Positions 1 to 64,000 of a DNA stretch of 64,000 nucleotides are shown here, in pieces (within the stretch, counting starts at the first letter, position 1; the number at the start of each line of letters is the position of its first letter). The position numbers and the translations under genes are program-made. The notes under the pieces are model-generated. The model searched no databases and was not told the origin of the DNA. It saw only the letters and a list, made by a program, of their open reading frames with translations. The stretch is from Acutalibacteraceae bacterium (lineage in GTDB: Bacteria; Bacillota; Clostridia; Oscillospirales; Acutalibacteraceae): contig JAZSCV010000005.1 of NCBI GenBank assembly GCA_045530855.1, forward strand, positions 3,087 to 67,086, written 5' to 3'.

Positions 1-1469
1 CTGCCATTTTCTTCGTGCTCTGCCAATGTATTTGCGTAGTAAATACCACCCTCAACATCGTGCCTGAAGTACAGATAATCTGTTTCTTCAGGGAAAAGAG
101 CCGCTCTGATAGCATCATCGCCCGGGTTTGCAATTGCACCCACAGGAAGGCCTACACAAGCATCACTATATGTGTCATAGTTATCGCGATACTGAAGGTA
201 TCTCTGAGTATCTTCTACAGACGAAGTAAGCTTTGGCTTGATTGTCTTCAAAAGATAATCCTCTGTGGAGTCGCACTGCAGAAGAGGGAATGCGCTTGTA
301 TCATCAAGACGATTATAAAGTATACCTGAAATAGGTGCCATCTGCTTCTTGTTTGCTGCTTCCTTCTGAATAATTGATGCCATTATAATAACTTCATCTA
401 CAGTAAGGTTTCTTGCCTCTACCTGCTCCTGGTATTCAGCAGTCCATTTAGTATTAAAGTTATTAAGGAATCGGCGAACAACACTTGAAGCATTTTCACC
501 AACATAAAATTCATAAGTATCAGGATAAATATATCCTTCCATTACACGGAAGCGTTTTTCCTTGTTGGGGATTGCCTTTATAAACTTATATTCATCTGAA
601 AAATCAACTGTCTGAAGTGTAGAAATAAAGCTTGATGCTGTACACACCTCATTTGTTTCCAGCTTCTCTGCAATCTGCTCAATAGTCCAGCCCTCAGGGA
701 ATGTAAGTGTAATTGTTTCTGCGCTCTTATAGTCAGTTTTCATTGTTGATATCATTTTCTCAACACCAAGCTTTGGAGTCAATGTGTAGATACCTGAAAT
801 ATACTCACCATCTTTATTAAAGAACTTAATAAACAGCTTACAGAAGGTCTTGTTATTTATAAGGTCATTTTCGTGAAGAATATCGATAACCTCTTCGTCT
901 GTCATACCCTTTTCAACTCTTACCTCGATTGATTTATCTTCAACCTTAAGAGCTAAAACATCGTTTATACAACCAATACCATAAAGGCAAAGAATACCGC
1001 TTACAACCACAATTATTGCAAGCATTATTGCTGCCGCTCTGGCTTTGCTTGATCTTTTCTTTTCCTTTGCAAGCGCATTTTCCTTTAAAGCTTCAGAGCG
1101 TTTGTTAACCTTACGCTTTGTTTCAGGGTTAATTGCAATACCCTGCTCGCGCGCCGCCTGATTTTTTATTGTTCTTGGCGGGTTAGAAAAATACACTCCG
1201 CTTTTTTTACCATTGTTTTCAGGCTTTTCAGAAGAAGAGCTGATATCCACCATATCACCATTGAATCTTTTGGACATTGAGGTTCTTGTGTCCTTCATTG
1301 GTGGTGGAGCAGGTCTTCTGACACCTGTTGGATTGTTGATATCTTTCGGATCTGAGGAAGAATAAACATCCACAGGTTCTTTTTTTACAGGTTGAGCCTT
1401 CGCTTCTTCTTTCATATCGTCTTCAAACATACTAAGAAGACTATCGTATCCATTGTTATTTTTATTCAT
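1..1469 (-). CDS. mltG: MltG/YceG-like endolytic murein transglycosylase (C-terminal end runs off the left window edge)
   Basis: Manual minus-strand translation is uninterrupted from ATG 1469 (alternative in-frame ATG 1430). It shows a basic/Pro-rich N-terminus, one TM helix (AAAIMLAIIVVVSGILCLYGI), then a YceG-type domain including MASIIQKEA, ending ...YLYFRHDVEGGIYYANTLAEHEENG at the edge. It is absent from the ORF track because no stop lies inside the window. Confidence 0.7.
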   Translation of the reverse strand, partial: MNKNNNGYDSLLSMFEDDMKEEAKAQPVKKEPVDVYSSSDPKDINNPTGVRRPAPPPMKDTRTSMSKRFNGDMVDISSSSEKPENNGKKSGVYFSNPPRTIKNQAAREQGIAINPETKRKVNKRSEALKENALAKEKKRSSKARAAAIMLAIIVVVSGILCLYGIGCINDVLALKVEDKSIEVRVEKGMTDEEVIDILHENDLINNKTFCKLFIKFFNKDGEYISGIYTLTPKLGVEKMISTMKTDYKSAETITLTFPEGWTIEQIAEKLETNEVCTASSFISTLQTVDFSDEYKFIKAIPNKEKRFRVMEGYIYPDTYEFYVGENASSVVRRFLNNFNTKWTAEYQEQVEARNLTVDEVIIMASIIQKEAANKKQMAPISGILYNRLDDTSAFPLLQCDSTEDYLLKTIKPKLTSSVEDTQRYLQYRDNYDTYSDACVGLPVGAIANPGDDAIRAALFPEETDYLYFRHDVEGGIYYANTLAEHEENG

Positions 1470-2067
1470 CACAATTCTCCTTCCGGATTGTCAGAATGTC
1501 TTTATCAGTAACAACAAGGTCAACAGACCTGTCGTATTTGCCGTGATAGAGTTCTTTTTGGATATTTGCGCTGTAGCAAACACCGATTGTTGAGCCCTTA
1601 TAGCGGGAAAGATACCTGTCATAGTAGCCCTTGCCGTAGCCTAAACGGTATCCGTTTTCATCAAACATAAATGCCGGCACTATGCACACAGTACCCTCTG
1701 TTGTACTCAACATAACATTTTTTTGAGGATCAGGCTCGTCTACACCAAAGCTCCCCGGTGACAGCTCATCAAGTGAATTTATATAGTAAAAATTCATTTC
1801 TGATTTACCGCCCTCGCACCTTGGCACAGCAACCCTTTTGCCCATTTGCAGAAGAGCATTTATAAAATCGCGTGTATCAACCTCTATTTCAGTTGAAACA
1901 TAGCAAAGAACTGTTTGTGCCTCGCGCACTACCCACAAGTTAAGTAACTTATTTTTTATTTTCCTGTCGAGCATTGCTTTGCTTTCAGGACTCATTGAAC
2001 GCCGCATTTCTCTTGCATCTGCCCTCAATTTTCTCTTTATCGGTCTGATATCTATTACTTTTTCCAT
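1462..2067 (-). CDS. 5-formyltetrahydrofolate cyclo-ligase
   Basis: 201 aa with the family-typical GYGKGYYDRYL motif near the C-terminus. Overlaps the mltG start by 8 nt. Confidence 0.85.
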   Translation of the reverse strand: MEKVIDIRPIKRKLRADAREMRRSMSPESKAMLDRKIKNKLLNLWVVREAQTVLCYVSTEIEVDTRDFINALLQMGKRVAVPRCEGGKSEMNFYYINSLDELSPGSFGVDEPDPQKNVMLSTTEGTVCIVPAFMFDENGYRLGYGKGYYDRYLSRYKGSTIGVCYSANIQKELYHGKYDRSVDLVVTDKDILTIRKENCDE

Positions 2068-2600
2068 TGAATTGCCTTAAGTATTGAATAGCTTTTTTCC
2101 TTGCCGACAAGCTGTGCGGCAATTTCCGCGCCGAACTCCCATGCAATACCTGCACCGCGTGCGGTAATTATATTACCATCGGTTACAACGCCCTCATCTT
2201 TTACATCTGCACCAACAAGACACTTTTCATAACCCGGATAGCAGGTTGCCGCTTTGCACCTAAGAATGCCTTTTTCACCTAAAACATAAGGTGCGGCACA
2301 AATTGCTGAAACAATTTTTCCGTTTTCTACGCAATAATCGATTGCCTTGTGAACATCTGCTGAATTATTAAGATTATCTGCACCCGGCATTCCACCCGGA
2401 AGAATAATACCCTGAAGCTTATCATCAAGCACCATTTCTTCTATATTAATATCTGCGCTTACTTTTATGCCATGGGTACTGCTTACAACATCCCCATCAA
2501 CACCAACAAGCACTGTTTCAACACCTGCACGCCTGAGAACATCTACAGGTGCCAATGCCTCAACCTCTTCAAAGCCATTTGCTAAAAATACGTAAATCAT
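2055..2600 (-). CDS. DJ-1/PfpI (ThiJ) family protein
   Basis: 181 aa. LPGGMPGA and the nucleophile-elbow AICAAP Cys motif are typical of the DJ-1/YajL family. Confidence 0.85.
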   Translation of the reverse strand: MIYVFLANGFEEVEALAPVDVLRRAGVETVLVGVDGDVVSSTHGIKVSADINIEEMVLDDKLQGIILPGGMPGADNLNNSADVHKAIDYCVENGKIVSAICAAPYVLGEKGILRCKAATCYPGYEKCLVGADVKDEGVVTDGNIITARGAGIAWEFGAEIAAQLVGKEKSYSILKAIQWKK

Positions 2601-2602
2601 TA

Positions 2603-3418
2603 TTAACCTCCGTAGGGAACACCGAAAAATCCATTATTAAAGCAAGGTGAACCATCTATACTTTTCACCATGCCGAAGGGCTTACCACCCCGGGTGCAAG
2701 GCCGTCTCAACAATAGATTTTCCGCATTTGTTATTTTAAAAATCTGTGATAAAAGTATGTTTTTATCACCAAAAAGCTCGTGAACAACTATACAGTCGTC
2801 ATCATTTTCGAAAACCGCATAGCCAATATCGTCAACCGAAAAGCAACATACACTTTCCACAGGCTTATAAAAGCTTTCAAAACCTTCTTCATTAAGAATT
2901 GCTGACGGTAAACTAATGTCAGAATTTCTGTAGGCTTTATATTCATTAAACGAAAGAGCTTTAACCTCTTCTGTTATGTCAAAGGAAAATGAGTTCAACC
3001 GCTGTTCTTTGTAAGTAAAGCCTACTTTAAAGCCGATTTTTTCATACATACCGAAAAGGCTTTCTTCTGCAGGCACAAGGAACAAATATGAAACTTCTCT
3101 GTTTTGTGCAACCCTTTCAAGCTCTTGAAAAAGACTTTTCATAAGCCCCAGACCGCGATACTCTTTCTTAGTACACACCGCATAAACATAATATGCTTTG
3201 TATTCCTTGCCATCAAGTGCAATCACAGAATCTATCGCATACAAAACACTTACGGGCTTTCCTTCGTGAAATACGCAGAATATATTTTGTGTTTTTGCGG
3301 TTTTTTCGAAAAAATTATTTATTACATTATCTGAATCGCCAAAAGCTTCCGCCCATAATTCTTTTAAAAGAGGAAAGCTTTCAGGCTTCGGATTTGCTAC
3401 ACTAAACGATTTTTGCAT
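2603..3418 (-). CDS. GNAT family N-acetyltransferase
   Basis: 271 aa. Acetyl-CoA binding motif A-like YRGLGLMKSLFQELE. Tightly packed in an operon with its neighbours. Confidence 0.65.
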   Translation of the reverse strand: MQKSFSVANPKPESFPLLKELWAEAFGDSDNVINNFFEKTAKTQNIFCVFHEGKPVSVLYAIDSVIALDGKEYKAYYVYAVCTKKEYRGLGLMKSLFQELERVAQNREVSYLFLVPAEESLFGMYEKIGFKVGFTYKEQRLNSFSFDITEEVKALSFNEYKAYRNSDISLPSAILNEEGFESFYKPVESVCCFSVDDIGYAVFENDDDCIVVHELFGDKNILLSQIFKITNAENLLLRRPCTRGGKPFGMVKSIDGSPCFNNGFFGVPYGG

Positions 3419-4286
3419 AATATTTTTTCACAAGAAATTCAGGTTGGTATGATGTTTTTGCTTTTCTCAGGCTTTCAACACCTGCATCATCTTCCCTGTT
3501 GATATATTTATATTTTTCAAAAAGTTTTTCTGCGAAAAGCTTATTTACAACAGCATATGCAGAAGAAAAATCCTTAGATGCTTTTTCGAAATGGGTGCAG
3601 AAGGTTTCACCATCTGCCATAGCCTCACCCATACAATAGGCAACCACCTTGCCATCCACCTTTAGCACACCACCATAGAAGTTTAAATAAAAGAAATTTT
3701 TGAAGGCACAGGCAATAACCTGTCTTTCTGCTTCAAGGCGCTGTGTACTCTGGTTTTCCATAAACCAATTATTTGAGAAATCAAGACATTCCTTTATGTT
3801 TTTTCCGGTTATCTCTTCGAATGTGTATTTATACTTTCTGTTGAAAGAGTTCACATGATTTTTCTTAGAATGAAGCTTTCTCCCCGAGAGTGTTGAAAGT
3901 TTTTCTGAAAGATAAACATAATCAAAATAATCTCTTTGTTCCTTGAGAAACAATTTGTTGCCAAAGTATTTCTCCAAAAAAGGAATCTGCTCTTCTGCAA
4001 CACAGAAAAAGCTCAAATCTGCAGAGCGCTCTTCAGCATCGTTAACAACTTCCTCGAGAGCCTTATAAATATCACCCTCGCCCCAAGGGAAAGCATATGA
4101 TGTTACCCCGTTAAAGGTGCATCGCAAAAAGAGAAAACCATCTTTTTCTGCAATTTCGGTATGCTCTGCTGTACTCCACGCAAAAAGATTACCAAATGTA
4201 AAATCGCACATCTTTTTACAGCAATTGGGAATATATTTCTCCAGCAAGGCTTTATCTTCAATCTTTAAATGTCTTAATTCAAGCAT
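3402..4286 (-). CDS. DUF2156-like protein (lysyl-phosphatidylglycerol synthase C-terminal-like, GNAT fold)
   Basis: 294 aa. The N-terminal pattern CDFTFGNLFAWS and the overall size recall DUF2156 proteins. This is recognition from memory only. Confidence 0.5.
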   Translation of the reverse strand: MLELRHLKIEDKALLEKYIPNCCKKMCDFTFGNLFAWSTAEHTEIAEKDGFLFLRCTFNGVTSYAFPWGEGDIYKALEEVVNDAEERSADLSFFCVAEEQIPFLEKYFGNKLFLKEQRDYFDYVYLSEKLSTLSGRKLHSKKNHVNSFNRKYKYTFEEITGKNIKECLDFSNNWFMENQSTQRLEAERQVIACAFKNFFYLNFYGGVLKVDGKVVAYCMGEAMADGETFCTHFEKASKDFSSAYAVVNKLFAEKLFEKYKYINREDDAGVESLRKAKTSYQPEFLVKKYYAKIV

Positions 4287-4289
4287 AAA

Positions 4290-4958
4290 TTATTTTTTTA
4301 ATGTCTTTAAAACAAGGCTATATACTTTATCGTTTATTTCTTCAATAGAAAGAGGCTCACCATTTTCTGCACAGTTTATAACATCCCAACCGTACTTTTC
4401 CGCGGCATAAAGAGCAGCCTCACGGCAGGCATTTAGAAACTCTACGTTTGCTTCGTGAACATCCTTCTTTGTTTCGTCACCATTATATCTTTCTGTCATA
4501 AGGCGCTGAGAAACCTCAACGGGCATATCAAGAAAAATAACTTTATCAGGAGCAGGTATGCCGATTTTGTTATATTCAAAATCAAAAAGCCACTCAAGAT
4601 ACTCATCCCACTCATTTTTATTGAGCTTTGTCATCTGATAAAGGGCATTTGCAGGTGTATAACGGTCGGCAAAAATCAATTTACCTGCCTTATAGTCATT
4701 ACCCCATTTTTCTGTAAAAGACGCGAATCTGTCTGCAGCATAAAGTACAGATGTGGCATAGGCATTCACATCGCCCGCATTTTTGCCAAAGTCACCTGCA
4801 AGATATTTACGAACAAGAATACTTGATTCACTTTCGTAATCAGGAAGCTTGATTTGTTTAAAATCTATACCATCCTGCAAAAGCCTTTTGCAAATAAGCT
4901 CGGTTTGTGTTGTTTTACCACTACCATCCAAGCCCTCTAAATCAACAAAAATACCCAT
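4290..4958 (-). CDS. tmk: dTMP (thymidylate) kinase
   Basis: 222 aa. P-loop LEGLDGSGKTTQ and a DRY motif (FADRYTPAN). Confidence 0.8.
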   Translation of the reverse strand: MGIFVDLEGLDGSGKTTQTELICKRLLQDGIDFKQIKLPDYESESSILVRKYLAGDFGKNAGDVNAYATSVLYAADRFASFTEKWGNDYKAGKLIFADRYTPANALYQMTKLNKNEWDEYLEWLFDFEYNKIGIPAPDKVIFLDMPVEVSQRLMTERYNGDETKKDVHEANVEFLNACREAALYAAEKYGWDVINCAENGEPLSIEEINDKVYSLVLKTLKK

Positions 4959-5084
4959 TAAAGCTATTATCCTTTCAAAAAGACATAATTATACTTATAC
5001 TATTAAATAATACAATAAAATTCACTTACTGTCAAATAATGTTTGCTGATTTTAGAAAATTTTAATTTTTTCTTCATTTTTTCT

Positions 5085-5121
5085 TATAAAAAAGCACTTT
5101 CGGGTTAATCCCGAAAGTGCT
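5085..5121 (-). terminator. Intrinsic terminator downstream of trxA
   Basis: 12-bp stem agcactttcggg/cccgaaagtgct (5093-5104/5110-5121) followed by a T-run on the minus strand. Confidence 0.7.
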
Positions 5122-5133
5122 CTGCAATTGATT

Positions 5134-5445
5134 TTAACCTTTTACAAGCTGTAAAATCTTTTCTTCCTTCATAACACCTATGCCTTTGTTTACAAGCTTT
5201 CCGTCTTTGAATACGAGAAGTGTGGGAATGCTTTCAATACCATATGCAACAGCAAGTGACATTTCTTCGTCTACATTCACCTTACCAACCACAATACCTG
5301 AATTTTCCTTTGCAATTTTTTCAACTGTTGGTGCAATCATCTGACAAGGACCACACCATGTTGCCCAGAAATCCAAAAGCACGGGCTTTTCACTTTTTAA
5401 AACTAACTCTTCAAAATTAGCACCTGTAATTTTTAATTCTGCCAT
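5134..5445 (-). CDS. trxA: Thioredoxin
   Basis: WCGPC active site. I prefer the ATG at 5445 (MAELKITG..., RBS AAAGGA upstream, 103 aa) over the track's TTG at 5463. Confidence 0.9.
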   Translation of the reverse strand: MAELKITGANFEELVLKSEKPVLLDFWATWCGPCQMIAPTVEKIAKENSGIVVGKVNVDEEMSLAVAYGIESIPTLLVFKDGKLVNKGIGVMKEEKILQLVKG

Positions 5446-5459
5446 ATTTTTCAATCCTT

Positions 5460-5660
5460 TCAATCTTTAGATTTATAGTAGAGCATACAATGGCAATACC
5501 CCTCAAAATCAGGGTCTGCAATCTGCTCACGGAATTCTTTGCAAATACATTTATTTTCGGGTGTTTTTTGAAGTCTGCAGGGACAGTAGCCATCCTTTTC
5601 TTTTAACCCCTTTTTTATTTTTTCCACAACTGCTTTATCTTCATTTAACCTTACTGCCAT
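5460..5660 (-). CDS. Ferredoxin-thioredoxin reductase catalytic-subunit-like mini-protein
   Basis: 66 aa with Cys pattern CPCR...CIC...CHC, resembling the FTR-beta 4Fe-4S/disulfide motif. Sits directly upstream of trxA on the same strand. Confidence 0.55.
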   Translation of the reverse strand: MAVRLNEDKAVVEKIKKGLKEKDGYCPCRLQKTPENKCICKEFREQIADPDFEGYCHCMLYYKSKD

Positions 5661-5808
5661 AATATCACCTCATTAAATGGTTGTCACTTATAGAATATAT
5701 GATTTGCCTCATCTTTTCAATATATTACAAAATATTTCTTTACTTTTTGTGAAAAGAGTGTAAAATATTTTTAAATACTATTTAACATAAATTAACGGAG
5801 TTGTAAAA

Positions 5809-6351
5809 ATGAAAAATATATTCAACGAAGCATATGCTTGTGCTTGCGAAATAATAGAAGCTGCAAAGCTTGTTGAGGGTGATATTCTTGTTGTTGGTTG
5901 CTCAACAAGTGAAGTATTAGGCAGCAAAATTGGTACAGATTCGAGCCCCGAAACAGCAAGAGAGCTTTTCGAGGGAATAAAAAAAGCTACTGACGAAGCA
6001 GGTGTTTTCATTGCGGCGCAATGCTGTGAACACCTTAACAGGGCAATAATAATTGAAAAGGACGCTGTAAAAGGCTGTGAAATATGCAATGTTGTGCCTC
6101 AACCAAAAGCAGGTGGTTCTTTTGCAACAATGGCATACAGTACATTTAAAAATCCTGTTGCAGTTGAGGAAATCAAGGCAGATGCAGGTATTGATATAGG
6201 CTTCACAATGATTGGTATGCATTTGAAAAAAGTTGCAGTTCCCGTAAGATTAAAAAATAACAAAATCGGTGAAGCAACTGTATTGGGCGCAAGAGTAAGG
6301 CCGAAATTCATTGGCGGCGAAAGAGCCGTTTACGATAGTGAAATAATGTAA
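5809..6351 (+). CDS. TIGR01440/UPF0340 (YwlG-like) family protein
   Basis: 180 aa. DILVVGCSTSEVLGSKIGT is the signature region of the YwlG family. Confidence 0.7.
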   Translation: MKNIFNEAYACACEIIEAAKLVEGDILVVGCSTSEVLGSKIGTDSSPETARELFEGIKKATDEAGVFIAAQCCEHLNRAIIIEKDAVKGCEICNVVPQPKAGGSFATMAYSTFKNPVAVEEIKADAGIDIGFTMIGMHLKKVAVPVRLKNNKIGEATVLGARVRPKFIGGERAVYDSEIM

Positions 6352-6368
6352 AAGCTGACAATAAACAA

Positions 6369-6408
6369 CAGAGGTAATACGGACACCCGTATTACCTCTG
6401 TGATTTTA
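6369..6408. terminator. Bidirectional terminator between convergent genes
   Basis: 14-bp perfect stem cagaggtaatacgg/ccgtattacctctg with an acac loop. T-rich on both flanks. Confidence 0.7.
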
Positions 6409-6419
6409 TAACATCAAAA

Positions 6420-7439
6420 TTATTTAAGTAAATCGTTAAAAAGCTTAATGTTTGACGCCTGAGGTTTTAATTCTCCTGCCTGACATTTTTTAACGATTTC
6501 AACAATGCGGTCATTGATTGGTGTTGGAACATTACATTTTCTGCCCCATTCACAAACAACGCCGTTAATTGCATCAATTTCACAAGATTTACCGTGCTTT
6601 AAATCCTGAAGCATAGATGGCTCAATATCGCGATGCTTTTTCATAGCAATAGGGATAAGCATTGTACCGATTGCGCGCTTAAAGGAATTTGTGTAGTAGA
6701 AAAGCTTTGTAATGTTTTTACCTTGTACAGGCGCAAATTCAACACCTGCCGCATGACCTACATCTATACATTCCTTCATACAACGGATTGCAACCTTGCT
6801 TGCCTCTTTATTTTCGGAAACATCACCGAAAACACCGCCTACAACTGTACCGAGGCCTGAGAATGTAGCATTAATAAGAAGCTTTGACCAACGTGCACCC
6901 ATAAGGTTTGGTTCTTCATGTACAGGGCACATAAGCTCCAAAAGGTCTTTAACCATTTTGAATTGCTCATCTGTGATGCCATCCAGCTTACCCATATGGA
7001 AGGAAAGGCTGTCCTTATCACTTGTGAGCTCACAAACGCCCGGCTCAACTAATGCTGCGCCCCATTCTACCGCACAGCCCATAGTGTGGTCTGCACCTAC
7101 GATTTCTGCAATACCCGGTTCAGGGATACCATTCTGTAAAGTTACGATAACACCTTTTTCAGACAAGAAATTTTTGAGATTTGTAACAACCTCTTTGTTG
7201 AAAAGCTGTTTTGTAAGAAGAACGATTACATCGTACTCGCCTGTCATTTCATCGGGAGTAATGGCGGTAACAGGAACAGTCATTTCTACTGTGCCCTTGA
7301 TTTGCGCACCTTTTTCGTTAAGGGCTGCTACGTGAGCCTTGTTTCTGTTTATAAGGTCTACCTGACCACCATTCTTTGTAATGAAAGCACCGAGCACAGT
7401 ACCTAAAGAGCCAGCACCGTAAATTGCATATCTACCCAT
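6420..7439 (-). CDS. panE: 2-dehydropantoate 2-reductase (ketopantoate reductase, ApbA/PanE family)
   Basis: 339 aa. N-terminal Rossmann motif IYGAGSLGTVLGAF. Size and layout are typical of PanE. Confidence 0.75.
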   Translation of the reverse strand: MGRYAIYGAGSLGTVLGAFITKNGGQVDLINRNKAHVAALNEKGAQIKGTVEMTVPVTAITPDEMTGEYDVIVLLTKQLFNKEVVTNLKNFLSEKGVIVTLQNGIPEPGIAEIVGADHTMGCAVEWGAALVEPGVCELTSDKDSLSFHMGKLDGITDEQFKMVKDLLELMCPVHEEPNLMGARWSKLLINATFSGLGTVVGGVFGDVSENKEASKVAIRCMKECIDVGHAAGVEFAPVQGKNITKLFYYTNSFKRAIGTMLIPIAMKKHRDIEPSMLQDLKHGKSCEIDAINGVVCEWGRKCNVPTPINDRIVEIVKKCQAGELKPQASNIKLFNDLLK

Positions 7440-7624
7440 ACGTACACCTCATTCGAAGATTGATAAATTTATAACATAAATTATAGCACAGTTAAGTAGT
7501 TTGTGCAATAGTATAAATAAAAACGTTATACTGTAGGGATCAGACAGACATTATCAATGGGGCAACCCCCTCTTTTTATCAAAAAATTAAAGAGCACTAC
7601 CCGTTGGCAGTACTCTTTTGATTT

Positions 7625-7717
7625 TGGCGGAGAGCAAGGGATTCGAACCCTCGAAACGGTTTTGGCCGTTTACACGATTTCCAATCGTGCTCCTTCGACC
7701 AGCTCGGACAACTCTCC
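7625..7717 (-). tRNA. tRNA-Ser (anticodon GGA), CCA encoded
   Basis: Minus strand reads GGAGAGTTGTCCGAGCTGGTCGAAGGAGCACGATTGGAAATCGTGTAAACGGCCAAAACCGTTTCGAGGGTTCGAATCCCTTGCTCTCCGCCA. Acceptor, D, anticodon (CACGA-TTGGAAA-TCGTG) and T (GGTTCGAATCC) arms are present, with the long variable arm of a class II tRNA. Confidence 0.9.
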
Positions 7718-7936
7718 ATCTGTTCAAACAAACAAAAACTATTATATCTTGACTTTCAAGACCTTGATATTATAACTAAACAATAAAAAAAAATCAAGAG
7801 ATATTTTGAAAAATGTTTAATCCCGTACGTTTTGTCAACTTAACCAAATTATACCCCTTTGTTTCTACAGTCTGTTTTTCTTTTTATTATTGAAAGAGCA
7901 ATACTTAATATGTTATCATATGATAGGTGATTTTTA

Positions 7937-8557
7937 ATGTTTAAAGCTGAAAAAGGGTGCCATATTTTCTGCTGTCCCACAAAGAAGAAAAATCCTCTTT
8001 TAGGCGAGAGTGTAATCGGCTTCCCGGCAGACTATACTGTACTTGACCTTGAAACTACAGGACTTAACCCGGCGACAGATTTAATTATTGAATATGCTGC
8101 TGTCAAAGTTCGCAACAATCAGGTTGTTGACACATTCCAGAGCCTTTGCGACCCGGGATTTCCCATTCCTCCTCAAATCGAAATGATTACGGGAATTACA
8201 ACGGAAATGGTGCGGTTTTCACCTAATCCGCGCAAGGTTTTACCTGATTTTTTAGATTTTGTTGGTGAGGACATTATTGTTGGCCACAACGTTTTATTTG
8301 ATGTGCGATTTATTGCCGCATCTAATGGTGAATTTAAAAACACTTATATTGACACAATGAAGCTTTTCAGAAAGCTACACCCTAACCTTTCACACCATCG
8401 GCTTTCTGATATGGTTGACTTTTACAACCAACAAAATGAAAATGCCCACAGAGCCTTGTCGGACTGCTTTGCTACATATGGTTGCCTTGAAGCAATGGGT
8501 AACGAAGTAAAAAGAAGCTTTGGAAGTACAGATGATTTTTTAAAAACCTTAAAATAA
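7937..8557 (+). CDS. DnaQ-like 3'-5' exonuclease (DEDDh)
   Basis: Exo I VLDLETTGL, Exo II GHNVLFDVRF, Exo III HRALSDC. Confidence 0.8.
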   Translation: MFKAEKGCHIFCCPTKKKNPLLGESVIGFPADYTVLDLETTGLNPATDLIIEYAAVKVRNNQVVDTFQSLCDPGFPIPPQIEMITGITTEMVRFSPNPRKVLPDFLDFVGEDIIVGHNVLFDVRFIAASNGEFKNTYIDTMKLFRKLHPNLSHHRLSDMVDFYNQQNENAHRALSDCFATYGCLEAMGNEVKRSFGSTDDFLKTLK

Positions 8558-8575
8558 TTTGCAAAAGAGGAATAG

Positions 8576-11596
<3,021 letters not shown>

Positions 11597-11608
11597 GGAG
11601 TTGAAAAC

Positions 11609-13000
11609 ATGAAAAACCTAAAAAGCAAGTTAGGCTACGGTGTAGGTGCCATAGGCCTTGATTTAAGTTACGGTCTTTTCTATTCGTATCTTGCAAAATA
11701 TTTTACAGATACACTTGACCTTAACTACTGGTTTCTTTTGTTGCTGACTCCTGTTGCGCGTATATGGGACGGTATAAATGACCCTATGATGGGTACAATT
11801 GTTGACAACACAAGAACAAAAATGGGCAAATACCGCCCCTGGATACTTATAGGAGCTTGTTGCAATGCCATTGTTCTTTCACTTTTGTTCACAAACCCCG
11901 GTCTTGCAACAGACGGATTAGGCATCCACATTTACGTTGCAGTGTTCTATGTTTTATGGGGTATGACAAATACTATGGCGGACATCCCCTACTGGTCAAT
12001 GGTGCCGTCATTCACAAGCGACCCTACCGAAAGAAATATCATTGCAACAATTGCAAGAACATTTTCGGGTCTTGGCCAGGGTATAATTTCCATACTTACA
12101 CCTGTAATGCTCCCGATTTTCAGTGTTACAATACTTAATGGTGAAAAGGTTGCTGATGCAAAGGGTTACAGCACCTGGGCAATTATTTGTGCTATTGCTC
12201 TTATTGGCTTCTCTGCCCTCTCTGTTTCACAAACAAAGGAAAGAGTTATTACAACGCCAAAGGAAAAATTCTCATTCAAGAAAATTTTCAGAGTTATAGG
12301 TGCTAACGACCAATTGCGTACATTTATGCTTTTTGCAATGCTTTCAAATGCAGGCTATTATATGATTTCCGGCGTAAGTGTTTACTTCTTCGATGTTGTT
12401 GTAGGCGACCCATCGAAGCAATCTACATTTAACCTTATTGGTGCGGTGGGCTCTGTGCTCGGTCTTGCAGTTGTGCCTGTTCTTACAAAATTCATTTCCC
12501 GCAAAAGAACATACCAGGTATCCCTTTGCCTTATTCTTGCAGGCTTTATAGGTATGCTTATCTGTGCAAATACAAAGGCTTATATGGCAATGAATTTCTG
12601 TTACTTACTTGCATCCATAGGTGTTGCATCTATGTTCGTTTCACAAACAGTTTTCCTTGCAGATATTGTTGACTATGGTGAAATTAAAATGGGTAGCCGT
12701 GCAGAATCCGTTACCTTCTCAATGAAGGGCTTCTTGCAAAAAATGGCTTACACTATTCAGACAATCATACTTTTCTCCGGCCTTATTATTTCAAACTACA
12801 CTCCAAGAAGTGCAGAAAAGCTCATTTACACACAGGCAGAGCAAAGTGCAGTAAGCTTTATGATGCTTATCTGCCCCATTATTCTTGTTACACTTTCACT
12901 TATTGTTTTTTCAACAAAATACAAGCTCCATGGCGAGTTTATGGAAAACATCACAAAACAGATTAATGAAAAACATATTGAATTTGCAAAAGAGGTTTAA
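11609..13000 (+). CDS. Glycoside-pentoside-hexuronide (GPH):cation symporter
   Basis: 463 aa polytopic protein. GPH signature WDGINDPMMGTIVDNTRTKMGKYRPW. Immediately follows lacZ. Confidence 0.85.
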   Translation: MKNLKSKLGYGVGAIGLDLSYGLFYSYLAKYFTDTLDLNYWFLLLLTPVARIWDGINDPMMGTIVDNTRTKMGKYRPWILIGACCNAIVLSLLFTNPGLATDGLGIHIYVAVFYVLWGMTNTMADIPYWSMVPSFTSDPTERNIIATIARTFSGLGQGIISILTPVMLPIFSVTILNGEKVADAKGYSTWAIICAIALIGFSALSVSQTKERVITTPKEKFSFKKIFRVIGANDQLRTFMLFAMLSNAGYYMISGVSVYFFDVVVGDPSKQSTFNLIGAVGSVLGLAVVPVLTKFISRKRTYQVSLCLILAGFIGMLICANTKAYMAMNFCYLLASIGVASMFVSQTVFLADIVDYGEIKMGSRAESVTFSMKGFLQKMAYTIQTIILFSGLIISNYTPRSAEKLIYTQAEQSAVSFMMLICPIILVTLSLIVFSTKYKLHGEFMENITKQINEKHIEFAKEV

Positions 13001-13003
13001 CAA

Positions 13004-13570
13004 TTGGATAAAATAAAACAATATTTACAAAAATTCGATATTGGCTTTGTATTCGGTATAGGTATGGCATTATTGGGACTTGTACTTGTTATTCTTCCCG
13101 GGTCATCCCTTACCACAGTTTGCACAATTTTAGGAATTGGTGTAGCAATAAAGGGCGGATTAAAGCTCTTTACCTACCTTAAGGCAAAGCAAGTGGAAAC
13201 AGAAAACAACGCAGATCTGATTTCTGCAATAGTTACTCTGCTTGGTGCTTTTGTGCTTATTTCACACCCGAGAAGGCTTATTTCAATTATACCTATGCTT
13301 ATCGGCATCGGTGTTTTGATTTATGGTATAACATCATTTTTCAAAGCAAATAGCTTATTTTCAAAAGCTACCTCTGTTATTACCGCAATTATCGGTTTTG
13401 GTATTATAGGCTCACCCTTCGCTTTTGCAGAAGCGGTTACATCAATTCTGGGTATAGCGCTTATTATTGTTGGTGTAATTGTTATCATAAAAACAAAAAA
13501 CACCATCATCCCTAAAATTGAAAATAAGGATGATGGTTATACTGAGGTAGAATTTAAAGACGTAGAATAA
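13004..13570 (+). CDS. Small polytopic membrane protein (DUF308/HdeD-like)
   Basis: 188 aa, TTG start, repeated Gly-rich TM helices. Family assignment is tentative. Confidence 0.45.
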   Translation: MDKIKQYLQKFDIGFVFGIGMALLGLVLVILPGSSLTTVCTILGIGVAIKGGLKLFTYLKAKQVETENNADLISAIVTLLGAFVLISHPRRLISIIPMLIGIGVLIYGITSFFKANSLFSKATSVITAIIGFGIIGSPFAFAEAVTSILGIALIIVGVIVIIKTKNTIIPKIENKDDGYTEVEFKDVE

Positions 13571-13595
13571 AGTGCAGAGTGCAGAGTGCAAAGCA

Positions 13596-13631
13596 AAGGG
13601 AAGATTCCAAGTGAATCTTCCCTTCGTTTTT
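13596..13631 (+). terminator. Intrinsic terminator
   Basis: Stem aagggaagattc/gaatcttccctt, loop caagt, then cgttttt. Confidence 0.7.
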
Positions 13632-15132
13632 ACATTTTCGATAAATCTAATTTATCATAGCTTGAAATAAACGGTTTAAAGAAGCTGAGCATTTTTTCAA
13701 CTCCGCCTATTTCTTCACTTTCGCAATTAAGCACAAGAAGTGGCTCGTGAACGCTCATTCTTAAAAGTAGCCAGCCGTTGCCCGTATCTTTATTGAAATT
13801 GATTCTTATACCCTCATAGTTGGTGGGGGCGGTTGTTATAAAATCTTCTTTTTCTGCAAGTGCTTTCAAATCTGAAATCACAGTGTTACCGTAATCTCTG
13901 AAATCCTGAAGATTAATTTTAAAACGGATTTCCTTTTCCTCTAAAGGAGTTTTTAAATTTCTTATAACATCATCAATAGATTTGCCGTCTTTGCTGAGCT
14001 TTGCAAGCTCTATTATGATTTTTGTTATAAGATATGCACCATCATCAAGGTAATAGTTTTCTGAAAATGCTGCATGGCCTGAGGTTTCAATGGCAAGTGG
14101 CGCATTTTTATTTTCCTCATTCACAAGGCGGATTGCCTCATCTATAACATTTTTATAGCCACGTTTAAAACGATGGTGCTCACCACCAAGGTCTTTTTCA
14201 ATAAATTCATTAAGACCATCTGAGGTTACGGAGTCGGTAACAATAACCCCGCCGTTTCCGTCCTTAAGTGCTATGTATGAAGCCAGAGCAACAAGCTTGT
14301 TTCTGTTAATTTCCCGGGCATTTTCATCAACGCAAGCGGCTCTGTCGCAATCTGTATCAAAAACAACACCTAAATCTGCCTTTGCGTCTGCAACAGCTTT
14401 GCAAATAGCTTCCATAGCTGCTTTATTTTCAGGGTTTGGAATATGGTTAGGAAATGTGCCGTCAGGCTCAAGGAATTGGCTACCCTCAGTATCGGCACCT
14501 AAAACCTTAAGCACCTTTTCTGCATAGAAAGCACCTACACCATTACCTGCATCCACAACAATTTTAAGGTTTTTGAGTGGCTTTTCGTAATCATCTGCAT
14601 TAACGCCTTCTTTAATCAAAGTGCAAAGGTTTTCGCAATATTTATCCATACTTGGGAGCTTTTTGGGTAATTCTGAAATATCCCCTGCAACATATGTATT
14701 ATCCTGAGCATATTCAAGAATTTCTTTTATATCTCCACCTGAAAAGCCACCCTGACGGGTAAAGAATTTAAGCCCGTTCATTTCCATTGGAAGATGGCTT
14801 GCGGTAATTTCTATAGAGGCATCTAAAGAGAAATTTATTATAGACATAAACATTGATGGTGTTGATGCAAGACCGCAATCGTATACCTTTACCCCTAAAG
14901 ACAAAAGAGTTTTTGTTACTGCTTCAAAAATTCTTTCTGAGGATACACGGGAATCGTAACCAACAGAAAGCGTAAGTTCATTTTTATTGAGTTTTTTCTT
15001 GAGGAAAACAACGAGTGAATTTACAATACTTTCAAGGCGCTCGTTTGTTAAGTCCACAGGGTTACCGTCTTTTTCTATAGCCGTACCGCGGATATCAGTA
15101 CCGCTTTTAAGATACATAAGGTTATCCATCAA
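13630..15132 (-). CDS. Phosphoglucomutase/phosphomannomutase family protein
   Basis: 500 aa. Phosphoserine loop TASHLP and metal-binding loop FDTDCDR. Confidence 0.85.
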   Translation of the reverse strand: MMDNLMYLKSGTDIRGTAIEKDGNPVDLTNERLESIVNSLVVFLKKKLNKNELTLSVGYDSRVSSERIFEAVTKTLLSLGVKVYDCGLASTPSMFMSIINFSLDASIEITASHLPMEMNGLKFFTRQGGFSGGDIKEILEYAQDNTYVAGDISELPKKLPSMDKYCENLCTLIKEGVNADDYEKPLKNLKIVVDAGNGVGAFYAEKVLKVLGADTEGSQFLEPDGTFPNHIPNPENKAAMEAICKAVADAKADLGVVFDTDCDRAACVDENAREINRNKLVALASYIALKDGNGGVIVTDSVTSDGLNEFIEKDLGGEHHRFKRGYKNVIDEAIRLVNEENKNAPLAIETSGHAAFSENYYLDDGAYLITKIIIELAKLSKDGKSIDDVIRNLKTPLEEKEIRFKINLQDFRDYGNTVISDLKALAEKEDFITTAPTNYEGIRINFNKDTGNGWLLLRMSVHEPLLVLNCESEEIGGVEKMLSFFKPFISSYDKLDLSKM

Positions 15133-15872
15133 TATTCTCTCCTTACAACATAATAAATGCGCTGAGTGTTCTCACAAGGGGCACCACAGCTTAAATCTTT
15201 ATAACGTTTAACAACCTTAAAGCCTGCATTTTCTACAGCATTTACAATTTCTTCATCGCTGAATGCAATTTCGCAGAAATTCTCGTTAAAGCGTTTATAT
15301 GCATCGCCCGTCTTAACGAAGAAATCAAGGTTGATATTTACTGTTTTGTTATCCTTTAAAAGTCTGTTCTGCCATACGCAATACACATTTTTTTCATCAT
15401 ATATAAATGTGTTATTACCTAAAATTTCACGATGCTTATAAAGTGTGTTAACATCAAACACCATTATACCCTTATCATCAATGAAATTTTTCAGAACACT
15501 AAATGTTTTATTAAGGTCCTCAACGCTTTCCAAATGATTTATACTGTCCAGAGCGCAAACAATTGCTCTGACTGTGCCGTAAAGGTCAGTTTCCTGCATT
15601 TTCTGACATAAAAACATTATACTTTGTTCTTGCTCGTAGGCTTTATTCTGCGCTTCCATAAGCATATCTGCCGAAGCATCTGTTGCAATAACCTCGTAGC
15701 CCATTTTGGAAAATTCAACAGAAAGTGAACCTGTACCGCAGGCAAGGTCAAGCAAAAGCCCGTCTTTAATATCAAAATCCGCAAGAATACTTGCTATGTA
15801 TTCCGCTCTTTTCTTGTAATCCACATTAAAAGTCAACTCGTCATAAACACTTGCAAATGAAGAATAAGACAT
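15129..15872 (-). CDS. Class I SAM-dependent methyltransferase
   Basis: 247 aa. Motif I LLDLACGTGSLS. ATGA overlap with the downstream mutase gene. Confidence 0.8.
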   Translation of the reverse strand: MSYSSFASVYDELTFNVDYKKRAEYIASILADFDIKDGLLLDLACGTGSLSVEFSKMGYEVIATDASADMLMEAQNKAYEQEQSIMFLCQKMQETDLYGTVRAIVCALDSINHLESVEDLNKTFSVLKNFIDDKGIMVFDVNTLYKHREILGNNTFIYDEKNVYCVWQNRLLKDNKTVNINLDFFVKTGDAYKRFNENFCEIAFSDEEIVNAVENAGFKVVKRYKDLSCGAPCENTQRIYYVVRREY

Positions 15873-16051
15873 AACTTACCTCCTGATAAATATGTCTTAT
15901 TTTAACATATTTTTTATATTTTCACAATACAAGGTTATTTTTAAAATGTCAAAAAGATTTGCTTAAATTTGTAAATTTTGTACATTCCAAATGAATTACC
16001 ATTTATGTTAATATACTATTAACATTTTAATAAAGCTTTGGAGGAATTTAT

Positions 16052-17587
16052 GTGAAAAAGATTTTAACATTGTTATTGGCAATCGTTATTATGTGCGCAG
16101 GTGTTCTGCCTTGCTTTGCGGCGGCAAAAAAATGCAATTGCGGTGAAGCACCTATTATATATGTTGCGGCTCTTGGTAGCGGCTCCATTTATCTTGACGA
16201 GGGCACAGAAAACGAAAGACAGCTTTTCAGACCAAAAACAGAAGATATCCTTGCAGATTTTGCTCCCCTTGTTCCTGCGGCGGGCTTACTCCTTGCAGAT
16301 GGTAACTACGATAAATTTGGTGATGTTCTCATTGATTGTGTAAACAAATCCTTTGGTATGCTTGCAATGGATAAGAATGGTAACTCATTACCAAATGTTA
16401 CAACAGAAAAATTTGCTCCCGAGGACGGAAAACACGGCATTGAGCACAGCTATTACTTCGGCTATGACTTCCGTGAAGACCCTATAGCAAATGCAAAGAA
16501 GCTTCGCACCTACATCAACGAAGTTAAAAAGCTTACAAAGCACGATACAATACGTGTAAGAGCTTCCTCAATGGGCGGCGTTACAATGCTTGCTTACTTA
16601 AGGCTTTATGGCTCAAAGGGTATTGACACACTCATTCTTCAGAACTGTCCGTTACAGGGCACTGCAGTTGCAGGCGAGCTTTACAACGGCAAGGTTCACA
16701 TTGATAAGGATGCTCTTTTACGTTATGCACAGGGCGCTCTTCCATCTATGGGTAACGACTTCTTCGCAGGCGTACTTTACACACTTATTGATATGCTTGA
16801 TGCAGGCGGTGTATGGACCGGCCTTGTAGACATTGCAGATGTTCTTGTTAAAAATCTTAAGGGCAGAGTATTTGACGAGGCACTTATTCCTATTTTCGGT
16901 ACAATGCCCGGTATATGGAGCTTTGTTCCTCATGAATACTATGAAAGCGCAAAGACCTTTATGAAGCTTGACAGCAAAACACATAAGGTTCTTCTTGAAA
17001 AGTTAGACTACTACCACTATGAGGTACAGTCAAAAGCAGGCGCACTTTTGAAAACGGCAAAGAAAAACGGCACAAATGTGTATATAGTAGCAGGCTACAA
17101 TATGCAGAGAACACCTCTTGTTGAAGCTTACAAAAACAACTCCGATGGTACTGTTGATACACAATATGCATCTGTTGGCGCAACATGTGCATTTATCAAC
17201 GAACAGCTTCCGAAGGATTACAAACAGGCAGTCCCCGGTAAATACAACTACATTTCTCCTGACAGAGTAATTGATGCATCTACCTGTGCATTACCTGAGC
17301 AGACATGGTTTGTTAAGGATATGCTTCACTCTACCTGCCACGATGGACACGATGTATTCTACAAAATTCTTTTCAAGAGTGAAAAGCAATTAACTGTACA
17401 CGATATGGAAGAATACCCACAGTTTATGCAGAATGATACTGTTAATCAGACCTTCTATGAGGTTCAGGAAAGCGGCTCACCACTCCAGAATGCCGCAAAC
17501 GATGCATCACAGCAAACAAGCTTCTTTAATATCGTAAAATTATTATCCGTTTTCTTCAAACAGCTTTTCAGCTTTTTGGCAAAGTAA
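16052..17587 (+). CDS. Secreted alpha/beta-hydrolase-like protein (putative lipase/esterase)
   Basis: 511 aa. GTG start 7 nt after GGAGG, signal peptide, AxSxG-type elbow RASSMGG. Function is uncertain. Confidence 0.5.
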   Translation: MKKILTLLLAIVIMCAGVLPCFAAAKKCNCGEAPIIYVAALGSGSIYLDEGTENERQLFRPKTEDILADFAPLVPAAGLLLADGNYDKFGDVLIDCVNKSFGMLAMDKNGNSLPNVTTEKFAPEDGKHGIEHSYYFGYDFREDPIANAKKLRTYINEVKKLTKHDTIRVRASSMGGVTMLAYLRLYGSKGIDTLILQNCPLQGTAVAGELYNGKVHIDKDALLRYAQGALPSMGNDFFAGVLYTLIDMLDAGGVWTGLVDIADVLVKNLKGRVFDEALIPIFGTMPGIWSFVPHEYYESAKTFMKLDSKTHKVLLEKLDYYHYEVQSKAGALLKTAKKNGTNVYIVAGYNMQRTPLVEAYKNNSDGTVDTQYASVGATCAFINEQLPKDYKQAVPGKYNYISPDRVIDASTCALPEQTWFVKDMLHSTCHDGHDVFYKILFKSEKQLTVHDMEEYPQFMQNDTVNQTFYEVQESGSPLQNAANDASQQTSFFNIVKLLSVFFKQLFSFLAK

Positions 17588-17601
17588 CATTCATAAAAAA
17601 T

Positions 17602-17638
17602 GCCACATTCCAACAAAATTGGAATGTGGCTATTTTTT
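17602..17638. terminator. Bidirectional terminator
   Basis: 12-bp stem gccacattccaa/ttggaatgtggc flanked by an A-run and a T-run. Confidence 0.7.
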
Positions 17639-18209
17639 ATAGTTTGTCAAGTGTTAACTCATATGCAGGTATAAATTCTTCAAGAAAAACATTCGCCTCA
17701 GGCACACCGGCATCAATAATCCTTTGCCTTGTTGCCGACTCTGCCTCACTGAATTCTGTATTGCCTGCCTTACGCTCTTCTATACATTTTATAAGGGCGC
17801 TAAGCTTATCTGCCGCTTTTATAAGAGGCTTTAATTCGTCATCATCACCTGTTAAAAGGCAATCAAAAACATCTCTTAAATCCTCAGGGAGCTTTGAAAG
17901 AAGCTTTTCGTTTGCCGCATCCTCTACCGCTTTAAATGCAGTAGTAAGCATTTCATTATCATACTTAACGGGTGTAGGCATATCACCTGTTATAATTTCG
18001 TGGGCATCGTGATACAAACCTAAAACTGCTGCTCTGTCCGCATTATAGCTTTTACCAAAGCGTTTATTACCTATAACGGCAAGTGCGTGAGCTATGACAG
18101 CCACTTCTTTTGAGTGACTGTCAAGGCTTTCGTTTTCGGTATTTCTCATTAATGCCCAACGGTCAATGTATTTCATTCTTGAAACCATTGCAAAAAAACT
18201 GTTGTTCAT
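17637..18209 (-). CDS. HD-domain 5'-deoxynucleotidase (YfbR-like)
   Basis: 190 aa. RWALMRNTENESLDSHS and HDAHEIITGDMPTP motifs. Confidence 0.8.
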   Translation of the reverse strand: MNNSFFAMVSRMKYIDRWALMRNTENESLDSHSKEVAVIAHALAVIGNKRFGKSYNADRAAVLGLYHDAHEIITGDMPTPVKYDNEMLTTAFKAVEDAANEKLLSKLPEDLRDVFDCLLTGDDDELKPLIKAADKLSALIKCIEERKAGNTEFSEAESATRQRIIDAGVPEANVFLEEFIPAYELTLDKL

Positions 18210-18220
18210 ATTATTTTACC

Positions 18221-21200
18221 TTATTTTTTAAGTTTAACTTTAAATGTTTTAATTTCAAATGGCTTGAAGGTTGCTTCAATAGATTTACCGCCAAATTTAA
18301 CAGGAGCATCCTCTTCCTCAAGAAGGTTACATTCTGTTGCACTCTCAATATTATCATAGAAGAAAAGCTGTGCAGTTGTTTTTCTGTTCCATGTTTCGTA
18401 TGCACGGACAATAAGCTCGTCGCTATCCTCAGCTATCTTTACTGTTTCAATTATGATGTTATCATCAAGAGTTGTCACAAACGCACATCTGTCATTCAAT
18501 TCACCCTTCTGAGCCTTTGCGGGAATTGCATAAAGCGGGAAGTTTACGCTATAAGCCTGCTCAACAACACCTGAGTCCTTAGCCGCAAATTCGTGTGGGT
18601 AAATTGAGAATGTGAATGAATGGAATTCTCTGTCCTGAATTGTGTTTGGTCTTGTAGCGCAACGGAAGAGTGTTGGACGGATACGGCCATCCTTAACATC
18701 GCAACCATACTTGCAATCGTTGAGAATTGAAAGACCGAAGCTGTTATCTGAAAGGTCAACCCACTTGTGCATTGACTCCTCAAACTGAGCAAATTCCCAG
18801 GTTGTGTTTGTGGTAGTTGAACGCTCAACATTACCGAACTGAATATCAAAGGTTGCTTTTGTTGCGTTTACATCTACAGGATAATCTGCCTTAAGCACAA
18901 CGTGATCCTCGTGCCAATCTGCCTCATAGTTAACATCGATTCTCTCAAGCATTCTATAGACACAATAATATTCTGTAAAGGTTGATTTCCTGAATGCTCT
19001 TTCAACCTTATATACTGTTCTTACAGGACCTTTTTCTATAATTTCAGCCTTTTTGAAATCAAGCTCCCAGCTCTTCTCATCAAAATAACATTTAATATCC
19101 CAAGCCTCGTGGTTATGTGGTCTGTCCTGGTAAGCTATAACCTTACCTACTGTTTCACCATCAGGAGCAACACTTCTTCCTGACTCCTTGTGAACAAGCT
19201 TTGAAATATTGAATTCCTTGTTGAACTCTATATCAAAATATGCTGTATGTGCTTCGTTTTCATTTGCACACATATCAGGGAGCTGTGTAGGTGCACATTT
19301 CTTTACAGTAATTGCAGTATAGCCCTTTGCAGGTACCTCTGTTACAAAAACAATTTTGCCGTCATATGTTTTCTGGTATGGCACCTCTTTGCCCGAAACA
19401 TCAAAGAGTGCAAATTCTTCCTGGCAAGGGATATCAGATACAACAGCATCAAACCTGTAGAAGCCTGTTGTATTAAATACTACAATACTATCATTTTCAA
19501 GGTTAAGCTTAGAAATGATTGCATTCTGTGCATCAGAGAGCATTTCGCGACCCTCTGCAAGCACCTTTTCATAATCTTCCTTACTATCCTCATAAACCTC
19601 TTTAATTGAAGAGCCGGGGAGAATATCGTGGAACTGATTAAGAAGTATAAGCTTCCAGTTTTCGAGAAGTCTTTCTCTCGGATATTTAAAGCCTGTCTGA
19701 ATATTTGCAAGAGCAGAAAGTGTTTCAATATCGTGGTATAAGCACTCGCTCTTACGGTTATATTTCTTGTTTCTTGCCTGGCTTGTGAGTGTACCTCTAT
19801 GGAATTCAAGATACAATTCACCGCACCATGTAGGAAGATGCTTATTTCCTGAAACCTGTTTATCGAGATTCTCAAAAAAATCAAGTGAGCTTGCCTGCTT
19901 AACAACAGGGCAACCCTGAATACCCTTTGACATACGTCTGCCGTATTCAAGCATTTCAACAGTTGGCCCGCCACCGCCGTCACCGAAGCCGTAGCTCATA
20001 AGGAAATCCTTTCCTAAATCCTTTTGTGAATATCTCTTGTAACCGCCGATAACATAAAGTGGTCTTAACTTACTGTTGTATGTAGTTTGCCACTCTTTTC
20101 TTTCATCAACAGTTGCATGACAGCTTGGCGGGAAGTGTGAAAGTACCTCTGTGCCGTCAATACCACGCCACTTGAATGTATCATAAGGGAATTTGTTATA
20201 CTCATTCCAACTGATTTTTGTTGTCATAAAGTATTTCATTCCGCACTTTTTAATAAGCTGTGGAATAGCCGCTGAATAGCCGAAAACGTCAGGGAGCCAC
20301 ATAATTTTGTTATCCACACCAAACTCATCACGGAAGAAGCGCTTACCTACCATAAACTGACGCACTAATGCTTCACCTGATGCAACATTGGTATCTGCTT
20401 CAACCCACATAGAGCCTTCAGCTTCCCATCTACCCTCTTTTACTCGTTCTTTGATTTTCTCAAAAACCTCAGGATAATCCTGTTTTACATAATCATAAAG
20501 CTGAGCCTGAGATGACATAAACTTATACTCAGGATACTCCTCCATAAGCTTTAAAACAGTTGCAAATGAACGGCATGATTTCTCTCTTGTCTGACGAAGG
20601 CGCCAAAGCCATGCCACGTCAATATGGGTGTGGCCTACGCTCCAACAAGTAGCTTCCTCAAACTTGCCGTAAAGATTTTCGTCAAGGAATTTTTGTGTTT
20701 GCTTTGCTGATTCGTGAAAAACCTGACGGTCGTCTGTGTCGATATCAAGAATATTGCAGGCCTGGTTAAGCGCACGGATTATGTTAACTCTTGCGTCGCT
20801 GTCTTCACCATGGTATTTTGCAACCTTAAGAGGGGTAAGCATATCAAAGTAAATATCCAAAGCAATATCGTCCATTACCTGAAGCTGAGCAGATAACTGG
20901 ATTTTACCGCGCCACTCGTGCTGGTCTGAATATGCATTAATAGCAATTTCAAACTCCTCACCGCCTTGGGCACAATTGGTAAGTGTTACATACTGATGGT
21001 TACTGTCACCACCCTGAATAACTTTACCATTTACAAAAATAATAAATTGCGGGTTAACCTCACTCCAGTTTCTTTCGTAAGGCACAAGCTTATAAATAAC
21101 GTGCTGACCCTTGAACTCTTCGGGAATTTTTACTGTTTGCTTAAACCAGCAATAACACTCCTGATAACCCCAGAAATCTTCACCGGCTTTGAAATGTACC

Positions 21201-21382
21201 CATTCACCTTTATTTATATCTTCAAAAGTGTACTGACCGTCACGGAAAAGAAAATCCCCTGTGTCAACACTGTCTGCAATTACAAATTTACTGTATAAAT
21301 CCTTAAGAATCTGATCTACTCTTTTACACAGCATAAGTCTTTCACTGTTTTTATCGTGAAAATCAATTTCAAAATGCGCCAT
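18221..21382 (-). CDS. Alpha-mannosidase, glycoside hydrolase family 38
   Basis: 1053 aa. GH38 metal-site motif GHTHIDVAWLW. Size is typical of cytosolic MngB-like enzymes. Confidence 0.9.
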   Translation of the reverse strand: MAHFEIDFHDKNSERLMLCKRVDQILKDLYSKFVIADSVDTGDFLFRDGQYTFEDINKGEWVHFKAGEDFWGYQECYCWFKQTVKIPEEFKGQHVIYKLVPYERNWSEVNPQFIIFVNGKVIQGGDSNHQYVTLTNCAQGGEEFEIAINAYSDQHEWRGKIQLSAQLQVMDDIALDIYFDMLTPLKVAKYHGEDSDARVNIIRALNQACNILDIDTDDRQVFHESAKQTQKFLDENLYGKFEEATCWSVGHTHIDVAWLWRLRQTREKSCRSFATVLKLMEEYPEYKFMSSQAQLYDYVKQDYPEVFEKIKERVKEGRWEAEGSMWVEADTNVASGEALVRQFMVGKRFFRDEFGVDNKIMWLPDVFGYSAAIPQLIKKCGMKYFMTTKISWNEYNKFPYDTFKWRGIDGTEVLSHFPPSCHATVDERKEWQTTYNSKLRPLYVIGGYKRYSQKDLGKDFLMSYGFGDGGGGPTVEMLEYGRRMSKGIQGCPVVKQASSLDFFENLDKQVSGNKHLPTWCGELYLEFHRGTLTSQARNKKYNRKSECLYHDIETLSALANIQTGFKYPRERLLENWKLILLNQFHDILPGSSIKEVYEDSKEDYEKVLAEGREMLSDAQNAIISKLNLENDSIVVFNTTGFYRFDAVVSDIPCQEEFALFDVSGKEVPYQKTYDGKIVFVTEVPAKGYTAITVKKCAPTQLPDMCANENEAHTAYFDIEFNKEFNISKLVHKESGRSVAPDGETVGKVIAYQDRPHNHEAWDIKCYFDEKSWELDFKKAEIIEKGPVRTVYKVERAFRKSTFTEYYCVYRMLERIDVNYEADWHEDHVVLKADYPVDVNATKATFDIQFGNVERSTTTNTTWEFAQFEESMHKWVDLSDNSFGLSILNDCKYGCDVKDGRIRPTLFRCATRPNTIQDREFHSFTFSIYPHEFAAKDSGVVEQAYSVNFPLYAIPAKAQKGELNDRCAFVTTLDDNIIIETVKIAEDSDELIVRAYETWNRKTTAQLFFYDNIESATECNLLEEEDAPVKFGGKSIEATFKPFEIKTFKVKLKK

Positions 21383-21492
21383 AGCTACACCCCGTAATAC
21401 AAAAATACAATTTCAATAATTTTAGCATAGAATATGGCATATTACAATAATTTATTGCCAAAAAACAGCTTATAAATCGTTATATTTTATAG

Positions 21493-21521
21493 TTGACTTT
21501 ATAACAAGAAAAAAGTAAAAT
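21493..21521 (+). promoter_or_regulatory. Candidate sigma-A promoter for the IMPDH-family gene
   Basis: TTGACT (21493-21498), 17-nt spacer, TAAAAT (21516-21521). Confidence 0.4.
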
Positions 21522-21559
21522 AAAAGGTAATAATTATTGCACACAAAGGAGAGATAAGA

Positions 21560-23068
21560 ATGGCTCATTATTGTAAAGAACCTTCAAGAACATTCAGCGA
21601 GTATTTGCTCATTCCGGGCTACACAGGTCCAGACTGCATTCCAAACAATGTAGACCTCAGCACACCTCTTTGCAAATACAGAAAAGGTGAAGAAGAAGCA
21701 CCAATCACACTTAACATTCCTATGGTTTCTGCAATTATGCAATCTGTTTCAAACGATACACTTGCTATTGCTTTGGCTAAGGAAGGTGGTATGTCTTTCA
21801 TTTACGGCTCACAGTCAATTGAAGACGAAGCGGCAATGGTCGCCAGAGTTAAGAATTACAAAGCAGGCTTTGTTGTTTCTGATTCTAACCTCTGCCCTGA
21901 CAGCACATTAGATGATGTTATTACTCTTTACGACAACCTTGGTCACTCCACAATGGCTGTTACAGCTGATGGTACAGCAACAGGCAAGCTTCTTGGTGTT
22001 GTTACATCAAGAGATTACAGAATCAGCCGTATGCCTTTAGATTTAAAGGTAACAGAATTTATGACGCCTCTTGAAAAGCTTGTTACTGCCCCTGCTTCTA
22101 CTTCCCTTAAAGAAGCATACGACATTATCTGGGAACACAAGCTCAACTCTCTCCCTATTATAGACGATAACGGAAAGCTCCTTTACTTCGTTTTCCGTAA
22201 GGACTATTCACAGCACAAGGAAAACCCACAGGAAATTCTTGACAGCCAGAAGCGTTATATGGTTGGTGCAGGTATCAACACCCGTGACTATCAAGAAGGA
22301 GTTCCTGCCCTTGTTGATGCAGGTGCAGATGTTCTTTGCATTGACTCTTCCGAGGGTTACACAGAGTGGCAGAAACGCACAATTGCATTCATCAGAGAAA
22401 AATACGGCGACACTGTTAAGGTTGGTGCAGGTAACGTTGTTGACAGAGACGGCTTCCGTTTCCTTGCAGACGCAGGCGCAGACTTTATTAAGGTTGGTAT
22501 CGGCGGCGGTTCAATCTGTATCACTCGTGAAACAAAGGGTATTGGCCGCGGACAGGCTACTGCACTTATTGAGGTTGCTGCTGCTCGTGACGAATATTAT
22601 AAAGAAACAGGCGTTTATGTGCCGATTTGTTCAGATGGTGGTATCGTTCATGACTACCATATGACACTTGCACTTGCAATGGGTGCAGACTTTATGATGC
22701 TCGGCAGATACTTTGCTCGTTTTGATGAAAGCCCAACACCAAAGCTCAACATTAACGGCACATACGTTAAAGAGTATTGGGGCGAAGGCTCAAACAGAGC
22801 ACGTAACTGGCAGAGATATGACCTTGGCGGTCAGTCAAAGCTTTCTTTTGAGGAAGGTGTTGACTCATACGTAACATATGCCGGCTCTCTCCACGACAAC
22901 GTTACAAAGAGTCTTTATAAGGTAAAATCCACAATGTGCAACTGTGGCGTTCTTACAATCCCTGACCTTCAGAGAGATGCAAAGCTCACACTTGTTAGTG
23001 CAACAAGTATTGTTGAAGGCGGCGCACACGACGTTACACTTAAAACAAACACAGGTAATATAAGATGA
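21560..23068 (+). CDS. guaB: IMP dehydrogenase family protein (with CBS pair)
   Basis: 502 aa. Catalytic loop [12 protein letters not shown], an inserted CBS region, and the N-terminus [11 protein letters not shown]. Confidence 0.8.
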
Positions 23069-23176
23069 TTAATTCGGAGTAGTTTTGGTTTTCAAAACTG
23101 CTCCGAAACTTAATTCCACCCGATAACAAGTGAACTTCATCGTTTTTATACATATAGCAAGAAAAGAGGTACAACC

Positions 23177-23860
23177 ATGGCAACTTTTGCAGAGAAAAAC
23201 TGGGGCGATTGTAGTAAAGCTATAGCATATGAATTCAACTTTGTGCAGATGTGCTATGGGTACGATTCTGATTGCTACGATGATTATTACAATTTATGTC
23301 CAAAATGTGGGTATGCCACAACGCAAGCCAGAGATTACGAATATCCAAAAAGCGGTTTTTCTAAAAAGGATTATTACCTTTTAGACACATATGATTTTGG
23401 TGTTTCACACAAGCTCAAAGAACAACTTATTTCCTTTGGAATATCCGAAGAAAATTTCAGACCGATATTCACAAGAAAACACGATATTATATTAGGTTTT
23501 CATCTGACACCTGTTCATACATTAGATTCTATTGAGAAAATAAATAACATTAAAAGCAAAATCCGTTGCAATTATTGTAATCGCATTGAATACGAATGGC
23601 CTGAAGAACATCTTGCTGTTTATGATCGCTTAGGTTATCCTCTATATGTTTCAGAAAATGAATTGACACAAATTAATACTCACCATATTGTAAAAACATT
23701 CGAACAGCATGATGTAATAATATCGTTAGAACTTTATAATCTTTTACTGAAAAACTATCCAAGAATAGAATGTCGACCTGTGTTTTTAGGCGATATAACA
23801 AATGACCCTGAATACATTAGATTACATAAGAACGAACTCAAAAAAAAAGCATTACGATAA
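23177..23860 (+). CDS. Hypothetical protein with CPKCG and CNYC motifs (possible double-CXXCG/Imm11-like immunity-type protein)
   Basis: 227 aa. RBS AAGAGG upstream. First gene of the AT-rich island. No catalytic motif recognised. Confidence 0.55.
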   Translation: MATFAEKNWGDCSKAIAYEFNFVQMCYGYDSDCYDDYYNLCPKCGYATTQARDYEYPKSGFSKKDYYLLDTYDFGVSHKLKEQLISFGISEENFRPIFTRKHDIILGFHLTPVHTLDSIEKINNIKSKIRCNYCNRIEYEWPEEHLAVYDRLGYPLYVSENELTQINTHHIVKTFEQHDVIISLELYNLLLKNYPRIECRPVFLGDITNDPEYIRLHKNELKKKALR

Positions 23861-23986
23861 TTTACGTAAAGAATTAGAATCAAAGCGTAGCGAATCGAAA
23901 CTTTAAAACAAGTGCAAAAAGCTAAGAGTAAAACTCATTTAAAACATATAATCTATGTTAATAAACTACAGATATTACAAAACAAA

Positions 23987-24024
23987 AACAGGAAGCGTTT
24001 GCTTCCTGTTTTGTTGCCTTTTTT
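23987..24024. terminator. Terminator at the convergence point of the island genes
   Basis: Stem aacaggaagc/gcttcctgtt, loop gttt, then a T-rich tail. An A-run lies on the other side. Confidence 0.7.
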
Positions 24025-24039
24025 AGTCCTTTTCGATTA

Positions 24040-24058
24040 GGTTTTCACGCTAACCGTC
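24040..24058. repeat. Left copy of a perfect 19-bp inverted repeat bracketing the cassette array (mini-version of the island repeat)
   Basis: ggttttcacgctaaccgtc is the exact reverse complement of 26817-26835. It continues ccct, sharing the aaccgtcccct core with the 121-bp repeats. Confidence 0.85.
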
Positions 24059-24133
24059 CCCTCGTGTTATGTCTCGTCTTGATAAACCGCCTTAACGATT
24101 GAGTATAAAGGAGGACTGTTATATAACAAGTAT

Positions 24134-24661
24134 TTAAAAAGGAAAAGAAGTATGATACTTAATAACATTCCTACTATAGATTCGTAATAAAAACCTTTCA
24201 ATAATAACGCCACAGAAAAAAAACAAAAGCGGTAATACAAGTAATCCAAAAATTATTAGTAATGGAGTCAAAAATTTAATGGCTAATTTTTTTACATAAA
24301 CTTGAGAACATACGATGCTACTATTTTTTGAAACGATTGTACTATTACCCCTCAAGATATGATCAAAACTTTCAAAATTCACATCAATAGTCGATATATT
24401 AATGTTTAAATGCTCGTTGCTTATAAAGATTACATCATATTTTTTTGAAAAATATTTATTTAATATATCATTAAATAAAGGAGCCTTTGAACTGTCAATT
24501 AAATTAAAGTAAAAACGTAAAATTAATGACAAATCTTGTTTTAAACTATATTGTTTTATTTTGATTACAGAAAATTTATGTGTACCAGGAGGAATTGATA
24601 TTATATTCGAACATATTTTCTCATCGTTTAAATAAAAATCATATAATGAATGTTTTTCCAT
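24134..24661 (-). CDS. Hypothetical protein with C-terminal TM segment (cassette 4)
   Basis: 175 aa, no recognisable domain, AT-rich. A T8 run near the 3' end leaves a second frame (24067..24249) open. Confidence 0.5.
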   Translation of the reverse strand: MEKHSLYDFYLNDEKICSNIISIPPGTHKFSVIKIKQYSLKQDLSLILRFYFNLIDSSKAPLFNDILNKYFSKKYDVIFISNEHLNINISTIDVNFESFDHILRGNSTIVSKNSSIVCSQVYVKKLAIKFLTPLLIIFGLLVLPLLFFFCGVIIERFLLRIYSRNVIKYHTSFPF

Positions 24662-24696
24662 CTACACACTCCTTCAAGAAAATTTGGGATGTAGGA

Positions 24697-24817
24697 CAGG
24701 GGACGGTTCTGTGATTGGGTGATTTCCCAACGAAAACCGACCCCTGATTTTAAGTTTTAAATAGCTAAAAAACCTTGATTTTCAAGGGATTACGGTTCAA
24801 TCATAGAACCATCCCCC
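24697..24817. repeat. Island repeat copy R1 (121 bp)
   Basis: caggggacggttctgtgattgggtgatttcccaacgaaaaccgacccctg...ggttcaatcatagaaccatccccc. About 8 mismatches relative to R2. Confidence 0.9.
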
Positions 24818-24870
24818 GATTGGTTCCCCCCGATTGGTTCTGATTGGTTTATTGTGTTCCCTGATTGGTT
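24818..24870. repeat. Cluster of four GATTGGTT octamers
   Basis: GATTGGTT at 24818, 24832, 24842 and 24863, directly abutting R1. Single copies abut R2 (25832). AATTGGTT and ATTTGGTT variants lie at 26269-26276 and 26854-26861. Confidence 0.8.
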
Positions 24871-24880
24871 CCAGTGCTAA

Positions 24881-25645
24881 TTATTGCAGGTTTGATATTA
24901 TATCCGCAAAATCAATTTCAGGAGAATAGAAGAAATAGGGGCTATTTAGAAATTGCAAAAAGAAACATGGATTAAAACCGGAATAGTTAACATTGACTGC
25001 AACACATTCATTATTTGAAATCAAATAAACCGTTGTTGAAACGCCATAATCAACATCGTCCGGAACGCCCAGCAAATCCACAGGAAAATGACCAAGTGTT
25101 GCCCACCTTCTACACTTAGCTTCTTCATAATAAACCTCAATGCCATCCATTTCGCCATAAAAGACGTATGTTGGATACACGTTCATTGATGCTGCTTTTT
25201 CTTCTTCAGTCATTCGTAGACCTTCAAGTAGTCTTTCGCTTGTCTCAGCATCCCAATAAGATATCCATCCGAACATATCGCTTGTGCTAAAATTCTTATC
25301 TTTACTATAAATATCTTTGTTTTGTTTAACATAATTAAATGTATCGGACACAGTATCCATTTTAACCCTTATTTTCGCAGGTGGTTCTGTGTAACCTAAA
25401 AGAATACATACACACAAGACAACAGATAAAACGCCCAACTTAATTTTAAGTTTTTTGGACCTATTAGTTTTTAAAAATCTTAAAGACCATACTATTGAGT
25501 AAATTAAATACCCTGTAAAAGCTACAAAACCTATACGAAGAAAAATTGAAATCCAACCGAAAAACACATGTAAAGCATCCGCACTACTTAGACCGTTTTG
25601 CATATTCAAGAATACAGACAAGAATGGGAAATTATATAACATCAT
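24881..25645 (-). CDS. Hypothetical membrane protein (cassette 3)
   Basis: 254 aa. Two to three N-terminal TM helices followed by a soluble domain. No motif recognised. Confidence 0.55.
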   Translation of the reverse strand: MMLYNFPFLSVFLNMQNGLSSADALHVFFGWISIFLRIGFVAFTGYLIYSIVWSLRFLKTNRSKKLKIKLGVLSVVLCVCILLGYTEPPAKIRVKMDTVSDTFNYVKQNKDIYSKDKNFSTSDMFGWISYWDAETSERLLEGLRMTEEEKAASMNVYPTYVFYGEMDGIEVYYEEAKCRRWATLGHFPVDLLGVPDDVDYGVSTTVYLISNNECVAVNVNYSGFNPCFFLQFLNSPYFFYSPEIDFADIISNLQ

Positions 25646-25710
25646 ATTATCACCTTAAATCATACGACGCAAAAAACTATATTTTTTTGCAAATTCAGTT
25701 AATAAAAAAC

Positions 25711-25831
25711 CAGGGGACGGTTCTGTGATTGGGTGATTTCCCAACGAAAACCGACCCCTGATTTTAGATTTTAAAACGGCTAAAAACCTTGATTTTAAAG
25801 GGATTACGGTTCAATCATAGAACCGTCCCCC
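25711..25831. repeat. Island repeat copy R2 (121 bp)
   Basis: Same unit as R1. Arms caggggacggtt (25711-25722) and aaccgacccctg (25749-25760) form a hairpin. The 3' end ggttcaatcatagaaccgtccccc is inverted relative to the 5' end. Confidence 0.9.
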
Positions 25832-26052
25832 GATTGGTTTTTCGAATCATTTCCTTTTTCTCCGTTTGCCCATAAGCCCTCTTTGATATTCCCATCAAGA
25901 AATTGCTTAATTTGGTAAATCAATTCATCAATTAAAGAATCCGAAACATATATTTGTGATATAATAGTTGCCACTAAAGAGGAACACACAACTTTTAATT
26001 CTATTATATCATCATCTTCCCATATTTTTCTAAATATAATAGTATCTTTCAT
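25804..26052 (-). CDS. Small hypothetical protein (cassette 2)
   Basis: 82 aa. The last ~10 codons are encoded by repeat R2, so the true C-terminus is uncertain. Confidence 0.4.
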   Translation of the reverse strand: MKDTIIFRKIWEDDDIIELKVVCSSLVATIISQIYVSDSLIDELIYQIKQFLDGNIKEGLWANGEKGNDSKNQSGDGSMIEP

Positions 26053-26135
26053 TATATTGCACCTTCTTTAAACTATTTCGTAAACTTGAAATCATCAAAT
26101 GTTTCTAAGATTTGATTATAAACATAATAAAAAAT

Positions 26136-26257
26136 CAGGAGGCGATTCTGTGATTAGACGATTTTCCACCAAAAATCGCCCCTGATTTTAAACTTTGAAA
26201 CAGCTAAAAAACCTTGATTTTAAAGGGATTACGGTTCAATCATAGAACCGTCCCCTG
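26136..26257. repeat. Island repeat copy R3 (122 bp, diverged hairpin arms)
   Basis: caggaggcgatt...aatcgcccctg replaces caggggacggtt...aaccgacccctg. The 3' part gggattacggttcaatcatagaaccgtcccctg is conserved. Confidence 0.9.
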
Positions 26258-26275
26258 TCCTGTCTGAAAATTGGT

Positions 26276-26779
26276 TTATAGAGTTTGATGTATGCAAAAA
26301 TATCTGTTGTATTCTATGTCATATAAAAAAATGAGCCATTTACTTGTATCTTCATATACCATATTTTTACTATTGGTTATAATCTCATTATTTTTACAGT
26401 CATATATACATATATAGCAATTACGATTTTTATATTTGTTACCTAAAATTTTTCTATACTGATTAAAAGAATCAAGCTTTTCAATATGATTAGGCCTCAA
26501 TTTATCCCAATTGCCATTTTCAATATCCTTTAAAACAAGTTTTTCCTCTAAGTCATTCAATTCAAAAATCCAATATTCGAAAACATCGCCCGAAAATACA
26601 CTGTAACGGAATCTTTCTGCTGCAGAAGTTGGAACAAAAACAATATCAAGTTCGTATATATACTCGGTAATTGTTCCAAATCTCATACTGAACAACTGGA
26701 ATAAAACAAAAACCAAAACCACAATTAAAGCTACCTTAAATTTGATTTTTGAGATTTTTTTAATATTTATTTTCGCCAT
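26276..26779 (-). CDS. Hypothetical membrane-anchored protein (cassette 1)
   Basis: 167 aa. Basic N-terminus plus one TM helix (VALIVVLVFVLFQLF). No motif recognised. Confidence 0.5.
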   Translation of the reverse strand: MAKINIKKISKIKFKVALIVVLVFVLFQLFSMRFGTITEYIYELDIVFVPTSAAERFRYSVFSGDVFEYWIFELNDLEEKLVLKDIENGNWDKLRPNHIEKLDSFNQYRKILGNKYKNRNCYICIYDCKNNEIITNSKNMVYEDTSKWLIFLYDIEYNRYFCIHQTL

Positions 26780-26816
26780 GTTTTTGTACCTCCCATTAAC
26801 CCAATAGAGAAAATCA

Positions 26817-26835
26817 GACGGTTAGCGTGAAAACC
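26817..26835. repeat. Right copy of the 19-bp inverted repeat bracketing the cassette array
   Basis: gacggttagcgtgaaaacc is the exact reverse complement of 24040-24058. Confidence 0.85.
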
Positions 26836-26940
26836 GATTAAAACCCTCCTAAATTTGGTTCCACTTATATATGTCAAAAATTTGAAAATACTACATAATT
26901 TTTTTAAAAAACTTTTCTGATTTTTTCGATTTGTATGAAT

Positions 26941-26980
26941 ACACAAAAATCACCTCATTGTTTTGTGCAACAATGAGGTG
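26941..26980 (-). terminator. Intrinsic terminator of the esterase gene
   Basis: Stem cacctcattgtt/aacaatgaggtg followed by a T-run on the minus strand. Confidence 0.65.
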
Positions 26981-26991
26981 AAGTTATTGTT

Positions 26992-27927
26992 TTAAACCAT
27001 TACTGTTTCCTCTGCAAAAATCGTTTTTAAGAATTCTACAGATTTCTGCATACATTCCATTGCCAATTTATTGTGGCTGAATTCAAGATGGAAGCAATGG
27101 TTATTCATAAAGCCATCTACCTCAAAGGCATCAAAATATGGTGCGACCTCTTTTATTTTTTCTGCCATAGGCTCGCCCTGATTCTGGCAAACTATATCAT
27201 CATTTGCCCAGCACATAAATGTACTGCACCAGTTTTCGTTTATAAATTTTGAGGGAGAAAGATAACTGACATACGGAAAATCGTTTATATTTGATAAATC
27301 ATCCTTAAGAGGGAAATCGCCTACAAGAAGCTGTGCTGTTTTGGGAATAACACCAAAAAGCTTTGTGCCCTTAAGAAGCACCTCAAGGTCATATATACCG
27401 CACATAAGCATTGTACCTTTAAATTTAACCTTAAGCTCATCGCACCCTAATTCTTTATGTAAATCAGGATTGCAGGAAAGTGCCACAAGATAAGACGCTG
27501 TATATCCACCTGAGCTATCCCCTGTTACAACAATATTATCTAAATCTATATTATGATTTTGTGCTAAAACAGTTATGTAATTTACTGCATTTACACAGTC
27601 AATAGTGTATTTGGGGAATATTACCTCCGGTGGCATACGGTAATTAACGCAAAAAACAAAATAACCTTCATTGGCATAAAATTCACTTATGCTTACACGG
27701 CACTTTTTATCACCCATTATAAATCCACCGCCATGGAAATATATTATAATCGGGTGTTTTTGGCCGTCATTTACAATATCATTTCTGTAATAAAGGTCAC
27801 CCTTTGTCATTTCGTACTTATCATATGCAATATCCTTCTCACAAACAACATCAGCAAAGCGCATTTTATTTTGCGTGGGATAGCATATGCCATCTACGGC
27901 TTTAAAAACTGCTTGCGCTCTATTCAT
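26992..27927 (-). CDS. Alpha/beta hydrolase, HSL-type esterase/lipase
   Basis: 311 aa. Oxyanion motif HGGGF and nucleophile elbow GDSSGG. Confidence 0.8.
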   Translation of the reverse strand: MNRAQAVFKAVDGICYPTQNKMRFADVVCEKDIAYDKYEMTKGDLYYRNDIVNDGQKHPIIIYFHGGGFIMGDKKCRVSISEFYANEGYFVFCVNYRMPPEVIFPKYTIDCVNAVNYITVLAQNHNIDLDNIVVTGDSSGGYTASYLVALSCNPDLHKELGCDELKVKFKGTMLMCGIYDLEVLLKGTKLFGVIPKTAQLLVGDFPLKDDLSNINDFPYVSYLSPSKFINENWCSTFMCWANDDIVCQNQGEPMAEKIKEVAPYFDAFEVDGFMNNHCFHLEFSHNKLAMECMQKSVEFLKTIFAEETVMV

Positions 27928-28046
27928 AGTGAAAGCCTCCTCAATTCAAAAATTTAATTACCACATAAAATTTTATAATATTTCTTCCACTATTTTTATA
28001 TTATTACAAATTTTGCCAAAAATCAAATATTTTTTATTATAATCGG

Positions 28047-28766
28047 TTACTCTACAGTAGTTTGTCTTTCGATACTTCTTTTTAGTTTTGAAATTATTCT
28101 TTTTTCAAGCCGAGAAATATAACTTTGTGATATTCCTAATTGATCCGCAACTTCCTTTTGTGTTTTCTCCCTTTCTCCGCACATACCGAATCGCATATTC
28201 ATAATCTGTCTTTCACGCGCAGACAGGTCTGACATACATTGGTGCAATATGCGTTTTTCATCCTCCATTTCTACATTATCGTTAATTTCAAGCCCGTCGC
28301 TACCCAAAACATCTGACAAAAGGAGCTCATTGCCATCCCAATCCACATTCAAAGGCTCATCAAGAGAAATATCCAGCCGTTGGTGATTCACCTTCCTTAA
28401 ATACATTAAAATCTCATTCTCTATACACCTTGAAGCATATGTAGCAAGCTTTATATTCTTATCAAGGTTAAAGGTATTCACTGCTTTTATAAGACCAATT
28501 GTGCCTATAGAAATCAAATCCTCTATGTTAACACCTGAATTTTCAAACTTTTTTGCAACATAAACAACAAGCCTTAAATTGTGCTCTACCAATTTATCTC
28601 TGGCTTTAAAATCGCCTTCTTTAAAATTGGTAACACACAAATCCTCTTCCTCTTTATCCAAAGGTGGCGGAAGTGTCTGAGGACTGTTTATGTAAAAAAT
28701 TTCTTTCTTGAACAATTTAAGAATCAATTTATTTTTCAGCAAAGTTAATCTATATACAAAATCCAT
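28047..28766 (-). CDS. sigE: Sporulation sigma factor SigE (pro-sigma-E)
   Basis: 239 aa. Pro-sequence followed by [10 protein letters not shown] and [37 protein letters not shown]...[20 protein letters not shown], near-identical in pattern to B. subtilis SigE. Lies downstream of spoIIGA. Confidence 0.9.
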
Positions 28767-28774
28767 ACTATCAC

Positions 28775-29641
28775 CTAAACCAAATCAAATATATTTTTAT
28801 TCAAAATAAGATTATACTCACCATCTGCAAAGTTTTTATCTGCTATTGCGATACATATATTTTTCAGCTTTACCTTTTTATTCTTTAATTTCACTTCTGC
28901 TTTATGAGGAGTAACTACGGGAAGGAAAAATGATTCCCCTACTGTTTCACAGGGAATAAACCTTACAACACCAATGAGAGAATCCGGCATTTCCTCCATT
29001 TCTCCGGATTTGAAATACATTAATTCCTCGTAGGTAAATAACGGCGCAACAGCTTTCAATTCTGCCACACAAACTGTTTTCCCTGTAAGGCCATCAGAAA
29101 GGCTGTTACCTGTATCAACAAAGCCTCTTAAGGTTATTTCTGTGTCACGAAAGTTGATACAAACCGTATAAATCTCATTCTTAAATGATTTTTGCTGAAG
29201 CAAATAGTTTGCACCAAGAAATACCCCGTAAATTATAAATGTACAGCCTATAAGATATTTTATATTCATATCAAAATAAACTGTGCCGTTATAATACATT
29301 ATATTGTGGGGCTTGAATGTAAGTTCTATAAAATACATTACACCGCCAAAAAGCATACTTACACCGCCGAATGTTACACAAGCCTTTAAAAAACTTCTGA
29401 TTTTTGATGGCAGAAATGCAAGGTAGGTTATAACTACTGACACTAAAAGCTTATACAAAATAGAAAGCACAATTCCCATATCATCCCACAGAATAATAAG
29501 AGCAGAAAAACCACCAACAACAGAACTTAAAATAATCCCCCATTTACTTGTGGGTAAGTTAGTTACAACACGCGAGCACACAAGAAATATATATGTAATT
29601 AAAATATTTATGCAAACCAGCACATCCGCATATATCACCAT
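28775..29641 (-). CDS. spoIIGA: Sigma-E processing peptidase SpoIIGA
   Basis: Polytopic N-terminal half and aspartic protease motif [10 protein letters not shown] prefer the ATG at 29641 (MVIYADVLV...; GTG 29638 also possible) over the track's TTG at 29680. Confidence 0.85.
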
Positions 29642-29720
29642 AGCCTCCCCCCTAAAAACATTATATATTTGAAGAAACAAAACATTTGTCGGTTAAGGTC
29701 GGCAAAAAATAAAAATATGA

Positions 29721-29749
29721 TTGACTTTATCTTCAATTGTAATTAAAAT
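29721..29749 (+). promoter_or_regulatory. Candidate sigma-A promoter for nagA
   Basis: TTGACT, 17 nt, TAAAAT, followed by RBS AGGTGA and the ATG at 29766. Confidence 0.45.
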
Positions 29750-29765
29750 TTAATCAGGTGATATT

Positions 29766-30914
29766 ATGATTATTTATAAAAATGCAAAAGTTATTTTCCC
29801 CGACAAAATCAGAGATTCTATTGTTGTTACCGATAGTGGCAAAATTGTTGACATATGCAATAATTTTGAGGAGAAAGCAGAAGACACTGTAATTGATTGC
29901 AATGGTCTTTATCTTTCACCGGGCTTTATCGACCTGCACGTGCACGGCGGCGGAAATAAAAGTGCTATGAGTGAAAATTATGAGGATATTATTTCCATGG
30001 CAGAAGCACATTTTCAATATGGCACAACATCAATTGTACCTACTACACTTGCTTCCCCCATTGACCAATTAAAGAAGGTTACTCTTTCCATAAAAAAAGC
30101 TTCTGAGAAAAGCAAAAAAGCCCACATTCTTGGTGTACATTACGAAGGTCCGTATATTTCAAAAAAGTATAAGGGTGCGCAAAGCGAGGATAACATTCTC
30201 AACCCCGATAAAAACCCACCCGATGAGCTTTTTGAGTTGTGGAATAAAATTTTAATTATGGGTGCCGCTCCCGAAGAGCCCGGTGTTTTAGCATTAGGTG
30301 ATAAGCTAAAAAGTCGCGAAATTGTTGCAAGTATGGCACACACCGCCGCAAGCTATGATCAGGCAGAAGAAGCTCTTAAACACGGTTTCAGCGATATTAC
30401 ACACATATATAACGCTTGTACATCTTGCTTTAAAACAGGTGTATTCAGAACAGCAGGTGTTGTGGAAGCCGCTTTAGCCATTGACGAAATAAGTGCACAA
30501 ACCATTGCAGATTTAAGGCATCTTCCGAAAGGTCTTTTAAAGCTCATTTACAAATGTAAGGGTGACGATAAGATGTACCTTATTACAGATGGCTTGGAAT
30601 TTTCCGCTTGTAACTTAAAAGAAAATACCGTTTTCACTCAGGAAAACGGCATAAGTGTTGTATATGAAAATAATGTAATGATGCTTGCAGATAAATCCGC
30701 CTTAGCAGGTAGTGTGGCAACACTGCGCGATTGTGTAAGGAATATGTATAAAGATGTTGGTGTTCCTCTTTACAGCGCAGTAAAAATGGCAACACTCACC
30801 CCTGCAACTGTTATTAACCACCAAAGCTCAAAGGGGCAGATTAAAGTTGGTTGCGATGCAGATATCATTCTCTTCGATGATGATATAAATATCAAGGCTG
30901 TTTATACAGATTAA
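29766..30914 (+). CDS. nagA: N-acetylglucosamine-6-phosphate deacetylase
   Basis: 382 aa. Amidohydrolase metal motif GFIDLHVHGGG and a NagA-like overall pattern. Confidence 0.85.
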   Translation: MIIYKNAKVIFPDKIRDSIVVTDSGKIVDICNNFEEKAEDTVIDCNGLYLSPGFIDLHVHGGGNKSAMSENYEDIISMAEAHFQYGTTSIVPTTLASPIDQLKKVTLSIKKASEKSKKAHILGVHYEGPYISKKYKGAQSEDNILNPDKNPPDELFELWNKILIMGAAPEEPGVLALGDKLKSREIVASMAHTAASYDQAEEALKHGFSDITHIYNACTSCFKTGVFRTAGVVEAALAIDEISAQTIADLRHLPKGLLKLIYKCKGDDKMYLITDGLEFSACNLKENTVFTQENGISVVYENNVMMLADKSALAGSVATLRDCVRNMYKDVGVPLYSAVKMATLTPATVINHQSSKGQIKVGCDADIILFDDDINIKAVYTD

Positions 30915-30979
30915 GATATAATAAAAAAGAAAAAGTTGTGTTTGAATCTTTACTGTTCAAACACAACTTTTTTATTTTT

Positions 30980-33568
30980 TCAACATGCATTTTTCAATGC
31001 TGTACGGGTAGCTGCTCCGACAAGACCATCGACATCAAGACCATGATCTTTTTGAAAAGCTCTGACTGCAGTATCTGTAGCAGGTCCGAAGTTACCTTTA
31101 ACATCACTTGCCTTCATATAGCCCAATTTGCTCAGATGCCATTGCAACCATTTAACACCGTTACCGCTATCGCCTTTAGAAAGCAATGTACTCGGCTCTG
31201 CATATATACAAGTACCGGAGATGGCTTCACTATTGTTGGTGGTAGAAGTTGTTACAGAAACTGTAATCTTTATATAATCCATATGGGCATAGCCGGTGTA
31301 AGATTTCCCGTTAACTGCAAACTGCACCTTATACCAATTATCTGTTTCCCCGAGTATGGCAACAACCTGACCATTGGCGGCAGTTATTAAAACATCTGCA
31401 CTTGTGGTTGGTGATTTTCTTATATTAAGAACACCACTTACTGTTACAACACCGGTCTTGGGTGGTGTACCTTTTGTTTTAGCAGAAACTAAAGGTGTAA
31501 ATTCAGAGCAAGCTCGCATACTCTTGGTTTCGTAGAAAGCACAAATCTTATATTCATACACCGAGCCCTTGGAAAGCCCACTATCAACAAACACCGGTTC
31601 AGTTGTAATGCCAGCAAGCTCAGAGCCGGTTATATTGTTATACCTGTACACAAGGTAACCCTCAGAATTAACAGGATTCCATTTTATCTTGATTTTAGTT
31701 TCCTTTTCTACAACAACAGTAAGTCCCTTTGGCATAGAAGGTGCTGTGCCTGCAACAAAAACATTACTGAAATCTGTGTATATAGTTTCATCTATAGAAT
31801 CTATATAATAGGCTCTTATTTTATACTTTGCTGATGCACCTGAACTAAAACCACTTTCTGTATAGCTTGTAGCTGATGTTACCTTAACACGTTTATATTT
31901 TTCTGTTTTTGCATCATATTTCCATATCTGATAATACTCTGCATTTTTAATTGGTTTCCAGCTTAAAGTAATCGAAGATTTGGTTGCCTCACCTGAGACA
32001 ACAGGTTTAGTTTTCTTAAAAGTTTGTTCAGCCGAATAGTCTGCATTAGGCATTTTAAGGAAAACCGGAATAGAGAAAATCTTTTTGTTTTCCAGAACTC
32101 CGCTTTCATTATACGCTTTATAAGTTTTTTGGCTTTCTGCCGCGGCGGCGCGTATATTTGCCATATACTCGTGTGTATACAGATTTTCAGAGTTAGGGTT
32201 AACATTGAATTTCTGTAAATAGCCCGTAAACTGATTTTCAGAGAAAGAAGTGTAAATATATTTTGCACCATAATAAATTGACCTGTATGGTGAATTCCAC
32301 GGACGACCAAATGTTTTTGATATAGAAACATTTTCAACAGGAATATAGCCTGTAAATTTCTTTCCGTTTATATTTACAGATGCTTTGTAGAATTTTTCTG
32401 TTTTACCAATATAGTTAAGCTCTTTGCCCTTGGGTACTGTTACAACCTTTGTTGACTTAACGGAAGCTTTTGAATACATTTTAGTTTCTGCCTTAGACTT
32501 CATATAGCCGTTTGCCCAACGAAGCCCGTCACCTGCACCTGTATAGGCGCCTATATTGTAATAGTTATAAATTCCGTTGTATGGTGAATTGGTACCGCAA
32601 GAACCACCCGCATAGGATGATTTGCCTGCGCCAACCTCCTGAACAATTTTAGACGCAAGGAAATATGCACTCATACCGCTTTCCTTAGCGGCTCTCATAA
32701 TTGCCTCAGAATACTTTACAGCCACACCATCTTTTTTGTAGGTTTTAAGGTTACCATAAGCATCGTGATACTTTATAGGGCTGTCATACATCCATGTGTT
32801 TTTTAATATTGATTCTACTGCTTTAACTGAATGTGATTCATCATATGCGGTTGTTTCAAACTGAAAGATATACTCTTCTGTTAAGAAATTACGGGGATCA
32901 AGATAATACTCTACAGCCTCTTTAGAAGCACTTACCCAGTTACTTGCTTCCTGAATAACTCCTCTGCAAGAGTTACATGAGCATTTGAAATCAGAGGAAA
33001 CTATATTTTCTATAAGCTGTTTGTTGTGTGGTGTGTGCTCACCCTCAACGGCTTCATCCCAAGTAAGGTTTGTAATAAAAGGCACAAATTCCCATTCGGG
33101 ATACTTCTTGTGGAGTTTAAGAAGATAATCTGTATATGACCTTGTAAAGCCTATTTCCATAAGGTAATCAATATACTCTTCATCTGTCATAGGCTTAGAG
33201 CTGAGTTCTAATACAAGCTTTACATCTTCTATTGAAACAACACCATCAGAATTAACATCTGCCAATGCATTTTTTGATGCCTGCCCTGCGGCAATTTTCA
33301 AGACGATTTTAGCATCGTCTGTGGTTACTTCTCCATCTTTATTAACATCGCCTTTTACAGGTTCAGAAGCTGCTGATGTGGTACTATTTGTTGATGTAGC
33401 AGAATTTTGAGTGCTATCCGTTTTTGGTGTAGCATTCGTTGTATTTTTCTCTGTAGTTGTTTTGCTTGTTGTAGTAACAGCATTAGAAATAATTGCTATA
33501 GGTGTTGTAGCAACACATAATACGACCATAAAGCATAACAAAGTAAGCTTCAAGAATCTTTTCAACAA
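30980..33568 (-). CDS. Secreted multidomain peptidoglycan hydrolase: dockerin + GH73-like glucosaminidase + SH3/FN3 repeats + C-terminal PG-binding domain
   Basis: 862 aa. Signal peptide, Thr/Ser linker, dockerin repeats GDVNKDGEVTTDD / ADVNSDGVVSIED, glucosaminidase-like SAYFLASKIVQEVG, FN3-like repeats, and PG_binding_1-like GDSGNGVKWLQWHLSKLGY...VDGLVGAATRTAL. Confidence 0.75.
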   Translation of the reverse strand: MLKRFLKLTLLCFMVVLCVATTPIAIISNAVTTTSKTTTEKNTTNATPKTDSTQNSATSTNSTTSAASEPVKGDVNKDGEVTTDDAKIVLKIAAGQASKNALADVNSDGVVSIEDVKLVLELSSKPMTDEEYIDYLMEIGFTRSYTDYLLKLHKKYPEWEFVPFITNLTWDEAVEGEHTPHNKQLIENIVSSDFKCSCNSCRGVIQEASNWVSASKEAVEYYLDPRNFLTEEYIFQFETTAYDESHSVKAVESILKNTWMYDSPIKYHDAYGNLKTYKKDGVAVKYSEAIMRAAKESGMSAYFLASKIVQEVGAGKSSYAGGSCGTNSPYNGIYNYYNIGAYTGAGDGLRWANGYMKSKAETKMYSKASVKSTKVVTVPKGKELNYIGKTEKFYKASVNINGKKFTGYIPVENVSISKTFGRPWNSPYRSIYYGAKYIYTSFSENQFTGYLQKFNVNPNSENLYTHEYMANIRAAAAESQKTYKAYNESGVLENKKIFSIPVFLKMPNADYSAEQTFKKTKPVVSGEATKSSITLSWKPIKNAEYYQIWKYDAKTEKYKRVKVTSATSYTESGFSSGASAKYKIRAYYIDSIDETIYTDFSNVFVAGTAPSMPKGLTVVVEKETKIKIKWNPVNSEGYLVYRYNNITGSELAGITTEPVFVDSGLSKGSVYEYKICAFYETKSMRACSEFTPLVSAKTKGTPPKTGVVTVSGVLNIRKSPTTSADVLITAANGQVVAILGETDNWYKVQFAVNGKSYTGYAHMDYIKITVSVTTSTTNNSEAISGTCIYAEPSTLLSKGDSGNGVKWLQWHLSKLGYMKASDVKGNFGPATDTAVRAFQKDHGLDVDGLVGAATRTALKNAC

Positions 33569-33686
33569 TAACCACCACTTTTCTACACATTACGCATTTT
33601 ATTGTATAATAACATATTTAACAGCGGTTAATATTCTGTTTTAGAATATTAACCGCTGTTCATATAAAATTAATATACATTTTTAT

Positions 33687-34493
33687 TTATAATATTTCTT
33701 CAAGCTCATCACTACTAAGAAGAAACTGATCCTCTAAAGTGTCCAACCCAATATGGTCAGTATTATAAATTTTAGGTGCATATAACATTTTCTTTTTCTG
33801 CTTGTTTCTATCTTCCATCTCGTCAGCTATTTTCAAATTATAGCTACGCACAACCATAATACACATTACAACAAAGAACAAGTATTCAATAAGACTTAAA
33901 ATGTACATGGCCGATTCACTTGAGAAAAGCTTCACAAGAAAATCATCTGTTTCTACAAGCTGATATTTGGTAATACAAAAATAAAATGTTCTGTAAACAG
34001 CATAGAAAATACCACTAAAAAAAGCAATAACCTCAAACAAAAACAGCTTACTGTTATCCTTATCTCTGATTAAATATAAAAGAGAAACCATAATAAATAA
34101 AAAGCTGTAGGAACCTGCCGTATTAAAAATACTAAGTAGCAGTTTACTTATAATCTGCCCTGCACCTGCACTATCAGAGGATAAAAAAGCCTGTTCGATA
34201 GGCACTTTTATATAACGTACAACAAAAACAAAAAGAAGAAGGAATTTTAAAAGCTTTATTCTTTTTTTATTAACAAAATCCTTATGGCGCTTATATCCGA
34301 TACCCTCGCCGTTAAGAGCAAGAAATGCAAACACAAGAATTATGAAAAAAGTATAGTTTGCAAGCTTAGTACCGTATATGCCAAGCTCAGCATTAAACCT
34401 TCCTGCAAAAATAAAGGCATTAGCTATAAAAAGAATTATGCCGTTTACCGCAAACAATTTGGCAGAATTTGAAAGATATTCAGATTTCGTCAA
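33687..34493 (-). CDS. Polytopic membrane protein, unknown function
   Basis: 268 aa, about 6 TM helices, acidic C-terminus. Confidence 0.5.
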   Translation of the reverse strand: MTKSEYLSNSAKLFAVNGIILFIANAFIFAGRFNAELGIYGTKLANYTFFIILVFAFLALNGEGIGYKRHKDFVNKKRIKLLKFLLLFVFVVRYIKVPIEQAFLSSDSAGAGQIISKLLLSIFNTAGSYSFLFIMVSLLYLIRDKDNSKLFLFEVIAFFSGIFYAVYRTFYFCITKYQLVETDDFLVKLFSSESAMYILSLIEYLFFVVMCIMVVRSYNLKIADEMEDRNKQKKKMLYAPKIYNTDHIGLDTLEDQFLLSSDELEEIL

Positions 34494-34562
34494 GCTAACC
34501 TCTCACCTTCAACAATAATCGGCGACACAATGTGCCGCCGATTAATTAATTTTGTAATCTGA

Positions 34563-36146
34563 TTATTTTTTCTCAGAAATGCTCATCTGCTGTTTTGCTA
34601 ATTCCTTGATTGCGTCAGCATCACCTGTCATAGCAATCTTAGCAGCTTCATCACGACGCTGAACAAGTTCAACGTACATACGTTCTCTCTTTTCACCGGA
34701 AAGGTCATAGAAGAGAATCGGAATAATACCAAGAAGACCTGTTACTGTAGGAATAATTGTTGCCATTGCAAAGAGACCGAATTTTGTATTATCTGTCTGA
34801 GCTTCGCCTCTTGTGTAAGAAGAAATATCATAGCCGATAAGCTTCTTAAGCTGTAAGGAAAGAGCAGAGTTAAAAATACTTGCAAGCTTCTTTGTAAGGT
34901 CACGAGCAACAGAAGTCATAGCCTCTGTACGATAGCCGTTCTTCCATTCGCAATAGTCCATAGCTTCGTTGTACATTTCGCTTGGAATAACTCGACGAAC
35001 ACCCCAGAACACCATATAAATGGCTTCCTTGATTGCCATAACGAAGAACATTGGCAATACCTTTTTGTATATACCATTATGCTTACCGCCTATCATACCA
35101 ATAAGGAATACAGGAATATCAAGGAGTGGCTGGCTCTTTGTACCAAGAAGGTAAAGAACCTTTGTTGAGAATTTTCTTCTGAACCATGGTACAAGTGAGA
35201 ATGAGAATGGGTTAATGATAGCACCCGGAATACCTGCAACCATTGTCATAGAAGCAAAGTTAAGAACGTCTATGTAGTAGTCGTTTATGCTACCACCAAC
35301 ACTGAAGCTTGAAAGAGTTTCGGAAAGTGTAAGCAAGAGAATTGGTTTGTTGTTAACAACAGATTTAATACCCTGCATAATACTTGGGGTTTCAACAGAC
35401 TGCATAACTCTTTCTCTTGTCATAACGCAGAAGATAAGTGATGCAACACCACTTACAATAGCGGTAAAGTTACCCATAAACATAAATGTTGATGTGTAAG
35501 AAAGGTTGATAACCTTGTTACCGATAAGGTCAAGCAAAACAGTCAAAATCTGTTGCGGCAGCTTTTCACCCAAAAGACCTGAGAAGAATTCCGCAACCGT
35601 TATAAGACGGGTTCGGTCTACAGGGTGAGGCGTTATGGTAGCCAACATACCGGTTTTTGCAATTGCACGGAAGGTACCTGCACCCTCACGGACGATAGCA
35701 AGAAGGAAGTATGTAATAAACTTACCCATATCTCTTGAGCCCTTACCTTTAAAGAGCATTGGAAGAAGCCAATAGAAGCAAGTACCCAATGTACCGGGGA
35801 TACCCAATGCAACAAGATATGGTTTGAACTTACCCCACCTTGTACGGGTTTTTTCAACAATAGCGGCTGTAAAGACGTCGTTAATAACATCCCAAAAGCC
35901 ATTGAACACATTAACAATTGTCTGGAAGTCAAGGTCGATTTGAAGAATGTTTGTAATGAAACGATCGTTGAAGGAGTCGATATTGAAGCTTTGACACATA
36001 TCGTAAACAACGTACCATATGGTCTCCCTCATACCAACATATCTTCGGTTTTCATAAACGTACTCTCTGGAAGCAGAGTCTACGCCTGTTGTTTCAGCAG
36101 AAACATTCTCTTTGACTTCGATATTTTCGTTTGCCAAAAAAGACAC
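34563..36146 (-). CDS. GPH/MFS-2 family sugar:cation symporter
   Basis: 527 aa. GPH-type loop WDVINDVFTAAIVEKTRTRWGKFKPY. Confidence 0.75.
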   Translation of the reverse strand: MSFLANENIEVKENVSAETTGVDSASREYVYENRRYVGMRETIWYVVYDMCQSFNIDSFNDRFITNILQIDLDFQTIVNVFNGFWDVINDVFTAAIVEKTRTRWGKFKPYLVALGIPGTLGTCFYWLLPMLFKGKGSRDMGKFITYFLLAIVREGAGTFRAIAKTGMLATITPHPVDRTRLITVAEFFSGLLGEKLPQQILTVLLDLIGNKVINLSYTSTFMFMGNFTAIVSGVASLIFCVMTRERVMQSVETPSIMQGIKSVVNNKPILLLTLSETLSSFSVGGSINDYYIDVLNFASMTMVAGIPGAIINPFSFSLVPWFRRKFSTKVLYLLGTKSQPLLDIPVFLIGMIGGKHNGIYKKVLPMFFVMAIKEAIYMVFWGVRRVIPSEMYNEAMDYCEWKNGYRTEAMTSVARDLTKKLASIFNSALSLQLKKLIGYDISSYTRGEAQTDNTKFGLFAMATIIPTVTGLLGIIPILFYDLSGEKRERMYVELVQRRDEAAKIAMTGDADAIKELAKQQMSISEKK

Positions 36147-36308
36147 CTCCGCAGTTGCAGTATATTCTTAAGCATACCACACCATTTATAAAGCAGATTA
36201 TAACACAGTACGCAACTCTTTGCAATAAAAAATTTATATTTTAATTTCAAGAATAACAACCTTGTGGAAAACATCAAAATTTTGAACAGTTGTTTGTTAA
36301 AATTAACA

Positions 36309-36338
36309 ACAAAAAAGCAGACTGCACAATCAGTCTGC
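36309..36338 (-). terminator. Terminator of the amino-acid ABC operon
   Basis: Stem gcagactg/cagtctgc followed by T6 on the minus strand. Confidence 0.6.
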
Positions 36339-36347
36339 ATAATTTGT

Positions 36348-37115
36348 TTAAATAAGAACTTTGCTGAGAAATGATTTAAGTCTTTCAGACTGTGGATTGT
36401 TGAAAATTTCATCAGGTGTGCCATCCTCAACAATAACACCTTCATCCATAAATATAACTCTGTCTGCAACCTCTTTTGCAAAACCCATTTCGTGTGTAAC
36501 AACAGCCATTGTCATACCCTGATCTGCAAGGTCCTTCATAACATCAAGAACCTCACCAACCATTTCGGGGTCAAGAGCAGATGTAGGCTCGTCAAAAAGC
36601 ATTACCTCCGGCTCCATACAAAGAGCGCGCACAATTGCAATTCTTTGCTTCTGACCGCCTGAAAGCTGTTGAGGGTAAGCATGCGCTCTGTCTGCAAGGC
36701 CAACCTTTTCAAGAAGCTCCATAGCCTTCTTTTCTGCTTCTGCCTGACTTTTACCCAAAATCTTAACAGGAGCTAAGGTCATATTCTTAAGAATATCCAT
36801 ATTAGGGAACAAATTAAAGTGTTGGAATACCATTCCCATTTTTTGACGATGCTTGTTTATGTTTGCTTTTTTAGAGGTAATTTCCTCACCATCAAAAACA
36901 ATACTGCCTGATGTAGGAATTTCAAGAAGGTTAAGAGAGCGCAACAATGTACTTTTACCGCTTCCCGAAGGTCCGATTATAACAACCTTTTCACCCTTGA
37001 GAATTTCGCAATTTATACCATCAAGCGCCTTAACCTTACCTCCCATATAGTGCTTTTTAAGGTCAGTTACTTTTATTAAAGCTTTATCGTTCACTCTTAC
37101 GCAACCTCCTCTCAA
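36348..37115 (-). CDS. Amino-acid ABC transporter ATP-binding protein
   Basis: Walker [10 protein letters not shown], signature LSGGQKQR, Walker [12 protein letters not shown]. The true start may be the GTG at 37094. Confidence 0.9.
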
Positions 37116-37827
37116 GCTTGCCTACAAGTGATGTAAGAAGCATAACTATAACAAGATAAATAATTGCAACAGCAAAAAGTGGTAGGAACGCTTCAAAGGT
37201 ACGCCCTCTTATAAGGTCACCTGCTTTTGTAAGATCCTCTATACCAACATAACCTGCGATTGATGTTTCTTTAATTAAAACGATAAACTCGTTACAAAGA
37301 GTAGGTAATACAACCTTGAACATCTGAGGAATTATTATGTAGCGCATTGTCTGGATATAATTAAAGCCAAGGCTTCTGCCCGCCTCAAACTGTCCGTTAT
37401 CAATAGACATAATACCTGAACGGAATATTTCTGCTACATATGCACCTGAATTTATACCAAAACAAAGCATAGCAACAGGAACGCCATCGGAAACTGAAGG
37501 CAAAATAATAAAGTAAAAAATAAGAAGTTGAACAACCACTGGTGTACCACGGAATATTGTTAAGTATACCTTACATATTTTGTTAAGGATTACAAGAATC
37601 CAATAACCTATACCACCATGCAATTTCATTGCATCCTTGTTTTTATCAAAGGAAGAACGTATTGCAGCAACAACTATACCTATAGCGATGCCTATAACCA
37701 ATGAAACGGCGGTAATCTTCATTGTTGCTCCCAGACCCTCAACAAGCCATTTCCAACGCTCACCATCTATAAAAACATCATAGAATTTTTCTGCAAATTG
37801 TGTAAACTCTTGCGTTAAACTATCCAC
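37084..37827 (-). CDS. Amino-acid ABC transporter permease
   Basis: 247 aa. EAA-loop [22 protein letters not shown]. Confidence 0.85.
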
Positions 37828-37890
37828 GATTCTGTCCTTTCACATAAAACAAGGGCGAGAAACTCCCGCCCTCTTAAATTTAATCAATAA

Positions 37891-38727
37891 TTATTCTGCA
37901 GGGATATATTTGTCAATAATACCCTGAATTGTACCATCTTTTGTAAGCTCATCAAGAGCTTTGTTGATGTTATTAAGAAGCTCTGTGTTTTCCTTTGCAA
38001 TACAAATTGCATAATCTTCTTCAATGTAAGATGTTTCAAGAATCTTAAGACCTTCTGTTGCCTTTACGAAAGACTTTGCAGGTTCGTTATCAATAATAAC
38101 TGCAGTAACCTTACCTGTTTTAAGAGCCTGAACAGCATCAGCACCTGTTTTGAAACGAACTACATTAGCTTCTTCAAAACCCCACTTTGCAACTGTATCA
38201 GATGAGTAAATATCACCTGTTGTATCCTGCTGAACACCAATCTTAATACCTTTTTTAACACCGGTAGGATTACCCTCTTCGTCAAAGCCTGTGTAGAAAT
38301 CTTCGTATGATGTATATTCACTATCTGCAGCAACAATAACTGACTGAACACCATGGGCATATACATTAGAGAAATTAACGCTCTCAAGTCTTTCTGGTGT
38401 AACTGTCATACCAGCCATACCCATATCGTACTTACCAGTCTGAACACCACCAACAATTGAGCCGAATTCTGTATCAACAATTTCAAGTTCCATACCAAGT
38501 TTGAATGCGATAGCTTCAGCAATTTCTGCATCGATACCTACAATTTTGTCGCCCTCTTTGTATTCGTATGGAGGGAAAGCTGCATTTGTAGCCATTGTAA
38601 GAACTGCCTTTTCAGGAGCTTCTGTTGTTGTGTCATTGTTTGCTGCAGGCTCCTTGCCACATGCTGCAAAGCAAGCAACTAAAGCAATAACAAGAACGAT
38701 TGAAGTAATTTTTAAAAACTTTTTCAT
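37891..38727 (-). CDS. Amino-acid ABC transporter substrate-binding lipoprotein
   Basis: 278 aa. Lipobox FAAC-G and type-3 SBP pattern (GIDAEIAEAIA..., IIDNEPAK). Confidence 0.85.
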   Translation of the reverse strand: MKKFLKITSIVLVIALVACFAACGKEPAANNDTTTEAPEKAVLTMATNAAFPPYEYKEGDKIVGIDAEIAEAIAFKLGMELEIVDTEFGSIVGGVQTGKYDMGMAGMTVTPERLESVNFSNVYAHGVQSVIVAADSEYTSYEDFYTGFDEEGNPTGVKKGIKIGVQQDTTGDIYSSDTVAKWGFEEANVVRFKTGADAVQALKTGKVTAVIIDNEPAKSFVKATEGLKILETSYIEEDYAICIAKENTELLNNINKALDELTKDGTIQGIIDKYIPAE

Positions 38728-38950
38728 TGTTAAAACCTCACTTTTTTATTAGCACACTTGTGCTTCGTGAGTGCATTATATAACTTTATACAGAAAATTG
38801 CAACACTTTTTGGAAATTTATACATAATTATACAATCAAGCTGAATACTTCACAAAACAAAAATTAACAATTTAGTAAACATTTTATGTATACAAAACAA
38901 GAAATATATAGTATAATATTGTTAATTATCGTAACTACAAGGAAAATTTT

Positions 38951-39640
38951 ATGGTTTACTTACGCATTATAGGCTTAATTTTTTTAGGTGTTTTGTTTTT
39001 TGTACAGCTTCTTACCGCATCCTGGTATGACCTTGTAAAAAAAACAGGTGATAAGAAAAAAACTTTCAAGCACAAAATTATATGCTCCGCTATTTACATA
39101 GCCTCATTTCTGGTGTGCATATCAATAAGCATTGGCTTCAGAGGAATATATGCCATTCTTTTCGGAATTGCCCTTTCGCTCCTTTTTATCCACGATATTA
39201 TGCAAGAACAAAGCAAAAAGGCTTGTGGCATTATCTCCTCTATGCTTTCCTCTTTAGCATACATACTTATTTCAACAGCATTTTTTTACAAAAATAATAA
39301 TCTGTTTGATTTTGCACCTTTCTCGCCCCTTGTATGCATAGCTATTCCGGTTGCAGTTTCTGTATTGTGTATACTGCTGAGCTTCAAAACTAAAAAAGCA
39401 CCACCAATAATTGCTTGCATTTATATGGTTGCAAATGCCATTATGCTGGGCTCGGCTCTACAGAATTCGGGTGAAGGGTTGTTCCAGGGAGCAAGCTGTG
39501 CCGTAATTATGGGCTCACTTGCACTTGCGGTAGCTACTATTTTACCTGTCATAGACACACAAGACAAAAAAAGCTTACTCAGAACAAACCTTTATTATTT
39601 CGGACTTATGTTTATTTCCTGCTCTGTTGCAGTTTTATAA
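38951..39640 (+). CDS. Polytopic membrane protein, unknown function
   Basis: 229 aa, about 7 TM helices. Confidence 0.5.
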   Translation: MVYLRIIGLIFLGVLFFVQLLTASWYDLVKKTGDKKKTFKHKIICSAIYIASFLVCISISIGFRGIYAILFGIALSLLFIHDIMQEQSKKACGIISSMLSSLAYILISTAFFYKNNNLFDFAPFSPLVCIAIPVAVSVLCILLSFKTKKAPPIIACIYMVANAIMLGSALQNSGEGLFQGASCAVIMGSLALAVATILPVIDTQDKKSLLRTNLYYFGLMFISCSVAVL

Positions 39641-39652
39641 AAGGAGATTACA

Positions 39653-40726
39653 ATGAAAAAACTTATATCTGTTATTCTCGCATTAATGCTCATAATATCA
39701 CTTGTTCCTGTAGCAAGTGCCGCTGAATACAACGGCTTTGTGTACAAGAAAAACTCTGTCGGAAACTATGTTATTATGGGATTTACAGATTATTCCGCAA
39801 AAGCTGTCAAGATTCCTGAAAAAATCAAAGGAATCAAGGTTACCGCTGTTGGCAGAGGTGCTTTCCAGCAAATGAACAACATTACTTCAGTTGTGATACC
39901 CTCAACTGTAAGTGTGATTTCCTCAATGTCATTTTATGGTTGTCAGAATCTTACATCCGTAACCTTAAGTGATGCCGTTACGTCTATAGGCTCAAAAGCT
40001 TTTGGTATGTGCACAAAGCTTAAAGGTATAAACCTTAAAAAGGTACAGACTGTTGGAGAGCATGCCTTTTTTGGTTGCAAATCTCTTAAAACTCTTAAAT
40101 GTGGTACTGCTTTAAAAGTTATTGGTGCATATGCTTTTGAAAATTGCTCTGCATTAGACACACTCACGCAGTCCTCTGCTCTTATTTATATTGGTAGCTA
40201 TGCATTTTCAGGATGTTCTTCTATTGCATCTTTATCATTACCTAAAAGCCTTACTTATATCGGAAACAGCGCATTCAAAAACTGTACCGCACTTAAAACG
40301 TTGAAACTCGGCTCAGGTGCAATGGATATTGATGCATACGCTTTTGAAAACTGTACATCTCTCACTGCTGTTACTATTCCTAAAACTGTTAAATCAATAG
40401 GCAGATACGCTTTTGCATTAAGAGAAGCAAACTCCACTAAATTTACACACAAAGTAAAATTGACATGTAGCCGTTATGCCCCGGGTATGGCATATGCAAA
40501 AATGCATAATGTTACTGTTTATGTAAATGAGCTTAATAAAACAATTACATGCTTTGGCGACATCAATGGTAACCAAAAAGCTGACACCAACGACGGACTT
40601 CGTCTTCTTCGTATTGCCGCCTCTATGGATAACACTATTTCAGGTGAAAAGCTTTTCCTTTGTGACATTAACTGCAACGGGAAAATCGATGTTGGCGATG
40701 CAAACTATGTATTGCTTAATTCTTAA
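39653..40726 (+). CDS. BspA-type leucine-rich-repeat surface protein with C-terminal dockerin
   Basis: 357 aa. Signal peptide, about 8 repeats of the pattern I(G/S)xxAFxxCxxLxxV/I, and C-terminal dockerin GDINGNQKADTNDG...CDINCNGKIDVGDA. Confidence 0.8.
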   Translation: MKKLISVILALMLIISLVPVASAAEYNGFVYKKNSVGNYVIMGFTDYSAKAVKIPEKIKGIKVTAVGRGAFQQMNNITSVVIPSTVSVISSMSFYGCQNLTSVTLSDAVTSIGSKAFGMCTKLKGINLKKVQTVGEHAFFGCKSLKTLKCGTALKVIGAYAFENCSALDTLTQSSALIYIGSYAFSGCSSIASLSLPKSLTYIGNSAFKNCTALKTLKLGSGAMDIDAYAFENCTSLTAVTIPKTVKSIGRYAFALREANSTKFTHKVKLTCSRYAPGMAYAKMHNVTVYVNELNKTITCFGDINGNQKADTNDGLRLLRIAASMDNTISGEKLFLCDINCNGKIDVGDANYVLLNS

Positions 40727-41400
40727 ACTTTTTTCTCAACAATAAACCCATTAAACCCTGCTTTTTGTAACAGTTTAAGCTGTTTTTCTGCATTACTTCT
40801 GTTACTGAAAGCACCTGTTTGCACAGCATACAACGTTCCGTTTTTTGACGGAGCGTTGTTTTTTTCTGCAGGCAACTTTACTCCGTAATAATTACAAACA
40901 CCTTTTGCGATCGCCTCACCTATAGCGGTTGTGTTTTTTATAATGAAATCTGAACCTTGTTTTGTATCGTGAAATTCGCATTCACAATACACGGCAAGGG
41001 CAGATGTACTGTTACACTCGTAAAAATCCGGCTTCGCAATTAATCGTTCTGCACTTTCACCCGGTGTAAGAGGACTAAGACTGTCAAAAACCGCCTGACC
41101 GGCTTTTGCCCTTTCTCCGGTTACTGAATACAACAAAATTTGCGTACCGCCTGTTACATTATGCTTTGCGGTAGCATTAGTATGAATTGCAATGTGCATA
41201 TCTGCTCGAAAATGATTACTCTCTCTTACTCTTTCGTACATATCATTATTGTATGTACATTTAACCTGAAAGCCTGATTTTTCGAGATATTCTACACACG
41301 CCTTTGCAATTTTGTGGCATTGCTCTTTTTCATTTGTGTTACCTGTTGCATAAACATTGCCACTTTGGTTACTTGGCGAAATATATATTTTCTTACTCAG
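40723..41400 (-). CDS. Endolysin: N-acetylmuramoyl-L-alanine amidase (Amidase_3-type) with C-terminal SPOR domain; no canonical start codon
   Basis: The conserved N-terminus KKIYISPSNQSGNVYATG...ADMHIAIHTNA lies upstream of the track's first Met (41241). The frame opens after TGA at 41409-41407 and contains no ATG/GTG/TTG before 41241. CTG at 41400 lies 9 nt after AAGGCGGTG. SPOR: YAVQTGAFSNRSNAEKQLKLLQKAGFNGFIV. Confidence 0.7.
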   Translation of the reverse strand: MSKKIYISPSNQSGNVYATGNTNEKEQCHKIAKACVEYLEKSGFQVKCTYNNDMYERVRESNHFRADMHIAIHTNATAKHNVTGGTQILLYSVTGERAKAGQAVFDSLSPLTPGESAERLIAKPDFYECNSTSALAVYCECEFHDTKQGSDFIIKNTTAIGEAIAKGVCNYYGVKLPAEKNNAPSKNGTLYAVQTGAFSNRSNAEKQLKLLQKAGFNGFIVEKKV

Positions 41401-41692
41401 AGTATGTCACCGCCTTAGAATCATTCTCATTACTGTAATAAGTCATTGCCCTGTCACTATCAGATATGCCTGTGGTAGTAGGGTCAACCACAACACCAAT
41501 TACTGCTAAAACATTTACTAATATACCGCTCAACTCCAATATTTCATTTTCTGACACAGCAGGAAAAACATCTGCAAGCGCCAGAAGTCTGTATACAAAC
41601 GATACCGTCAAAGTTATTGCACTTATAAGGAATGCTTTATTTTTTAATCTTGCTTTAATATTTATTTTCAAATTATCATCTCCTACAACCAT
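41393..41692 (-). CDS. Holin, phi-LC3 family-like
   Basis: 99 aa. RLKNKAFLISAI..., two TM helices and VVDPTTTGISDSDRAMTY, the hallmark of phiLC3-type holins. Confidence 0.7.
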   Translation of the reverse strand: MVVGDDNLKINIKARLKNKAFLISAITLTVSFVYRLLALADVFPAVSENEILELSGILVNVLAVIGVVVDPTTTGISDSDRAMTYYSNENDSKAVTYSE

Positions 41693-42003
41693 TAAATACG
41701 ATGTGACTCTTCCGAAACCAATTCTTCTATGAGCTGGTGATATTTAAGCTTGATCTCACCATTACCGCCCAGATTCACATATTTATCGCCGGCTTTAACT
41801 CTTTCGCTCAAAGGCATATATGGTGACATTATTTTCAACTGCATAATAGACATATAATTATCAAAAGAATGTTCACTTTGCTGATCTACCCATTTCTCCC
41901 ATTTGCGTATAAATTTGTATATTTTAACTGCCGTTGCAATAATAATTCCCAAAGCAGTAAACAAAGAGGAAATTAAAATTATTTTTTCAATATATCCGAG
42001 CAA
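41692..42003 (-). CDS. Small membrane protein of the lysis cassette (holin/antiholin-like)
   Basis: 103 aa with an N-terminal TM helix. Positioned between the tail fibre and the holin. Confidence 0.45.
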   Translation of the reverse strand: MLGYIEKIILISSLFTALGIIIATAVKIYKFIRKWEKWVDQQSEHSFDNYMSIMQLKIMSPYMPLSERVKAGDKYVNLGGNGEIKLKYHQLIEELVSEESHRI

Positions 42004-42015
42004 AAATCCACCGCC

Positions 42016-44121
42016 TTAACCTATTATTGCTTTTTGTGGCTCGAAATAGAGCGTGCCCTTGAAGGTGTCAAACCATTTACTGACTACCATTGCAATTCGT
42101 TTTACACCCTCTTTATTAGGGTGAATACCATCTGTTGAGAAAGCACCATCGGTATCGTTAAAATTATACGAATTAAAACCACACTCATTAAGGTCAACAA
42201 AAGGCAACCCGAAATATTCGGCAATTTCCTTTGTTGCAACTGCATACTCTTTGAGCTGATGTAATTCCTCAGGATCAGGCGCATAGTTACCCATAGCATT
42301 AAGGAACATTCCCAACAACACGATTACTGTATCAGGCTTTGCAGTTAAAATCTTATCAATTATGTAAGCATAAGCACCTTTAAAGGTTTCAATGTTTTTA
42401 TTAATGATATCCTCGTCTGTACCTATAGGGATACTGAATATGTAGTCATTTGCACCGCCAAGTATTGTAACAATATCAGGCGATTCTGCAACAAGTGCAT
42501 TTAATCTGTCATCGTTACAAAATGCCTTTTCTGTATTACTTGATTTATAGGCAACGGTGCTGTAGCCTACACCCATTTTGATGTGTGTACCTATATCATA
42601 CCTTTCGGTAATGTAATCCTGCCAAAGCTTTTCTCCATTTACAAAATCAACACCAACGCCGAAAGTGATACTGTCTCCATAGGAAACCCATTTAATATCA
42701 CGCAGGCTTCGGTCAACAACACCGATATCCTTAAATGTCAGAGAGTGTTTGCCGTCAAATGTTCCGTTACCGATTTCAACGGCTTTCTCAATAAACCGAG
42801 ATTTGTTTTTACCAAGCTGAAATCTGCCACCAACATTCACTTCGTTAATTGCAACATATTTATCATTTGTTGTTGGTTTAAAAACATATTTGTCCTTATT
42901 AAAATCCGAACCATACACTATTGAGTTAACCTTGAAATCTTCGTCGACAAACAACAACATATCTGTCTCATCATAGGCATAATAAAGCTCGGGAATTGAC
43001 ACCACATACTCAACATTTGCCTGCAGAGGATATATACCATTCGCCCAGGCATTATTGTTTCTGTTTACGGCGACTAAATTACCATCCGTGTCCGCTTCGT
43101 ACTTTAATATTTGATTACTGTTAAGCTGTGCAGATGTAAATTTACTTGCATTAGGAATTGACTTATCACTTGTTTCTAAAATTCTTTCGCTTACAAGTGT
43201 TACGCAAGGTGCATCTGCCCCTCTTTCTGTGTTCAGTACCACATACTTTGCATTTTCAGGCATAGGGAATATGCCACCTAACACCTGTGGTGCAGACGAA
43301 GCACCAAAGTTTTTTATAGAAACAAAATTTTGGTCTAATATACAAATCATTGAGCCTGATACAGCAGTTGTAATTGTATAGCCCGAAATCTGCAATCTGT
43401 CACTGGGGTTAACCTCGAAGAAATAACAATCAAGAGTATCAACATTGGACATAAGACCCGATGTATCCTTGTTATACCATACACCAATTTTATGTGCAGG
43501 TAAAACAGTAGGCAAAGTAAGAGTAGAATCCTCTTGTGCAATGGTATTAAGAAGGTTTGTATATTTCGTTTTCGGTACTTCACTTCGTTTAGCCTCGTTT
43601 GCTTTAAATTCAGCATTTCTTGCAAACTCACTTGATTCAAAGGTTCTTGCTCTGTAGGCTTCGTTCTGATTAAAGGTCTTTACCCTTTCAGATTCCGATA
43701 ACTGCCTATAGGCTTCGGCTTCACTTACAGAGGTTTCCAACTCAGTATAACAATCTGCTATCATTTTGCAATATTGCTCATATTGAGATATATCATACAC
43801 TGCCGCATCATTAATTTCCTCAGAATACGAACCATCAGAAACAAAAAAAGCTGTTGGTTTCGGGGAATACATAAGCTCTATGCCATCGTCATTTTCTTTA
43901 TATGCGTACACACCTAATGTTGCTGTTCCCTTTTTCAGAGTGGGAATTACACATTGGTTATTCACTAATGGTACAGGAATATTATTAAATGAAGCTGTAA
44001 CAGTTAAATTTTTAAAACAATCGGGCAAATTAAATTTACATTTATTAACACTTACTTCACCCTCGTTTACAACTGAAGTTTCTGTTATAACAATTTTCTC
44101 TTTTGTAACTTCAACAACCAT
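42016..44121 (-). CDS. Tail fibre/receptor-binding protein with C-terminal SGNH/GDSL hydrolase domain
   Basis: 701 aa. GDSL block I WVSYGDSITFG, block III-like GGAND, block V DGIHPN. Confidence 0.7.
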   Translation of the reverse strand: MVVEVTKEKIVITETSVVNEGEVSVNKCKFNLPDCFKNLTVTASFNNIPVPLVNNQCVIPTLKKGTATLGVYAYKENDDGIELMYSPKPTAFFVSDGSYSEEINDAAVYDISQYEQYCKMIADCYTELETSVSEAEAYRQLSESERVKTFNQNEAYRARTFESSEFARNAEFKANEAKRSEVPKTKYTNLLNTIAQEDSTLTLPTVLPAHKIGVWYNKDTSGLMSNVDTLDCYFFEVNPSDRLQISGYTITTAVSGSMICILDQNFVSIKNFGASSAPQVLGGIFPMPENAKYVVLNTERGADAPCVTLVSERILETSDKSIPNASKFTSAQLNSNQILKYEADTDGNLVAVNRNNNAWANGIYPLQANVEYVVSIPELYYAYDETDMLLFVDEDFKVNSIVYGSDFNKDKYVFKPTTNDKYVAINEVNVGGRFQLGKNKSRFIEKAVEIGNGTFDGKHSLTFKDIGVVDRSLRDIKWVSYGDSITFGVGVDFVNGEKLWQDYITERYDIGTHIKMGVGYSTVAYKSSNTEKAFCNDDRLNALVAESPDIVTILGGANDYIFSIPIGTDEDIINKNIETFKGAYAYIIDKILTAKPDTVIVLLGMFLNAMGNYAPDPEELHQLKEYAVATKEIAEYFGLPFVDLNECGFNSYNFNDTDGAFSTDGIHPNKEGVKRIAMVVSKWFDTFKGTLYFEPQKAIIG

Positions 44122-44132
44122 AAGCTTCTCCT

Positions 44133-45464
44133 TTATCCATATTTTTTATACATAGCTTCAAGATATAGTTTGTAATCACCTTTATACAAATTCTTATAAA
44201 CACTACTTGATGCAAATTCGTTTTCCGTCAAAATTGTAGCAACACCTGTTCTTTGATAAAATTCTTTATAGGTTACCGGCGGTGAAACAGTTGTTTTATT
44301 TTCAGATGATGACTTAGAACTGCCCGATGAACTCGATGAGCTTGATTTTTGACTGCTTGAATTAGCTTTCTGAACGGATAAATTATATTTTCTATCCTGA
44401 TTTGCCTGATCCCTTAATGCTTCTTGTTTACGGAATTCAAGTTGACGATCAAACTCCTCTCTATCTAACACATCCTTCTGCTTATTGAAATCAAGCTGAC
44501 GGTTGAATTCATCTCTGTCCAGCATATCCTGTCGTTCTTTAAATGCAAAATCCCTATCACTTTCCCAGCTTTCTAGATCTTTAGCAAATAGTTCAAATTC
44601 TCTGTCAGACATAGAAGCAATTTTTTTCAAAAGATAGTCGCCATCCTTATAATACTGCTGTACTAAATCTATATATTTTCCATAATCATCACCATCAAGA
44701 GAACGAAGAAGCTGAGCATCATCAAAAAGCTTTTCACCATTATATTTATATTCTTCAAATGCTCTGTCCCTTAAATCCATTGCTATGTCATTCAGCTGTT
44801 CAAGGCTTTGCTGATACGCCTGACTACCTGCCACAGTAGCATATGAGTTACCATATCCCCCTGTCAAAGCGGCGGATTCACCAATAGTATCCATCATAGC
44901 CTTTTTGCCATTAAGTGTATACATCTCCCTGTACTGTTCATACATAGGGTCAGACGACATACTGTAATCAAATTCTCCTCTGTTAAGAATCTCATTAAGT
45001 ACACTATCTATTTCATCCGAGTATCTACTTTTGTATTCCTCAGGCTTCTGATTTTCCCAATTTTCAAGATTTTCTTCAGATGCAAGAAGCTCCTTGCTTT
45101 TTTGATATGTAGGCTTTGACGCTAAATTATAATTTTCACTTTTATTTTCCTGTACAGGCGAAGTACTTGTTGATGGCTTTTGAGTAGTAGTACCGGACTT
45201 CAACGGCGGTGTGCCTATTGATGGCTTTGGATTAGTGGCTCCGGATTTTACCGGCGGTGTACCTATTGATGTTTTTTGAGTAGTAGTAACGGATTTCACC
45301 GGTGGTGTGCCTATTGACTGTTTTGGGGTTACAGAACTATTGGCGTTTGTGCCTGACTTCCCTGATTTCACCCTCCCTAACAATTCTTCTTGCTGTTTTT
45401 TTGTTTTTTTATCTTCCTTGGATAAACCGTAAGAAGTAGTTTTTTTCGAAGATATCTTAATCAC
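44133..45464 (-). CDS. Virion-associated protein with Pro-rich and charged repeats
   Basis: 443 aa. Three 16-aa repeats (SIGTPPVKS...), a DREEF(N/D)RQL(D/E)F repeat and a poly-Ser tract. The GTG start abuts GAAAGG, so the start is uncertain. Confidence 0.55.
   Translation of the reverse strand: MIKISSKKTTSYGLSKEDKKTKKQQEELLGRVKSGKSGTNANSSVTPKQSIGTPPVKSVTTTQKTSIGTPPVKSGATNPKPSIGTPPLKSGTTTQKPSTSTSPVQENKSENYNLASKPTYQKSKELLASEENLENWENQKPEEYKSRYSDEIDSVLNEILNRGEFDYSMSSDPMYEQYREMYTLNGKKAMMDTIGESAALTGGYGNSYATVAGSQAYQQSLEQLNDIAMDLRDRAFEEYKYNGEKLFDDAQLLRSLDGDDYGKYIDLVQQYYKDGDYLLKKIASMSDREFELFAKDLESWESDRDFAFKERQDMLDRDEFNRQLDFNKQKDVLDREEFDRQLEFRKQEALRDQANQDRKYNLSVQKANSSSQKSSSSSSSGSSKSSSENKTTVSPPVTYKEFYQRTGVATILTENEFASSSVYKNLYKGDYKLYLEAMYKKYG
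45174..45326 (-). repeat. In-frame 48-nt tandem repeat (x3) inside the 443-aa virion protein gene
   Basis: Encodes (K/T)xSIGTPP(V/L)KS(V/G)xT... three times. Confidence 0.75.
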
Positions 45465-45535
45465 CCTTTCTGAAATATTGGATTTTAATCACAGTATTTT
45501 CAGCATATAAAAAATCATCTGTTTGCGTAACAAGC

Positions 45536-45682
45536 TCACATTGAGTTTTGGGTTTTATTACCCAATGCAACAGACAGCGATTCGTTAAGCTCGCGCAAAT
45601 AATTTTCAAGAAAAACAAATTTTTCTTCAGAAGAAAATTTATCAGAACTCAAATTAGGTATTGCAACATTAAGGTCATACAT
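45536..45682 (-). CDS. Small ORF (48 aa) translationally coupled to the 587-aa gene
   Basis: Not in the track (<60 aa). ATG at 45682 overlaps the upstream stop (gaATGTATGAcc). Sequence MYDLNVAIPNLSSDKFSSEEKFVFLENYLRELNESLSVALGNKTQNSM. Confidence 0.35.
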   Translation of the reverse strand: MYDLNVAIPNLSSDKFSSEEKFVFLENYLRELNESLSVALGNKTQNSM

Positions 45683-47438
45683 TCAAATCACTTCCTGCTT
45701 CTGTTTTTCGTGAAATATTTATAATTTTCACATTACCTGTGCCTGTTATTTTCATACGCAGATGATCACAACGCGGAGTTATAAAAGGCAACACGAGAGA
45801 GCCTGTGTGCGAAACCTTAACAGACATTTGCTCAATCCATTTACCATCACTATTAAATTGAAATAAAACCTTTAGTGTTGCGCCCTTTTCTCCAATAGCT
45901 TTAATTATTACACTTGAATAATACTTATTTTCCGGCAACTCAAGTCCCCACAAGCCACTTTCAACGCACCACTCCACATTCTCCTCAATACGATAGCTTG
46001 TAAGCTGTCCGTTAAATTCACCATATTTATTTTCGCCATCAATAATACCAAGTCTGTGTGTATTCCTTTCATTGGCAATAAAATACAGATTCAGATTGTT
46101 TTCAGCAAACTCGAACACATCAAAAATACCTTCCCTATGCCACAACGACTTATCCTCGTCGTACACAAAAAGCTCTCGCTCATTTCGGGGATTTGTCATA
46201 CAAATGTAATATTTGTTTTTTAACACACCTGCTACTGCATCACGGTAGTGAATTCGCCCTAAAGCTGATGATATTTCCACAGGTATACCGCCATTGTATG
46301 TGCATACCCCTGTAGGTGACTTGTAGTAAAGTGTATCATTAAGGCAACACAGGGACTTACTGCTACCATTCTGAACACCCCTTATATATGATGTTGTGAT
46401 TGTGTAAGGCGGATTCTGACCATATATTTTATGAACACAATTTTCTTTAAAAAACAGCACATAACCTCTGTAACCTATTACTCCTGTGAATGGTCCATCA
46501 CTACCAACCGATGCACCATAACTATCTGTCGAAACACCCATGTATGAATAAAAATTTGTTGGATCACCTAACTTAGATGCAAAAATTTCGTTGGTTTTTG
46601 ATGAACAACCCCATATTCTGTTACCACTTTCGCACACAAAATCCATATCCGGGATTTTTCTTTTAACAGAAACTTCTCCCTCTATCGTTACATTTTGGTC
46701 AATCATTCCCGGAACAACTATGTAATCCTCTGATTTGTCATATATTATGGATGAACCATTCAAACCGATTTTTTCAAAACCTTTAAGAAAAACAGAATCA
46801 TATTTATTGAATTTCGAGCCTATTCCGGAACTGGATATACGAACAAAATTATTTATTATTTCCACCCAGGTTTTAGTATCTGAGGAATATTGTTTAAGAG
46901 TATGAGGCACTGAGGATGTATCCACCCACAAATCACCATGCTCAGGCACCTCCGGTGGTTTTTTATTAACTGTATAATTCTCATACAAATCACCATCACC
47001 ACGGCAAAGGGTACATTCAGCCTTTTCACTCCAGAAGAAAGCATCCAATTGACCATAATCATTAAAATCCGCTGTATTTATATATACCTTATCAGGAAAC
47101 ACAACAAGTTTTGTACCCATTGAAACAAAGCTTCTGTTTTTAACATCACTCGGGAAATAAAGATCAGTCACAGGACCTCCGTCATAATAAAGTGTACCGT
47201 TGTTTATGTAACAGATTTTTGTTTTCGAATGCAAATCACACAGCATTTTTCCTGTTACATTAAAATAACCTCTCTTTTTTCGTGGTGCCATAACAGGATA
47301 ATGATCTGAACTCATATTTTCTTCGTAATGCATTGCATTCTCATCAATAATAAGATTGTTTTCGTACCCGCTGAAATAAGAAACAAGTTTACGACTTTTT
47401 TCCGTGTTATAAAGGATCGGCTTATACATATAAATCAT
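45675..47438 (-). CDS. Large virion structural protein (tail/nozzle-like)
   Basis: 587 aa. Positioned between the connector-like gene and the tail fibre module. No motif recognised. Confidence 0.5.
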   Translation of the reverse strand: MIYMYKPILYNTEKSRKLVSYFSGYENNLIIDENAMHYEENMSSDHYPVMAPRKKRGYFNVTGKMLCDLHSKTKICYINNGTLYYDGGPVTDLYFPSDVKNRSFVSMGTKLVVFPDKVYINTADFNDYGQLDAFFWSEKAECTLCRGDGDLYENYTVNKKPPEVPEHGDLWVDTSSVPHTLKQYSSDTKTWVEIINNFVRISSSGIGSKFNKYDSVFLKGFEKIGLNGSSIIYDKSEDYIVVPGMIDQNVTIEGEVSVKRKIPDMDFVCESGNRIWGCSSKTNEIFASKLGDPTNFYSYMGVSTDSYGASVGSDGPFTGVIGYRGYVLFFKENCVHKIYGQNPPYTITTSYIRGVQNGSSKSLCCLNDTLYYKSPTGVCTYNGGIPVEISSALGRIHYRDAVAGVLKNKYYICMTNPRNERELFVYDEDKSLWHREGIFDVFEFAENNLNLYFIANERNTHRLGIIDGENKYGEFNGQLTSYRIEENVEWCVESGLWGLELPENKYYSSVIIKAIGEKGATLKVLFQFNSDGKWIEQMSVKVSHTGSLVLPFITPRCDHLRMKITGTGNVKIINISRKTEAGSDLNV

Positions 47439-47799
47439 CCACCTTTATTTTTGTTTTTTTCGCAACCTTGGTTTTGCGATTTATAGCATCACCCATTTCT
47501 TTATAAATGCGATTAAATAGGGTGGCAGAATTGTTGTATCTGGTTATTTCACCATTAAAGTAATCAAGCTTCATATTCATATAGTATGAATATATCTCAG
47601 AAAACTCCGATGGAGCTTTGAGATTTGTTTCGTGTGGTGTAGTTGTTGTATATCCCTCAAATTTCTCACCATTGCGTATTTCAAGGTATTCTGAGCTTAT
47701 CTTTTTATCAAGCTCAGAAATCCATTGAATCTTCTGCTCCATAGAAATACTGTTACTACGGTGAACATCAAAGCTCTCTATTGCTTTTATTAATGTCAT
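47422..47799 (-). CDS. Putative head-tail connector/adaptor protein
   Basis: 125 aa. Call rests on position only; overlaps the downstream gene by 17 nt. Confidence 0.4.
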   Translation of the reverse strand: MTLIKAIESFDVHRSNSISMEQKIQWISELDKKISSEYLEIRNGEKFEGYTTTTPHETNLKAPSEFSEIYSYYMNMKLDYFNGEITRYNNSATLFNRIYKEMGDAINRKTKVAKKTKIKVDDLYV

Positions 47800-47810
47800 A
47801 TAACTCCCCC

Positions 47811-48038
47811 TTAAAGAGAGATATTCGCATCAATATACTCTGCAGAAACAGCTGCCATTTCTTCACTATTTCTGATAACCTCTGCAAATTTTTCAGGAAT
47901 TTCCACATTTTTACCTGTCTGAACAAGAATTCTTTCACCGTTCACAGCAATAAATCTTTCTGTATCGTTCCTTGACTGCCTTGGAATGAAAACGTTTACA
48001 AGCTTTTCTTTTGTCTGATTAGTTTTATTATTTGCCAT
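47811..48038 (-). CDS. Small head-associated protein
   Basis: I prefer the ATG at 48038 (MANNKTNQ..., RBS AAAGGAGA 6 nt upstream) over the track's TTG at 48056. Confidence 0.45.
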   Translation of the reverse strand: MANNKTNQTKEKLVNVFIPRQSRNDTERFIAVNGERILVQTGKNVEIPEKFAEVIRNSEEMAAVSAEYIDANISL

Positions 48039-48059
48039 TTTTATTCTCCTTTTCAATTC

Positions 48060-48085
48060 CGGTAGAGTGGTTTCCCACTCTACCG
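48060..48085. other. Perfect 11-bp stem hairpin in the capsid-downstream intergenic region
   Basis: cggtagagtgg-tttc-ccactctaccg. The T-rich tail (ttttgcttt) is on the plus strand only, antisense to the structural operon. Confidence 0.6.
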
Positions 48086-48108
48086 TTTTGCTTTAATATT
48101 TGTTTTGA

Positions 48109-48154
48109 GCTGTATGAGATACTGCGAGCGAGATAAAACAAGTTATCCGCCCAA
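48109..48154. repeat. 46-bp direct repeat, copy A
   Basis: gctgtatgagatactgcgagcgagataaaacaagttatccgcccaa. Confidence 0.9.
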
Positions 48155-48213
48155 CTTACCACTCAGTAAGCTAACTGAATATTGGGATGAAGAACGCCGT
48201 TTTATTGAGCGAC

Positions 48214-48259
48214 GCTGTATGAGATACTGCGAGCGAGATAAAACAAGTTATTCGCCCAA
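48214..48259. repeat. 46-bp direct repeat, copy B (1 mismatch, 105-bp period)
   Basis: gctgtatgagatactgcgagcgagataaaacaagttattcgcccaa. Ends 3 nt before the capsid stop codon. Confidence 0.9.
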
Positions 48260-48262
48260 TAT

Positions 48263-49288
48263 TCAGTTAGATTTAGCTGTGGAGCTGAAAGCTGAGCCTG
48301 ACTCAATTCTAATCATATATTCTTCAACGAGTCTTTTCGCAGTTTTAAGTCCCTTCCAACCAACAGATGAACGCTGATTAAGCGGGTCGTTGCCGTAGCC
48401 CTTCTGCTTTACAATGTGCTCAATACCGCCGCCGTTTACACTTGTAACACCATAGGCATCGGCACCAATAACAAGGGTTGCAAATACAGCACAATTGTCT
48501 GCACCTGCATTCCAAATTTTTGCTTCCGTGCTTTCAACAAAGCGAACACCGCCAAGGCAACCGATTTCACCTGTAAGCATATTTTCAGGAGTTGCGTACT
48601 TCTGGACCTCCATCCACTGATTACCTGCCTCCTGCATAAGGTCGTAGGCAACATACGGATGAATAATACCCACATAGTAGCCATCGATTTTAGGGGCATT
48701 CATAGCCTTAAGCTCTGCGGCAGCCTTGAAAACATCCTTAACACGGAGAAGTGATGTTTTATCAATAGCACTTCTTGAGGTAACCTCTGTTTCTGTGCCA
48801 TCTGCTGCTACCTTAGGGCAGTAAAGAACATTAGTACCACCAACAATTTCATTTCTTACAATTGTATCCATTGTAAGACCTGCCTGTGCAGAAAGCTGCT
48901 TTGTAGCTTCAACAATTGTGTTATCAACTGCAGTAAGCTCAAGAAGGTCTGTCTGTTCAATGTAATCACCATACTGTTCAACAGATGCGGTAATTGCTGT
49001 TACATTAAGCTTATTTCCTGATGGTGTTACACCTTCTGTAAGTGGTGTAAGCGCCTTAGGAAGTGATGAAAACTTTCTGAATTCGATAATCTTACCACCA
49101 TTTTTAGGAATATCGCGCTTCTGACCAAACTGATCGTGCACAAGATATGGTGATGCAAGAGTAATAAGTGTTTTATCATAAAAGGTTTTCATTTCTGCAC
49201 TAAGATTATTACCTGATGCGTTTGATGTTGTTGCGTTTACTGTGTCACCTGCTGCAAAAAGCTGAAGATTTAAAATATAATCTGTCAT
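48263..49288 (-). CDS. Major capsid protein (HK97-fold, N4-gp56-like family) with Prp-type N-terminal propeptide
   Basis: 341 aa. N-terminus MTDYILNLQLF|AAGD. Follows the scaffold gene. Confidence 0.75.
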   Translation of the reverse strand: MTDYILNLQLFAAGDTVNATTSNASGNNLSAEMKTFYDKTLITLASPYLVHDQFGQKRDIPKNGGKIIEFRKFSSLPKALTPLTEGVTPSGNKLNVTAITASVEQYGDYIEQTDLLELTAVDNTIVEATKQLSAQAGLTMDTIVRNEIVGGTNVLYCPKVAADGTETEVTSRSAIDKTSLLRVKDVFKAAAELKAMNAPKIDGYYVGIIHPYVAYDLMQEAGNQWMEVQKYATPENMLTGEIGCLGGVRFVESTEAKIWNAGADNCAVFATLVIGADAYGVTSVNGGGIEHIVKQKGYGNDPLNQRSSVGWKGLKTAKRLVEEYMIRIESGSAFSSTAKSN

Positions 49289-49309
49289 ATTTTCTCCTTT
49301 CAGATGGTG

Positions 49310-50065
49310 TCAGAATTTTATGCTGGCACCATTTTCGACCTGTTTAAGTATTTTTAAAATATCCTGTGAGGTCAGGGAATTGACATCGACTGAAGTAACA
49401 ATTGCACTTTCGGAAGAAATACCATTTTCCATAGGACGCATACCTTTAGCTTCAATATTCTGTACCATTTGCTGACGCACCGCATCTGCAGTAAAGTGCA
49501 TAGCATCAGAAATAATTTCATCTTTATGCACCATATCGTACGCAGTTTTCACCGGTACACCGCTTAAAAGAAGTCGAGAAAACAGCTTGTTGCCTCTGAT
49601 TTCATTTCGTAAGTTAAAATCAGGAATTATAGCTTTAAGTTCTTCACTTTCTTTAAGCCATGACCCGATTTTATTTCTTAATGCTTCTGAGTTTAAAATG
49701 CTATTTCTTTTGTCTGCCTCATATTTTTGCTGTCTTTCAGTTTCCATAACATCAACAAGCTTTTCTTCCTCGCCCATATCAAGCCCGTATTTACCCATAA
49801 GCCTTTCAACAATCGGGGAAACCTTGCTTTTATAGGCTTCAAGCTCCTTTGTCTCTTTAAATCGTTTATCAATAATTGCCTGTGTTTTCCTGGTAAAATC
49901 CTCTTTAAACCTACCATTTATTAGGTCATCAAATTCATTATCACCATTATAGGTATTGTTTTGCCCGGCGGCGGCAATCTCGACGCCCGTTTCTCCACCT
50001 GCAGACTCTGCTCCCTCACCTGAGAAAAGCTGTAGGTTAAGAGCATACCAAAATAATCTTTTCAT
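49310..50065 (-). CDS. Scaffolding protein with Prp-type N-terminal propeptide
   Basis: I prefer the ATG at 50065 (MKRLFWYALNLQLF|SGEG, RBS GAAAGGA). Helical and charge-rich. Positioned between Prp and capsid. Confidence 0.65.
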   Translation of the reverse strand: MKRLFWYALNLQLFSGEGAESAGGETGVEIAAAGQNNTYNGDNEFDDLINGRFKEDFTRKTQAIIDKRFKETKELEAYKSKVSPIVERLMGKYGLDMGEEEKLVDVMETERQQKYEADKRNSILNSEALRNKIGSWLKESEELKAIIPDFNLRNEIRGNKLFSRLLLSGVPVKTAYDMVHKDEIISDAMHFTADAVRQQMVQNIEAKGMRPMENGISSESAIVTSVDVNSLTSQDILKILKQVENGASIKF

Positions 50066-50161
50066 AAAAAATCCTTTCTTTGTTGCAACATTCATCGTCT
50101 TTCCGAAGTGTCATGATATATATTAAAAACCGTTTGGCCATAACGGTTTTTCACACAAGAA

Positions 50162-50482
50162 TCAGTTAAATCTCACATACTTAGGGTAACTATCCTCAAG
50201 CATCAATAAACCCTTGATGCAGGTATCAAAAATACCCTGCACCCGATTTTTTGAAAAATCGAAATATTCTATTTCGAGATGCATATAACCATCTCTTACG
50301 ATGTTTCTGATAAGCTTCACATTACCCGAAGCCTCCTCATCCAGCATACAATTCAACAAAGTGTATGCCAGGGTGGATATGCCTGCACAAACAATATCAG
50401 AACCGCTTTGTGCATATGTGCTATGTCCTTCTATAGTGACAAAAAGCTTATCATAATATTCTCTGTAATAAACAGTTGTCAC
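50162..50482 (-). CDS. prp: Prp-like (DUF464) cysteine protease
   Basis: 106 aa. IEGHSTYAQSGSDIVCAGISTLAY carries the conserved His...Cys dyad context (GH...DIVCA.(V/I)S). Confidence 0.75.
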   Translation of the reverse strand: MTTVYYREYYDKLFVTIEGHSTYAQSGSDIVCAGISTLAYTLLNCMLDEEASGNVKLIRNIVRDGYMHLEIEYFDFSKNRVQGIFDTCIKGLLMLEDSYPKYVRFN

Positions 50483-52134
50483 TGCAGGCTCACCTCTGCG
50501 CTTAGCTTTGAGGATAAAATACTTTTACCCTCAAAATCCATCATACTGATTGCAAGCAATGCCTGTGTTCTGTTTTCCGGGTTAAACATACCCGCACCAT
50601 ACAACTGTAAAGCCAGCTCATTCTGACTAATTTTTGAAAATGGACTTGCTTTTTCGGCAGAAACCTTTACATCGAATATAGGCTTTCGCAAACTGATTTC
50701 TGCACCGAAATCACCACTGTATTTTTTTATCAGCAAGCCTGTATTGTCATATGTAACAAACTGTTGTTCTCCGTTATCACCAATAATTCTGAAAAATCTT
50801 GGTTCATCGTAAAACTGTCGTATTAACTCAATAGCAAGACTATTAAGCTCTGCAAAGGCTCTGTACCCACCTTTTACCATATCGCGGGTAAGCTTTGAGC
50901 CTGCTTCCTGCAAAGCGGCAATTGCACTTGCCGCTGTAACTCCGCTTGAAACACCACCCTGAGAAAAATCCCTGTTGCCGCTCGTTTCCTTAAGCTCGTC
51001 AATTTTGTTGTTCAAAACCCCAAGGTACGTACCCGGAACATTAGAAAACTTAATTTCTCTTATGCTGTCCTCACCAAGATTACTGCCTGAAACATGCACA
51101 AAATTATTGGACCAATCTGCAAACTCTTCCTCATTTACAGCACCGGAAGAGTTAATAAAATATCGTGGTGTTGCTGCCATTGTTGCATTTTTTACCAATG
51201 AATTGGAAAGAATATCAATCTGCTTCTGAGTATTCTTCATAATATCTATGTACCCGAAGCCACACGGCGTACCTTCTTCAACAAAAAGTGTATCGAAAAC
51301 AAATGGATACTTACCGTGGTCGTAAAAGCCTCTTGAAATATATGCAGAATCATTTTCAGAAGCGTACAAAAGCTCACCATTACAGATTTTGCAGTAATGC
51401 ACCTGCTCAACACCATTTTTGATTACTTTATAATAATGATCTATTACGGCACTTTTTTCTGTTGTATCAACATTATCATCATAAACATACTTTGCAATTT
51501 CAACATCTGATGAACCTAATTTGCCTGAAAGCTGTGGATACAGAGAAACAAGTGTATCATTATCCATAAGCTCAACATGGAACAGATTTTTACTTTTCTG
51601 AATATTCTTAATACCCGGCTCCCAGAAAAGGTTAAGCACATCAATCTGTTTGATTTCAATATCACCCAAGCCATTATTTTTTATAGGGTTCCAGAATATT
51701 CCGTAAACTGCAGTACCGGCTTTAAGCTTGTACCACCAAGCATCATTATAGATCTTGTCAAAGCCGTTTCTTTCAAATACAACAGGCAAGATCTGAGAAA
51801 GTACCTCTGCGGTTTTCTTATCACTTTCTTCACGAGGCAAGCATGCAACCGTAGGATAATTATCCATTGCATCCGCATGCTTGTTTGCAATAGAGTTAAA
51901 AAGCCATGCCGATGCATTCTGATTTTTGCTTTCAGGACTTAATTGCTCCCAATGGCGCATTTTGAACCACTGCTCATTATCAACAATTCTGTTTTCAAGA
52001 TTTGTTTTTGCTGATTTGTATTTTTTTAAAGTTCTGAGGCTCTTTTCTACCTCATCTTTTCCTATCACACCAAAGGTTCCTATTAGTGTGGCAGGTTTTA
52101 TTTTTTCATAGTTATTTAGATTTTCTTTTTCCAT
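50479..52134 (-). CDS. Phage portal protein
   Basis: 551 aa. Immediately downstream of TerL, with size and position typical of a portal. Confidence 0.7.
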   Translation of the reverse strand: MEKENLNNYEKIKPATLIGTFGVIGKDEVEKSLRTLKKYKSAKTNLENRIVDNEQWFKMRHWEQLSPESKNQNASAWLFNSIANKHADAMDNYPTVACLPREESDKKTAEVLSQILPVVFERNGFDKIYNDAWWYKLKAGTAVYGIFWNPIKNNGLGDIEIKQIDVLNLFWEPGIKNIQKSKNLFHVELMDNDTLVSLYPQLSGKLGSSDVEIAKYVYDDNVDTTEKSAVIDHYYKVIKNGVEQVHYCKICNGELLYASENDSAYISRGFYDHGKYPFVFDTLFVEEGTPCGFGYIDIMKNTQKQIDILSNSLVKNATMAATPRYFINSSGAVNEEEFADWSNNFVHVSGSNLGEDSIREIKFSNVPGTYLGVLNNKIDELKETSGNRDFSQGGVSSGVTAASAIAALQEAGSKLTRDMVKGGYRAFAELNSLAIELIRQFYDEPRFFRIIGDNGEQQFVTYDNTGLLIKKYSGDFGAEISLRKPIFDVKVSAEKASPFSKISQNELALQLYGAGMFNPENRTQALLAISMMDFEGKSILSSKLSAEVSLQ

Positions 52135-52149
52135 TTTCTCTTTCCTTTA

Positions 52150-53511
52150 CTAAATTCTTTTTATTAAATCCAACGGATCATCATATATTTTTTCTTCTCT
52201 TTTTTTGTATGTAGGTGATATTGGTCTTGCCATACACATATACCTCATTTCGTCAGCGATATGATCCTCTCCCGTTGTATCTAAATCCTCAGGATTGGTT
52301 GAACTGAATTTCAATTCCGGTACTGTCCTTATAAAGCCTCTGCAGTTATTAAACACATACATCATAGGAATCCCCTGCTCGTCAAAGGCAAGTCTGTAGT
52401 GCACCTGCATCCACCCGGGAATACGCTTATTATCACCTTTTGTGAAAAATATTCCGTTTCTGTCTGCTGATTCAATGATTGCCTCACCTCTTGATGCATC
52501 CCATATAGATGGGTCAGCCACACCTAAAATCCTTTTATTTTTTAACCACCTGTGTTGTTTTTCTATGTTTGCTATTTCAGAAAATATTTTTTCAGGAGGC
52601 CATTTGACACCTTCGTTTGCTGTTTTAGTACAACCGTACAACTCTAAAATTCTGTACAGCCTGCCATCGTAATCCACAGCCCACCAGGCGCAGGAAAACG
52701 GCTTTGCATAACCAAAGTCAAAGGACCTGTAAATTACCCAATCATTCGGAATTTCAAAAGGCTCAATAACATGTGTGTTTATACCATCCCTGTAGTGCTC
52801 CGGATTATCTCTGAACTCTTCAAAAAATTGTCCGTCAAAAATATCCCAGTTACCAAAGCGGTGAGCCTGCCTTAATTTTTCGGGAAGTGCATCAAGCACC
52901 TTCACATATTCGGGATTAGTACTCAGAAGTACAGTATTATCATCTATTGTTGCAGGAATAAATATGTAGTCATTGGGATCCTCACCCGTTTCATAGCGAC
53001 CTTTAACAAACAGCCTTTTAAACCAGTTATGCCCCACTCCGCCTGGATTCCCCGTAAAATACATACGAGGTTTAAAATCACTTCTTGTTGTTCTGTTACA
53101 GGTCATCAAAAACTGAATCTGGGAAAAGGTAAAATGCGTACATTCTTCAACACCAATAACATCATATTCCTGACCCTGATACTGATAAATATCGTTTTCG
53201 GTATCACAATAACCAAGCCTGATTCTTGATCCGTTTGGGAATATAAATGCCCTTTCATCTCTTTTATAGCGGGCAATTCCGTTTAACTGAGCAAGCATAG
53301 GCAAAAGATGGTTTTCTCTTAGTTCAGGAAGAGTTTTTCGTAAAAGCAATAATTTAAGGTTATTGTACTTAAGAGCAAGCAGAATAAATTTTGTTCTTAA
53401 TGCCCAGGATTTCCCGCCACCTCTTGCACCGCCATAGCCGATAAATCGTTGATTACACTTAAAAAACTGTTCTTGCTTTGCGTTCGGTTGAGAAATGAGA
53501 AGTTCCTTCAT
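52150..53511 (-). CDS. terL: Terminase large subunit
   Basis: 453 aa. Walker A GYGGARGGGKSW, Walker B-like YDVIGVEE, C-terminal nuclease-like region. Confidence 0.85.
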   Translation of the reverse strand: MKELLISQPNAKQEQFFKCNQRFIGYGGARGGGKSWALRTKFILLALKYNNLKLLLLRKTLPELRENHLLPMLAQLNGIARYKRDERAFIFPNGSRIRLGYCDTENDIYQYQGQEYDVIGVEECTHFTFSQIQFLMTCNRTTRSDFKPRMYFTGNPGGVGHNWFKRLFVKGRYETGEDPNDYIFIPATIDDNTVLLSTNPEYVKVLDALPEKLRQAHRFGNWDIFDGQFFEEFRDNPEHYRDGINTHVIEPFEIPNDWVIYRSFDFGYAKPFSCAWWAVDYDGRLYRILELYGCTKTANEGVKWPPEKIFSEIANIEKQHRWLKNKRILGVADPSIWDASRGEAIIESADRNGIFFTKGDNKRIPGWMQVHYRLAFDEQGIPMMYVFNNCRGFIRTVPELKFSSTNPEDLDTTGEDHIADEMRYMCMARPISPTYKKREEKIYDDPLDLIKRI

Positions 53512-53774
53512 TGGCTTAACTCCTCAATTTGTTTTTCGAACCTTATTACAACACCATCAGCAATCTGCGGTGTTGCGTCGCAGTCCTCTAATAAGCCATA
53601 CAATTCTCTCAATGCACCCACACTTTCCTTTAAGAACTTAGCATCCAATTCAGGGTTGCCTGTTGTTTTGAAAGTCTTTCTTGCTTTTTTTACAATATCG
53701 TCTACAAGAGCACTCATATTCTCTGCAGCAGAGGAAACTCTTTTGAGCTTATCCTGCTTTCTTACCTCACTCAA
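53508..53774 (-). CDS. Small protein coupled to TerL (possible small terminase or accessory protein)
   Basis: 88 aa. TTG start overlaps the upstream stop, and there is an ATGA overlap with terL. Confidence 0.35.
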   Translation of the reverse strand: MSEVRKQDKLKRVSSAAENMSALVDDIVKKARKTFKTTGNPELDAKFLKESVGALRELYGLLEDCDATPQIADGVVIRFEKQIEELSQ

Positions 53775-53998
53775 ACTCGCAAGCCCCTTTCATAAAGAAC
53801 GGAAACAGCTCTGTGATGCATACATTTCTTGCCGCTGTTAATGCAACAAACAGAAAATTCGTATTTTTTCTTTTCATCATTAGAATTAAATCGATGTGTA
53901 CTGCTTGTGTTATCCAATACACCTTCACAGCTAATGAATTTTTCTCCTTCTTTAAGATAAAATGGACACTCAATTATTGATTCTATGGTTTTTGACAT
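53771..53998 (-). CDS. Cys/His-rich small protein, first gene of the structural operon (possible late regulator)
   Basis: 75 aa. RBS AAAGGAGAG 5 nt upstream. Residues C11, C24, CC61-62, C69, HH71-72. Confidence 0.5.
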   Translation of the reverse strand: MSKTIESIIECPFYLKEGEKFISCEGVLDNTSSTHRFNSNDEKKKYEFSVCCINSGKKCMHHRAVSVLYERGLRV

Positions 53999-54029
53999 AT
54001 TTTTCTCTCCTTTTGTACTATAATTGGTA

Positions 54030-54058
54030 TTGACACTTTTTTATAAATAAGGTATATT
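54030..54058 (+). promoter_or_regulatory. Near-consensus sigma-A promoter facing right (XRE/ImmA transcript)
   Basis: TTGACA (54030-54035), 17 nt, TATATT (54053-54058). Confidence 0.5.
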
Positions 54059-54096
54059 ATTAGTGTAATTTGTACTGATTTCCGAACTGCAAGCAT

Positions 54097-54125
54097 ATTA
54101 TAATACGGATTTCTGTACTTTTCAA
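54097..54125 (-). promoter_or_regulatory. Near-consensus sigma-A promoter facing left (structural/lysis operon)
   Basis: The minus strand reads TTGAAA (54125-54120), 17 nt, TATAAT (54102-54097). Confidence 0.5.
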
Positions 54126-54195
54126 CCTATTTTCAGAACATTTGTTTGTTCGACATTTTTTTGTGTGAATGCACAAATATGTGGAGGTCCTCTTT

Positions 54196-54531
54196 GTGAA
54201 GATGTATGAAAAAATACAAGAATTATGCAATGAAAAGAACATAAAGGTCGCACAGCTGTGCCGCGAAACGGGTGTGCCAAAAAGTACAATATCAGAACTT
54301 AAGCAGGGCAGAACAAAAACTTTATCCACTCATAATCTAAGTAAAATTGCCCAATATTTTGGTGTTTCTCTTGACTACTTTGATGAAAGCTTTGATGACG
54401 TTGATAACCAAAAAGATGAGCTTTTTCAAAAAAGAAAAATATTATTTGATATGTCAAAAAGAGCCACCAAGGATCAGCTTGACACATTTATCGTTATGTT
54501 CAAAGCATTAATTGATCAGGAGGAAAAATGA
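54196..54531 (+). CDS. XRE-family HTH transcriptional regulator (CI/ImmR-like repressor)
   Basis: HTH IKVAQLCRETGVPKSTISELKQGRT. GTG at 54196 lies 8 nt after GGAGG; ATG at 54202 is an alternative start. Confidence 0.8.
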   Translation: MKMYEKIQELCNEKNIKVAQLCRETGVPKSTISELKQGRTKTLSTHNLSKIAQYFGVSLDYFDESFDDVDNQKDELFQKRKILFDMSKRATKDQLDTFIVMFKALIDQEEK

Positions 54532-54736
54532 ATTTACTATTTATAAGAGAAATAAAAATGCCGCTCACAATCAGGGCATTTACTATACCCGATGCAAACG
54601 GCGATTTTAATATTTATATCAATGAGGCTCTGTCGGACGATGCAAAAAAGAAATCATTAGCTCATGAAAAAAGCATATAAAACGAAATGATTTCCAAAAA
54701 GATTTATCTGTAAAGCTAATTGAAAACAACATATAA
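54528..54736 (+). pseudogene. ImmA/IrrE-like small metallopeptidase interrupted by a frameshift in an A6 run
   Basis: ATGA overlap with the XRE gene. Frame 0 stops at 54680 after ...SLAHEKSI (50 aa). The -1 frame entered at A6 (54667-54672) reads AHEKKHIKRNDF... (HEXXH) through to 54736. Confidence 0.55.
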
Positions 54737-54740
54737 AAAA

Positions 54741-54780
54741 ATGCATCCTTGAATATTTCAAGGATGCATTAATATTTTTT
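54741..54780. terminator. Bidirectional terminator at the right border of the phage-like element
   Basis: Stem atgcatccttga/tcaaggatgcat followed by taatatttttt. An A7 run precedes it. Confidence 0.7.
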
Positions 54781-55672
54781 AGAAGCCCTTCATTTTCTTA
54801 AGGTCACGGTAGTTAATAAGCTGAATACCGCAAGCCTTGATGTGCTGAAGTGTCTGTGGGTCAGAGAATAATCTATGCTCCCAAACTCTTCTGTGCCATG
54901 CACCGGAAATTGCTTTAAGCTCATCACACTCAAGAGCAGGGTGAATATATGTTTCTGTGACACCATTAGGGAATGTTTTGTATAATTCGTAAATATATTC
55001 CTTGTAGTTTTCATAGCTATCGTTCTGAGGACCATTCCACTCACCGGGAATAAGGAAGTCAGGTAAAGCAACCTTCTGATCATTTGCATAGTCAATTACT
55101 TTGCCGAACATCATTGCAATAAGCTCTTTGTCAATTTTAACCTCGAGTGTATCATTCTCGAACATTTCAGGAACATATGTACCCGGGAAACGGAAAGGAA
55201 GTCCTTCCTCACCTGCTATATCGAGTGTAAGGTTAAGAAGTTCAAATCTACCTGTTTCAATACCATAAAGAGAGCCCATATGGTTATCAAGGTGTGATGG
55301 TACAACACCAAATGAGCGGAAGCGCTTAATCTGAGCTTTAATCTCTTCTTCTACCTCATCAATATCGCTATTCTCTTCAAATTCGTCAGATTCATGGTAC
55401 ATGAAATCTTCACTATCTCTCAAGGAAGGTGTTTTACCCTGAGTAATTGGTGCGCATCTGTACTTACCCCATTCACTTGTGAATGTAAGGTGAACACCAA
55501 CAGCGTATTCCGGATGCTGTGCTGCCCAATCACCTGCTTCTTTAGCCCAACCGCAAGGTGTCATAATTGTGGCGGAAGTAATACCACCTTTTTCAAACAA
55601 ATCAAAAACAGCAAGATTTGTAGAATGACTCATTCCGAAATCGTCCGCATTAATAATGAGATACTTATCCAT
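54779..55672 (-). CDS. ChbG/YdjC-family carbohydrate deacetylase
   Basis: 297 aa. N-terminal LIINADDFGMSHSTN signature. Confidence 0.8.
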   Translation of the reverse strand: MDKYLIINADDFGMSHSTNLAVFDLFEKGGITSATIMTPCGWAKEAGDWAAQHPEYAVGVHLTFTSEWGKYRCAPITQGKTPSLRDSEDFMYHESDEFEENSDIDEVEEEIKAQIKRFRSFGVVPSHLDNHMGSLYGIETGRFELLNLTLDIAGEEGLPFRFPGTYVPEMFENDTLEVKIDKELIAMMFGKVIDYANDQKVALPDFLIPGEWNGPQNDSYENYKEYIYELYKTFPNGVTETYIHPALECDELKAISGAWHRRVWEHRLFSDPQTLQHIKACGIQLINYRDLKKMKGF

Positions 55673-55768
55673 TTGAATTCTCCTTTTATATACCCAACTT
55701 CAAGTTTTAATCATTTTTATTTCATAATGAACATAGGTAACAAACCAAAACGTCAGTTCGACAACAAA

Positions 55769-57103
55769 TTAATCATTATCTCCGTCCACAGAAATCTCTG
55801 TTTCATCAGCAATCTGCTCTTCTACCTTATCATTATTGTTCTGAACCTTAGTTCCGTTTGACTTTTTGTTTTTAGACGCTTTTTTCTTTTTCATCACAAA
55901 CATTGTAGCAAGGAAACCAATAGCAATAATCCAGATTGCAATAACCGCAACAAGAAGAATTGTAAGGCCATCTGTCAAGCCCTTTTCCGATTCCTCAGCA
56001 GGTGCAGTTGTTACTACGGCTTTTGTCTCAGTTTCTTCCTCTGCTGTTGTGTGAACAGCCTGGAAATATAACAACTCGATTTTATCTATTACCTTATCGT
56101 CTACGACACCATCAACGGTAAATCCGTTTTCTTTCTGCAGCTTCTTTACAACTGCCATAGTGTCTACATCGAAAATACCTGTAATACCATCGTCCTTAAG
56201 ACCATAGCGGGTATATATAAATATCCACTGCATCCATTTAACGCCCTCGCCGGTGTCACCACCCTTAAGTACCGTTGTTGGCCTTTGATAAGGATTATTA
56301 TCTGCTGCAAAGTCAACTGTTTCGTTAAGATTTGATGACTTAGTTGTTGACGGAGTCATTACAACAGGTACTGTAGCTTGCTGTGAAGGCACAACAGGCA
56401 CATACTGGCTTGCGGCAGGAACAATATCGATATAGCCTGCAGTTTCTGTATTCACATTATATGTACTTTGAGGAGTTGTAGGAAGAATACCGCCATTACC
56501 TACACCGCTTATTACACCACCTATTGCACCACCAAGGCCACCGATTGCGCCACCTATATCTACACTACCTAAGCTGTTGCCGATAATCGAACCAACACTA
56601 CCCGAGCCTATTGAGCCACCAAAACTATCTGATGAAGCAGGAGAGCTTGGAATCTCCGAATCATTTATGCTGACATCCGGATTGCCGGGATCACCCGGAT
56701 CTATAGGCATATCAGCAACATCGCTTGATGTAACAGTTGGTTCGCTGAACTCTACAGAATTTGAGTCTGAGTCAGAGCCACCGCCGATAATTCCGCCAAT
56801 ATCAAGCATATCGCTGAATTCATTGCCGGCCTGTGCAACATCGCTGATGATACCATCCGCAACAGTAATATAATCCATTTTATCGCTCACAAGCTCAGCT
56901 AAGGTTGTTGTGCCGGGTTTTTTCATTGTCATAGATGGAATATAGTCCATAACAACGGTAGCCAATGTTTCTTTTGCAGCATGGGAATTAACCTTACCAT
57001 TGGAAACATCTGCTATTCCATTACCACTACTGTGGCCTACCATAACAATTGAACACGCAGTAACAAGAATTGCTATTGCAAGGGCTGTAATTTTTTTATT
57101 CAT
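55769..57103 (-). CDS. Membrane-anchored peptidoglycan-binding protein with Gly-rich low-complexity region
   Basis: 444 aa. N-terminal signal/TM, a GGxIGG-type repeat tract, PG_binding_1-like GDTGEGVKWMQW...DGITG...VDGVVD, and a C-terminal TM helix. Confidence 0.65.
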   Translation of the reverse strand: MNKKITALAIAILVTACSIVMVGHSSGNGIADVSNGKVNSHAAKETLATVVMDYIPSMTMKKPGTTTLAELVSDKMDYITVADGIISDVAQAGNEFSDMLDIGGIIGGGSDSDSNSVEFSEPTVTSSDVADMPIDPGDPGNPDVSINDSEIPSSPASSDSFGGSIGSGSVGSIIGNSLGSVDIGGAIGGLGGAIGGVISGVGNGGILPTTPQSTYNVNTETAGYIDIVPAASQYVPVVPSQQATVPVVMTPSTTKSSNLNETVDFAADNNPYQRPTTVLKGGDTGEGVKWMQWIFIYTRYGLKDDGITGIFDVDTMAVVKKLQKENGFTVDGVVDDKVIDKIELLYFQAVHTTAEEETETKAVVTTAPAEESEKGLTDGLTILLVAVIAIWIIAIGFLATMFVMKKKKASKNKKSNGTKVQNNNDKVEEQIADETEISVDGDND

Positions 57104-57251
57104 AAAATACCGTCCTTAATTTATTACATAATCACGATGTATTATAGCATATTAGCAATAACAAATGCAATACAAAACGACAAATTTATATTTAAATATA
57201 ACAAAACAGCAAAGCTACACTAAGCAACTTTGCTGTCATCTTATGTACTAT

Positions 57252-58178
57252 TTAAGCGTTTTCATTTAATATAAGACCCGGATTCTGGAAAAATTCTTCC
57301 ATTTTTGTAAGGAAAGGTCTTACCTCACCAAAGTCAAGAACTCTGTGGTCAAAAACGATGTTCATAGGAAGAACTGTTCTTATTTGAATTTCTTCCTCAC
57401 CATTCTCATTTTTAACAACAACAGGCTTTCTCTGGAGTGTTCCGATACCGATAACGCATACCTGAGGCGGAATAACCATAAGCATTGCTATTTCACCACT
57501 GAGACCACGTGTATCTGCACCAACGTTTGATACAGTAATTGTACCCTGCTTAAGGTCTGCTCTTGTAATCTTTTCTGTATCGGGAATTGCCTTATAGGCT
57601 TTCTTTTCAGCACCTTTAAGGCGAACAATTTTATGCTTACCAGCATTAGCACCATAAATTCTCTTGATTGCCTTTATAATGTGACCTTTTTTTAACTTAT
57701 CAAGGGTGTCGTGGAAGGAAACAGAGTAAAGCGCCTCAACAAGAACAGTCTTTTCAAGGCGACGATTAATATCTGCCTGATAAGCTGCAATTTCTTTAAG
57801 AGTTTTGTTACCCATATCCTTCATAGTGATGGTCATCATTTTACCATCAGGAAGAATCCATGGAACAGACATATCAATATTATCGAACTCTGTCACCTTA
57901 CCTCTTACGAGACCCTTTTCAAAGTGGAAGTGAGCATTTATACACGGATCGTTTTCGATTGCTTCTGCGATAGCTTTAAGAAGAACTGCATTAAGAGTAA
58001 TCTTTGGTCCTTCGTCTGAATTGTGCTCTGCTTGAAACTTTTTGAATTCCTCCATAAATTTTGTAACATCAGGTTCATACTGGTAACTTACATGAGGAAT
58101 ATTCTGCCAGCTTTCAGTTGTCATGTTAGCAACAATTTTTCTCTGTATACCGAATCTTGTTACACTTTTTATTGCCAT
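57252..58178 (-). CDS. Stand-alone 2-oxoacid dehydrogenase E2-type acyltransferase catalytic domain protein
   Basis: Catalytic motif FDHRVLDFG. No lipoyl or subunit-binding domains. I prefer the ATG at 58178 (MAIKSV...) over the track's TTG at 58208. Confidence 0.65.
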   Translation of the reverse strand: MAIKSVTRFGIQRKIVANMTTESWQNIPHVSYQYEPDVTKFMEEFKKFQAEHNSDEGPKITLNAVLLKAIAEAIENDPCINAHFHFEKGLVRGKVTEFDNIDMSVPWILPDGKMMTITMKDMGNKTLKEIAAYQADINRRLEKTVLVEALYSVSFHDTLDKLKKGHIIKAIKRIYGANAGKHKIVRLKGAEKKAYKAIPDTEKITRADLKQGTITVSNVGADTRGLSGEIAMLMVIPPQVCVIGIGTLQRKPVVVKNENGEEEIQIRTVLPMNIVFDHRVLDFGEVRPFLTKMEEFFQNPGLILNENA

Positions 58179-58211
58179 TTTCCTTTTCCTTTCAAAGTTA
58201 TTAAACAATTT

Positions 58212-59120
58212 TTATTTATTGTAATATTCAAAAAAACCTACATCAGTAAGCTCTTTAACAAGCATCTTTTTCTGCTCTTGCGTAAGAGGAGCCATAGGAT
58301 AAGCCATATCACCCGCTTCAACACCATCAAGAGAAAGAATGTATTTTACAGCACGTGATACACCATATTTTATAAGAATCTCTGTAACCTTATTAACCTT
58401 GTATTGTGTCTGCCTTGCACCCTCAATATCTCCTGCAAGGAACTGATTACGAAGCTTTACATACTCTGCACACATAAGGTTATATGTAGAACCGATACCT
58501 GCATCAGCCCCCATTGAAAGACCACAAATTATCATCTCGTCAGGTCCGTTGATAACATTGATATCGCCACCATTAAGTTCTTTGATTCTTCTCATAGAAT
58601 AAAAGTCAGTCAAAGTAAACTTACAACCGATTACGCCGTCAACCTCTATTAATCTTCTCATAAGGTTAACTGAATCCGATGTAAGAAGATTTTGCACATA
58701 TGCAATAACAGGAAGCTCTGACACATCTGCAATTTTTTTATAATAATCTATGATTTCATCATCCGTATGCTTAAAATAGAAGTTCGGAACAACACTTGAA
58801 ACTGCATCACATCCACATTCCTTTGCATGACGCGCAAGATCGAATGCATCCATAGTAGCGGCTGCACCAATATGGTTTACAATAAGGCCTCTGCCGTTAT
58901 TGTGTTCAACTACTGTTTCAGCAATTTCCTTTCTCATATTCGTTGTAATAACAGGACCTTCACCCGTTGAACCACAAATATAGAAACCACATGCACCCTG
59001 ATTAAAATTTCTATCCATATTAGCTTTTATAGATGCTTTTAATACAGTGCCATCATTTTTAAAATGAGAAACTAATGCGGGCATAATACCCTGAACAAGT
59101 ACATTTGACACGATTTTCAC
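58212..59120 (-). CDS. nanA: N-acetylneuraminate lyase (DapA/NanA family)
   Basis: GSTGE motif and Schiff-base Lys context VIGCKFTLTDFY, which is NanA-like rather than DapA-like. Alternative GTG start at 59111. Confidence 0.7.
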   Translation of the reverse strand: MKIVSNVLVQGIMPALVSHFKNDGTVLKASIKANMDRNFNQGACGFYICGSTGEGPVITTNMRKEIAETVVEHNNGRGLIVNHIGAAATMDAFDLARHAKECGCDAVSSVVPNFYFKHTDDEIIDYYKKIADVSELPVIAYVQNLLTSDSVNLMRRLIEVDGVIGCKFTLTDFYSMRRIKELNGGDINVINGPDEMIICGLSMGADAGIGSTYNLMCAEYVKLRNQFLAGDIEGARQTQYKVNKVTEILIKYGVSRAVKYILSLDGVEAGDMAYPMAPLTQEQKKMLVKELTDVGFFEYYNK

Positions 59121-59359
59121 CTCATACTATTTTGTCATTTTAATTATATCAAAAGAGAAAATGAATGTCAATTCACTATTGTATTTTTTTGGGAAATAGT
59201 CAGTTTTAATAAAAACTTTTTTCGCACTTTGTTTAATGTGTCTTCAAACAAATACTATTCGTTAAATTTTTGTTAAAACAACTCTTATGTTAAATATATT
59301 TGTTGCCATACATTATATTATGTGTTATAATAATTTGATTAAAAATTAGGAGAAAGTTC

Positions 59360-61726
59360 ATGGAAATTGTAAATAAAATCCTTTATAAACTTCACCTGAA
59401 AAAGCCACCACGCCCCTCGTACACACCGGGTGAGCTTTTACCTAAACCGATAAAAGAGGTTTTAGAAGAAAACAAGCTTAATACAGACTCAATAATCTAT
59501 TCCTTCAAATCAGATATGAGTGATGCAGAAGAATATGGTGATTTATATGTTTTCTTTGATGAAAAAGGTGTCTACACTGCTTCATTTGAAGAAGAAGTAA
59601 AGCCTAAAAAAGGTAAAAAGAAGTTGGAATTTAAGCCAAAACTTCTTAAGCTTACATGTATTCCAATTGATGATATAGACGAAATTTTTGCAGAGCAATA
59701 TCTTGCTACGGGTCAGTTAACCTACAAATTCGACAACGAATATTACCCTTTGGCATATTTCTCAATCGGTGGTCTCGAAAAAGCAGATAACTTCAAAAAA
59801 ATCTTCAACACCTTCAAGCAAGGCAAGGATTACAAGCAATACCTTAATAATGCCACAGGCAATAATTGCCGCACATGTGGCAAGCCAATCCCACGCGGAT
59901 TGAAATATTGTGAAAGCTGTGTAGATAAAAAATCCACAATTAAGAGATTGTTTTCCTTCTTCAGCGACGTTAAGTGGAAAATGATTTTCATAATTTTCTC
60001 GGTGCTTATAAGCTCAGCTATATCCCTTATAATTCCAAAATTCAGCACTCAAAAGCTTTATGATGAGGTTTTGAATCCCGGAAACACAGCAAGCTACGAG
60101 GTACTTTTCGACAGTCTTATATCAATAGTACTTACAATGGCTGCCCTAAAAATCACCCATCAGCTTTTCACATTATTTTACCAGTATATTGTTGCAGGTA
60201 TGCTCCCCGAAGTAATTTACAGCATCAAGCTTAAAATCTTCAAGGCAATGCAAGGTCTTTCTGTAGGCTTTTACACGCATAAGCAAACAGGCTCTCTTAT
60301 GGAAAGAATCACAAGAGACTCTAATAATATCTATTGGTTTTTTGTTGACGGATTTCCCTACCTTATATCAAGCTTGATAACTGTAATAGGCATTATAGTT
60401 ATAATGCTTTTCACAAGTGTAAAGCTTACTCTTATGGTGATGAGTGGTGCACTTATAGTTTTCATCGTTTACCCTATCGTAAAAAGAAAATTCAGAAAAA
60501 TTCACCATAAAGTATGGGTTCAGATGGCTCAGCTCACTTCTAAAACAAGTGACAATATAAACGGCCACAGAATTATAAAGGCATTTTCAAAAGAAGATGA
60601 GGAATTAAAGGATTTCAAAAAAACAAGCCAAAAGCTTTTAGAGTCAGAAATCCGTTGGTACAATGCAGAGTCAACCTTCTACCCTATTCTCGCCGTAGTA
60701 GTTTACTTGCTTGGTGCAATTGTTTTAGGTGTAGGCGGTGTACTTGCAATAACTACAAACGAAATTTCCGTAGGTGAGCTTTTAACCTTCATTGTTTATC
60801 TGCAGATGCTCGAGCAACCTATCAGCTTTTTATCATGGGTTACAAACTGGTGGGCGCGTTGTGTAGACTCTGCTCAACGAGTTTTTGAAATTATGGACAC
60901 AGAGCCCGATATAAAAGATAAAGAAAACCCAATTATATTAGAGAACTTCAAGGGTTCGGTTGAAATTAAGGAAATACAATTCGAATACGAGCCTGCACAT
61001 CCTATAATCAAAAACCTTTCTTTAAAGGTGGACGCAGGTGAAATGCTTGGTATTGTTGGTAAAACAGGTGCCGGCAAAACAACAATTTCAAACCTTATTG
61101 CCCGTCTTTATGACCCTAAAGAGGGCGTTGTAATGATAGACGGGTACGATATAAAAGACCTTCAACAGAAGCAGATAAGGCAAAATATCGGTATTGTTTC
61201 ACAGGATATTTTCTTGTTTATGGGAACAATTGCAGATAATATCCGTTACGCAAAGCCTGATGCTACAAACGACGAGGTTATTGCCGCCGCAAAGGCAGCA
61301 TCTGCCCACAGCTTTATTTCAAAGCTTCCCGATGGGTATGAAACATGGGTTGGTTCTGGCGGTCAGGATTTATCAGGCGGTGAACGCCAAAGAATATCTA
61401 TTGCAAGAACAATTATCCAAAACCCAAAAATTCTTATTCTTGACGAGGCAACTGCCGCAATGGATACAGAAACAGAAAGAAATATCCAGAACTCAATTGC
61501 CCGATTAAAATCAGGCAGAACAACTATAGCAATCGCCCACAGGCTTTCAACGCTTCGTGATGCAGACAAGCTTGCCGTAATTGATGATGGTAAATGCATT
61601 GAATTCGGCTCATACAAAGAGCTTATGGAGAAAAAAGGCGCTTATTACAAAATGTTCAAGCTTCAGGAAGAGGCTTTACGATTTATCGGCATAGGTGAAG
61701 AGCCTGAAGAAAAAACGGAGGACTAA
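59360..61726 (+). CDS. ABC exporter (TMD-NBD half transporter) with ~200-aa cytosolic N-terminal domain and zinc ribbon
   Basis: 788 aa. CRTCGKPIPRGLKYCESC, six TM helices, Walker A GKTGAGKTT, signature LSGGERQR, Walker B ILILDEATAAMD. Confidence 0.85.
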   Translation: MEIVNKILYKLHLKKPPRPSYTPGELLPKPIKEVLEENKLNTDSIIYSFKSDMSDAEEYGDLYVFFDEKGVYTASFEEEVKPKKGKKKLEFKPKLLKLTCIPIDDIDEIFAEQYLATGQLTYKFDNEYYPLAYFSIGGLEKADNFKKIFNTFKQGKDYKQYLNNATGNNCRTCGKPIPRGLKYCESCVDKKSTIKRLFSFFSDVKWKMIFIIFSVLISSAISLIIPKFSTQKLYDEVLNPGNTASYEVLFDSLISIVLTMAALKITHQLFTLFYQYIVAGMLPEVIYSIKLKIFKAMQGLSVGFYTHKQTGSLMERITRDSNNIYWFFVDGFPYLISSLITVIGIIVIMLFTSVKLTLMVMSGALIVFIVYPIVKRKFRKIHHKVWVQMAQLTSKTSDNINGHRIIKAFSKEDEELKDFKKTSQKLLESEIRWYNAESTFYPILAVVVYLLGAIVLGVGGVLAITTNEISVGELLTFIVYLQMLEQPISFLSWVTNWWARCVDSAQRVFEIMDTEPDIKDKENPIILENFKGSVEIKEIQFEYEPAHPIIKNLSLKVDAGEMLGIVGKTGAGKTTISNLIARLYDPKEGVVMIDGYDIKDLQQKQIRQNIGIVSQDIFLFMGTIADNIRYAKPDATNDEVIAAAKAASAHSFISKLPDGYETWVGSGGQDLSGGERQRISIARTIIQNPKILILDEATAAMDTETERNIQNSIARLKSGRTTIAIAHRLSTLRDADKLAVIDDGKCIEFGSYKELMEKKGAYYKMFKLQEEALRFIGIGEEPEEKTED

Positions 61727-61730
61727 TACA

Positions 61731-62234
61731 ATGAATCAGAACAAGCTTTCTCTCGAATTTTTAAAACCCGAAGATTGCACCTTCTCCTTCAATAAAAACA
61801 ATTTCCTTGTTATGACATTATGTGGAGAGGCTAAAGGCAGAGTAAAGCTCATAAGAACTTACCCCTACACCCTTACAGAAGAATACATTTGTGTACACGA
61901 CCTTGAAGATAACGAAATAGGCATATTAAAAAACTTATCCGATTTAGATGCTTCATCAAAGGAATGTTGTGTAAAAGAATTGGAAAACCGCTATTACTGC
62001 CCAACTATTACTGCTGTTAAAAGCATAAAGGAACGAATGGGTCACTTTTACTTTGAAACTGTTGTTGACGGCAAGCCAAAGAAATTCACAGTAAGAGATG
62101 TTACCCGTAACCTTCGTTACTCAACCGAAAACACACTTTTAATATTCGATATGGACGGAAACAGATATGTTATTCCGGATTACGAAAGCATAGAAGATAA
62201 AAGCAAACGACTTTTGGAGCCTTATTTGTATTAA
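61731..62234 (+). CDS. DUF1854-like protein between the two ABC genes
   Basis: I prefer the ATG at 61731 (GGAGG 9-10 nt upstream), giving 167 aa. Family call is from memory of the conserved ABC-DUF1854-ABC gene order. Confidence 0.55.
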   Translation: MNQNKLSLEFLKPEDCTFSFNKNNFLVMTLCGEAKGRVKLIRTYPYTLTEEYICVHDLEDNEIGILKNLSDLDASSKECCVKELENRYYCPTITAVKSIKERMGHFYFETVVDGKPKKFTVRDVTRNLRYSTENTLLIFDMDGNRYVIPDYESIEDKSKRLLEPYLY

Positions 62235-62236
62235 TT

Positions 62237-64000
62237 ATGGAAAAACTTATTTCTCACTTTGACATTTCTCCTCAGGGAGAATTTTGCGATGGTCATCTTT
62301 TGCTTGAAAACGGCACAATAACAGCTGAATTAGATGGCAAAAAAGAAAAATTTAATATTTCAGATATTGAAGAGGCTGTTCAATATACAGATATCGGTTG
62401 CGGAAAATTAGAGTTGAAGCCAAAGGGTGGTAGCCCTGACGGAAGCGACAACATTCCTGTATGCCGCTTTTCAATGAGCTATGTTACTGAAATAGGTGAA
62501 TTCTGCAAGGTTGTTAACCACTTTATTGAAACAGGCGAATTTCTTGAGATAAATGCCGAGGATTTACCGGTGTGTCCTAAATGCCACAGGCACTATCTTA
62601 AGGGAATGAATATGTGTATGTTCTGTGTAAAGAAAAGCTATGTATTCTCAAGAGCATTCCAATACTTCAAGCCCTACACAAAATCACTTATTTTAACAGG
62701 TCTCTTAATGGCATTGGCTCATTCTACAAATGCACTTATGCCGTACCTTAATTCTCTGCTTATAGATAACTACCTTGTGCCAACACCGGATGCAACACCT
62801 TTGTTTGACTCCCGTATTGCGGGTATTGTTGCAATTGCATCCACAATGGTTGTTTTCTATATACTTTCCAGGATGGTTGTTATTTTCAGTAACCGTGTTG
62901 CTAATAAGATTGGTGCATATTATTACAGAGATTTAAGAGAGCTTCTGTATGCTAAAATACAAGAGCTATCCCTTACAACTATGTCAAGAAGACCTGCAGG
63001 TAACCTTATACACCGCGTTACGTCAGATACAGAAAGGGTCAAACTCTTTTTCAACGAGCAGGGCCGATATCTCATTGAGCAGATAATTGTATTTACAGTT
63101 ATTTTGATCATCTTATTTAAAACAAGCCCCATTCTTACTCTTGTTGTTTTAATCCCAATCCCCTTTGGTGTGCTTATGATAAGGCGCTTTTCCCACGCTA
63201 CCCATGTAAGGTACCATAAGCAATGGCGCACAAACTCAAAAGCTACATCTATACTCCATGATATTATAAAGGGTATCAAGGTTGTAAAATCCTTTGGTAA
63301 CGAAGAAGGAGAAATCAAAAAATTCTCCGACATTTCAAGAAAGCTTGCAGATATTTCCGCATCTAACGAAAAATATTGGGCTCTTACCTTCCCTCTTGTA
63401 GGTAATTTTATGGCATTAGGTGAATTCCTTGTGCTTATGATTGGTGGTAAAATGGTCCTTGACGGCACGTTGACATTAGGTGAACTTACACGTTTTAATC
63501 TTTACCTTGTATATCTTTACGCACCTCTTCGTTGGATGTCTATGTTCCCAAGAAGAATTGCAGACTGTACCACAAGCCTTGTAAAGATTTATGAGATTTT
63601 AGACGAAGAACCAAATGCCTCTACAACACAGACCGAAATAGACTTCGATGCCTCTGAAGATATCGTATTCGACAATGTAACATTCGGATACAAGTCTTAC
63701 GAGCCTGTGCTTAAAAATGTAAGCTTCCAAATAAAATCAGGTGAAATGGTTGGTCTTGTAGGTCATTCCGGTGCAGGTAAATCAACAATCATAAACCTTT
63801 GTATGAGGCTTTATGACCCGGGTTTAGGTAAAATAACAATCGGCGGAGTTGATATTAAAGATATTTCGCAAAAAACACTCCGTGATAATATCGGTGTTGT
63901 TTTCCAGGAAACATACCTTTTCTCAGGCTCTATTTATGAAAACATTGCATATGCAAAGCCAAATGCTTCGCCTGATGAGATTATTTCTGCCGCAAAGGCG
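62237..64000 (+). CDS. Second ABC exporter half transporter with N-terminal cytosolic domain and zinc ribbon (3' end beyond window)
   Basis: Manual translation from the ATG at 62237 gives MEKLISHFDISPQGEF...CPKCHRHYLKGMNMCMFC, a TMD, then Walker A GHSGAGKST at about 63761. It is not in the track because the frame is open at the window edge. Confidence 0.8.
   Translation, partial: MEKLISHFDISPQGEFCDGHLLLENGTITAELDGKKEKFNISDIEEAVQYTDIGCGKLELKPKGGSPDGSDNIPVCRFSMSYVTEIGEFCKVVNHFIETGEFLEINAEDLPVCPKCHRHYLKGMNMCMFCVKKSYVFSRAFQYFKPYTKSLILTGLLMALAHSTNALMPYLNSLLIDNYLVPTPDATPLFDSRIAGIVAIASTMVVFYILSRMVVIFSNRVANKIGAYYYRDLRELLYAKIQELSLTTMSRRPAGNLIHRVTSDTERVKLFFNEQGRYLIEQIIVFTVILIILFKTSPILTLVVLIPIPFGVLMIRRFSHATHVRYHKQWRTNSKATSILHDIIKGIKVVKSFGNEEGEIKKFSDISRKLADISASNEKYWALTFPLVGNFMALGEFLVLMIGGKMVLDGTLTLGELTRFNLYLVYLYAPLRWMSMFPRRIADCTTSLVKIYEILDEEPNASTTQTEIDFDASEDIVFDNVTFGYKSYEPVLKNVSFQIKSGEMVGLVGHSGAGKSTIINLCMRLYDPGLGKITIGGVDIKDISQKTLRDNIGVVFQETYLFSGSIYENIAYAKPNASPDEIISAAKA

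Follow-up and report, generated by a model that had tools for sequence, protein, structure and literature searches.

The block at positions 24040-26835 of the window (the whole 64-kb stretch of DNA analyzed) probably derives from an RHS polymorphic-toxin locus of an Acutalibacteraceae-type Clostridium and holds immunity genes only, with no toxin gene; its foldbacks on a short core would be elements mobilized in trans. The identity of the locus is clear, its content varies between strains, the site is empty in a relative, the core is confined to arrays of this kind, and breakpoints map to core edges. The palindromic repeat that separates the cassettes is seemingly undescribed.

Layout of the array

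The block is carried on the minus strand and comprises four ORFs, three repeats of about 125 nt and a perfect 19-bp inverted repeat. Its features, and those adjoining it, are as follows.

26836-26968, minus strand: array leader, conserved and non-coding, from the esterase terminator to the first cassette
26817-26835, minus strand: leader mini-foldback, the right arm of the 19-bp inverted repeat, complementary to 24040-24058
26276-26779, minus strand: cassette 1, ORF167, membrane-anchored alpha/beta protein, putative orphan immunity
26136-26264, minus strand: repeat R3, composite palindromic unit, left site with a hybrid outer arm
25804-26052, minus strand: cassette 2, ORF82, small acidic protein, putative immunity
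25711-25839, minus strand: repeat R2, with left site, central hairpin, hairpin 2 and right site
24881-25645, minus strand: cassette 3, ORF254, polytopic membrane protein, apparent orphan RHS immunity
24826-24875, minus strand: tandem partial units 5' of R1, outer arm and core start
24697-24825, minus strand: repeat R1, right site with a hybrid outer arm
24067-24661, minus strand (ORF175 as read, 24134-24661): cassette 4, ORF175, frameshifted, apparent orphan RHS immunity
24040-24062, minus strand: trailer mini-foldback, the left arm of the 19-bp inverted repeat, complementary to 26817-26835
23985-24012, no strand assigned: bidirectional intrinsic terminator at the end of both the array and the convergent plus-strand genes, kept in the related strain L008
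23177-23860, plus strand: variable neighbor, a 227-aa Cys-rich ORF between the guaB stop and the terminator

A repeat search of the window found R1, R2 and R3 as a single direct-repeat family, R2 being 93% and R3 79% identical to R1 without gaps. When the 121-nt units are aligned with gaps, R1 and R2 differ at 9 positions, R1 and R3 at 21, and R2 and R3 at 20. The arms of the inverted repeat (24040-24058 and 26817-26835) are 100% complementary over 19 bp, and no second such pair occurs in the window even with three mismatches allowed (0.01 expected by chance). All four minus-strand ORFs (175, 254, 82 and 167 aa) are present, and searches of Pfam and NCBIfam gave no match for any of them at the curated cut-off. 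The layout thus agrees with what a sequence-only reading of this DNA had described: three copies of one element of about 121 bp, a perfect 19-bp inverted repeat bracketing the array, and four minus-strand ORFs without recognizable domains. Its estimate of about eight differences between R1 and R2 was one short of the gapped count. It had also called the block clearly more AT-rich than its flanks. With 31.5% G+C in the block, against 37.5% in the window, 44.1% in guaB, 36.2% in the esterase and 34.2% in sigE-spoIIGA, this is true of the guaB side, but the difference from the right flank is only slight. The 227-aa Cys-rich ORF, which lies outside the repeat array and is missing from L008, has no Pfam, NCBIfam or PDB match.

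Anatomy of the repeat

Each repeat is a composite of foldbacks on the 12-nt core GGGGACGGTTCT, which, with at most one mismatch, occurs five times in the 64 kb, always within R1-R3 (0.01 expected). Short self-complementary arms, variable among copies, lie on either side of the core. Two core foldbacks and a small hairpin with a T run make up the 121-nt repeat; the 19-bp ends are single mini-foldbacks, and the earlier view of them as shortened versions of the repeat element is supported. On the ORF strand of R2, the left site CAATCG GGGGACGGTTCTA TGATTG closes hairpin 1, the middle is a CCTTT-loop-CAAGG hairpin followed by a T run, and the end is a long hairpin 2 that finishes in the right site CAATCA CAGAACCGTCCCC TGGTTTTTT. 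Hybrid outer arms are seen in the left site of R3 (GGACA-core-TGATTG) and in the right site of R1 (CAATCA-core-TGTCCT), the latter repeat having no U tract. The partial units at 24826-24875 read AACCAATC(A/G)GGGG, an outer arm plus the beginning of the core, and in every array such footprints precede most of the left sites. The repeat unit has terminal inverted repeats of 21-25 nt and invariant blocks of 22-28 nt, with a genome-specific interior.

The bounding mini-foldbacks are inverted in the window and direct repeats in L001. On the ORF strand, that of the leader is GGTTTTCACGCTAACCGTC, in which a short loop separates a degenerate left core from a right-type core (AACCGTC), and that of the trailer is GGGGACGGTTAGCGTGAAAACC. 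The core half of the trailer travels with cassette 4 and the remainder is locus-specific.

Cassette genes and RHS toxins

ORF254 has only 13 homologues among 5.8 billion proteins. In L032, the gene for one of these (P0002, 83% identity) comes immediately after that of a 2169-aa RHS/TEN_YD-shell protein, and another (P0012) follows a 428-aa orphan RHS C-terminus in L035, where an Rhs_assc_core domain is found. The C-terminal domain of the RHS toxin paired with an ORF254 homologue matches DUF6765 (32.9 bits) and, weakly, Zn_dep_PLPC (Zn-dependent phospholipase C). The ORF175 region is 98.6% identical in nucleotides to positions 759-1391 of L042, which hold an intact 197-aa homologue immediately next to an RHS C-terminus (TIGR03696 Rhs_assc_core, 63 bits). 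Relative to L042, the window has one extra base in a T-rich run at about 24222-24230, and the intact 197-aa frame would reach about 24067.

Homologues of ORF254 and ORF175 are thus found immediately downstream of toxin C-terminal domains, in the position of cognate immunity genes, which supports the earlier proposal of a cassette-like array of orphan immunity genes. At least these two cassettes appear to be orphan copies of RHS-toxin immunity genes of related bacteria; support from toxin context covers two of the four ORFs. None of the four matches a known immunity family or fold. ORF167 is a putative orphan immunity protein, with a confidently predicted structure (AlphaFold2 pLDDT 93.9) in which residues 6-34 form a helix and an alpha/beta domain comes after it; a PDB fold search with this model gave no match at E<=0.001, and the family is small (49 representative clusters). 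ORF82, the last approximately 12 codons of which lie within R2 (3' end), has no family and no PDB sequence match, and its putative immunity role has the weakest evidence among the four cassettes. Orphan RHS C-termini are also present in the related arrays of L003 (RHS_repeat, 24.5 bits; Rhs_assc_core, 82 bits), L013 (RHS plus Amidase_6) and L031 (1676-aa RHS). The four cassettes, small genes for proteins of membrane or secreted type, likely protect against the toxins of neighbors without a toxin being produced.

The leader and the origin of the locus

A leader of approximately 130 nt was matched by an nhmmer profile in the window (26968-26800), L008, L036, L007 and L032 (3304-3451), the L007 match being at a different locus. 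In L032, the leader lies directly upstream of the 2169-aa RHS gene. In the sister genome L036, at the same esterase locus as in the window, the leader precedes an ORF with an N-terminal match to the L032 RHS protein. The leader shared with L032 and L036 ties the array to a toxin locus, and no toxin gene is found within the 64-kb window. The sequence-only reading had likened the block to orphan-immunity arrays, but had missed the link to RHS toxins, including this common leader.

Variation between strains

In L008, other cassettes lie between the same guaB and esterase flanks, and in the related species L037 the site is empty; content therefore varies while the flanks stay fixed, the pattern that the sequence-only reading had proposed to test for. 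L008 has ORF254 at 99.6% identity, kept together with R2 (97.6% in nucleotides), is without ORF82, R1 and ORF175, and holds a different cassette at the position of ORF167. Among the comparison loci, most of which are 8-kb MAG pieces recovered via the repeat itself (an ascertainment bias), L002 differs from L005 at the trpS locus, and the PGM locus is occupied in L001 and empty in the window.

The sequence and most of its relatives are metagenome assemblies, ORF175 is frameshifted, and ORF82 is short and overlaps a repeat, all of which could be read as chance, or as a mis-assembled MAG region or non-coding ORFs. This is highly improbable, however, given that the same architecture is seen in independent ENA, NCBI and JGI assemblies, that ORF254 is almost unchanged in L008, that the predicted fold of ORF167 reaches a pLDDT of 94, and that the flanks are collinear with those of relatives.

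Distribution of the core and junctions between arrays

In this clade, 86 cores were counted in 47.7 kb of array DNA and none in 202 kb of flanks, nor does any occur in the other 61 kb of the window. All genome hits of the repeat (7/7) are arrays, and the repeats are co-oriented with the neighboring cassette ORFs throughout nine mapped arrays. With no core in the flanks, the repeat is not scattered at random over the intergenic sites of the loci covered, and its restriction to small-ORF arrays, envisaged earlier, holds for this clade. Metagenome contigs of 29-61% G+C carry the identical core with variable arms and interiors, often in single copy, and high-G+C relatives do occur as single copies after ordinary genes. 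The sequence-only reading had described the 121-bp unit, but not the conserved 12-nt core with variable arms that is widespread in metagenomes. Nested tandem core units are found in L010 and L012. REPs can be targets of IS110-family elements, and in L015 an IS110-family element is apparently inserted at an arm/core junction.

Breakpoints between arrays map to core edges, and several are one-ended. Homology with L008 stops right after the AACCG of the leader mini-foldback. At the trailer, homology with L042 stops right after GGGGACGGTT, and homology with L008 spans the whole trailer, which in that strain is joined to a stretch matching the 3' end of ORF175. The fusion point of R1 lies 26 nt ahead of the ORF175 start, and the equivalent point in L042 falls inside the toxin gene, making this junction one-ended; the same pattern is seen between L001 and L005. 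A cassette common to L001 and L005 has moved without its repeat, the adjacent repeat being of the resident genome's type: the shared ORF is about 95% identical versus about 80% for the adjacent repeat (by eye), with 85.7% over the full aligned stretch including gaps. Breakpoints at repeat edges are partly to be expected under any model that places different cassettes between common repeats.

A possible role of the repeats as RNA

The repeats probably act on mRNA as inter-cistronic hairpins or partial terminators. Hairpin 2 with a U tract is present in R2 and R3, with folding z-scores of -4 to -6, and in most family members, and absent in R1 and the GGACA-arm subfamily. On the ORF strand G-U pairs outnumber A-C pairs in hairpin 1 (12 versus 2) and hairpin 2 (20 versus 6). 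Covariation within the repeat family is not significant (129/500 shuffles reach the observed score), so that the RNA role is a proposal. The left core begins approximately -35 to +70 nt from the stop codons of repeat-abutting cassettes, and 23-110 nt separate the end of the right core from most starts. No relevant Rfam match was found in the window (E<=1) or in five related loci (E<=0.1).

The strong hairpin and U tract after the upstream ORF in R2 and R3, the bias of G-U pairs to the ORF strand and the placing of the cores relative to stops and starts are what would be seen if the repeats were inter-cistronic terminators or mRNA-stabilizing hairpins inherited with RHS loci, immobile in themselves and subject to RecA-dependent recombination or slippage. 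The invariant blocks are long enough for homologous exchange, and the genome-specific interior is as from concerted evolution. However, a terminator needs no identical 12-nt sequence with variable stems across genomes of 29-61% G+C, nested tandem units and one-ended junctions point to active ends, R1 is without a U tract, and covariation is not significant, making immobile repeats a rather unlikely explanation.

Comparison with known systems

The array resembles integrons, CALINs and Vibrio VCR-type attC arrays in its ORF-repeat-ORF-repeat order of co-oriented, mostly promoterless small ORFs. VCR-type attC sites and the array repeat are both imperfect palindromes of approximately 120 nt, near-identical within a genome, and integrons likewise have a leader with a probable common promoter before the array. 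The attC sites end in 5'-RYYYAAC ... GTTRRRY-3', and their bottom strand, when folded, has extrahelical bases. The units studied here begin ..GGGGACGGTTC and end GAACCGTCCCC.. on either strand, that is, GTT...AAC as read from the alignments, and hairpin 2 has a bulged or mismatched T. A recombinase domain was found neither in window ORFs of at least 140 aa, consistent with the earlier statement that the window has no recombinase, nor in the Pfam-annotated flanks of L008 and L032-L041, and no transposase or recombinase recognizing the core was found, none lying adjacent at any examined locus. With no adjacent recombinase and ends that do not fit the R''/R' consensus, the integron-type logic proposed in the sequence-only reading is thus unsupported. 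An integron or CALIN was rejected on the same grounds: no IntI was found, the attC end consensus does not fit, and in L001 and L005 the ORF moved while the repeat stayed, with junctions that are often one-ended.

A wider form of this idea is integron- or rAID-like capture, in which the core palindromes are sites of a dedicated recombinase encoded elsewhere, cassettes are exchanged reciprocally, and single foldbacks between convergent genes are landing pads. A core that stays constant over contigs of 29-61% G+C amid variable surroundings implies a sequence-specific factor, hairpin 1 is laid out as a recombinase core site (two inverted elements of approximately 11 bp with a 7-bp spacer), and the hybrid arms fit a crossover in or beside the core. 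Arrays occupy several chromosomal sites where relatives have none, the repeats are always co-oriented with the ORFs, and the L001 array lies between direct copies of one 57-nt mini-foldback, as expected from integration of a circle. However, no recombinase is found within 10-20 kb of any array or in the 64-kb window, the attC ends do not match, and the repeat is left behind when a cassette travels. The one-ended junctions, with the other end at an arbitrary point inside toxin genes or ORFs, are not a reciprocal site-specific product, and a conserved centre with variable arms is the opposite of the pattern in lox, FRT, dif and att core sites. Capture of this kind is therefore unlikely.

Arrays of the rAID-1 type in Bacteroidales have a conserved adjacent XerD-family recombinase and protect against T6SS effectors (bioRxiv 10.1101/471110). 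Like rAID-1, the window array has homologues of orphan immunity genes, repeats between its genes and a skewed G+C, but it differs in having no adjacent recombinase, in its association with RHS toxins, in phylum and in an unrelated repeat. As no XerD-family recombinase was found at the array head, assignment to rAID-1 was rejected.

Rhs orphan toxin-immunity modules and polyimmunity loci are also among the closest known systems (PMC3482391, PMC3967940). Like the array, they are rows of immunity genes downstream of rhs, with or without orphan toxin C-termini, and both are strain-variable and AT-skewed, with immunity homologues beside full toxins (PMC3482391, PMC3967940). Unlike in those loci, the window array has no toxin gene, the leader alone being left, its modules are parted by a dedicated non-coding palindrome and not only by reused rhs-core coding homology, and its host is a Gram-positive gut or rumen-type Clostridium.

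Among palindromic elements, REP, BIME and REPIN sequences and the mosaic dRS3 elements of Neisseria also have inverted palindromes that pair into foldbacks of approximately 100 nt and can cluster, and REP-type elements likewise follow gene 3' ends as possible terminators or mRNA stabilizers (PMC3116915, PMC3733652). The core does not have the GTAG/CGTC layout, or the 8-9 bp stem and 4-5 nt loop, of REPs (PMC3733652). It is instead conserved at a 13-nt centre with variable stems, with its copies in this clade confined to toxin-immunity arrays. A REP or REPIN was rejected, as the tag layout is absent and the 61 kb of non-array window and 202 kb of flanks hold no core; no Y1 transposase (RAYT) is present in any locus annotation. 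MITEs are similar to the repeat in size (approximately 110-140 nt), terminal inverted repeats, non-coding nature, variable interiors and nested copies. In contrast to MITEs, the repeat has strict gene orientation and occurs in one kind of locus, no target-site duplication is visible (the core flanks are inverted, not direct), and a search of phages, plasmids and viral contigs gave no parent element. Of two possibilities raised in the sequence-only reading, a MITE-colonized island is nearer the junction evidence than a new cassette-capture site.

Proposed mechanism

In the preferred reading, that of a toxin-less RHS derivative, modules would turn over at the core foldback elements. These may be miniature mobile DNA of a MITE- or REPIN-like kind, mobilized in trans and confined to toxin-immunity loci. 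One-ended deletions starting at foldback ends may strip toxin genes and cassettes, and the invariant 22-28-nt blocks could provide homology for module swaps between arrays and genomes. The enzyme acting on the core would be encoded away from the arrays.

A further, more speculative possibility, to be held tentatively, is that Oscillospirales Clostridia possess an undescribed trans-acting recombination or transposition system that recognizes the core GGGGACGGTTCT(R), 12-13 nt long, when it is displayed by a hairpin or cruciform, with the foldbacks as landing pads and module boundaries at which toxin/immunity cassettes are assembled, pruned and exchanged. If true, the core system would functionally amount to an integron that has no integrase beside it and is devoted to the genes of interbacterial conflict.

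Organization of the array

The comparisons below identify the block at 24040-26835 as an array of orphan RHS-immunity genes in a variable hotspot, delimited by foldbacks that carry a conserved core. The repeats, inverted repeat and ORFs were all confirmed where the sequence-only reading had placed them:

24040-24058 and 26817-26835: perfect 19-bp inverted repeat
24697-24825: repeat R1, first of three copies of a direct-repeat family
25711-25839: repeat R2
26136-26264: repeat R3
24826-24875: tandem arm-plus-GGGG partial units
minus strand, interspersed with the repeats: four ORFs of 167, 82, 254 and 175 aa (ORF167, ORF82, ORF254 and ORF175)

Of 121 positions in gapped alignments, 9 differ between R1 and R2 and about 20 between R3 and either of them. 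No further copy of the 19-mer or of the core, GGGGACGGTTCT, was found in the 64 kb, where 0.01 chance matches are expected. The block had been described as more AT-rich than its flanks; with 31.5% G+C this stands against the window (37.5%) and guaB (44%), but the difference from the right flank (34-36%) is only slight. The four ORFs and a 227-aa neighbour match no Pfam or NCBIfam family, PDB searches by sequence and by fold gave no significant match, and exact-sequence look-up of ORF254, ORF167, guaB and the protein P0134 returned no record.

Cassette genes and RHS toxins

ORF254 has only 13 homologues among 5.8 billion proteins. One of these (P0002, 83% identity) is encoded directly 3' of a 2169-aa RHS/TEN_YD-shell protein in the related locus L032, and another (P0012) 3' of an orphan RHS C-terminus of 428 aa in L035. 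The C-termini of both toxins match DUF6765 (~33 bits, above cut-off) and, weakly, Zn-dependent phospholipase C. The predicted model of ORF254 has helices at residues 7-85, and the toxin matches would suit a polytopic membrane immunity protein.

For ORF175 only two homologous clusters were found. Its homologue in L042 is 98.6% identical and intact at 197 aa, and abuts an ORF in which an RHS-associated core domain (TIGR03696, 63 bits) precedes a hydrophobic C-terminal domain. Compared with this intact gene, the window copy is frameshifted by one extra base in a T-rich run (24222-24230), splitting it into the 175-aa ORF and a 60-aa ORF at 24067-24249; the extra base could be an assembly error or mark a phase-variable tract, or the gene could be a pseudogene. 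ORF167 is modelled with confidence as a membrane-anchored alpha/beta domain (pLDDT 94) with no fold match in the PDB; its family is small, with 49 representative clusters. No relatives of ORF82 were found. Orphan RHS C-termini with small ORFs downstream also occur in related arrays. From gene position we infer a putative immunity function for ORF254 and ORF175, and not for ORF167 or ORF82.

The leader is a remnant of an RHS locus

Between the esterase terminator and the first cassette lies a leader of ~130 nt (26836-26968), also present in the related strain L008. The same leader heads the array of L007 at a different chromosomal site, and is found directly upstream of the RHS gene in L032. 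In the sister genome L036 it lies downstream of the orthologous esterase, followed by an ORF starting MKKSRKILAV, with homology to the N-terminal end of the RHS toxin of L032. Thus, in the sister genome the same site begins with a full RHS gene, and the window keeps only the leader and the immunity genes, the toxin being gone.

An ECF-type sigma factor gene with an adjoining gene for a 268-270-aa membrane protein (L032 2575-3132, L038 8930-9499) is transcribed divergently from the leader that precedes the RHS or large surface-protein operon in these two loci, and AT-rich parts of the leader are repeated in inverted orientation on the sigma side. This sigma factor may be a dedicated regulator of such toxin loci. 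In the window the leader is present, with no ECF-type sigma gene nearby.

Variability between genomes

Cassette content varies between strains while the flanks stay fixed, as expected from the proposal of a cassette array. In L008, whose flanks are ~94% identical, the order is leader, 119-aa ORF, degenerate repeat, unrelated 175-aa ORF, repeat, ORF254 (99.6% aa identity to the window copy) and trailer; R1, ORF175 and the 227-aa plus-strand gene are missing. L037 represents the empty site, with the esterase (82% identical) and guaB convergent, 71 nt apart and sharing a single terminator, and L038 has other genes at the array position. Arrays also differ between L002 and L005 at the trpS locus. 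At the phosphoglucomutase (PGM) locus of L001 (MAG JAZNTA), an array of three cassettes lies after the PGM orthologue (73% nt identity), whereas the corresponding spacer in the window (13571-13629) has a plain terminator only. The window therefore holds the empty version of a second array site.

The 227-aa ORF (23177-23860, plus strand) is Cys-rich with two CxxC pairs, lies between the guaB stop and the shared terminator, and has no Pfam, NCBIfam or PDB match; the whole segment containing it, 23067-23972, is missing from L008. Encoded outside the repeat array and on the other strand, this ORF may be another conflict-related gene of the hotspot. Elsewhere, the minus strand carries a cluster of phage-like structural genes (48263-53511: capsid, P22-type portal, large terminase), which could be what is left of a prophage or could resemble a gene-transfer agent. 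A search of window ORFs of at least 140 aa gave no integrase.

Anatomy of the repeat

The repeat was resolved by aligning 21-27 full-length copies, taken from the window and from related loci, and has three parts, read on the ORF strand:

Part 1: left site CAATCA-GGGGACGGTTCTA-TGATTG, pairing with a degenerate inverted core, GAACCGTaaTCCC, as hairpin 1
Part 2: small CCTTG-loop-CAAGG hairpin, then a T run
Part 3: long hairpin 2, in which a degenerate left core (AATCAGGGG-CGGTTTT) pairs with the right site CAATCA-CAGAACCGTCCCC-TGATTTTTT
Leader mini-foldback: CGGTTTTC-ACGCT-AACCGTC
Trailer mini-foldback: GGGGACGGTT-AGCGTGA-AAACC

A site is therefore a conserved, asymmetric centre of 12-13 nt between short self-complementary arms. 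The arms fall into two subfamilies, AATCA/TGATT and A/GGACA/TGTCT/C, and hybrids are seen in the window (R3 left site, GGACA-core-TGATTG; R1 right site, CAATCA-core-TGTCCT) as well as in L005 and L003 (AAGACA-(core-G)-TGATTG). Most left sites are preceded by 1-3 tandem partial units of arm plus GGGG(A). Each 19-bp end of the array is a single mini-foldback, the leader and trailer versions being exact inverted copies; in L001, direct copies of a 57-nt mini-foldback flank the array instead.

Repeat units fold much better than shuffled sequence (z-scores -4 to -6), and G-U pairs exceed A-C pairs on the ORF strand (12 versus 2 in hairpin 1, 20 versus 6 in hairpin 2). Covariation for the two-hairpin structure is non-significant among these closely related copies, the observed score being matched by 129 of 500 shuffles. 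Rfam at permissive thresholds returned nothing relevant for the window and five related loci.

Several known elements were considered and rejected. The central hairpin (CTTGAAAATCAAGGTTTTT) recalls Hin/Gin hix sites, but other copies read CTTGTATATCAAGG and hix-like symmetry is not conserved. GGTTCTGTG resembles GGTTCTGTTGCAAAG, the terminal repeat of the IS6 family, but only at one locus (L016). REP families tagged by GTAG/CGTC do not match the layout; CRISPR, dif/Xer sites and LexA boxes were ruled out on inspection of sequence and spacing, and searches including inspection gave no convincing sigma-70 promoter within the repeats.

In another array with an ORF254 homologue (L033 8590-10000, and L034), an inter-cassette element of ~280-330 nt has the same left and right sites around an extra G+C-rich, strongly structured insert (GGTGGTGGGTAGTTCTC...GGGTCAGGCAAGCCTGACCC), which has no match in Rfam.

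Distribution of the core

Among species-representative genomes, an exact 21-mer of hairpin 1 finds seven loci, all in Acutalibacteraceae MAGs and all arrays in which 2-7 repeat copies alternate with small ORFs. Every repeat in nine mapped arrays has the orientation of the neighbouring cassette ORFs. In the window and related loci, a sample partly found via the repeat (the window's other 61 kb and L036-L041 were not so chosen) and consisting mostly of 8-kb MAG pieces rather than whole genomes, the 86 cores counted all fall within array DNA (47.7 kb), and the flanking or orthologous housekeeping DNA (202 kb) has none. Thus, for this clade, the element does not behave as an ordinary dispersed MITE or REP.

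A gapped core pattern found 22 further loci in metagenomes, on contigs of 29-61% G+C, with an identical core and different arms and interior. Many are single foldbacks past 3' ends or between convergent genes (L016, L018, L027), and some are nested stacks of 22-25-nt units (L010, L012); those of low G+C lie again within RHS or small-ORF arrays (L013, L021, L028, L031). The repeat unit has no blastn match in plasmid and phage collections, the gapped pattern has none in viral contigs, and a search of the literature for the core gave unrelated primers only, the core sequence itself being in no paper.

Several of these loci have further features. In high-G+C contigs (L010 1730-1900, L012 1120-1290) there are perfect long palindromes with 3-4 tandem arm-plus-core units per side of a short loop, which look as if the element had inserted repeatedly into itself. 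In L015 (1440-3310, 47% G+C), the gene of an IS110-family transposase (DEDD_Tnp_IS110 + Transposase_20) appears to interrupt a foldback site, with the outer arm (GTAAGACAG) on one side and the core on the other. Such insertion is known for those IS110 elements that target REP sequences, and the arrangement suggests that an IS110/bridge-type recombinase naturally targets the core. A foldback-flanked 'cassette' in the RHS array of L031 (5450-6370, 39% G+C contig) encodes an AraC/GyrI-like regulator with a 96-bit match to Pfam Cass2 ('integron-associated effector binding protein'), a family originally noticed in the cassettes of integrons.

Junctions and proposed mechanism

Between the window and L008, homology stops just past AACCG of the leader, and restarts at two places, the outer arm of the left site of R2 and the trailer. 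In L008 the trailer follows ..CAGACGAG, a match to the last codons of ORF175, which suggests a putative deletion with one end at an arm-core junction and the other within ORF175. The segment shared with L042 starts 10 nt past the R1 right site and stops exactly where GGGGACGGTT of the trailer ends. In L042 the 5' end of this segment lies within the 3' coding end of the toxin; therefore R1 was joined at an arbitrary point, just 5' of the ribosome-binding site of the immunity gene, and the toxin removed. Between L001 and L005, a shared ORF is ~95% identical and the adjacent repeat ~80% (by eye; 85.7% over the whole stretch with gaps), and each repeat is of its own genome's type; the 5' junction lies after the right site in one genome and inside a 73-aa ORF in the other. 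Core edges are therefore recurrent breakpoints, and several events are one-ended.

The foldbacks would be miniature mobile DNA moved in trans, now or recently, because a conserved core is combined with variable arms, nested copies and one-ended junctions. Foldback ends would prune toxin genes and cassettes, invariant blocks of 22-28 nt would provide homology for module exchange among arrays and genomes, and on the mRNA the foldbacks would probably be partial terminators or hairpins between cistrons. Neither the window's ORFs of at least 140 aa nor any fetched flank gave a recombinase (as first noted for the window) or a transposase, which excludes an integron or a rAID-1 type of system whose integrase is adjacent. 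A site-specific recombinase acting in trans is considered rather unlikely. Mobile foldbacks moved in trans are the reading preferred here.

Comparison with known systems

The block works like the Rhs orphan/polyimmunity loci (PMC3482391). It also works like rAID-1 of Bacteroidales, but is without an XerD-type recombinase and differs in phylum and toxin class. Of the integron or rAID-type logic first proposed, the orphan immunity array has held up and the integron has not: there is no IntI and no attC end consensus, and a cassette travels without its site. REP elements also do not fit, with no dispersal in the clade, no GTAG/CGTC layout and no RAYT seen.

Orphan immunity arrays shape strain competition in gut Bacteroidales. 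The same strategy is now seen in Gram-positive Acutalibacteraceae, aimed at RHS toxins, with the locus caught after loss of the toxin and retaining the leader and a changing set of immunity genes. The core, not found in Rfam, in phage, plasmid and viral collections or in the searchable literature, marks the boundaries of modules and the points of rearrangement. A dedicated enzyme acting on it would mean a new system of cassette shuffling and a possible tool for genome engineering; without one, the element would still be a practical marker for toxin-immunity islands in Clostridia MAGs, useful where the proteins of these islands themselves match no known family.

Follow-up and report, generated by a model that had tools for sequence, protein, structure and literature searches.

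A probable domesticated, gene transfer agent-like particle and lysis module of podovirus origin in Acutalibacteraceae

The window analyzed here is a 64,000-nucleotide stretch of an Acutalibacteraceae genome in which a block of minus-strand particle and lysis genes (40723-53998) lies beside plus-strand regulators (54202-54740; Table 1). A sequence-only reading had described this block and its divergent regulators, and the contents are almost exactly those it listed (endolysin, holin, SGNH protein, major capsid protein, scaffold, Prp protease, portal, large terminase (TerL), 88-aa protein, Cys-rich 75-aa protein, and XRE repressor). As that reading had proposed, annotation of the block genes identified no tape measure, tube, or sheath gene, the 587-aa protein being instead a podovirus-type tail nozzle (see below); there are no integrase, replication, or recombination genes in the block or in the annotated rest of the window; and a repeat search of the window found no att-like repeat at the element borders. 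The GC content of the element does not differ from that of its flanks. At the left border, the endolysin stop overlaps the stop of an LRR gene by 4 nt (40723-40726); this neighbor had been called a dockerin-LRR gene, and the overlap and the LRR_5 assignment stand, but Pfam finds no dockerin in the 357-aa protein. At the right border, the terminator predicted to abut a ChbG-type gene is present as a hairpin adjoining a YdjC/ChbG-type gene.

Table 1. Features of the element, in window coordinates, listed from the regulators to the end of the late operon
Feature	Coordinates	Strand	Evidence
Terminator-like hairpin, bidirectional	54740..54770	.	14-bp stem, T-runs on both strands; closes regulator unit against convergent YdjC
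Mini-ImmA-like HEXXH gene, frameshifted here	54528..54740	+	Peptidase_M78, weak (E 0.008); phrog_20936
XRE-family repressor, 109 aa from conserved start	54202..54531	+	Pfam HTH_26, HTH_3; phrog_8/4/3 repressors
Switch region	53999..54201	.	Face-to-face promoters and two conserved GTAC-N8-GTAC-type palindromes
Cys-rich protein, 75 aa, first late-operon gene, probable zinc binding	53771..53998	-	Conserved CPF...CEG...C...C.H pattern
88-aa TerS-like protein (p88)	53508..53774	-	Stop overlaps TerL start; profile match to TerS family
Large terminase (TerL)	52150..53511	-	Pfam Terminase_3, Terminase_6N; phrog_979, phrog_2; dN/dS 0.02-0.05
Portal, P22-like, 551 aa	50479..52134	-	Pfam P22_portal, E 3e-33
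Prp-type cysteine protease	50162..50482	-	Pfam Peptidase_Prp, E 3e-16; phrog_4478
Scaffolding protein, 261 aa	49310..50095	-	phrog_13908; role inferred from position
Major capsid protein, HK97 fold, N4-gp56 family	48263..49288	-	TIGR04387; Pfam Phage_capsid_4; phrog_1357
Structured intergenic leader, capsid gene to p81	48057..48262	-	46-nt direct repeat (family D4); RNA fold
75-aa conserved protein (p81 ORF, 81 aa, trimmed to ATG + RBS)	47811..48038	-	phrog_15239
125-aa conserved virion protein	47422..47799	-	phrog_12105; in 60 loci
Tail nozzle, 584-587 aa, beta-propeller	45675..47438	-	AF2 model and Foldseek
c7 tail-gene remnant, 48 codons	45536..45682	-	Translation MYDLNVAIPNLSSDKF... matches c7 N-terminus
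p443, 443-aa virion protein, mostly alpha-helical	44133..45464	-	Homologues
Tail fibre/receptor-binding protein, 701 aa, C-terminal SGNH/GDSL esterase domain	42016..44121	-	Pfam Lipase_GDSL_2, E 2e-23; PHROG tail-fibre families
103-aa membrane protein, one N-terminal transmembrane helix	41692..42003	-	Hydropathy; holin/antiholin-like lysis accessory
Holin, Phage_holin_1, 99 aa	41393..41692	-	Pfam PF04531, E 5e-18; phrog_297; at least 2 hydrophobic segments
Endolysin, N-acetylmuramoyl-L-alanine amidase + SPOR, 225 aa	40723..41400	-	Pfam Amidase_3, SPOR; phrog_435

The pattern of the Cys-rich 75-aa protein, which probably binds zinc, is conserved in 37 loci, including positions directly upstream of the small terminase (TerS) gene in true prophage relatives. 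Residues 5-61 of p88 gave a weak match to residues 68-138 of c20, the TerS family of the prophage relatives (hhalign probability 43%, E 2.5e-4), and residues 1-66 of c20 match TerS PHROGs, so that p88 resembles a small terminase that is missing its N-terminal HTH DNA-binding domain. The portal has more than 8000 homologues and, by length comparison, lacks the C-terminal extension seen in prophage-type relatives. The Prp protease presumably processes the capsid or scaffold protein, and the scaffold gene sits between the portal/Prp and capsid genes in 60 loci. The capsid protein scores 273 bits against the NCBIfam model TIGR04387 ("N4-gp56 family," cutoff 60) and is 83-96% identical across species (dN/dS 0.03-0.06). 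The leader that follows its gene has a predicted RNA fold of -67 kcal/mol (z -6.8).

Among the tail genes, p81 has a visible RBS and ATG at its trimmed start and a dN/dS of 0.04-0.085, and the 125-aa protein is, from its position, probably the head-tail adaptor. The next protein (587 aa) had been called connector- or tail-like; this was correct as to the tail, and its identity can now be sharpened. When its AF2 model (pLDDT 80, pTM 0.76) was searched against the PDB with Foldseek, the best 21 matches were all podovirus nozzle or tail-complex structures (E 1e-13 to 1e-8), among them those of T7 (6r21), PhiM1 (8vbx), P22 gp10 (8u10/8eap), and Sf6 (7sg7). This model identifies the 587-aa protein as the nozzle of a podovirus-type tail.

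In about 50 loci, the canonical gene order is nozzle-c7-c9-p443, where c7 is a 320-aa tail gene and c9 encodes a DUF859 protein of ∼587 aa. The window copy has lost most of c7 and all of c9; the 53-aa ORF read at 45457-45618 is not a true gene, and what lies there is the c7 remnant (45682-45536). The sequence-only reading had held that only the ImmA-like gene and the endolysin start were damaged, and both lesions are present, but the deletion of these two tail genes must be added. p443 has 421 homologues, many of them annotated as "peptidoglycan-binding protein"; its relatives have a PG_binding_1/3 domain, and alignment places the peptidoglycan-binding region at the N-terminus (the AF2 model of p443 is poor, pLDDT 59). 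The 701-aa SGNH protein shares 69% identity with its positional counterpart in the sister species L093 and 51% with that in L094. The 103-aa membrane protein, which adjoins the holin in relatives too, has a dN/dS of 0.045, and the end of the holin gene shares 8 nt with the start of the endolysin gene. The endolysin frame is complete and open from 41400 (dN/dS 0.06 versus L093), and alignment shows that it starts with CTG here, with ATG in L093, and with TTG in L094.

The region between the late operon and the regulators contains a late promoter (TTGAAA-17-TATAAT, minus strand, 54125-54097) and a regulator-side promoter (TTGACA-17-TATATT, plus strand, 54030-54058), each with 11 of 12 consensus matches. 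One palindrome (54104-54119) falls within the late-promoter spacer and the other is at 54072-54087, and both promoters and palindromes are conserved across 16 aligned loci. The XRE protein (57-90% identical in 36 loci, with a weak NCBIfam RstR match and an ORF readable from 54169) is the predicted ligand of these palindromes as operators. The conservation of this promoter and operator region between XRE and the late operon backs the earlier proposal of a single repressor switch. The ImmA-like gene is present and, as had been claimed, not intact; its normal form is a conserved 67-70-aa HEXXH protein, found in 30 loci, and in the window a frameshift at a poly-A run inside the HEKEH motif leaves a 50-aa ORF (ending ...AHEKSI*) while the remainder (HIKRNDFQKDLSVKLIE) runs on in another frame.

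Relatives of the portal are encoded in at least 431 species-representative genomes, and the same element was found in about 60 species-level genomes (portal 70-90% identical). These top ∼60 genomes, at 70-82% portal identity, are nearly all from Acutalibacteraceae or are unclassified Clostridia metagenome-assembled genomes, and they have the same gene order. The sequence-only reading had made its interpretation depend on whether homologous elements carry integrase and replication modules and on whether the chromosomal position is conserved. In the ∼60 species, the element is adjoined directly by housekeeping genes, with integrase and replication genes absent from both sides. The left flank (LRR_5, amino-acid ABC transporter, MFS_2, and GHL10) is identical in all six genomes examined (the window and five others, one of them from the rplKAJL clade). 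The right flank is YdjC-PGbinding-acyltransferase-ABC in 22 species, nusG-rplKAJL in ∼12, TrkAH/GH2 in 5, and other housekeeping genes (e.g. RpoA, NusA, Tex, and MutS2) in the remainder, and these flank types form coherent clades on a tree of TerL, portal, and capsid. The divergence of the element proteins also tracks that of the YdjC or ABC protein (Spearman rho 0.86-0.92).

These positions bear on the possibility that the element is a helper-dependent satellite or mobile mini-phage that is excised and replicated by a co-resident phage or the host. The element is small and, like capsid-forming PICIs, encodes its own capsid and packaging proteins, and a July 2026 preprint points out that single-locus GTA candidates and satellites may be mistaken for one another. 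However, no integrase, primase/Rep gene, or att repeats were found in the window, the element, unlike capsid-forming satellites, encodes a tail and lysis functions of its own, and its position is fixed across species with host genes on both sides. We therefore consider a satellite very improbable.

Purifying selection had been proposed as a further sign of domestication, and it is evident at near-saturated dS (dN/dS 0.02-0.11). Across loci, dN/dS was 0.03-0.05 for TerL, 0.05-0.06 for the portal, 0.06 for the capsid, and 0.1 for the nozzle, p443, and c7, compared with 0.04-0.09 for host flank genes in the same analysis. Between the window and L093, every element gene, lysis genes included, has an omega of 0.02-0.11 at a dS of 0.6-2.6. 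The dS of element genes often exceeds that of the neighboring host genes MFS_2 and ABC ATPase, so some allele exchange could have occurred alongside strict vertical descent. An ordinary defective prophage, derived from a temperate podophage by a recent deletion in this lineage and serving no host function, is extremely unlikely given these data. The structural genes of the element are clearly derived from a phage group with true prophages in Faecalibacterium, Yeguia, Massiliimalia, and others, which carry TerS, SSB, ParB_N, YopX, Rep-like, and repressor genes. Yet the integrase-less, replication-less layout recurs in ∼60 species at a conserved locus with host co-divergence, and a neutral remnant would long since have been disrupted at saturated synonymous divergence. 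A recent prophage remnant is thus contradicted by the comparative data, and the unique recent deletion derivative that the earlier reading had named as its own refutation fails, since ∼60 species share layout, position, and selection.

It could also be that the family is functional and that the window copy is drifting toward loss and no longer makes working particles. Three lesions point this way: the mini-ImmA frameshift within HEXXH, the change of the endolysin start from ATG to CTG, and the c7/c9 deletion with an altered p443. Against this, the c7/c9 deletion is common to the window and L093 (portal 90% identical), which carries the same kind of c7 remnant, and the reduced form has been maintained by selection because, since the split from L093, every remaining gene has reached a dS of about 1-2 while keeping the low omega values given above; c9 is also absent from L007 and L039. 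Because the endolysin start and the holin stop overlap, translation from CTG may still be possible through coupling, as the TTG start of L094 suggests. The frameshift lies in a homopolymer of what is probably metagenome-assembled sequence, where an assembly error is possible, and the other ORFs are uninterrupted. Decay of this copy is therefore doubtful, but the copy may be less active than the canonical one because its mini-ImmA is frameshifted, its endolysin starts with CTG, and c7/c9 are missing.

The element is probably a GTA-like particle and lysis module (a "viriform") that derives from a podovirus, has been domesticated, and is inherited vertically. Of the two options in the earlier phrase "defective prophage or GTA-like element," the comparative data favor the domesticated GTA/PBSX-like side because the homologues lack integrase and replication genes, position is conserved, and selection is purifying. 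Same-site inheritance in dozens of gut Acutalibacteraceae species under strong purifying selection argues for a GTA-like factory and not a dying prophage. Because true phages too are under purifying selection, this signal by itself is no proof of a benefit to the host. In the proposed mechanism, XRE bound to the two palindromes, one of them in the late-promoter spacer, would silence the 14-kb late operon in the majority of cells. Repression would be lifted in a small number of cells, possibly with the participation of the co-transcribed mini-ImmA HEXXH protein of intact copies. The late operon would then yield an N4-gp56-type capsid from the portal, Prp, scaffold, and capsid proteins and a short tail of adaptor, nozzle, p443, and SGNH fibre, with c7 and c9 in canonical copies. 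TerL and its HTH-less TerS-like 88-aa partner would fill the heads with any available DNA, which would be chromosomal, given that the element has no means of excising or replicating itself. A capsid capacity smaller than the element is a hallmark of GTAs. The producer would be lysed by the holin and amidase. We infer that packaging is non-specific, that particles are released, and that DNA is delivered to recipients.

The same particle could instead be a PBSX-type killer, in which DNA-filled, short-tailed particles adsorb to competitors and kill or damage them with no productive DNA delivery; selection would then have acted on a bacteriocin-like function or on the release of public goods through lysis, in place of gene transfer. 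The divergent XRE repressor follows PBSX-like logic, variability is greatest in the tail-tip and fibre genes (SGNH 35-66% identical, c9 pN 0.43), as expected of strain-targeting receptor binders, some lineages have exchanged or lost the c7/c9 module, and several virion proteins have peptidoglycan-binding or esterase domains. The authors of the FpGTA study leave this option open for FpGTA (PMC12946183). We nevertheless regard it as unlikely here: the element has kept a complete, constrained DNA-packaging machine (omega 0.02-0.05 for TerL and 0.04-0.06 for the portal) that a pure killing device does not need, an argument limited by the fact that PBSX keeps its own packaging machine too, and no contractile or puncturing device that is known to kill without ejecting DNA is present in podovirus-type particles.

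For the GTA-like module that we favor, the nearest true viruses are Pagevirus-type Bacillus megaterium podophages (Page, Pony, and Pascal), Paenibacillus phage API480, and Faecalibacterium, Yeguia, and Massiliimalia prophages. Its capsid protein is 36-38% identical to those of the Page group and its portal is 55-61% identical to those of the Clostridia prophages, which share the order TerS-TerL-portal-Prp-scaffold-capsid-adaptor-nozzle-c7-c9-p443. In contrast to the element, these viruses have 40-kb genomes or prophages with a full TerS (HTH), SSB, ParB_N, and Rep-like proteins and portals longer by 40-85 aa at the C-terminus, and the Faecalibacterium prophages have a 3070-aa ejected-type protein.

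For repressor logic, the closest known system is PBSX of Bacillus subtilis (also PBSZ/PBSY), which is chromosomally fixed, neither replicates nor excises, and packages host DNA in its particles. Both have an Xre-family repressor divergent from a single late operon ending in holin and amidase genes, as the sequence-only reading had recognized. PBSX, however, is ∼28 kb with a long contractile tail (sheath, tube, and tape measure) in place of the short nozzle-type tail, and its capsid, portal, and terminase belong to lineages unrelated to those of the element. The RcGTA type of Alphaproteobacteria is likewise a domesticated cluster (about 14-15 kb) of head, tail, and packaging genes, inherited vertically and under purifying selection; it has a TerS without DNA-binding specificity, like the putative TerS of the element, and is released by lysis, as proposed for the element. 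It differs in being siphovirus-like, with auxiliary loci elsewhere and control by host regulators (CtrA, GafA, and quorum sensing) and no phage-type repressor, and there is no sequence relationship.

Single-locus GTA candidates of 12.7-14 kb from murine gut Clostridia (Butyricicoccaceae QXXE01 and Coprocola) are described in the accessible part of a preprint (bioRxiv 10.64898/2026.07.08.737213), which associates them with bacterial DNA carried by virus-like particles and reports that Acutalibacteraceae DNA makes up ∼10% of one transductome. By their description, on which this comparison is based, they resemble the element in having terminases, capsid genes, holin, and endolysin without integration or replication genes, but they belong to other families and are defined by annotation filters, and that part of the text contains no analysis of cross-species conservation or selection of the kind available for the element.

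Overall, no known system comes closer to the element than FpGTA of Faecalibacterium prausnitzii (Borodovich et al., Nat Commun 2026, PMC12946183), which makes 40-nm particles with about 8.5-9 kb of host DNA. FpGTA is backed by particles, this ∼9-kb DNA, and proteomics, whereas the element is known here from its genes. Both are podovirus-derived, lack replication and integration genes, and are near-ubiquitous in their own gut Oscillospirales lineages (Ruminococcaceae for FpGTA, Acutalibacteraceae for the element). By functional gene descriptions, they share TerL, portal, Prp, N4-gp56 capsid protein, holin, endolysin, a TerS-like protein without an obvious DNA-binding domain, and an SGNH/GDSL tail protein, and the best structural matches of both nozzles include P22 gp10 (PDB 8eap). 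The genes of FpGTA lie in two operons separated by ∼125 kb, one for head/nozzle and one for fibre/lysis, with no repressor switch described, whereas the element is one locus with a divergent XRE and mini-ImmA unit. The earlier remark that a podovirus-type GTA in Clostridia would be unusual is outdated by FpGTA (January 2026), the first podovirus-like GTA; the element is not unprecedented and joins a kind recognized very recently.

When the ORFs were listed and each was scanned against Pfam, PHROG, and NCBIfam, the particle and lysis genes fell in a single unbroken block that runs on the minus strand from 53998 to 40723. Apart from the corrections given below, this bears out the sequence-only reading, which had proposed one minus-strand particle and lysis block with a divergent XRE gene. 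Two further ORFs, of 89 aa (54060-54329) and 53 aa (45457-45618), were discarded as antisense or out-of-frame artefacts. The earlier claim that integrase, excisionase, replication, and recombination genes are missing also held when tested by domain scans, which found none in the block or in the rest of the annotated window, and a repeat search of the borders for att-like sequences returned only chance-level 16-nt matches. The block shows no GC shift relative to its flanks, and an Rfam scan gave no match within it. At the left border, the stop codon of the endolysin gene overlaps that of a gene for a secreted LRR_5 protein by 4 nt, and the outer neighbours on both sides (amino-acid ABC transporter, MFS_2, spoIIGA/sigE, 2-oxoacid acyltransferase, DHDPS, and ABC exporter) are ordinary host genes.

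Features of the particle and lysis block, its regulators, and its predicted promoters
Feature	Position	Strand	Remarks
Cys-rich protein, 75 aa		minus	first in transcription order
88-aa protein		minus	second; stop overlaps TerL start
TerL		minus	third
Portal, P22-like, 551 aa	50479-52134	minus	
Prp cysteine protease		minus	after portal
261-aa protein		minus	after Prp; scaffold position
Major capsid protein, N4-type	48263-49288	minus	
75-aa and 125-aa proteins		minus	after capsid gene
Tail nozzle, 584-587 aa		minus	after 125-aa protein
443-aa protein (p443)		minus	after nozzle
701-aa protein		minus	C-terminal SGNH/GDSL esterase domain; matches tail-fibre PHROGs
103-aa protein		minus	one transmembrane helix
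Phage_holin_1 holin		minus	before endolysin
Amidase_3+SPOR endolysin		minus	last, distal end of block
XRE-family HTH gene and small downstream ORF		plus	divergent from late block
Bidirectional hairpin	54740-54770		divides regulators from convergent YdjC/ChbG-type gene
Late promoter	54125-54097	minus	TTGAAA-17-TATAAT
xre promoter	54030-54058	plus	TTGACA-17-TATATT

The 587-aa protein carries the PHROG label "internal virion protein"; its structure led us to replace this label with tail nozzle. An AlphaFold model (584 aa) is an all-beta propeller (pLDDT 80, pTM 0.76), and the 21 PDB entries that match it best all show tail nozzles or tail complexes of podoviruses (E 1e-13 to 1e-8), including T7 gp12, PhiM1, P22 gp10 (8u10 and 8eap), and Sf6 gp8. 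Sequence searches of the PDB with the nozzle, the virion protein p443, and the capsid protein returned nothing useful, and the AF2 model of p443 was poor (pLDDT 59) and too weak for a structure search. No tape-measure, tube, sheath, or baseplate genes of a long contractile tail are present in the element. From the nozzle fold and the lack of tape-measure, tube, and sheath genes, we conclude that the element has a short-tailed design.

The nearest cultured viruses are the 40-kb Bacillus megaterium Page-group podophages and Paenibacillus phage API480, whose capsid proteins are 36-38% identical to that of the element. A search with the portal protein returned more than 8000 homologues, more than 120 of them at 76% identity or above and many of these on contigs of 100-400 kb. 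When one genome per GTDB species was scanned, at least 431 genomes contained a portal relative, and the best 80 loci were analysed. About 60 of these have portals 70-82% identical to that in the window, with one further relative at 90% (L093); they are labelled Acutalibacteraceae, Oscillospiraceae, or unclassified Clostridia/Eubacteriales, and are mostly metagenome-assembled from ruminant or other animal guts. Their common gene order is (XRE and mini-ImmA, a small HEXXH gene, both oppositely oriented), the Cys-rich p75, the 88-aa p88, TerL, portal, Prp, scaffold, and capsid, followed by p81 (75 aa), p125 (125 aa), nozzle, two tail genes termed c7 and c9, p443, (fibre), (holins), and lysin. The other ∼20 of the best 80 loci, with portals of 55-61% identity, have a full TerS, many small early genes, and longer portals, and look like true prophages.

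A Faecalibacterium relative found on ten contigs (L083-L092) encodes SSB, ParB_N, YopX, a Rep-like protein, and HTH repressors. We considered whether this cluster and the F. prausnitzii locus L069 might be FpGTA, the podovirus-like gene transfer agent (GTA) of that species, and rejected this assignment because the SSB, ParB_N, YopX, Rep-like, and repressor genes identify a genuine prophage. This temperate podophage is widespread (at 90% identity, 724 proteins fall in its portal cluster) and encodes a ∼3070-aa PBECR3/ART-PolyVal protein directly after the tail genes. Among the 2064 representatives of the portal search, ten with short portals were followed up, and their clusters contain no Faecalibacterium names. 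Human-faecal GenBank contigs named "Bacteriophage sp." have portals 44-54% identical to that of the element; these are unannotated fragments of structural modules that are uninformative on integrase content.

On the regulator/TerS side of the related loci, the flank consists of YdjC, a PG-binding protein, an acyltransferase, (DHDPS), and an ABC exporter in 22 species, of nusG-rplK-rplA-rplJ-rplL in ∼12 species, and of an EutH-like gene with TrkA/TrkH and GH2 in 5 species. MutS2, RpoA, NusA, Tex, radical-SAM enzymes, and an M14 peptidase occur there in single cases, and no integrase lies on this side in any of the ∼60 loci. The endolysin-side flank was read on contigs retrieved through p443 homologues (L093, L094, L096, L097, and L099). 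A conserved chromosomal position, which the sequence-only reading had named as a sign of domestication, was found: in 6 of 6 genomes (the window and these five), the endolysin is followed by convergent LRR_5, SBP_bac_3, a permease, an ABC ATPase, MFS_2, a ∼265-aa protein, and then GHL10, and the right-flank types form coherent clades in a neighbour-joining tree of TerL, portal, and capsid. L096 shares this left flank despite belonging to a clade with a different right flank. Neither flank of the related loci contains integrase or replication genes; both consist of host genes. The YdjC context is widespread and apparently ancestral, and the overall pattern is what one would expect of a vertically inherited locus in which the chromosome was occasionally rearranged on one side.

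Pairwise non-synonymous divergence of TerL, portal, and capsid correlates with that of the neighbouring YdjC and ABC exporter genes (Spearman 0.86-0.92); in the clade flanked by rplKAJL, the rplKAJ and nusG neighbours are too conserved and codon-biased for this analysis. In that clade (L016-L041 and L059), Prp has been lost and the XRE/mini-ImmA pair is replaced by an oppositely oriented DUF6291 gene. The clade is derived, and its regulatory system was changed inside a domesticated element.

Several flanking genes merit description in their own right. The secreted LRR_5 (BspA-type) protein is encoded at 39653-40726 on the plus strand, and its 4-nt stop overlap with the endolysin gene recurs in L094, L096, L097, and L099, so that this convergence is retained across species even where the other flank has changed. 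The LRR_5 protein may be more than a mere neighbour and have a function linked to the element, perhaps in immunity or as a receptor at the cell surface. An 862-aa host cell-wall protein with dockerin, fn3, SH3_3, and PG_binding_1 domains is encoded near the element (30980-33568, minus), and a 444-aa membrane protein with PG_binding_1 (55769-57103, minus) has a conserved place in the right flank of 19 species. A low-GC stretch of the window (∼31-33%, 23177-26779) holds four ORFs of 167-254 aa without a Pfam match and adjoins an esterase gene and the spoIIGA-sigE sporulation genes.

Selection on the element was estimated as dN/dS by the Nei-Gojobori method (NG86), with per-gene family values taken from pairs with dS < 1.5. 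The values were 0.03-0.05 for TerL, 0.05-0.06 for portal, 0.06 for capsid, 0.11 for nozzle, 0.11 for p443, 0.10 for c7, and 0.16 for c9. Over all structural genes of the element in the family the range was 0.03-0.17, the purifying selection that the sequence-only reading had expected of a domesticated element, and host neighbours gave 0.04-0.09 in the same analysis. Between the window and L093, omega was 0.02-0.11 at dS 0.6-2.6 for every gene of the element, including the fibre, holin, and lysin genes. From the conserved flanks, the tree, the co-divergence, and the selection values together, we conclude that the element is not a recent, unique, decaying remnant, the case that the earlier reading had itself named as its refutation. 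As a separate observation, dS of the capsid gene is 0.4-0.6 in genome pairs (the window and L017-L059) in which TerL and portal have dS of ∼1, roughly twice as much. The difference may be a sign that codon usage is under selection in the gene with the highest expression; such selection reportedly acts in alphaproteobacterial GTAs.

The sequence-only reading took all ORFs as intact except the ImmA-like gene and the start of the endolysin. The endolysin is not truncated: no stop interrupts its frame from 41400 onwards, and the protein aligns over its full length with orthologues of 223-224 aa. The start codon is CTG in the window (41398-41400) versus ATG in L093 and TTG in L094, and in all three the beginning of the endolysin gene shares 8 nt with the end of the holin gene. 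The "ImmA-like" ORF is indeed frameshifted. It corresponds to a protein of 67-70 aa with a HEKEH motif in 30 related loci (a weak Peptidase_M78 match). The window's copy differs by 1 nt in a poly-A run (∼54667-54675), so that its frame is lost within this motif. The frameshifted mini-ImmA and the CTG start of the endolysin may lower or abolish the inducibility of the window's copy.

The interval between nozzle and p443 in the canonical element contains c7 (320 aa, a coiled coil with a beta-rich C terminus) and c9 (∼587 aa, DUF859). In the window, only a 48-codon remnant of c7 (45682-45536) is left and c9 is gone, and L093 likewise has the c7 remnant and lacks c9. The discarded 53-aa ORF lies at this place, out of frame. 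Since both copies have this state in common, the reduced tail form has itself been long maintained. Nearby, the N-terminal linker region of p443 contains three tandem 48-nt coding repeats (45153-45326) that are 74-82% identical. The 206-nt gap between capsid and the next gene (48057-48262, minus) contains a 46-nt direct repeat (48109-48154 and 48214-48259, 98% identical), has a predicted fold of -67 kcal/mol (z -6.8 versus shuffled sequences), and ends, ahead of the following RBS, in a GC-rich hairpin of 11 bp. No Rfam match was found for this gap, which might set the stoichiometry of the capsid by attenuation or by stabilising the RNA.

Residues 5-61 of p88 align with residues 68-138 of the prophage TerS family (hhalign, probability 43%, E 2.5e-4), that is, with the stretch that follows the N-terminal HTH. 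The N-terminal 66 residues of TerS from the prophage relatives match TerS PHROGs, and no HTH or other DNA-binding domain was detected in p88. The alignment is suggestive of p88 being a TerS that lost its recognition domain. Portals of the element are ∼550 aa long versus 580-810 aa in the prophage-type relatives (L061-L082), which carry an additional 40-85 residues at the C terminus and 0-57 at the N terminus. Loss of this barrel-like extension could be linked to a smaller DNA load.

The 200-bp interval between p75 and XRE contains two face-to-face promoters, each matching 11 of 12 consensus positions, and two palindromes of the GTAC-N8-GTAC type, at 54072-54087 and at 54104-54119, the latter within the spacer of the late promoter. 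The promoters and palindromes are all conserved in 16 aligned loci. The simplest reading of this arrangement is that the repressor, by its predicted binding in this interval, would occlude the late promoter.

The mechanism that we consider most likely is that the repressor would gate a non-replicating late operon whose products would form short-tailed capsids, that TerL and the putative HTH-less TerS would load these with chromosomal DNA, and that the lysis genes of the element would then lyse the producer cell. The GTA- or PBSX-like interpretation offered earlier is supported by the conserved locus, the co-divergence, the purifying selection, and the integrase-less relatives. Alternatively, the particles might mainly kill, in a PBSX-like manner, instead of transferring genes. 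The element shares with PBSX an Xre-family repressor divergent from a single late operon with holin and amidase genes at its distal end; the tail of PBSX is contractile, in contrast to the nozzle-type tail of the element, and the structural genes of the two are unrelated.

Returning to packaging of chromosomal DNA for transfer, a broader reading is offered as a conjecture that we regard as possible but somewhat doubtful. The element would be a whole-family, ancient, single-locus podovirus-type GTA that retained a phage-style XRE/mini-ImmA switch, and lineage-specific remodelling of its tail tip (loss of c7 and c9 and SGNH fibre swaps) and regulator (XRE/ImmA to DUF6291 beside the ribosomal-protein operon) would tune the partners of DNA exchange. 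If true, no other GTA known so far would allow its whole descent, from a temperate podophage to a domesticated element, to be reconstructed through intermediates that still exist.

Acutalibacteraceae are abundant in ruminant and human guts and largely uncultured. To our knowledge, few GTAs are known, and before January 2026 none was podovirus-like or from gut commensals. If active, the element would open a major path, not yet accounted for, by which chromosomal genes move within the gut communities of ruminants and humans, and would be a compact single-operon system in which to study the transition from temperate podophage to GTA. The candidate locus is easily recognised by its XRE/mini-ImmA switch followed by the genes for Cys-rich p75, the putative HTH-less TerS, TerL, short portal, Prp, scaffold, N4-type capsid protein, nozzle, tail tip, and lysis, and the conserved flanks and the conserved sequence of the putative operator serve as further markers.

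Compared with known classes, a functional temperate prophage needs integrase/excisionase genes, a replication module, and att repeats, none of which the element has. A capsid-forming satellite (cf-PICI-like) has an integrase and primase/Rep and lacks tail and lysis genes; the element is the opposite on both counts, with its own nozzle, fibre, holin, and endolysin and neither integrase nor Rep. GTAs and other viriforms have phage-derived head, tail, packaging, and lysis genes without replication, integration, or excision genes of their own, and show vertical inheritance at a fixed locus under long-term purifying selection, all of which we find in the element. By definition, the particles of a GTA also bring recipient cells near-random pieces of host DNA that are shorter than the coding length of the GTA itself. 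A TerS lacking a recognition domain, as suggested for p88, is described for both RcGTA and FpGTA.

In the literature searched, a single paper contains both "gene transfer agent" and Acutalibacteraceae; it mentions each term once and does not describe the present element, nor does a July 2026 preprint. That preprint describes GTA candidates of 12.7-14 kb in Butyricicoccaceae and Coprocola and Acutalibacteraceae DNA in transductomes, with this family (under a variant spelling) appearing there only as a share of one transductome (bioRxiv 10.64898/2026.07.08.737213). The FpGTA study and a 2026 transductomics preprint both report that DNA of Oscillospirales is packaged abundantly, in a GTA-like manner, into virus-like particles of the gut, and name the loci responsible for only a few taxa (PMC12946183; bioRxiv 10.64898/2026.07.08.737213).

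The closest known system is FpGTA (Borodovich et al., Nat Commun, January 2026; PMC12946183), which has no replication genes and whose proteins are RCH50844-50853 and RCH48794-48797. Its 10.5-kb operon I encodes a TerS in which no DNA-binding domain is obvious, TerL, portal, Prp, an "N4-gp56 family" capsid protein, a nozzle whose PDB match is 8eap, and a coiled-coil protein; operon II (5.5 kb), ∼125 kb away, encodes fibres, an SGNH/GDSL protein, holin, and endolysin; and the 40-nm particles contain ∼8.5-9 kb of host DNA (PMC12946183). By annotation and structure, on which the comparison with the published gene list and proteomics table of FpGTA is based, its TerS-like protein, TerL, portal, Prp, N4-gp56 capsid protein, nozzle, SGNH protein, holin, and endolysin all have counterparts in the element. 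FpGTA is split into separate head/nozzle and fibre/lysis operons, whereas the element and its relatives form one contiguous locus, and the XRE/mini-ImmA switch and the host family of the element also differ. The element is thus probably a single-locus, switch-controlled addition to a podovirus-like kind of GTA recognised only in 2026. Its conservation across the family sets it apart, as does the series of living intermediates that join it to true prophages.
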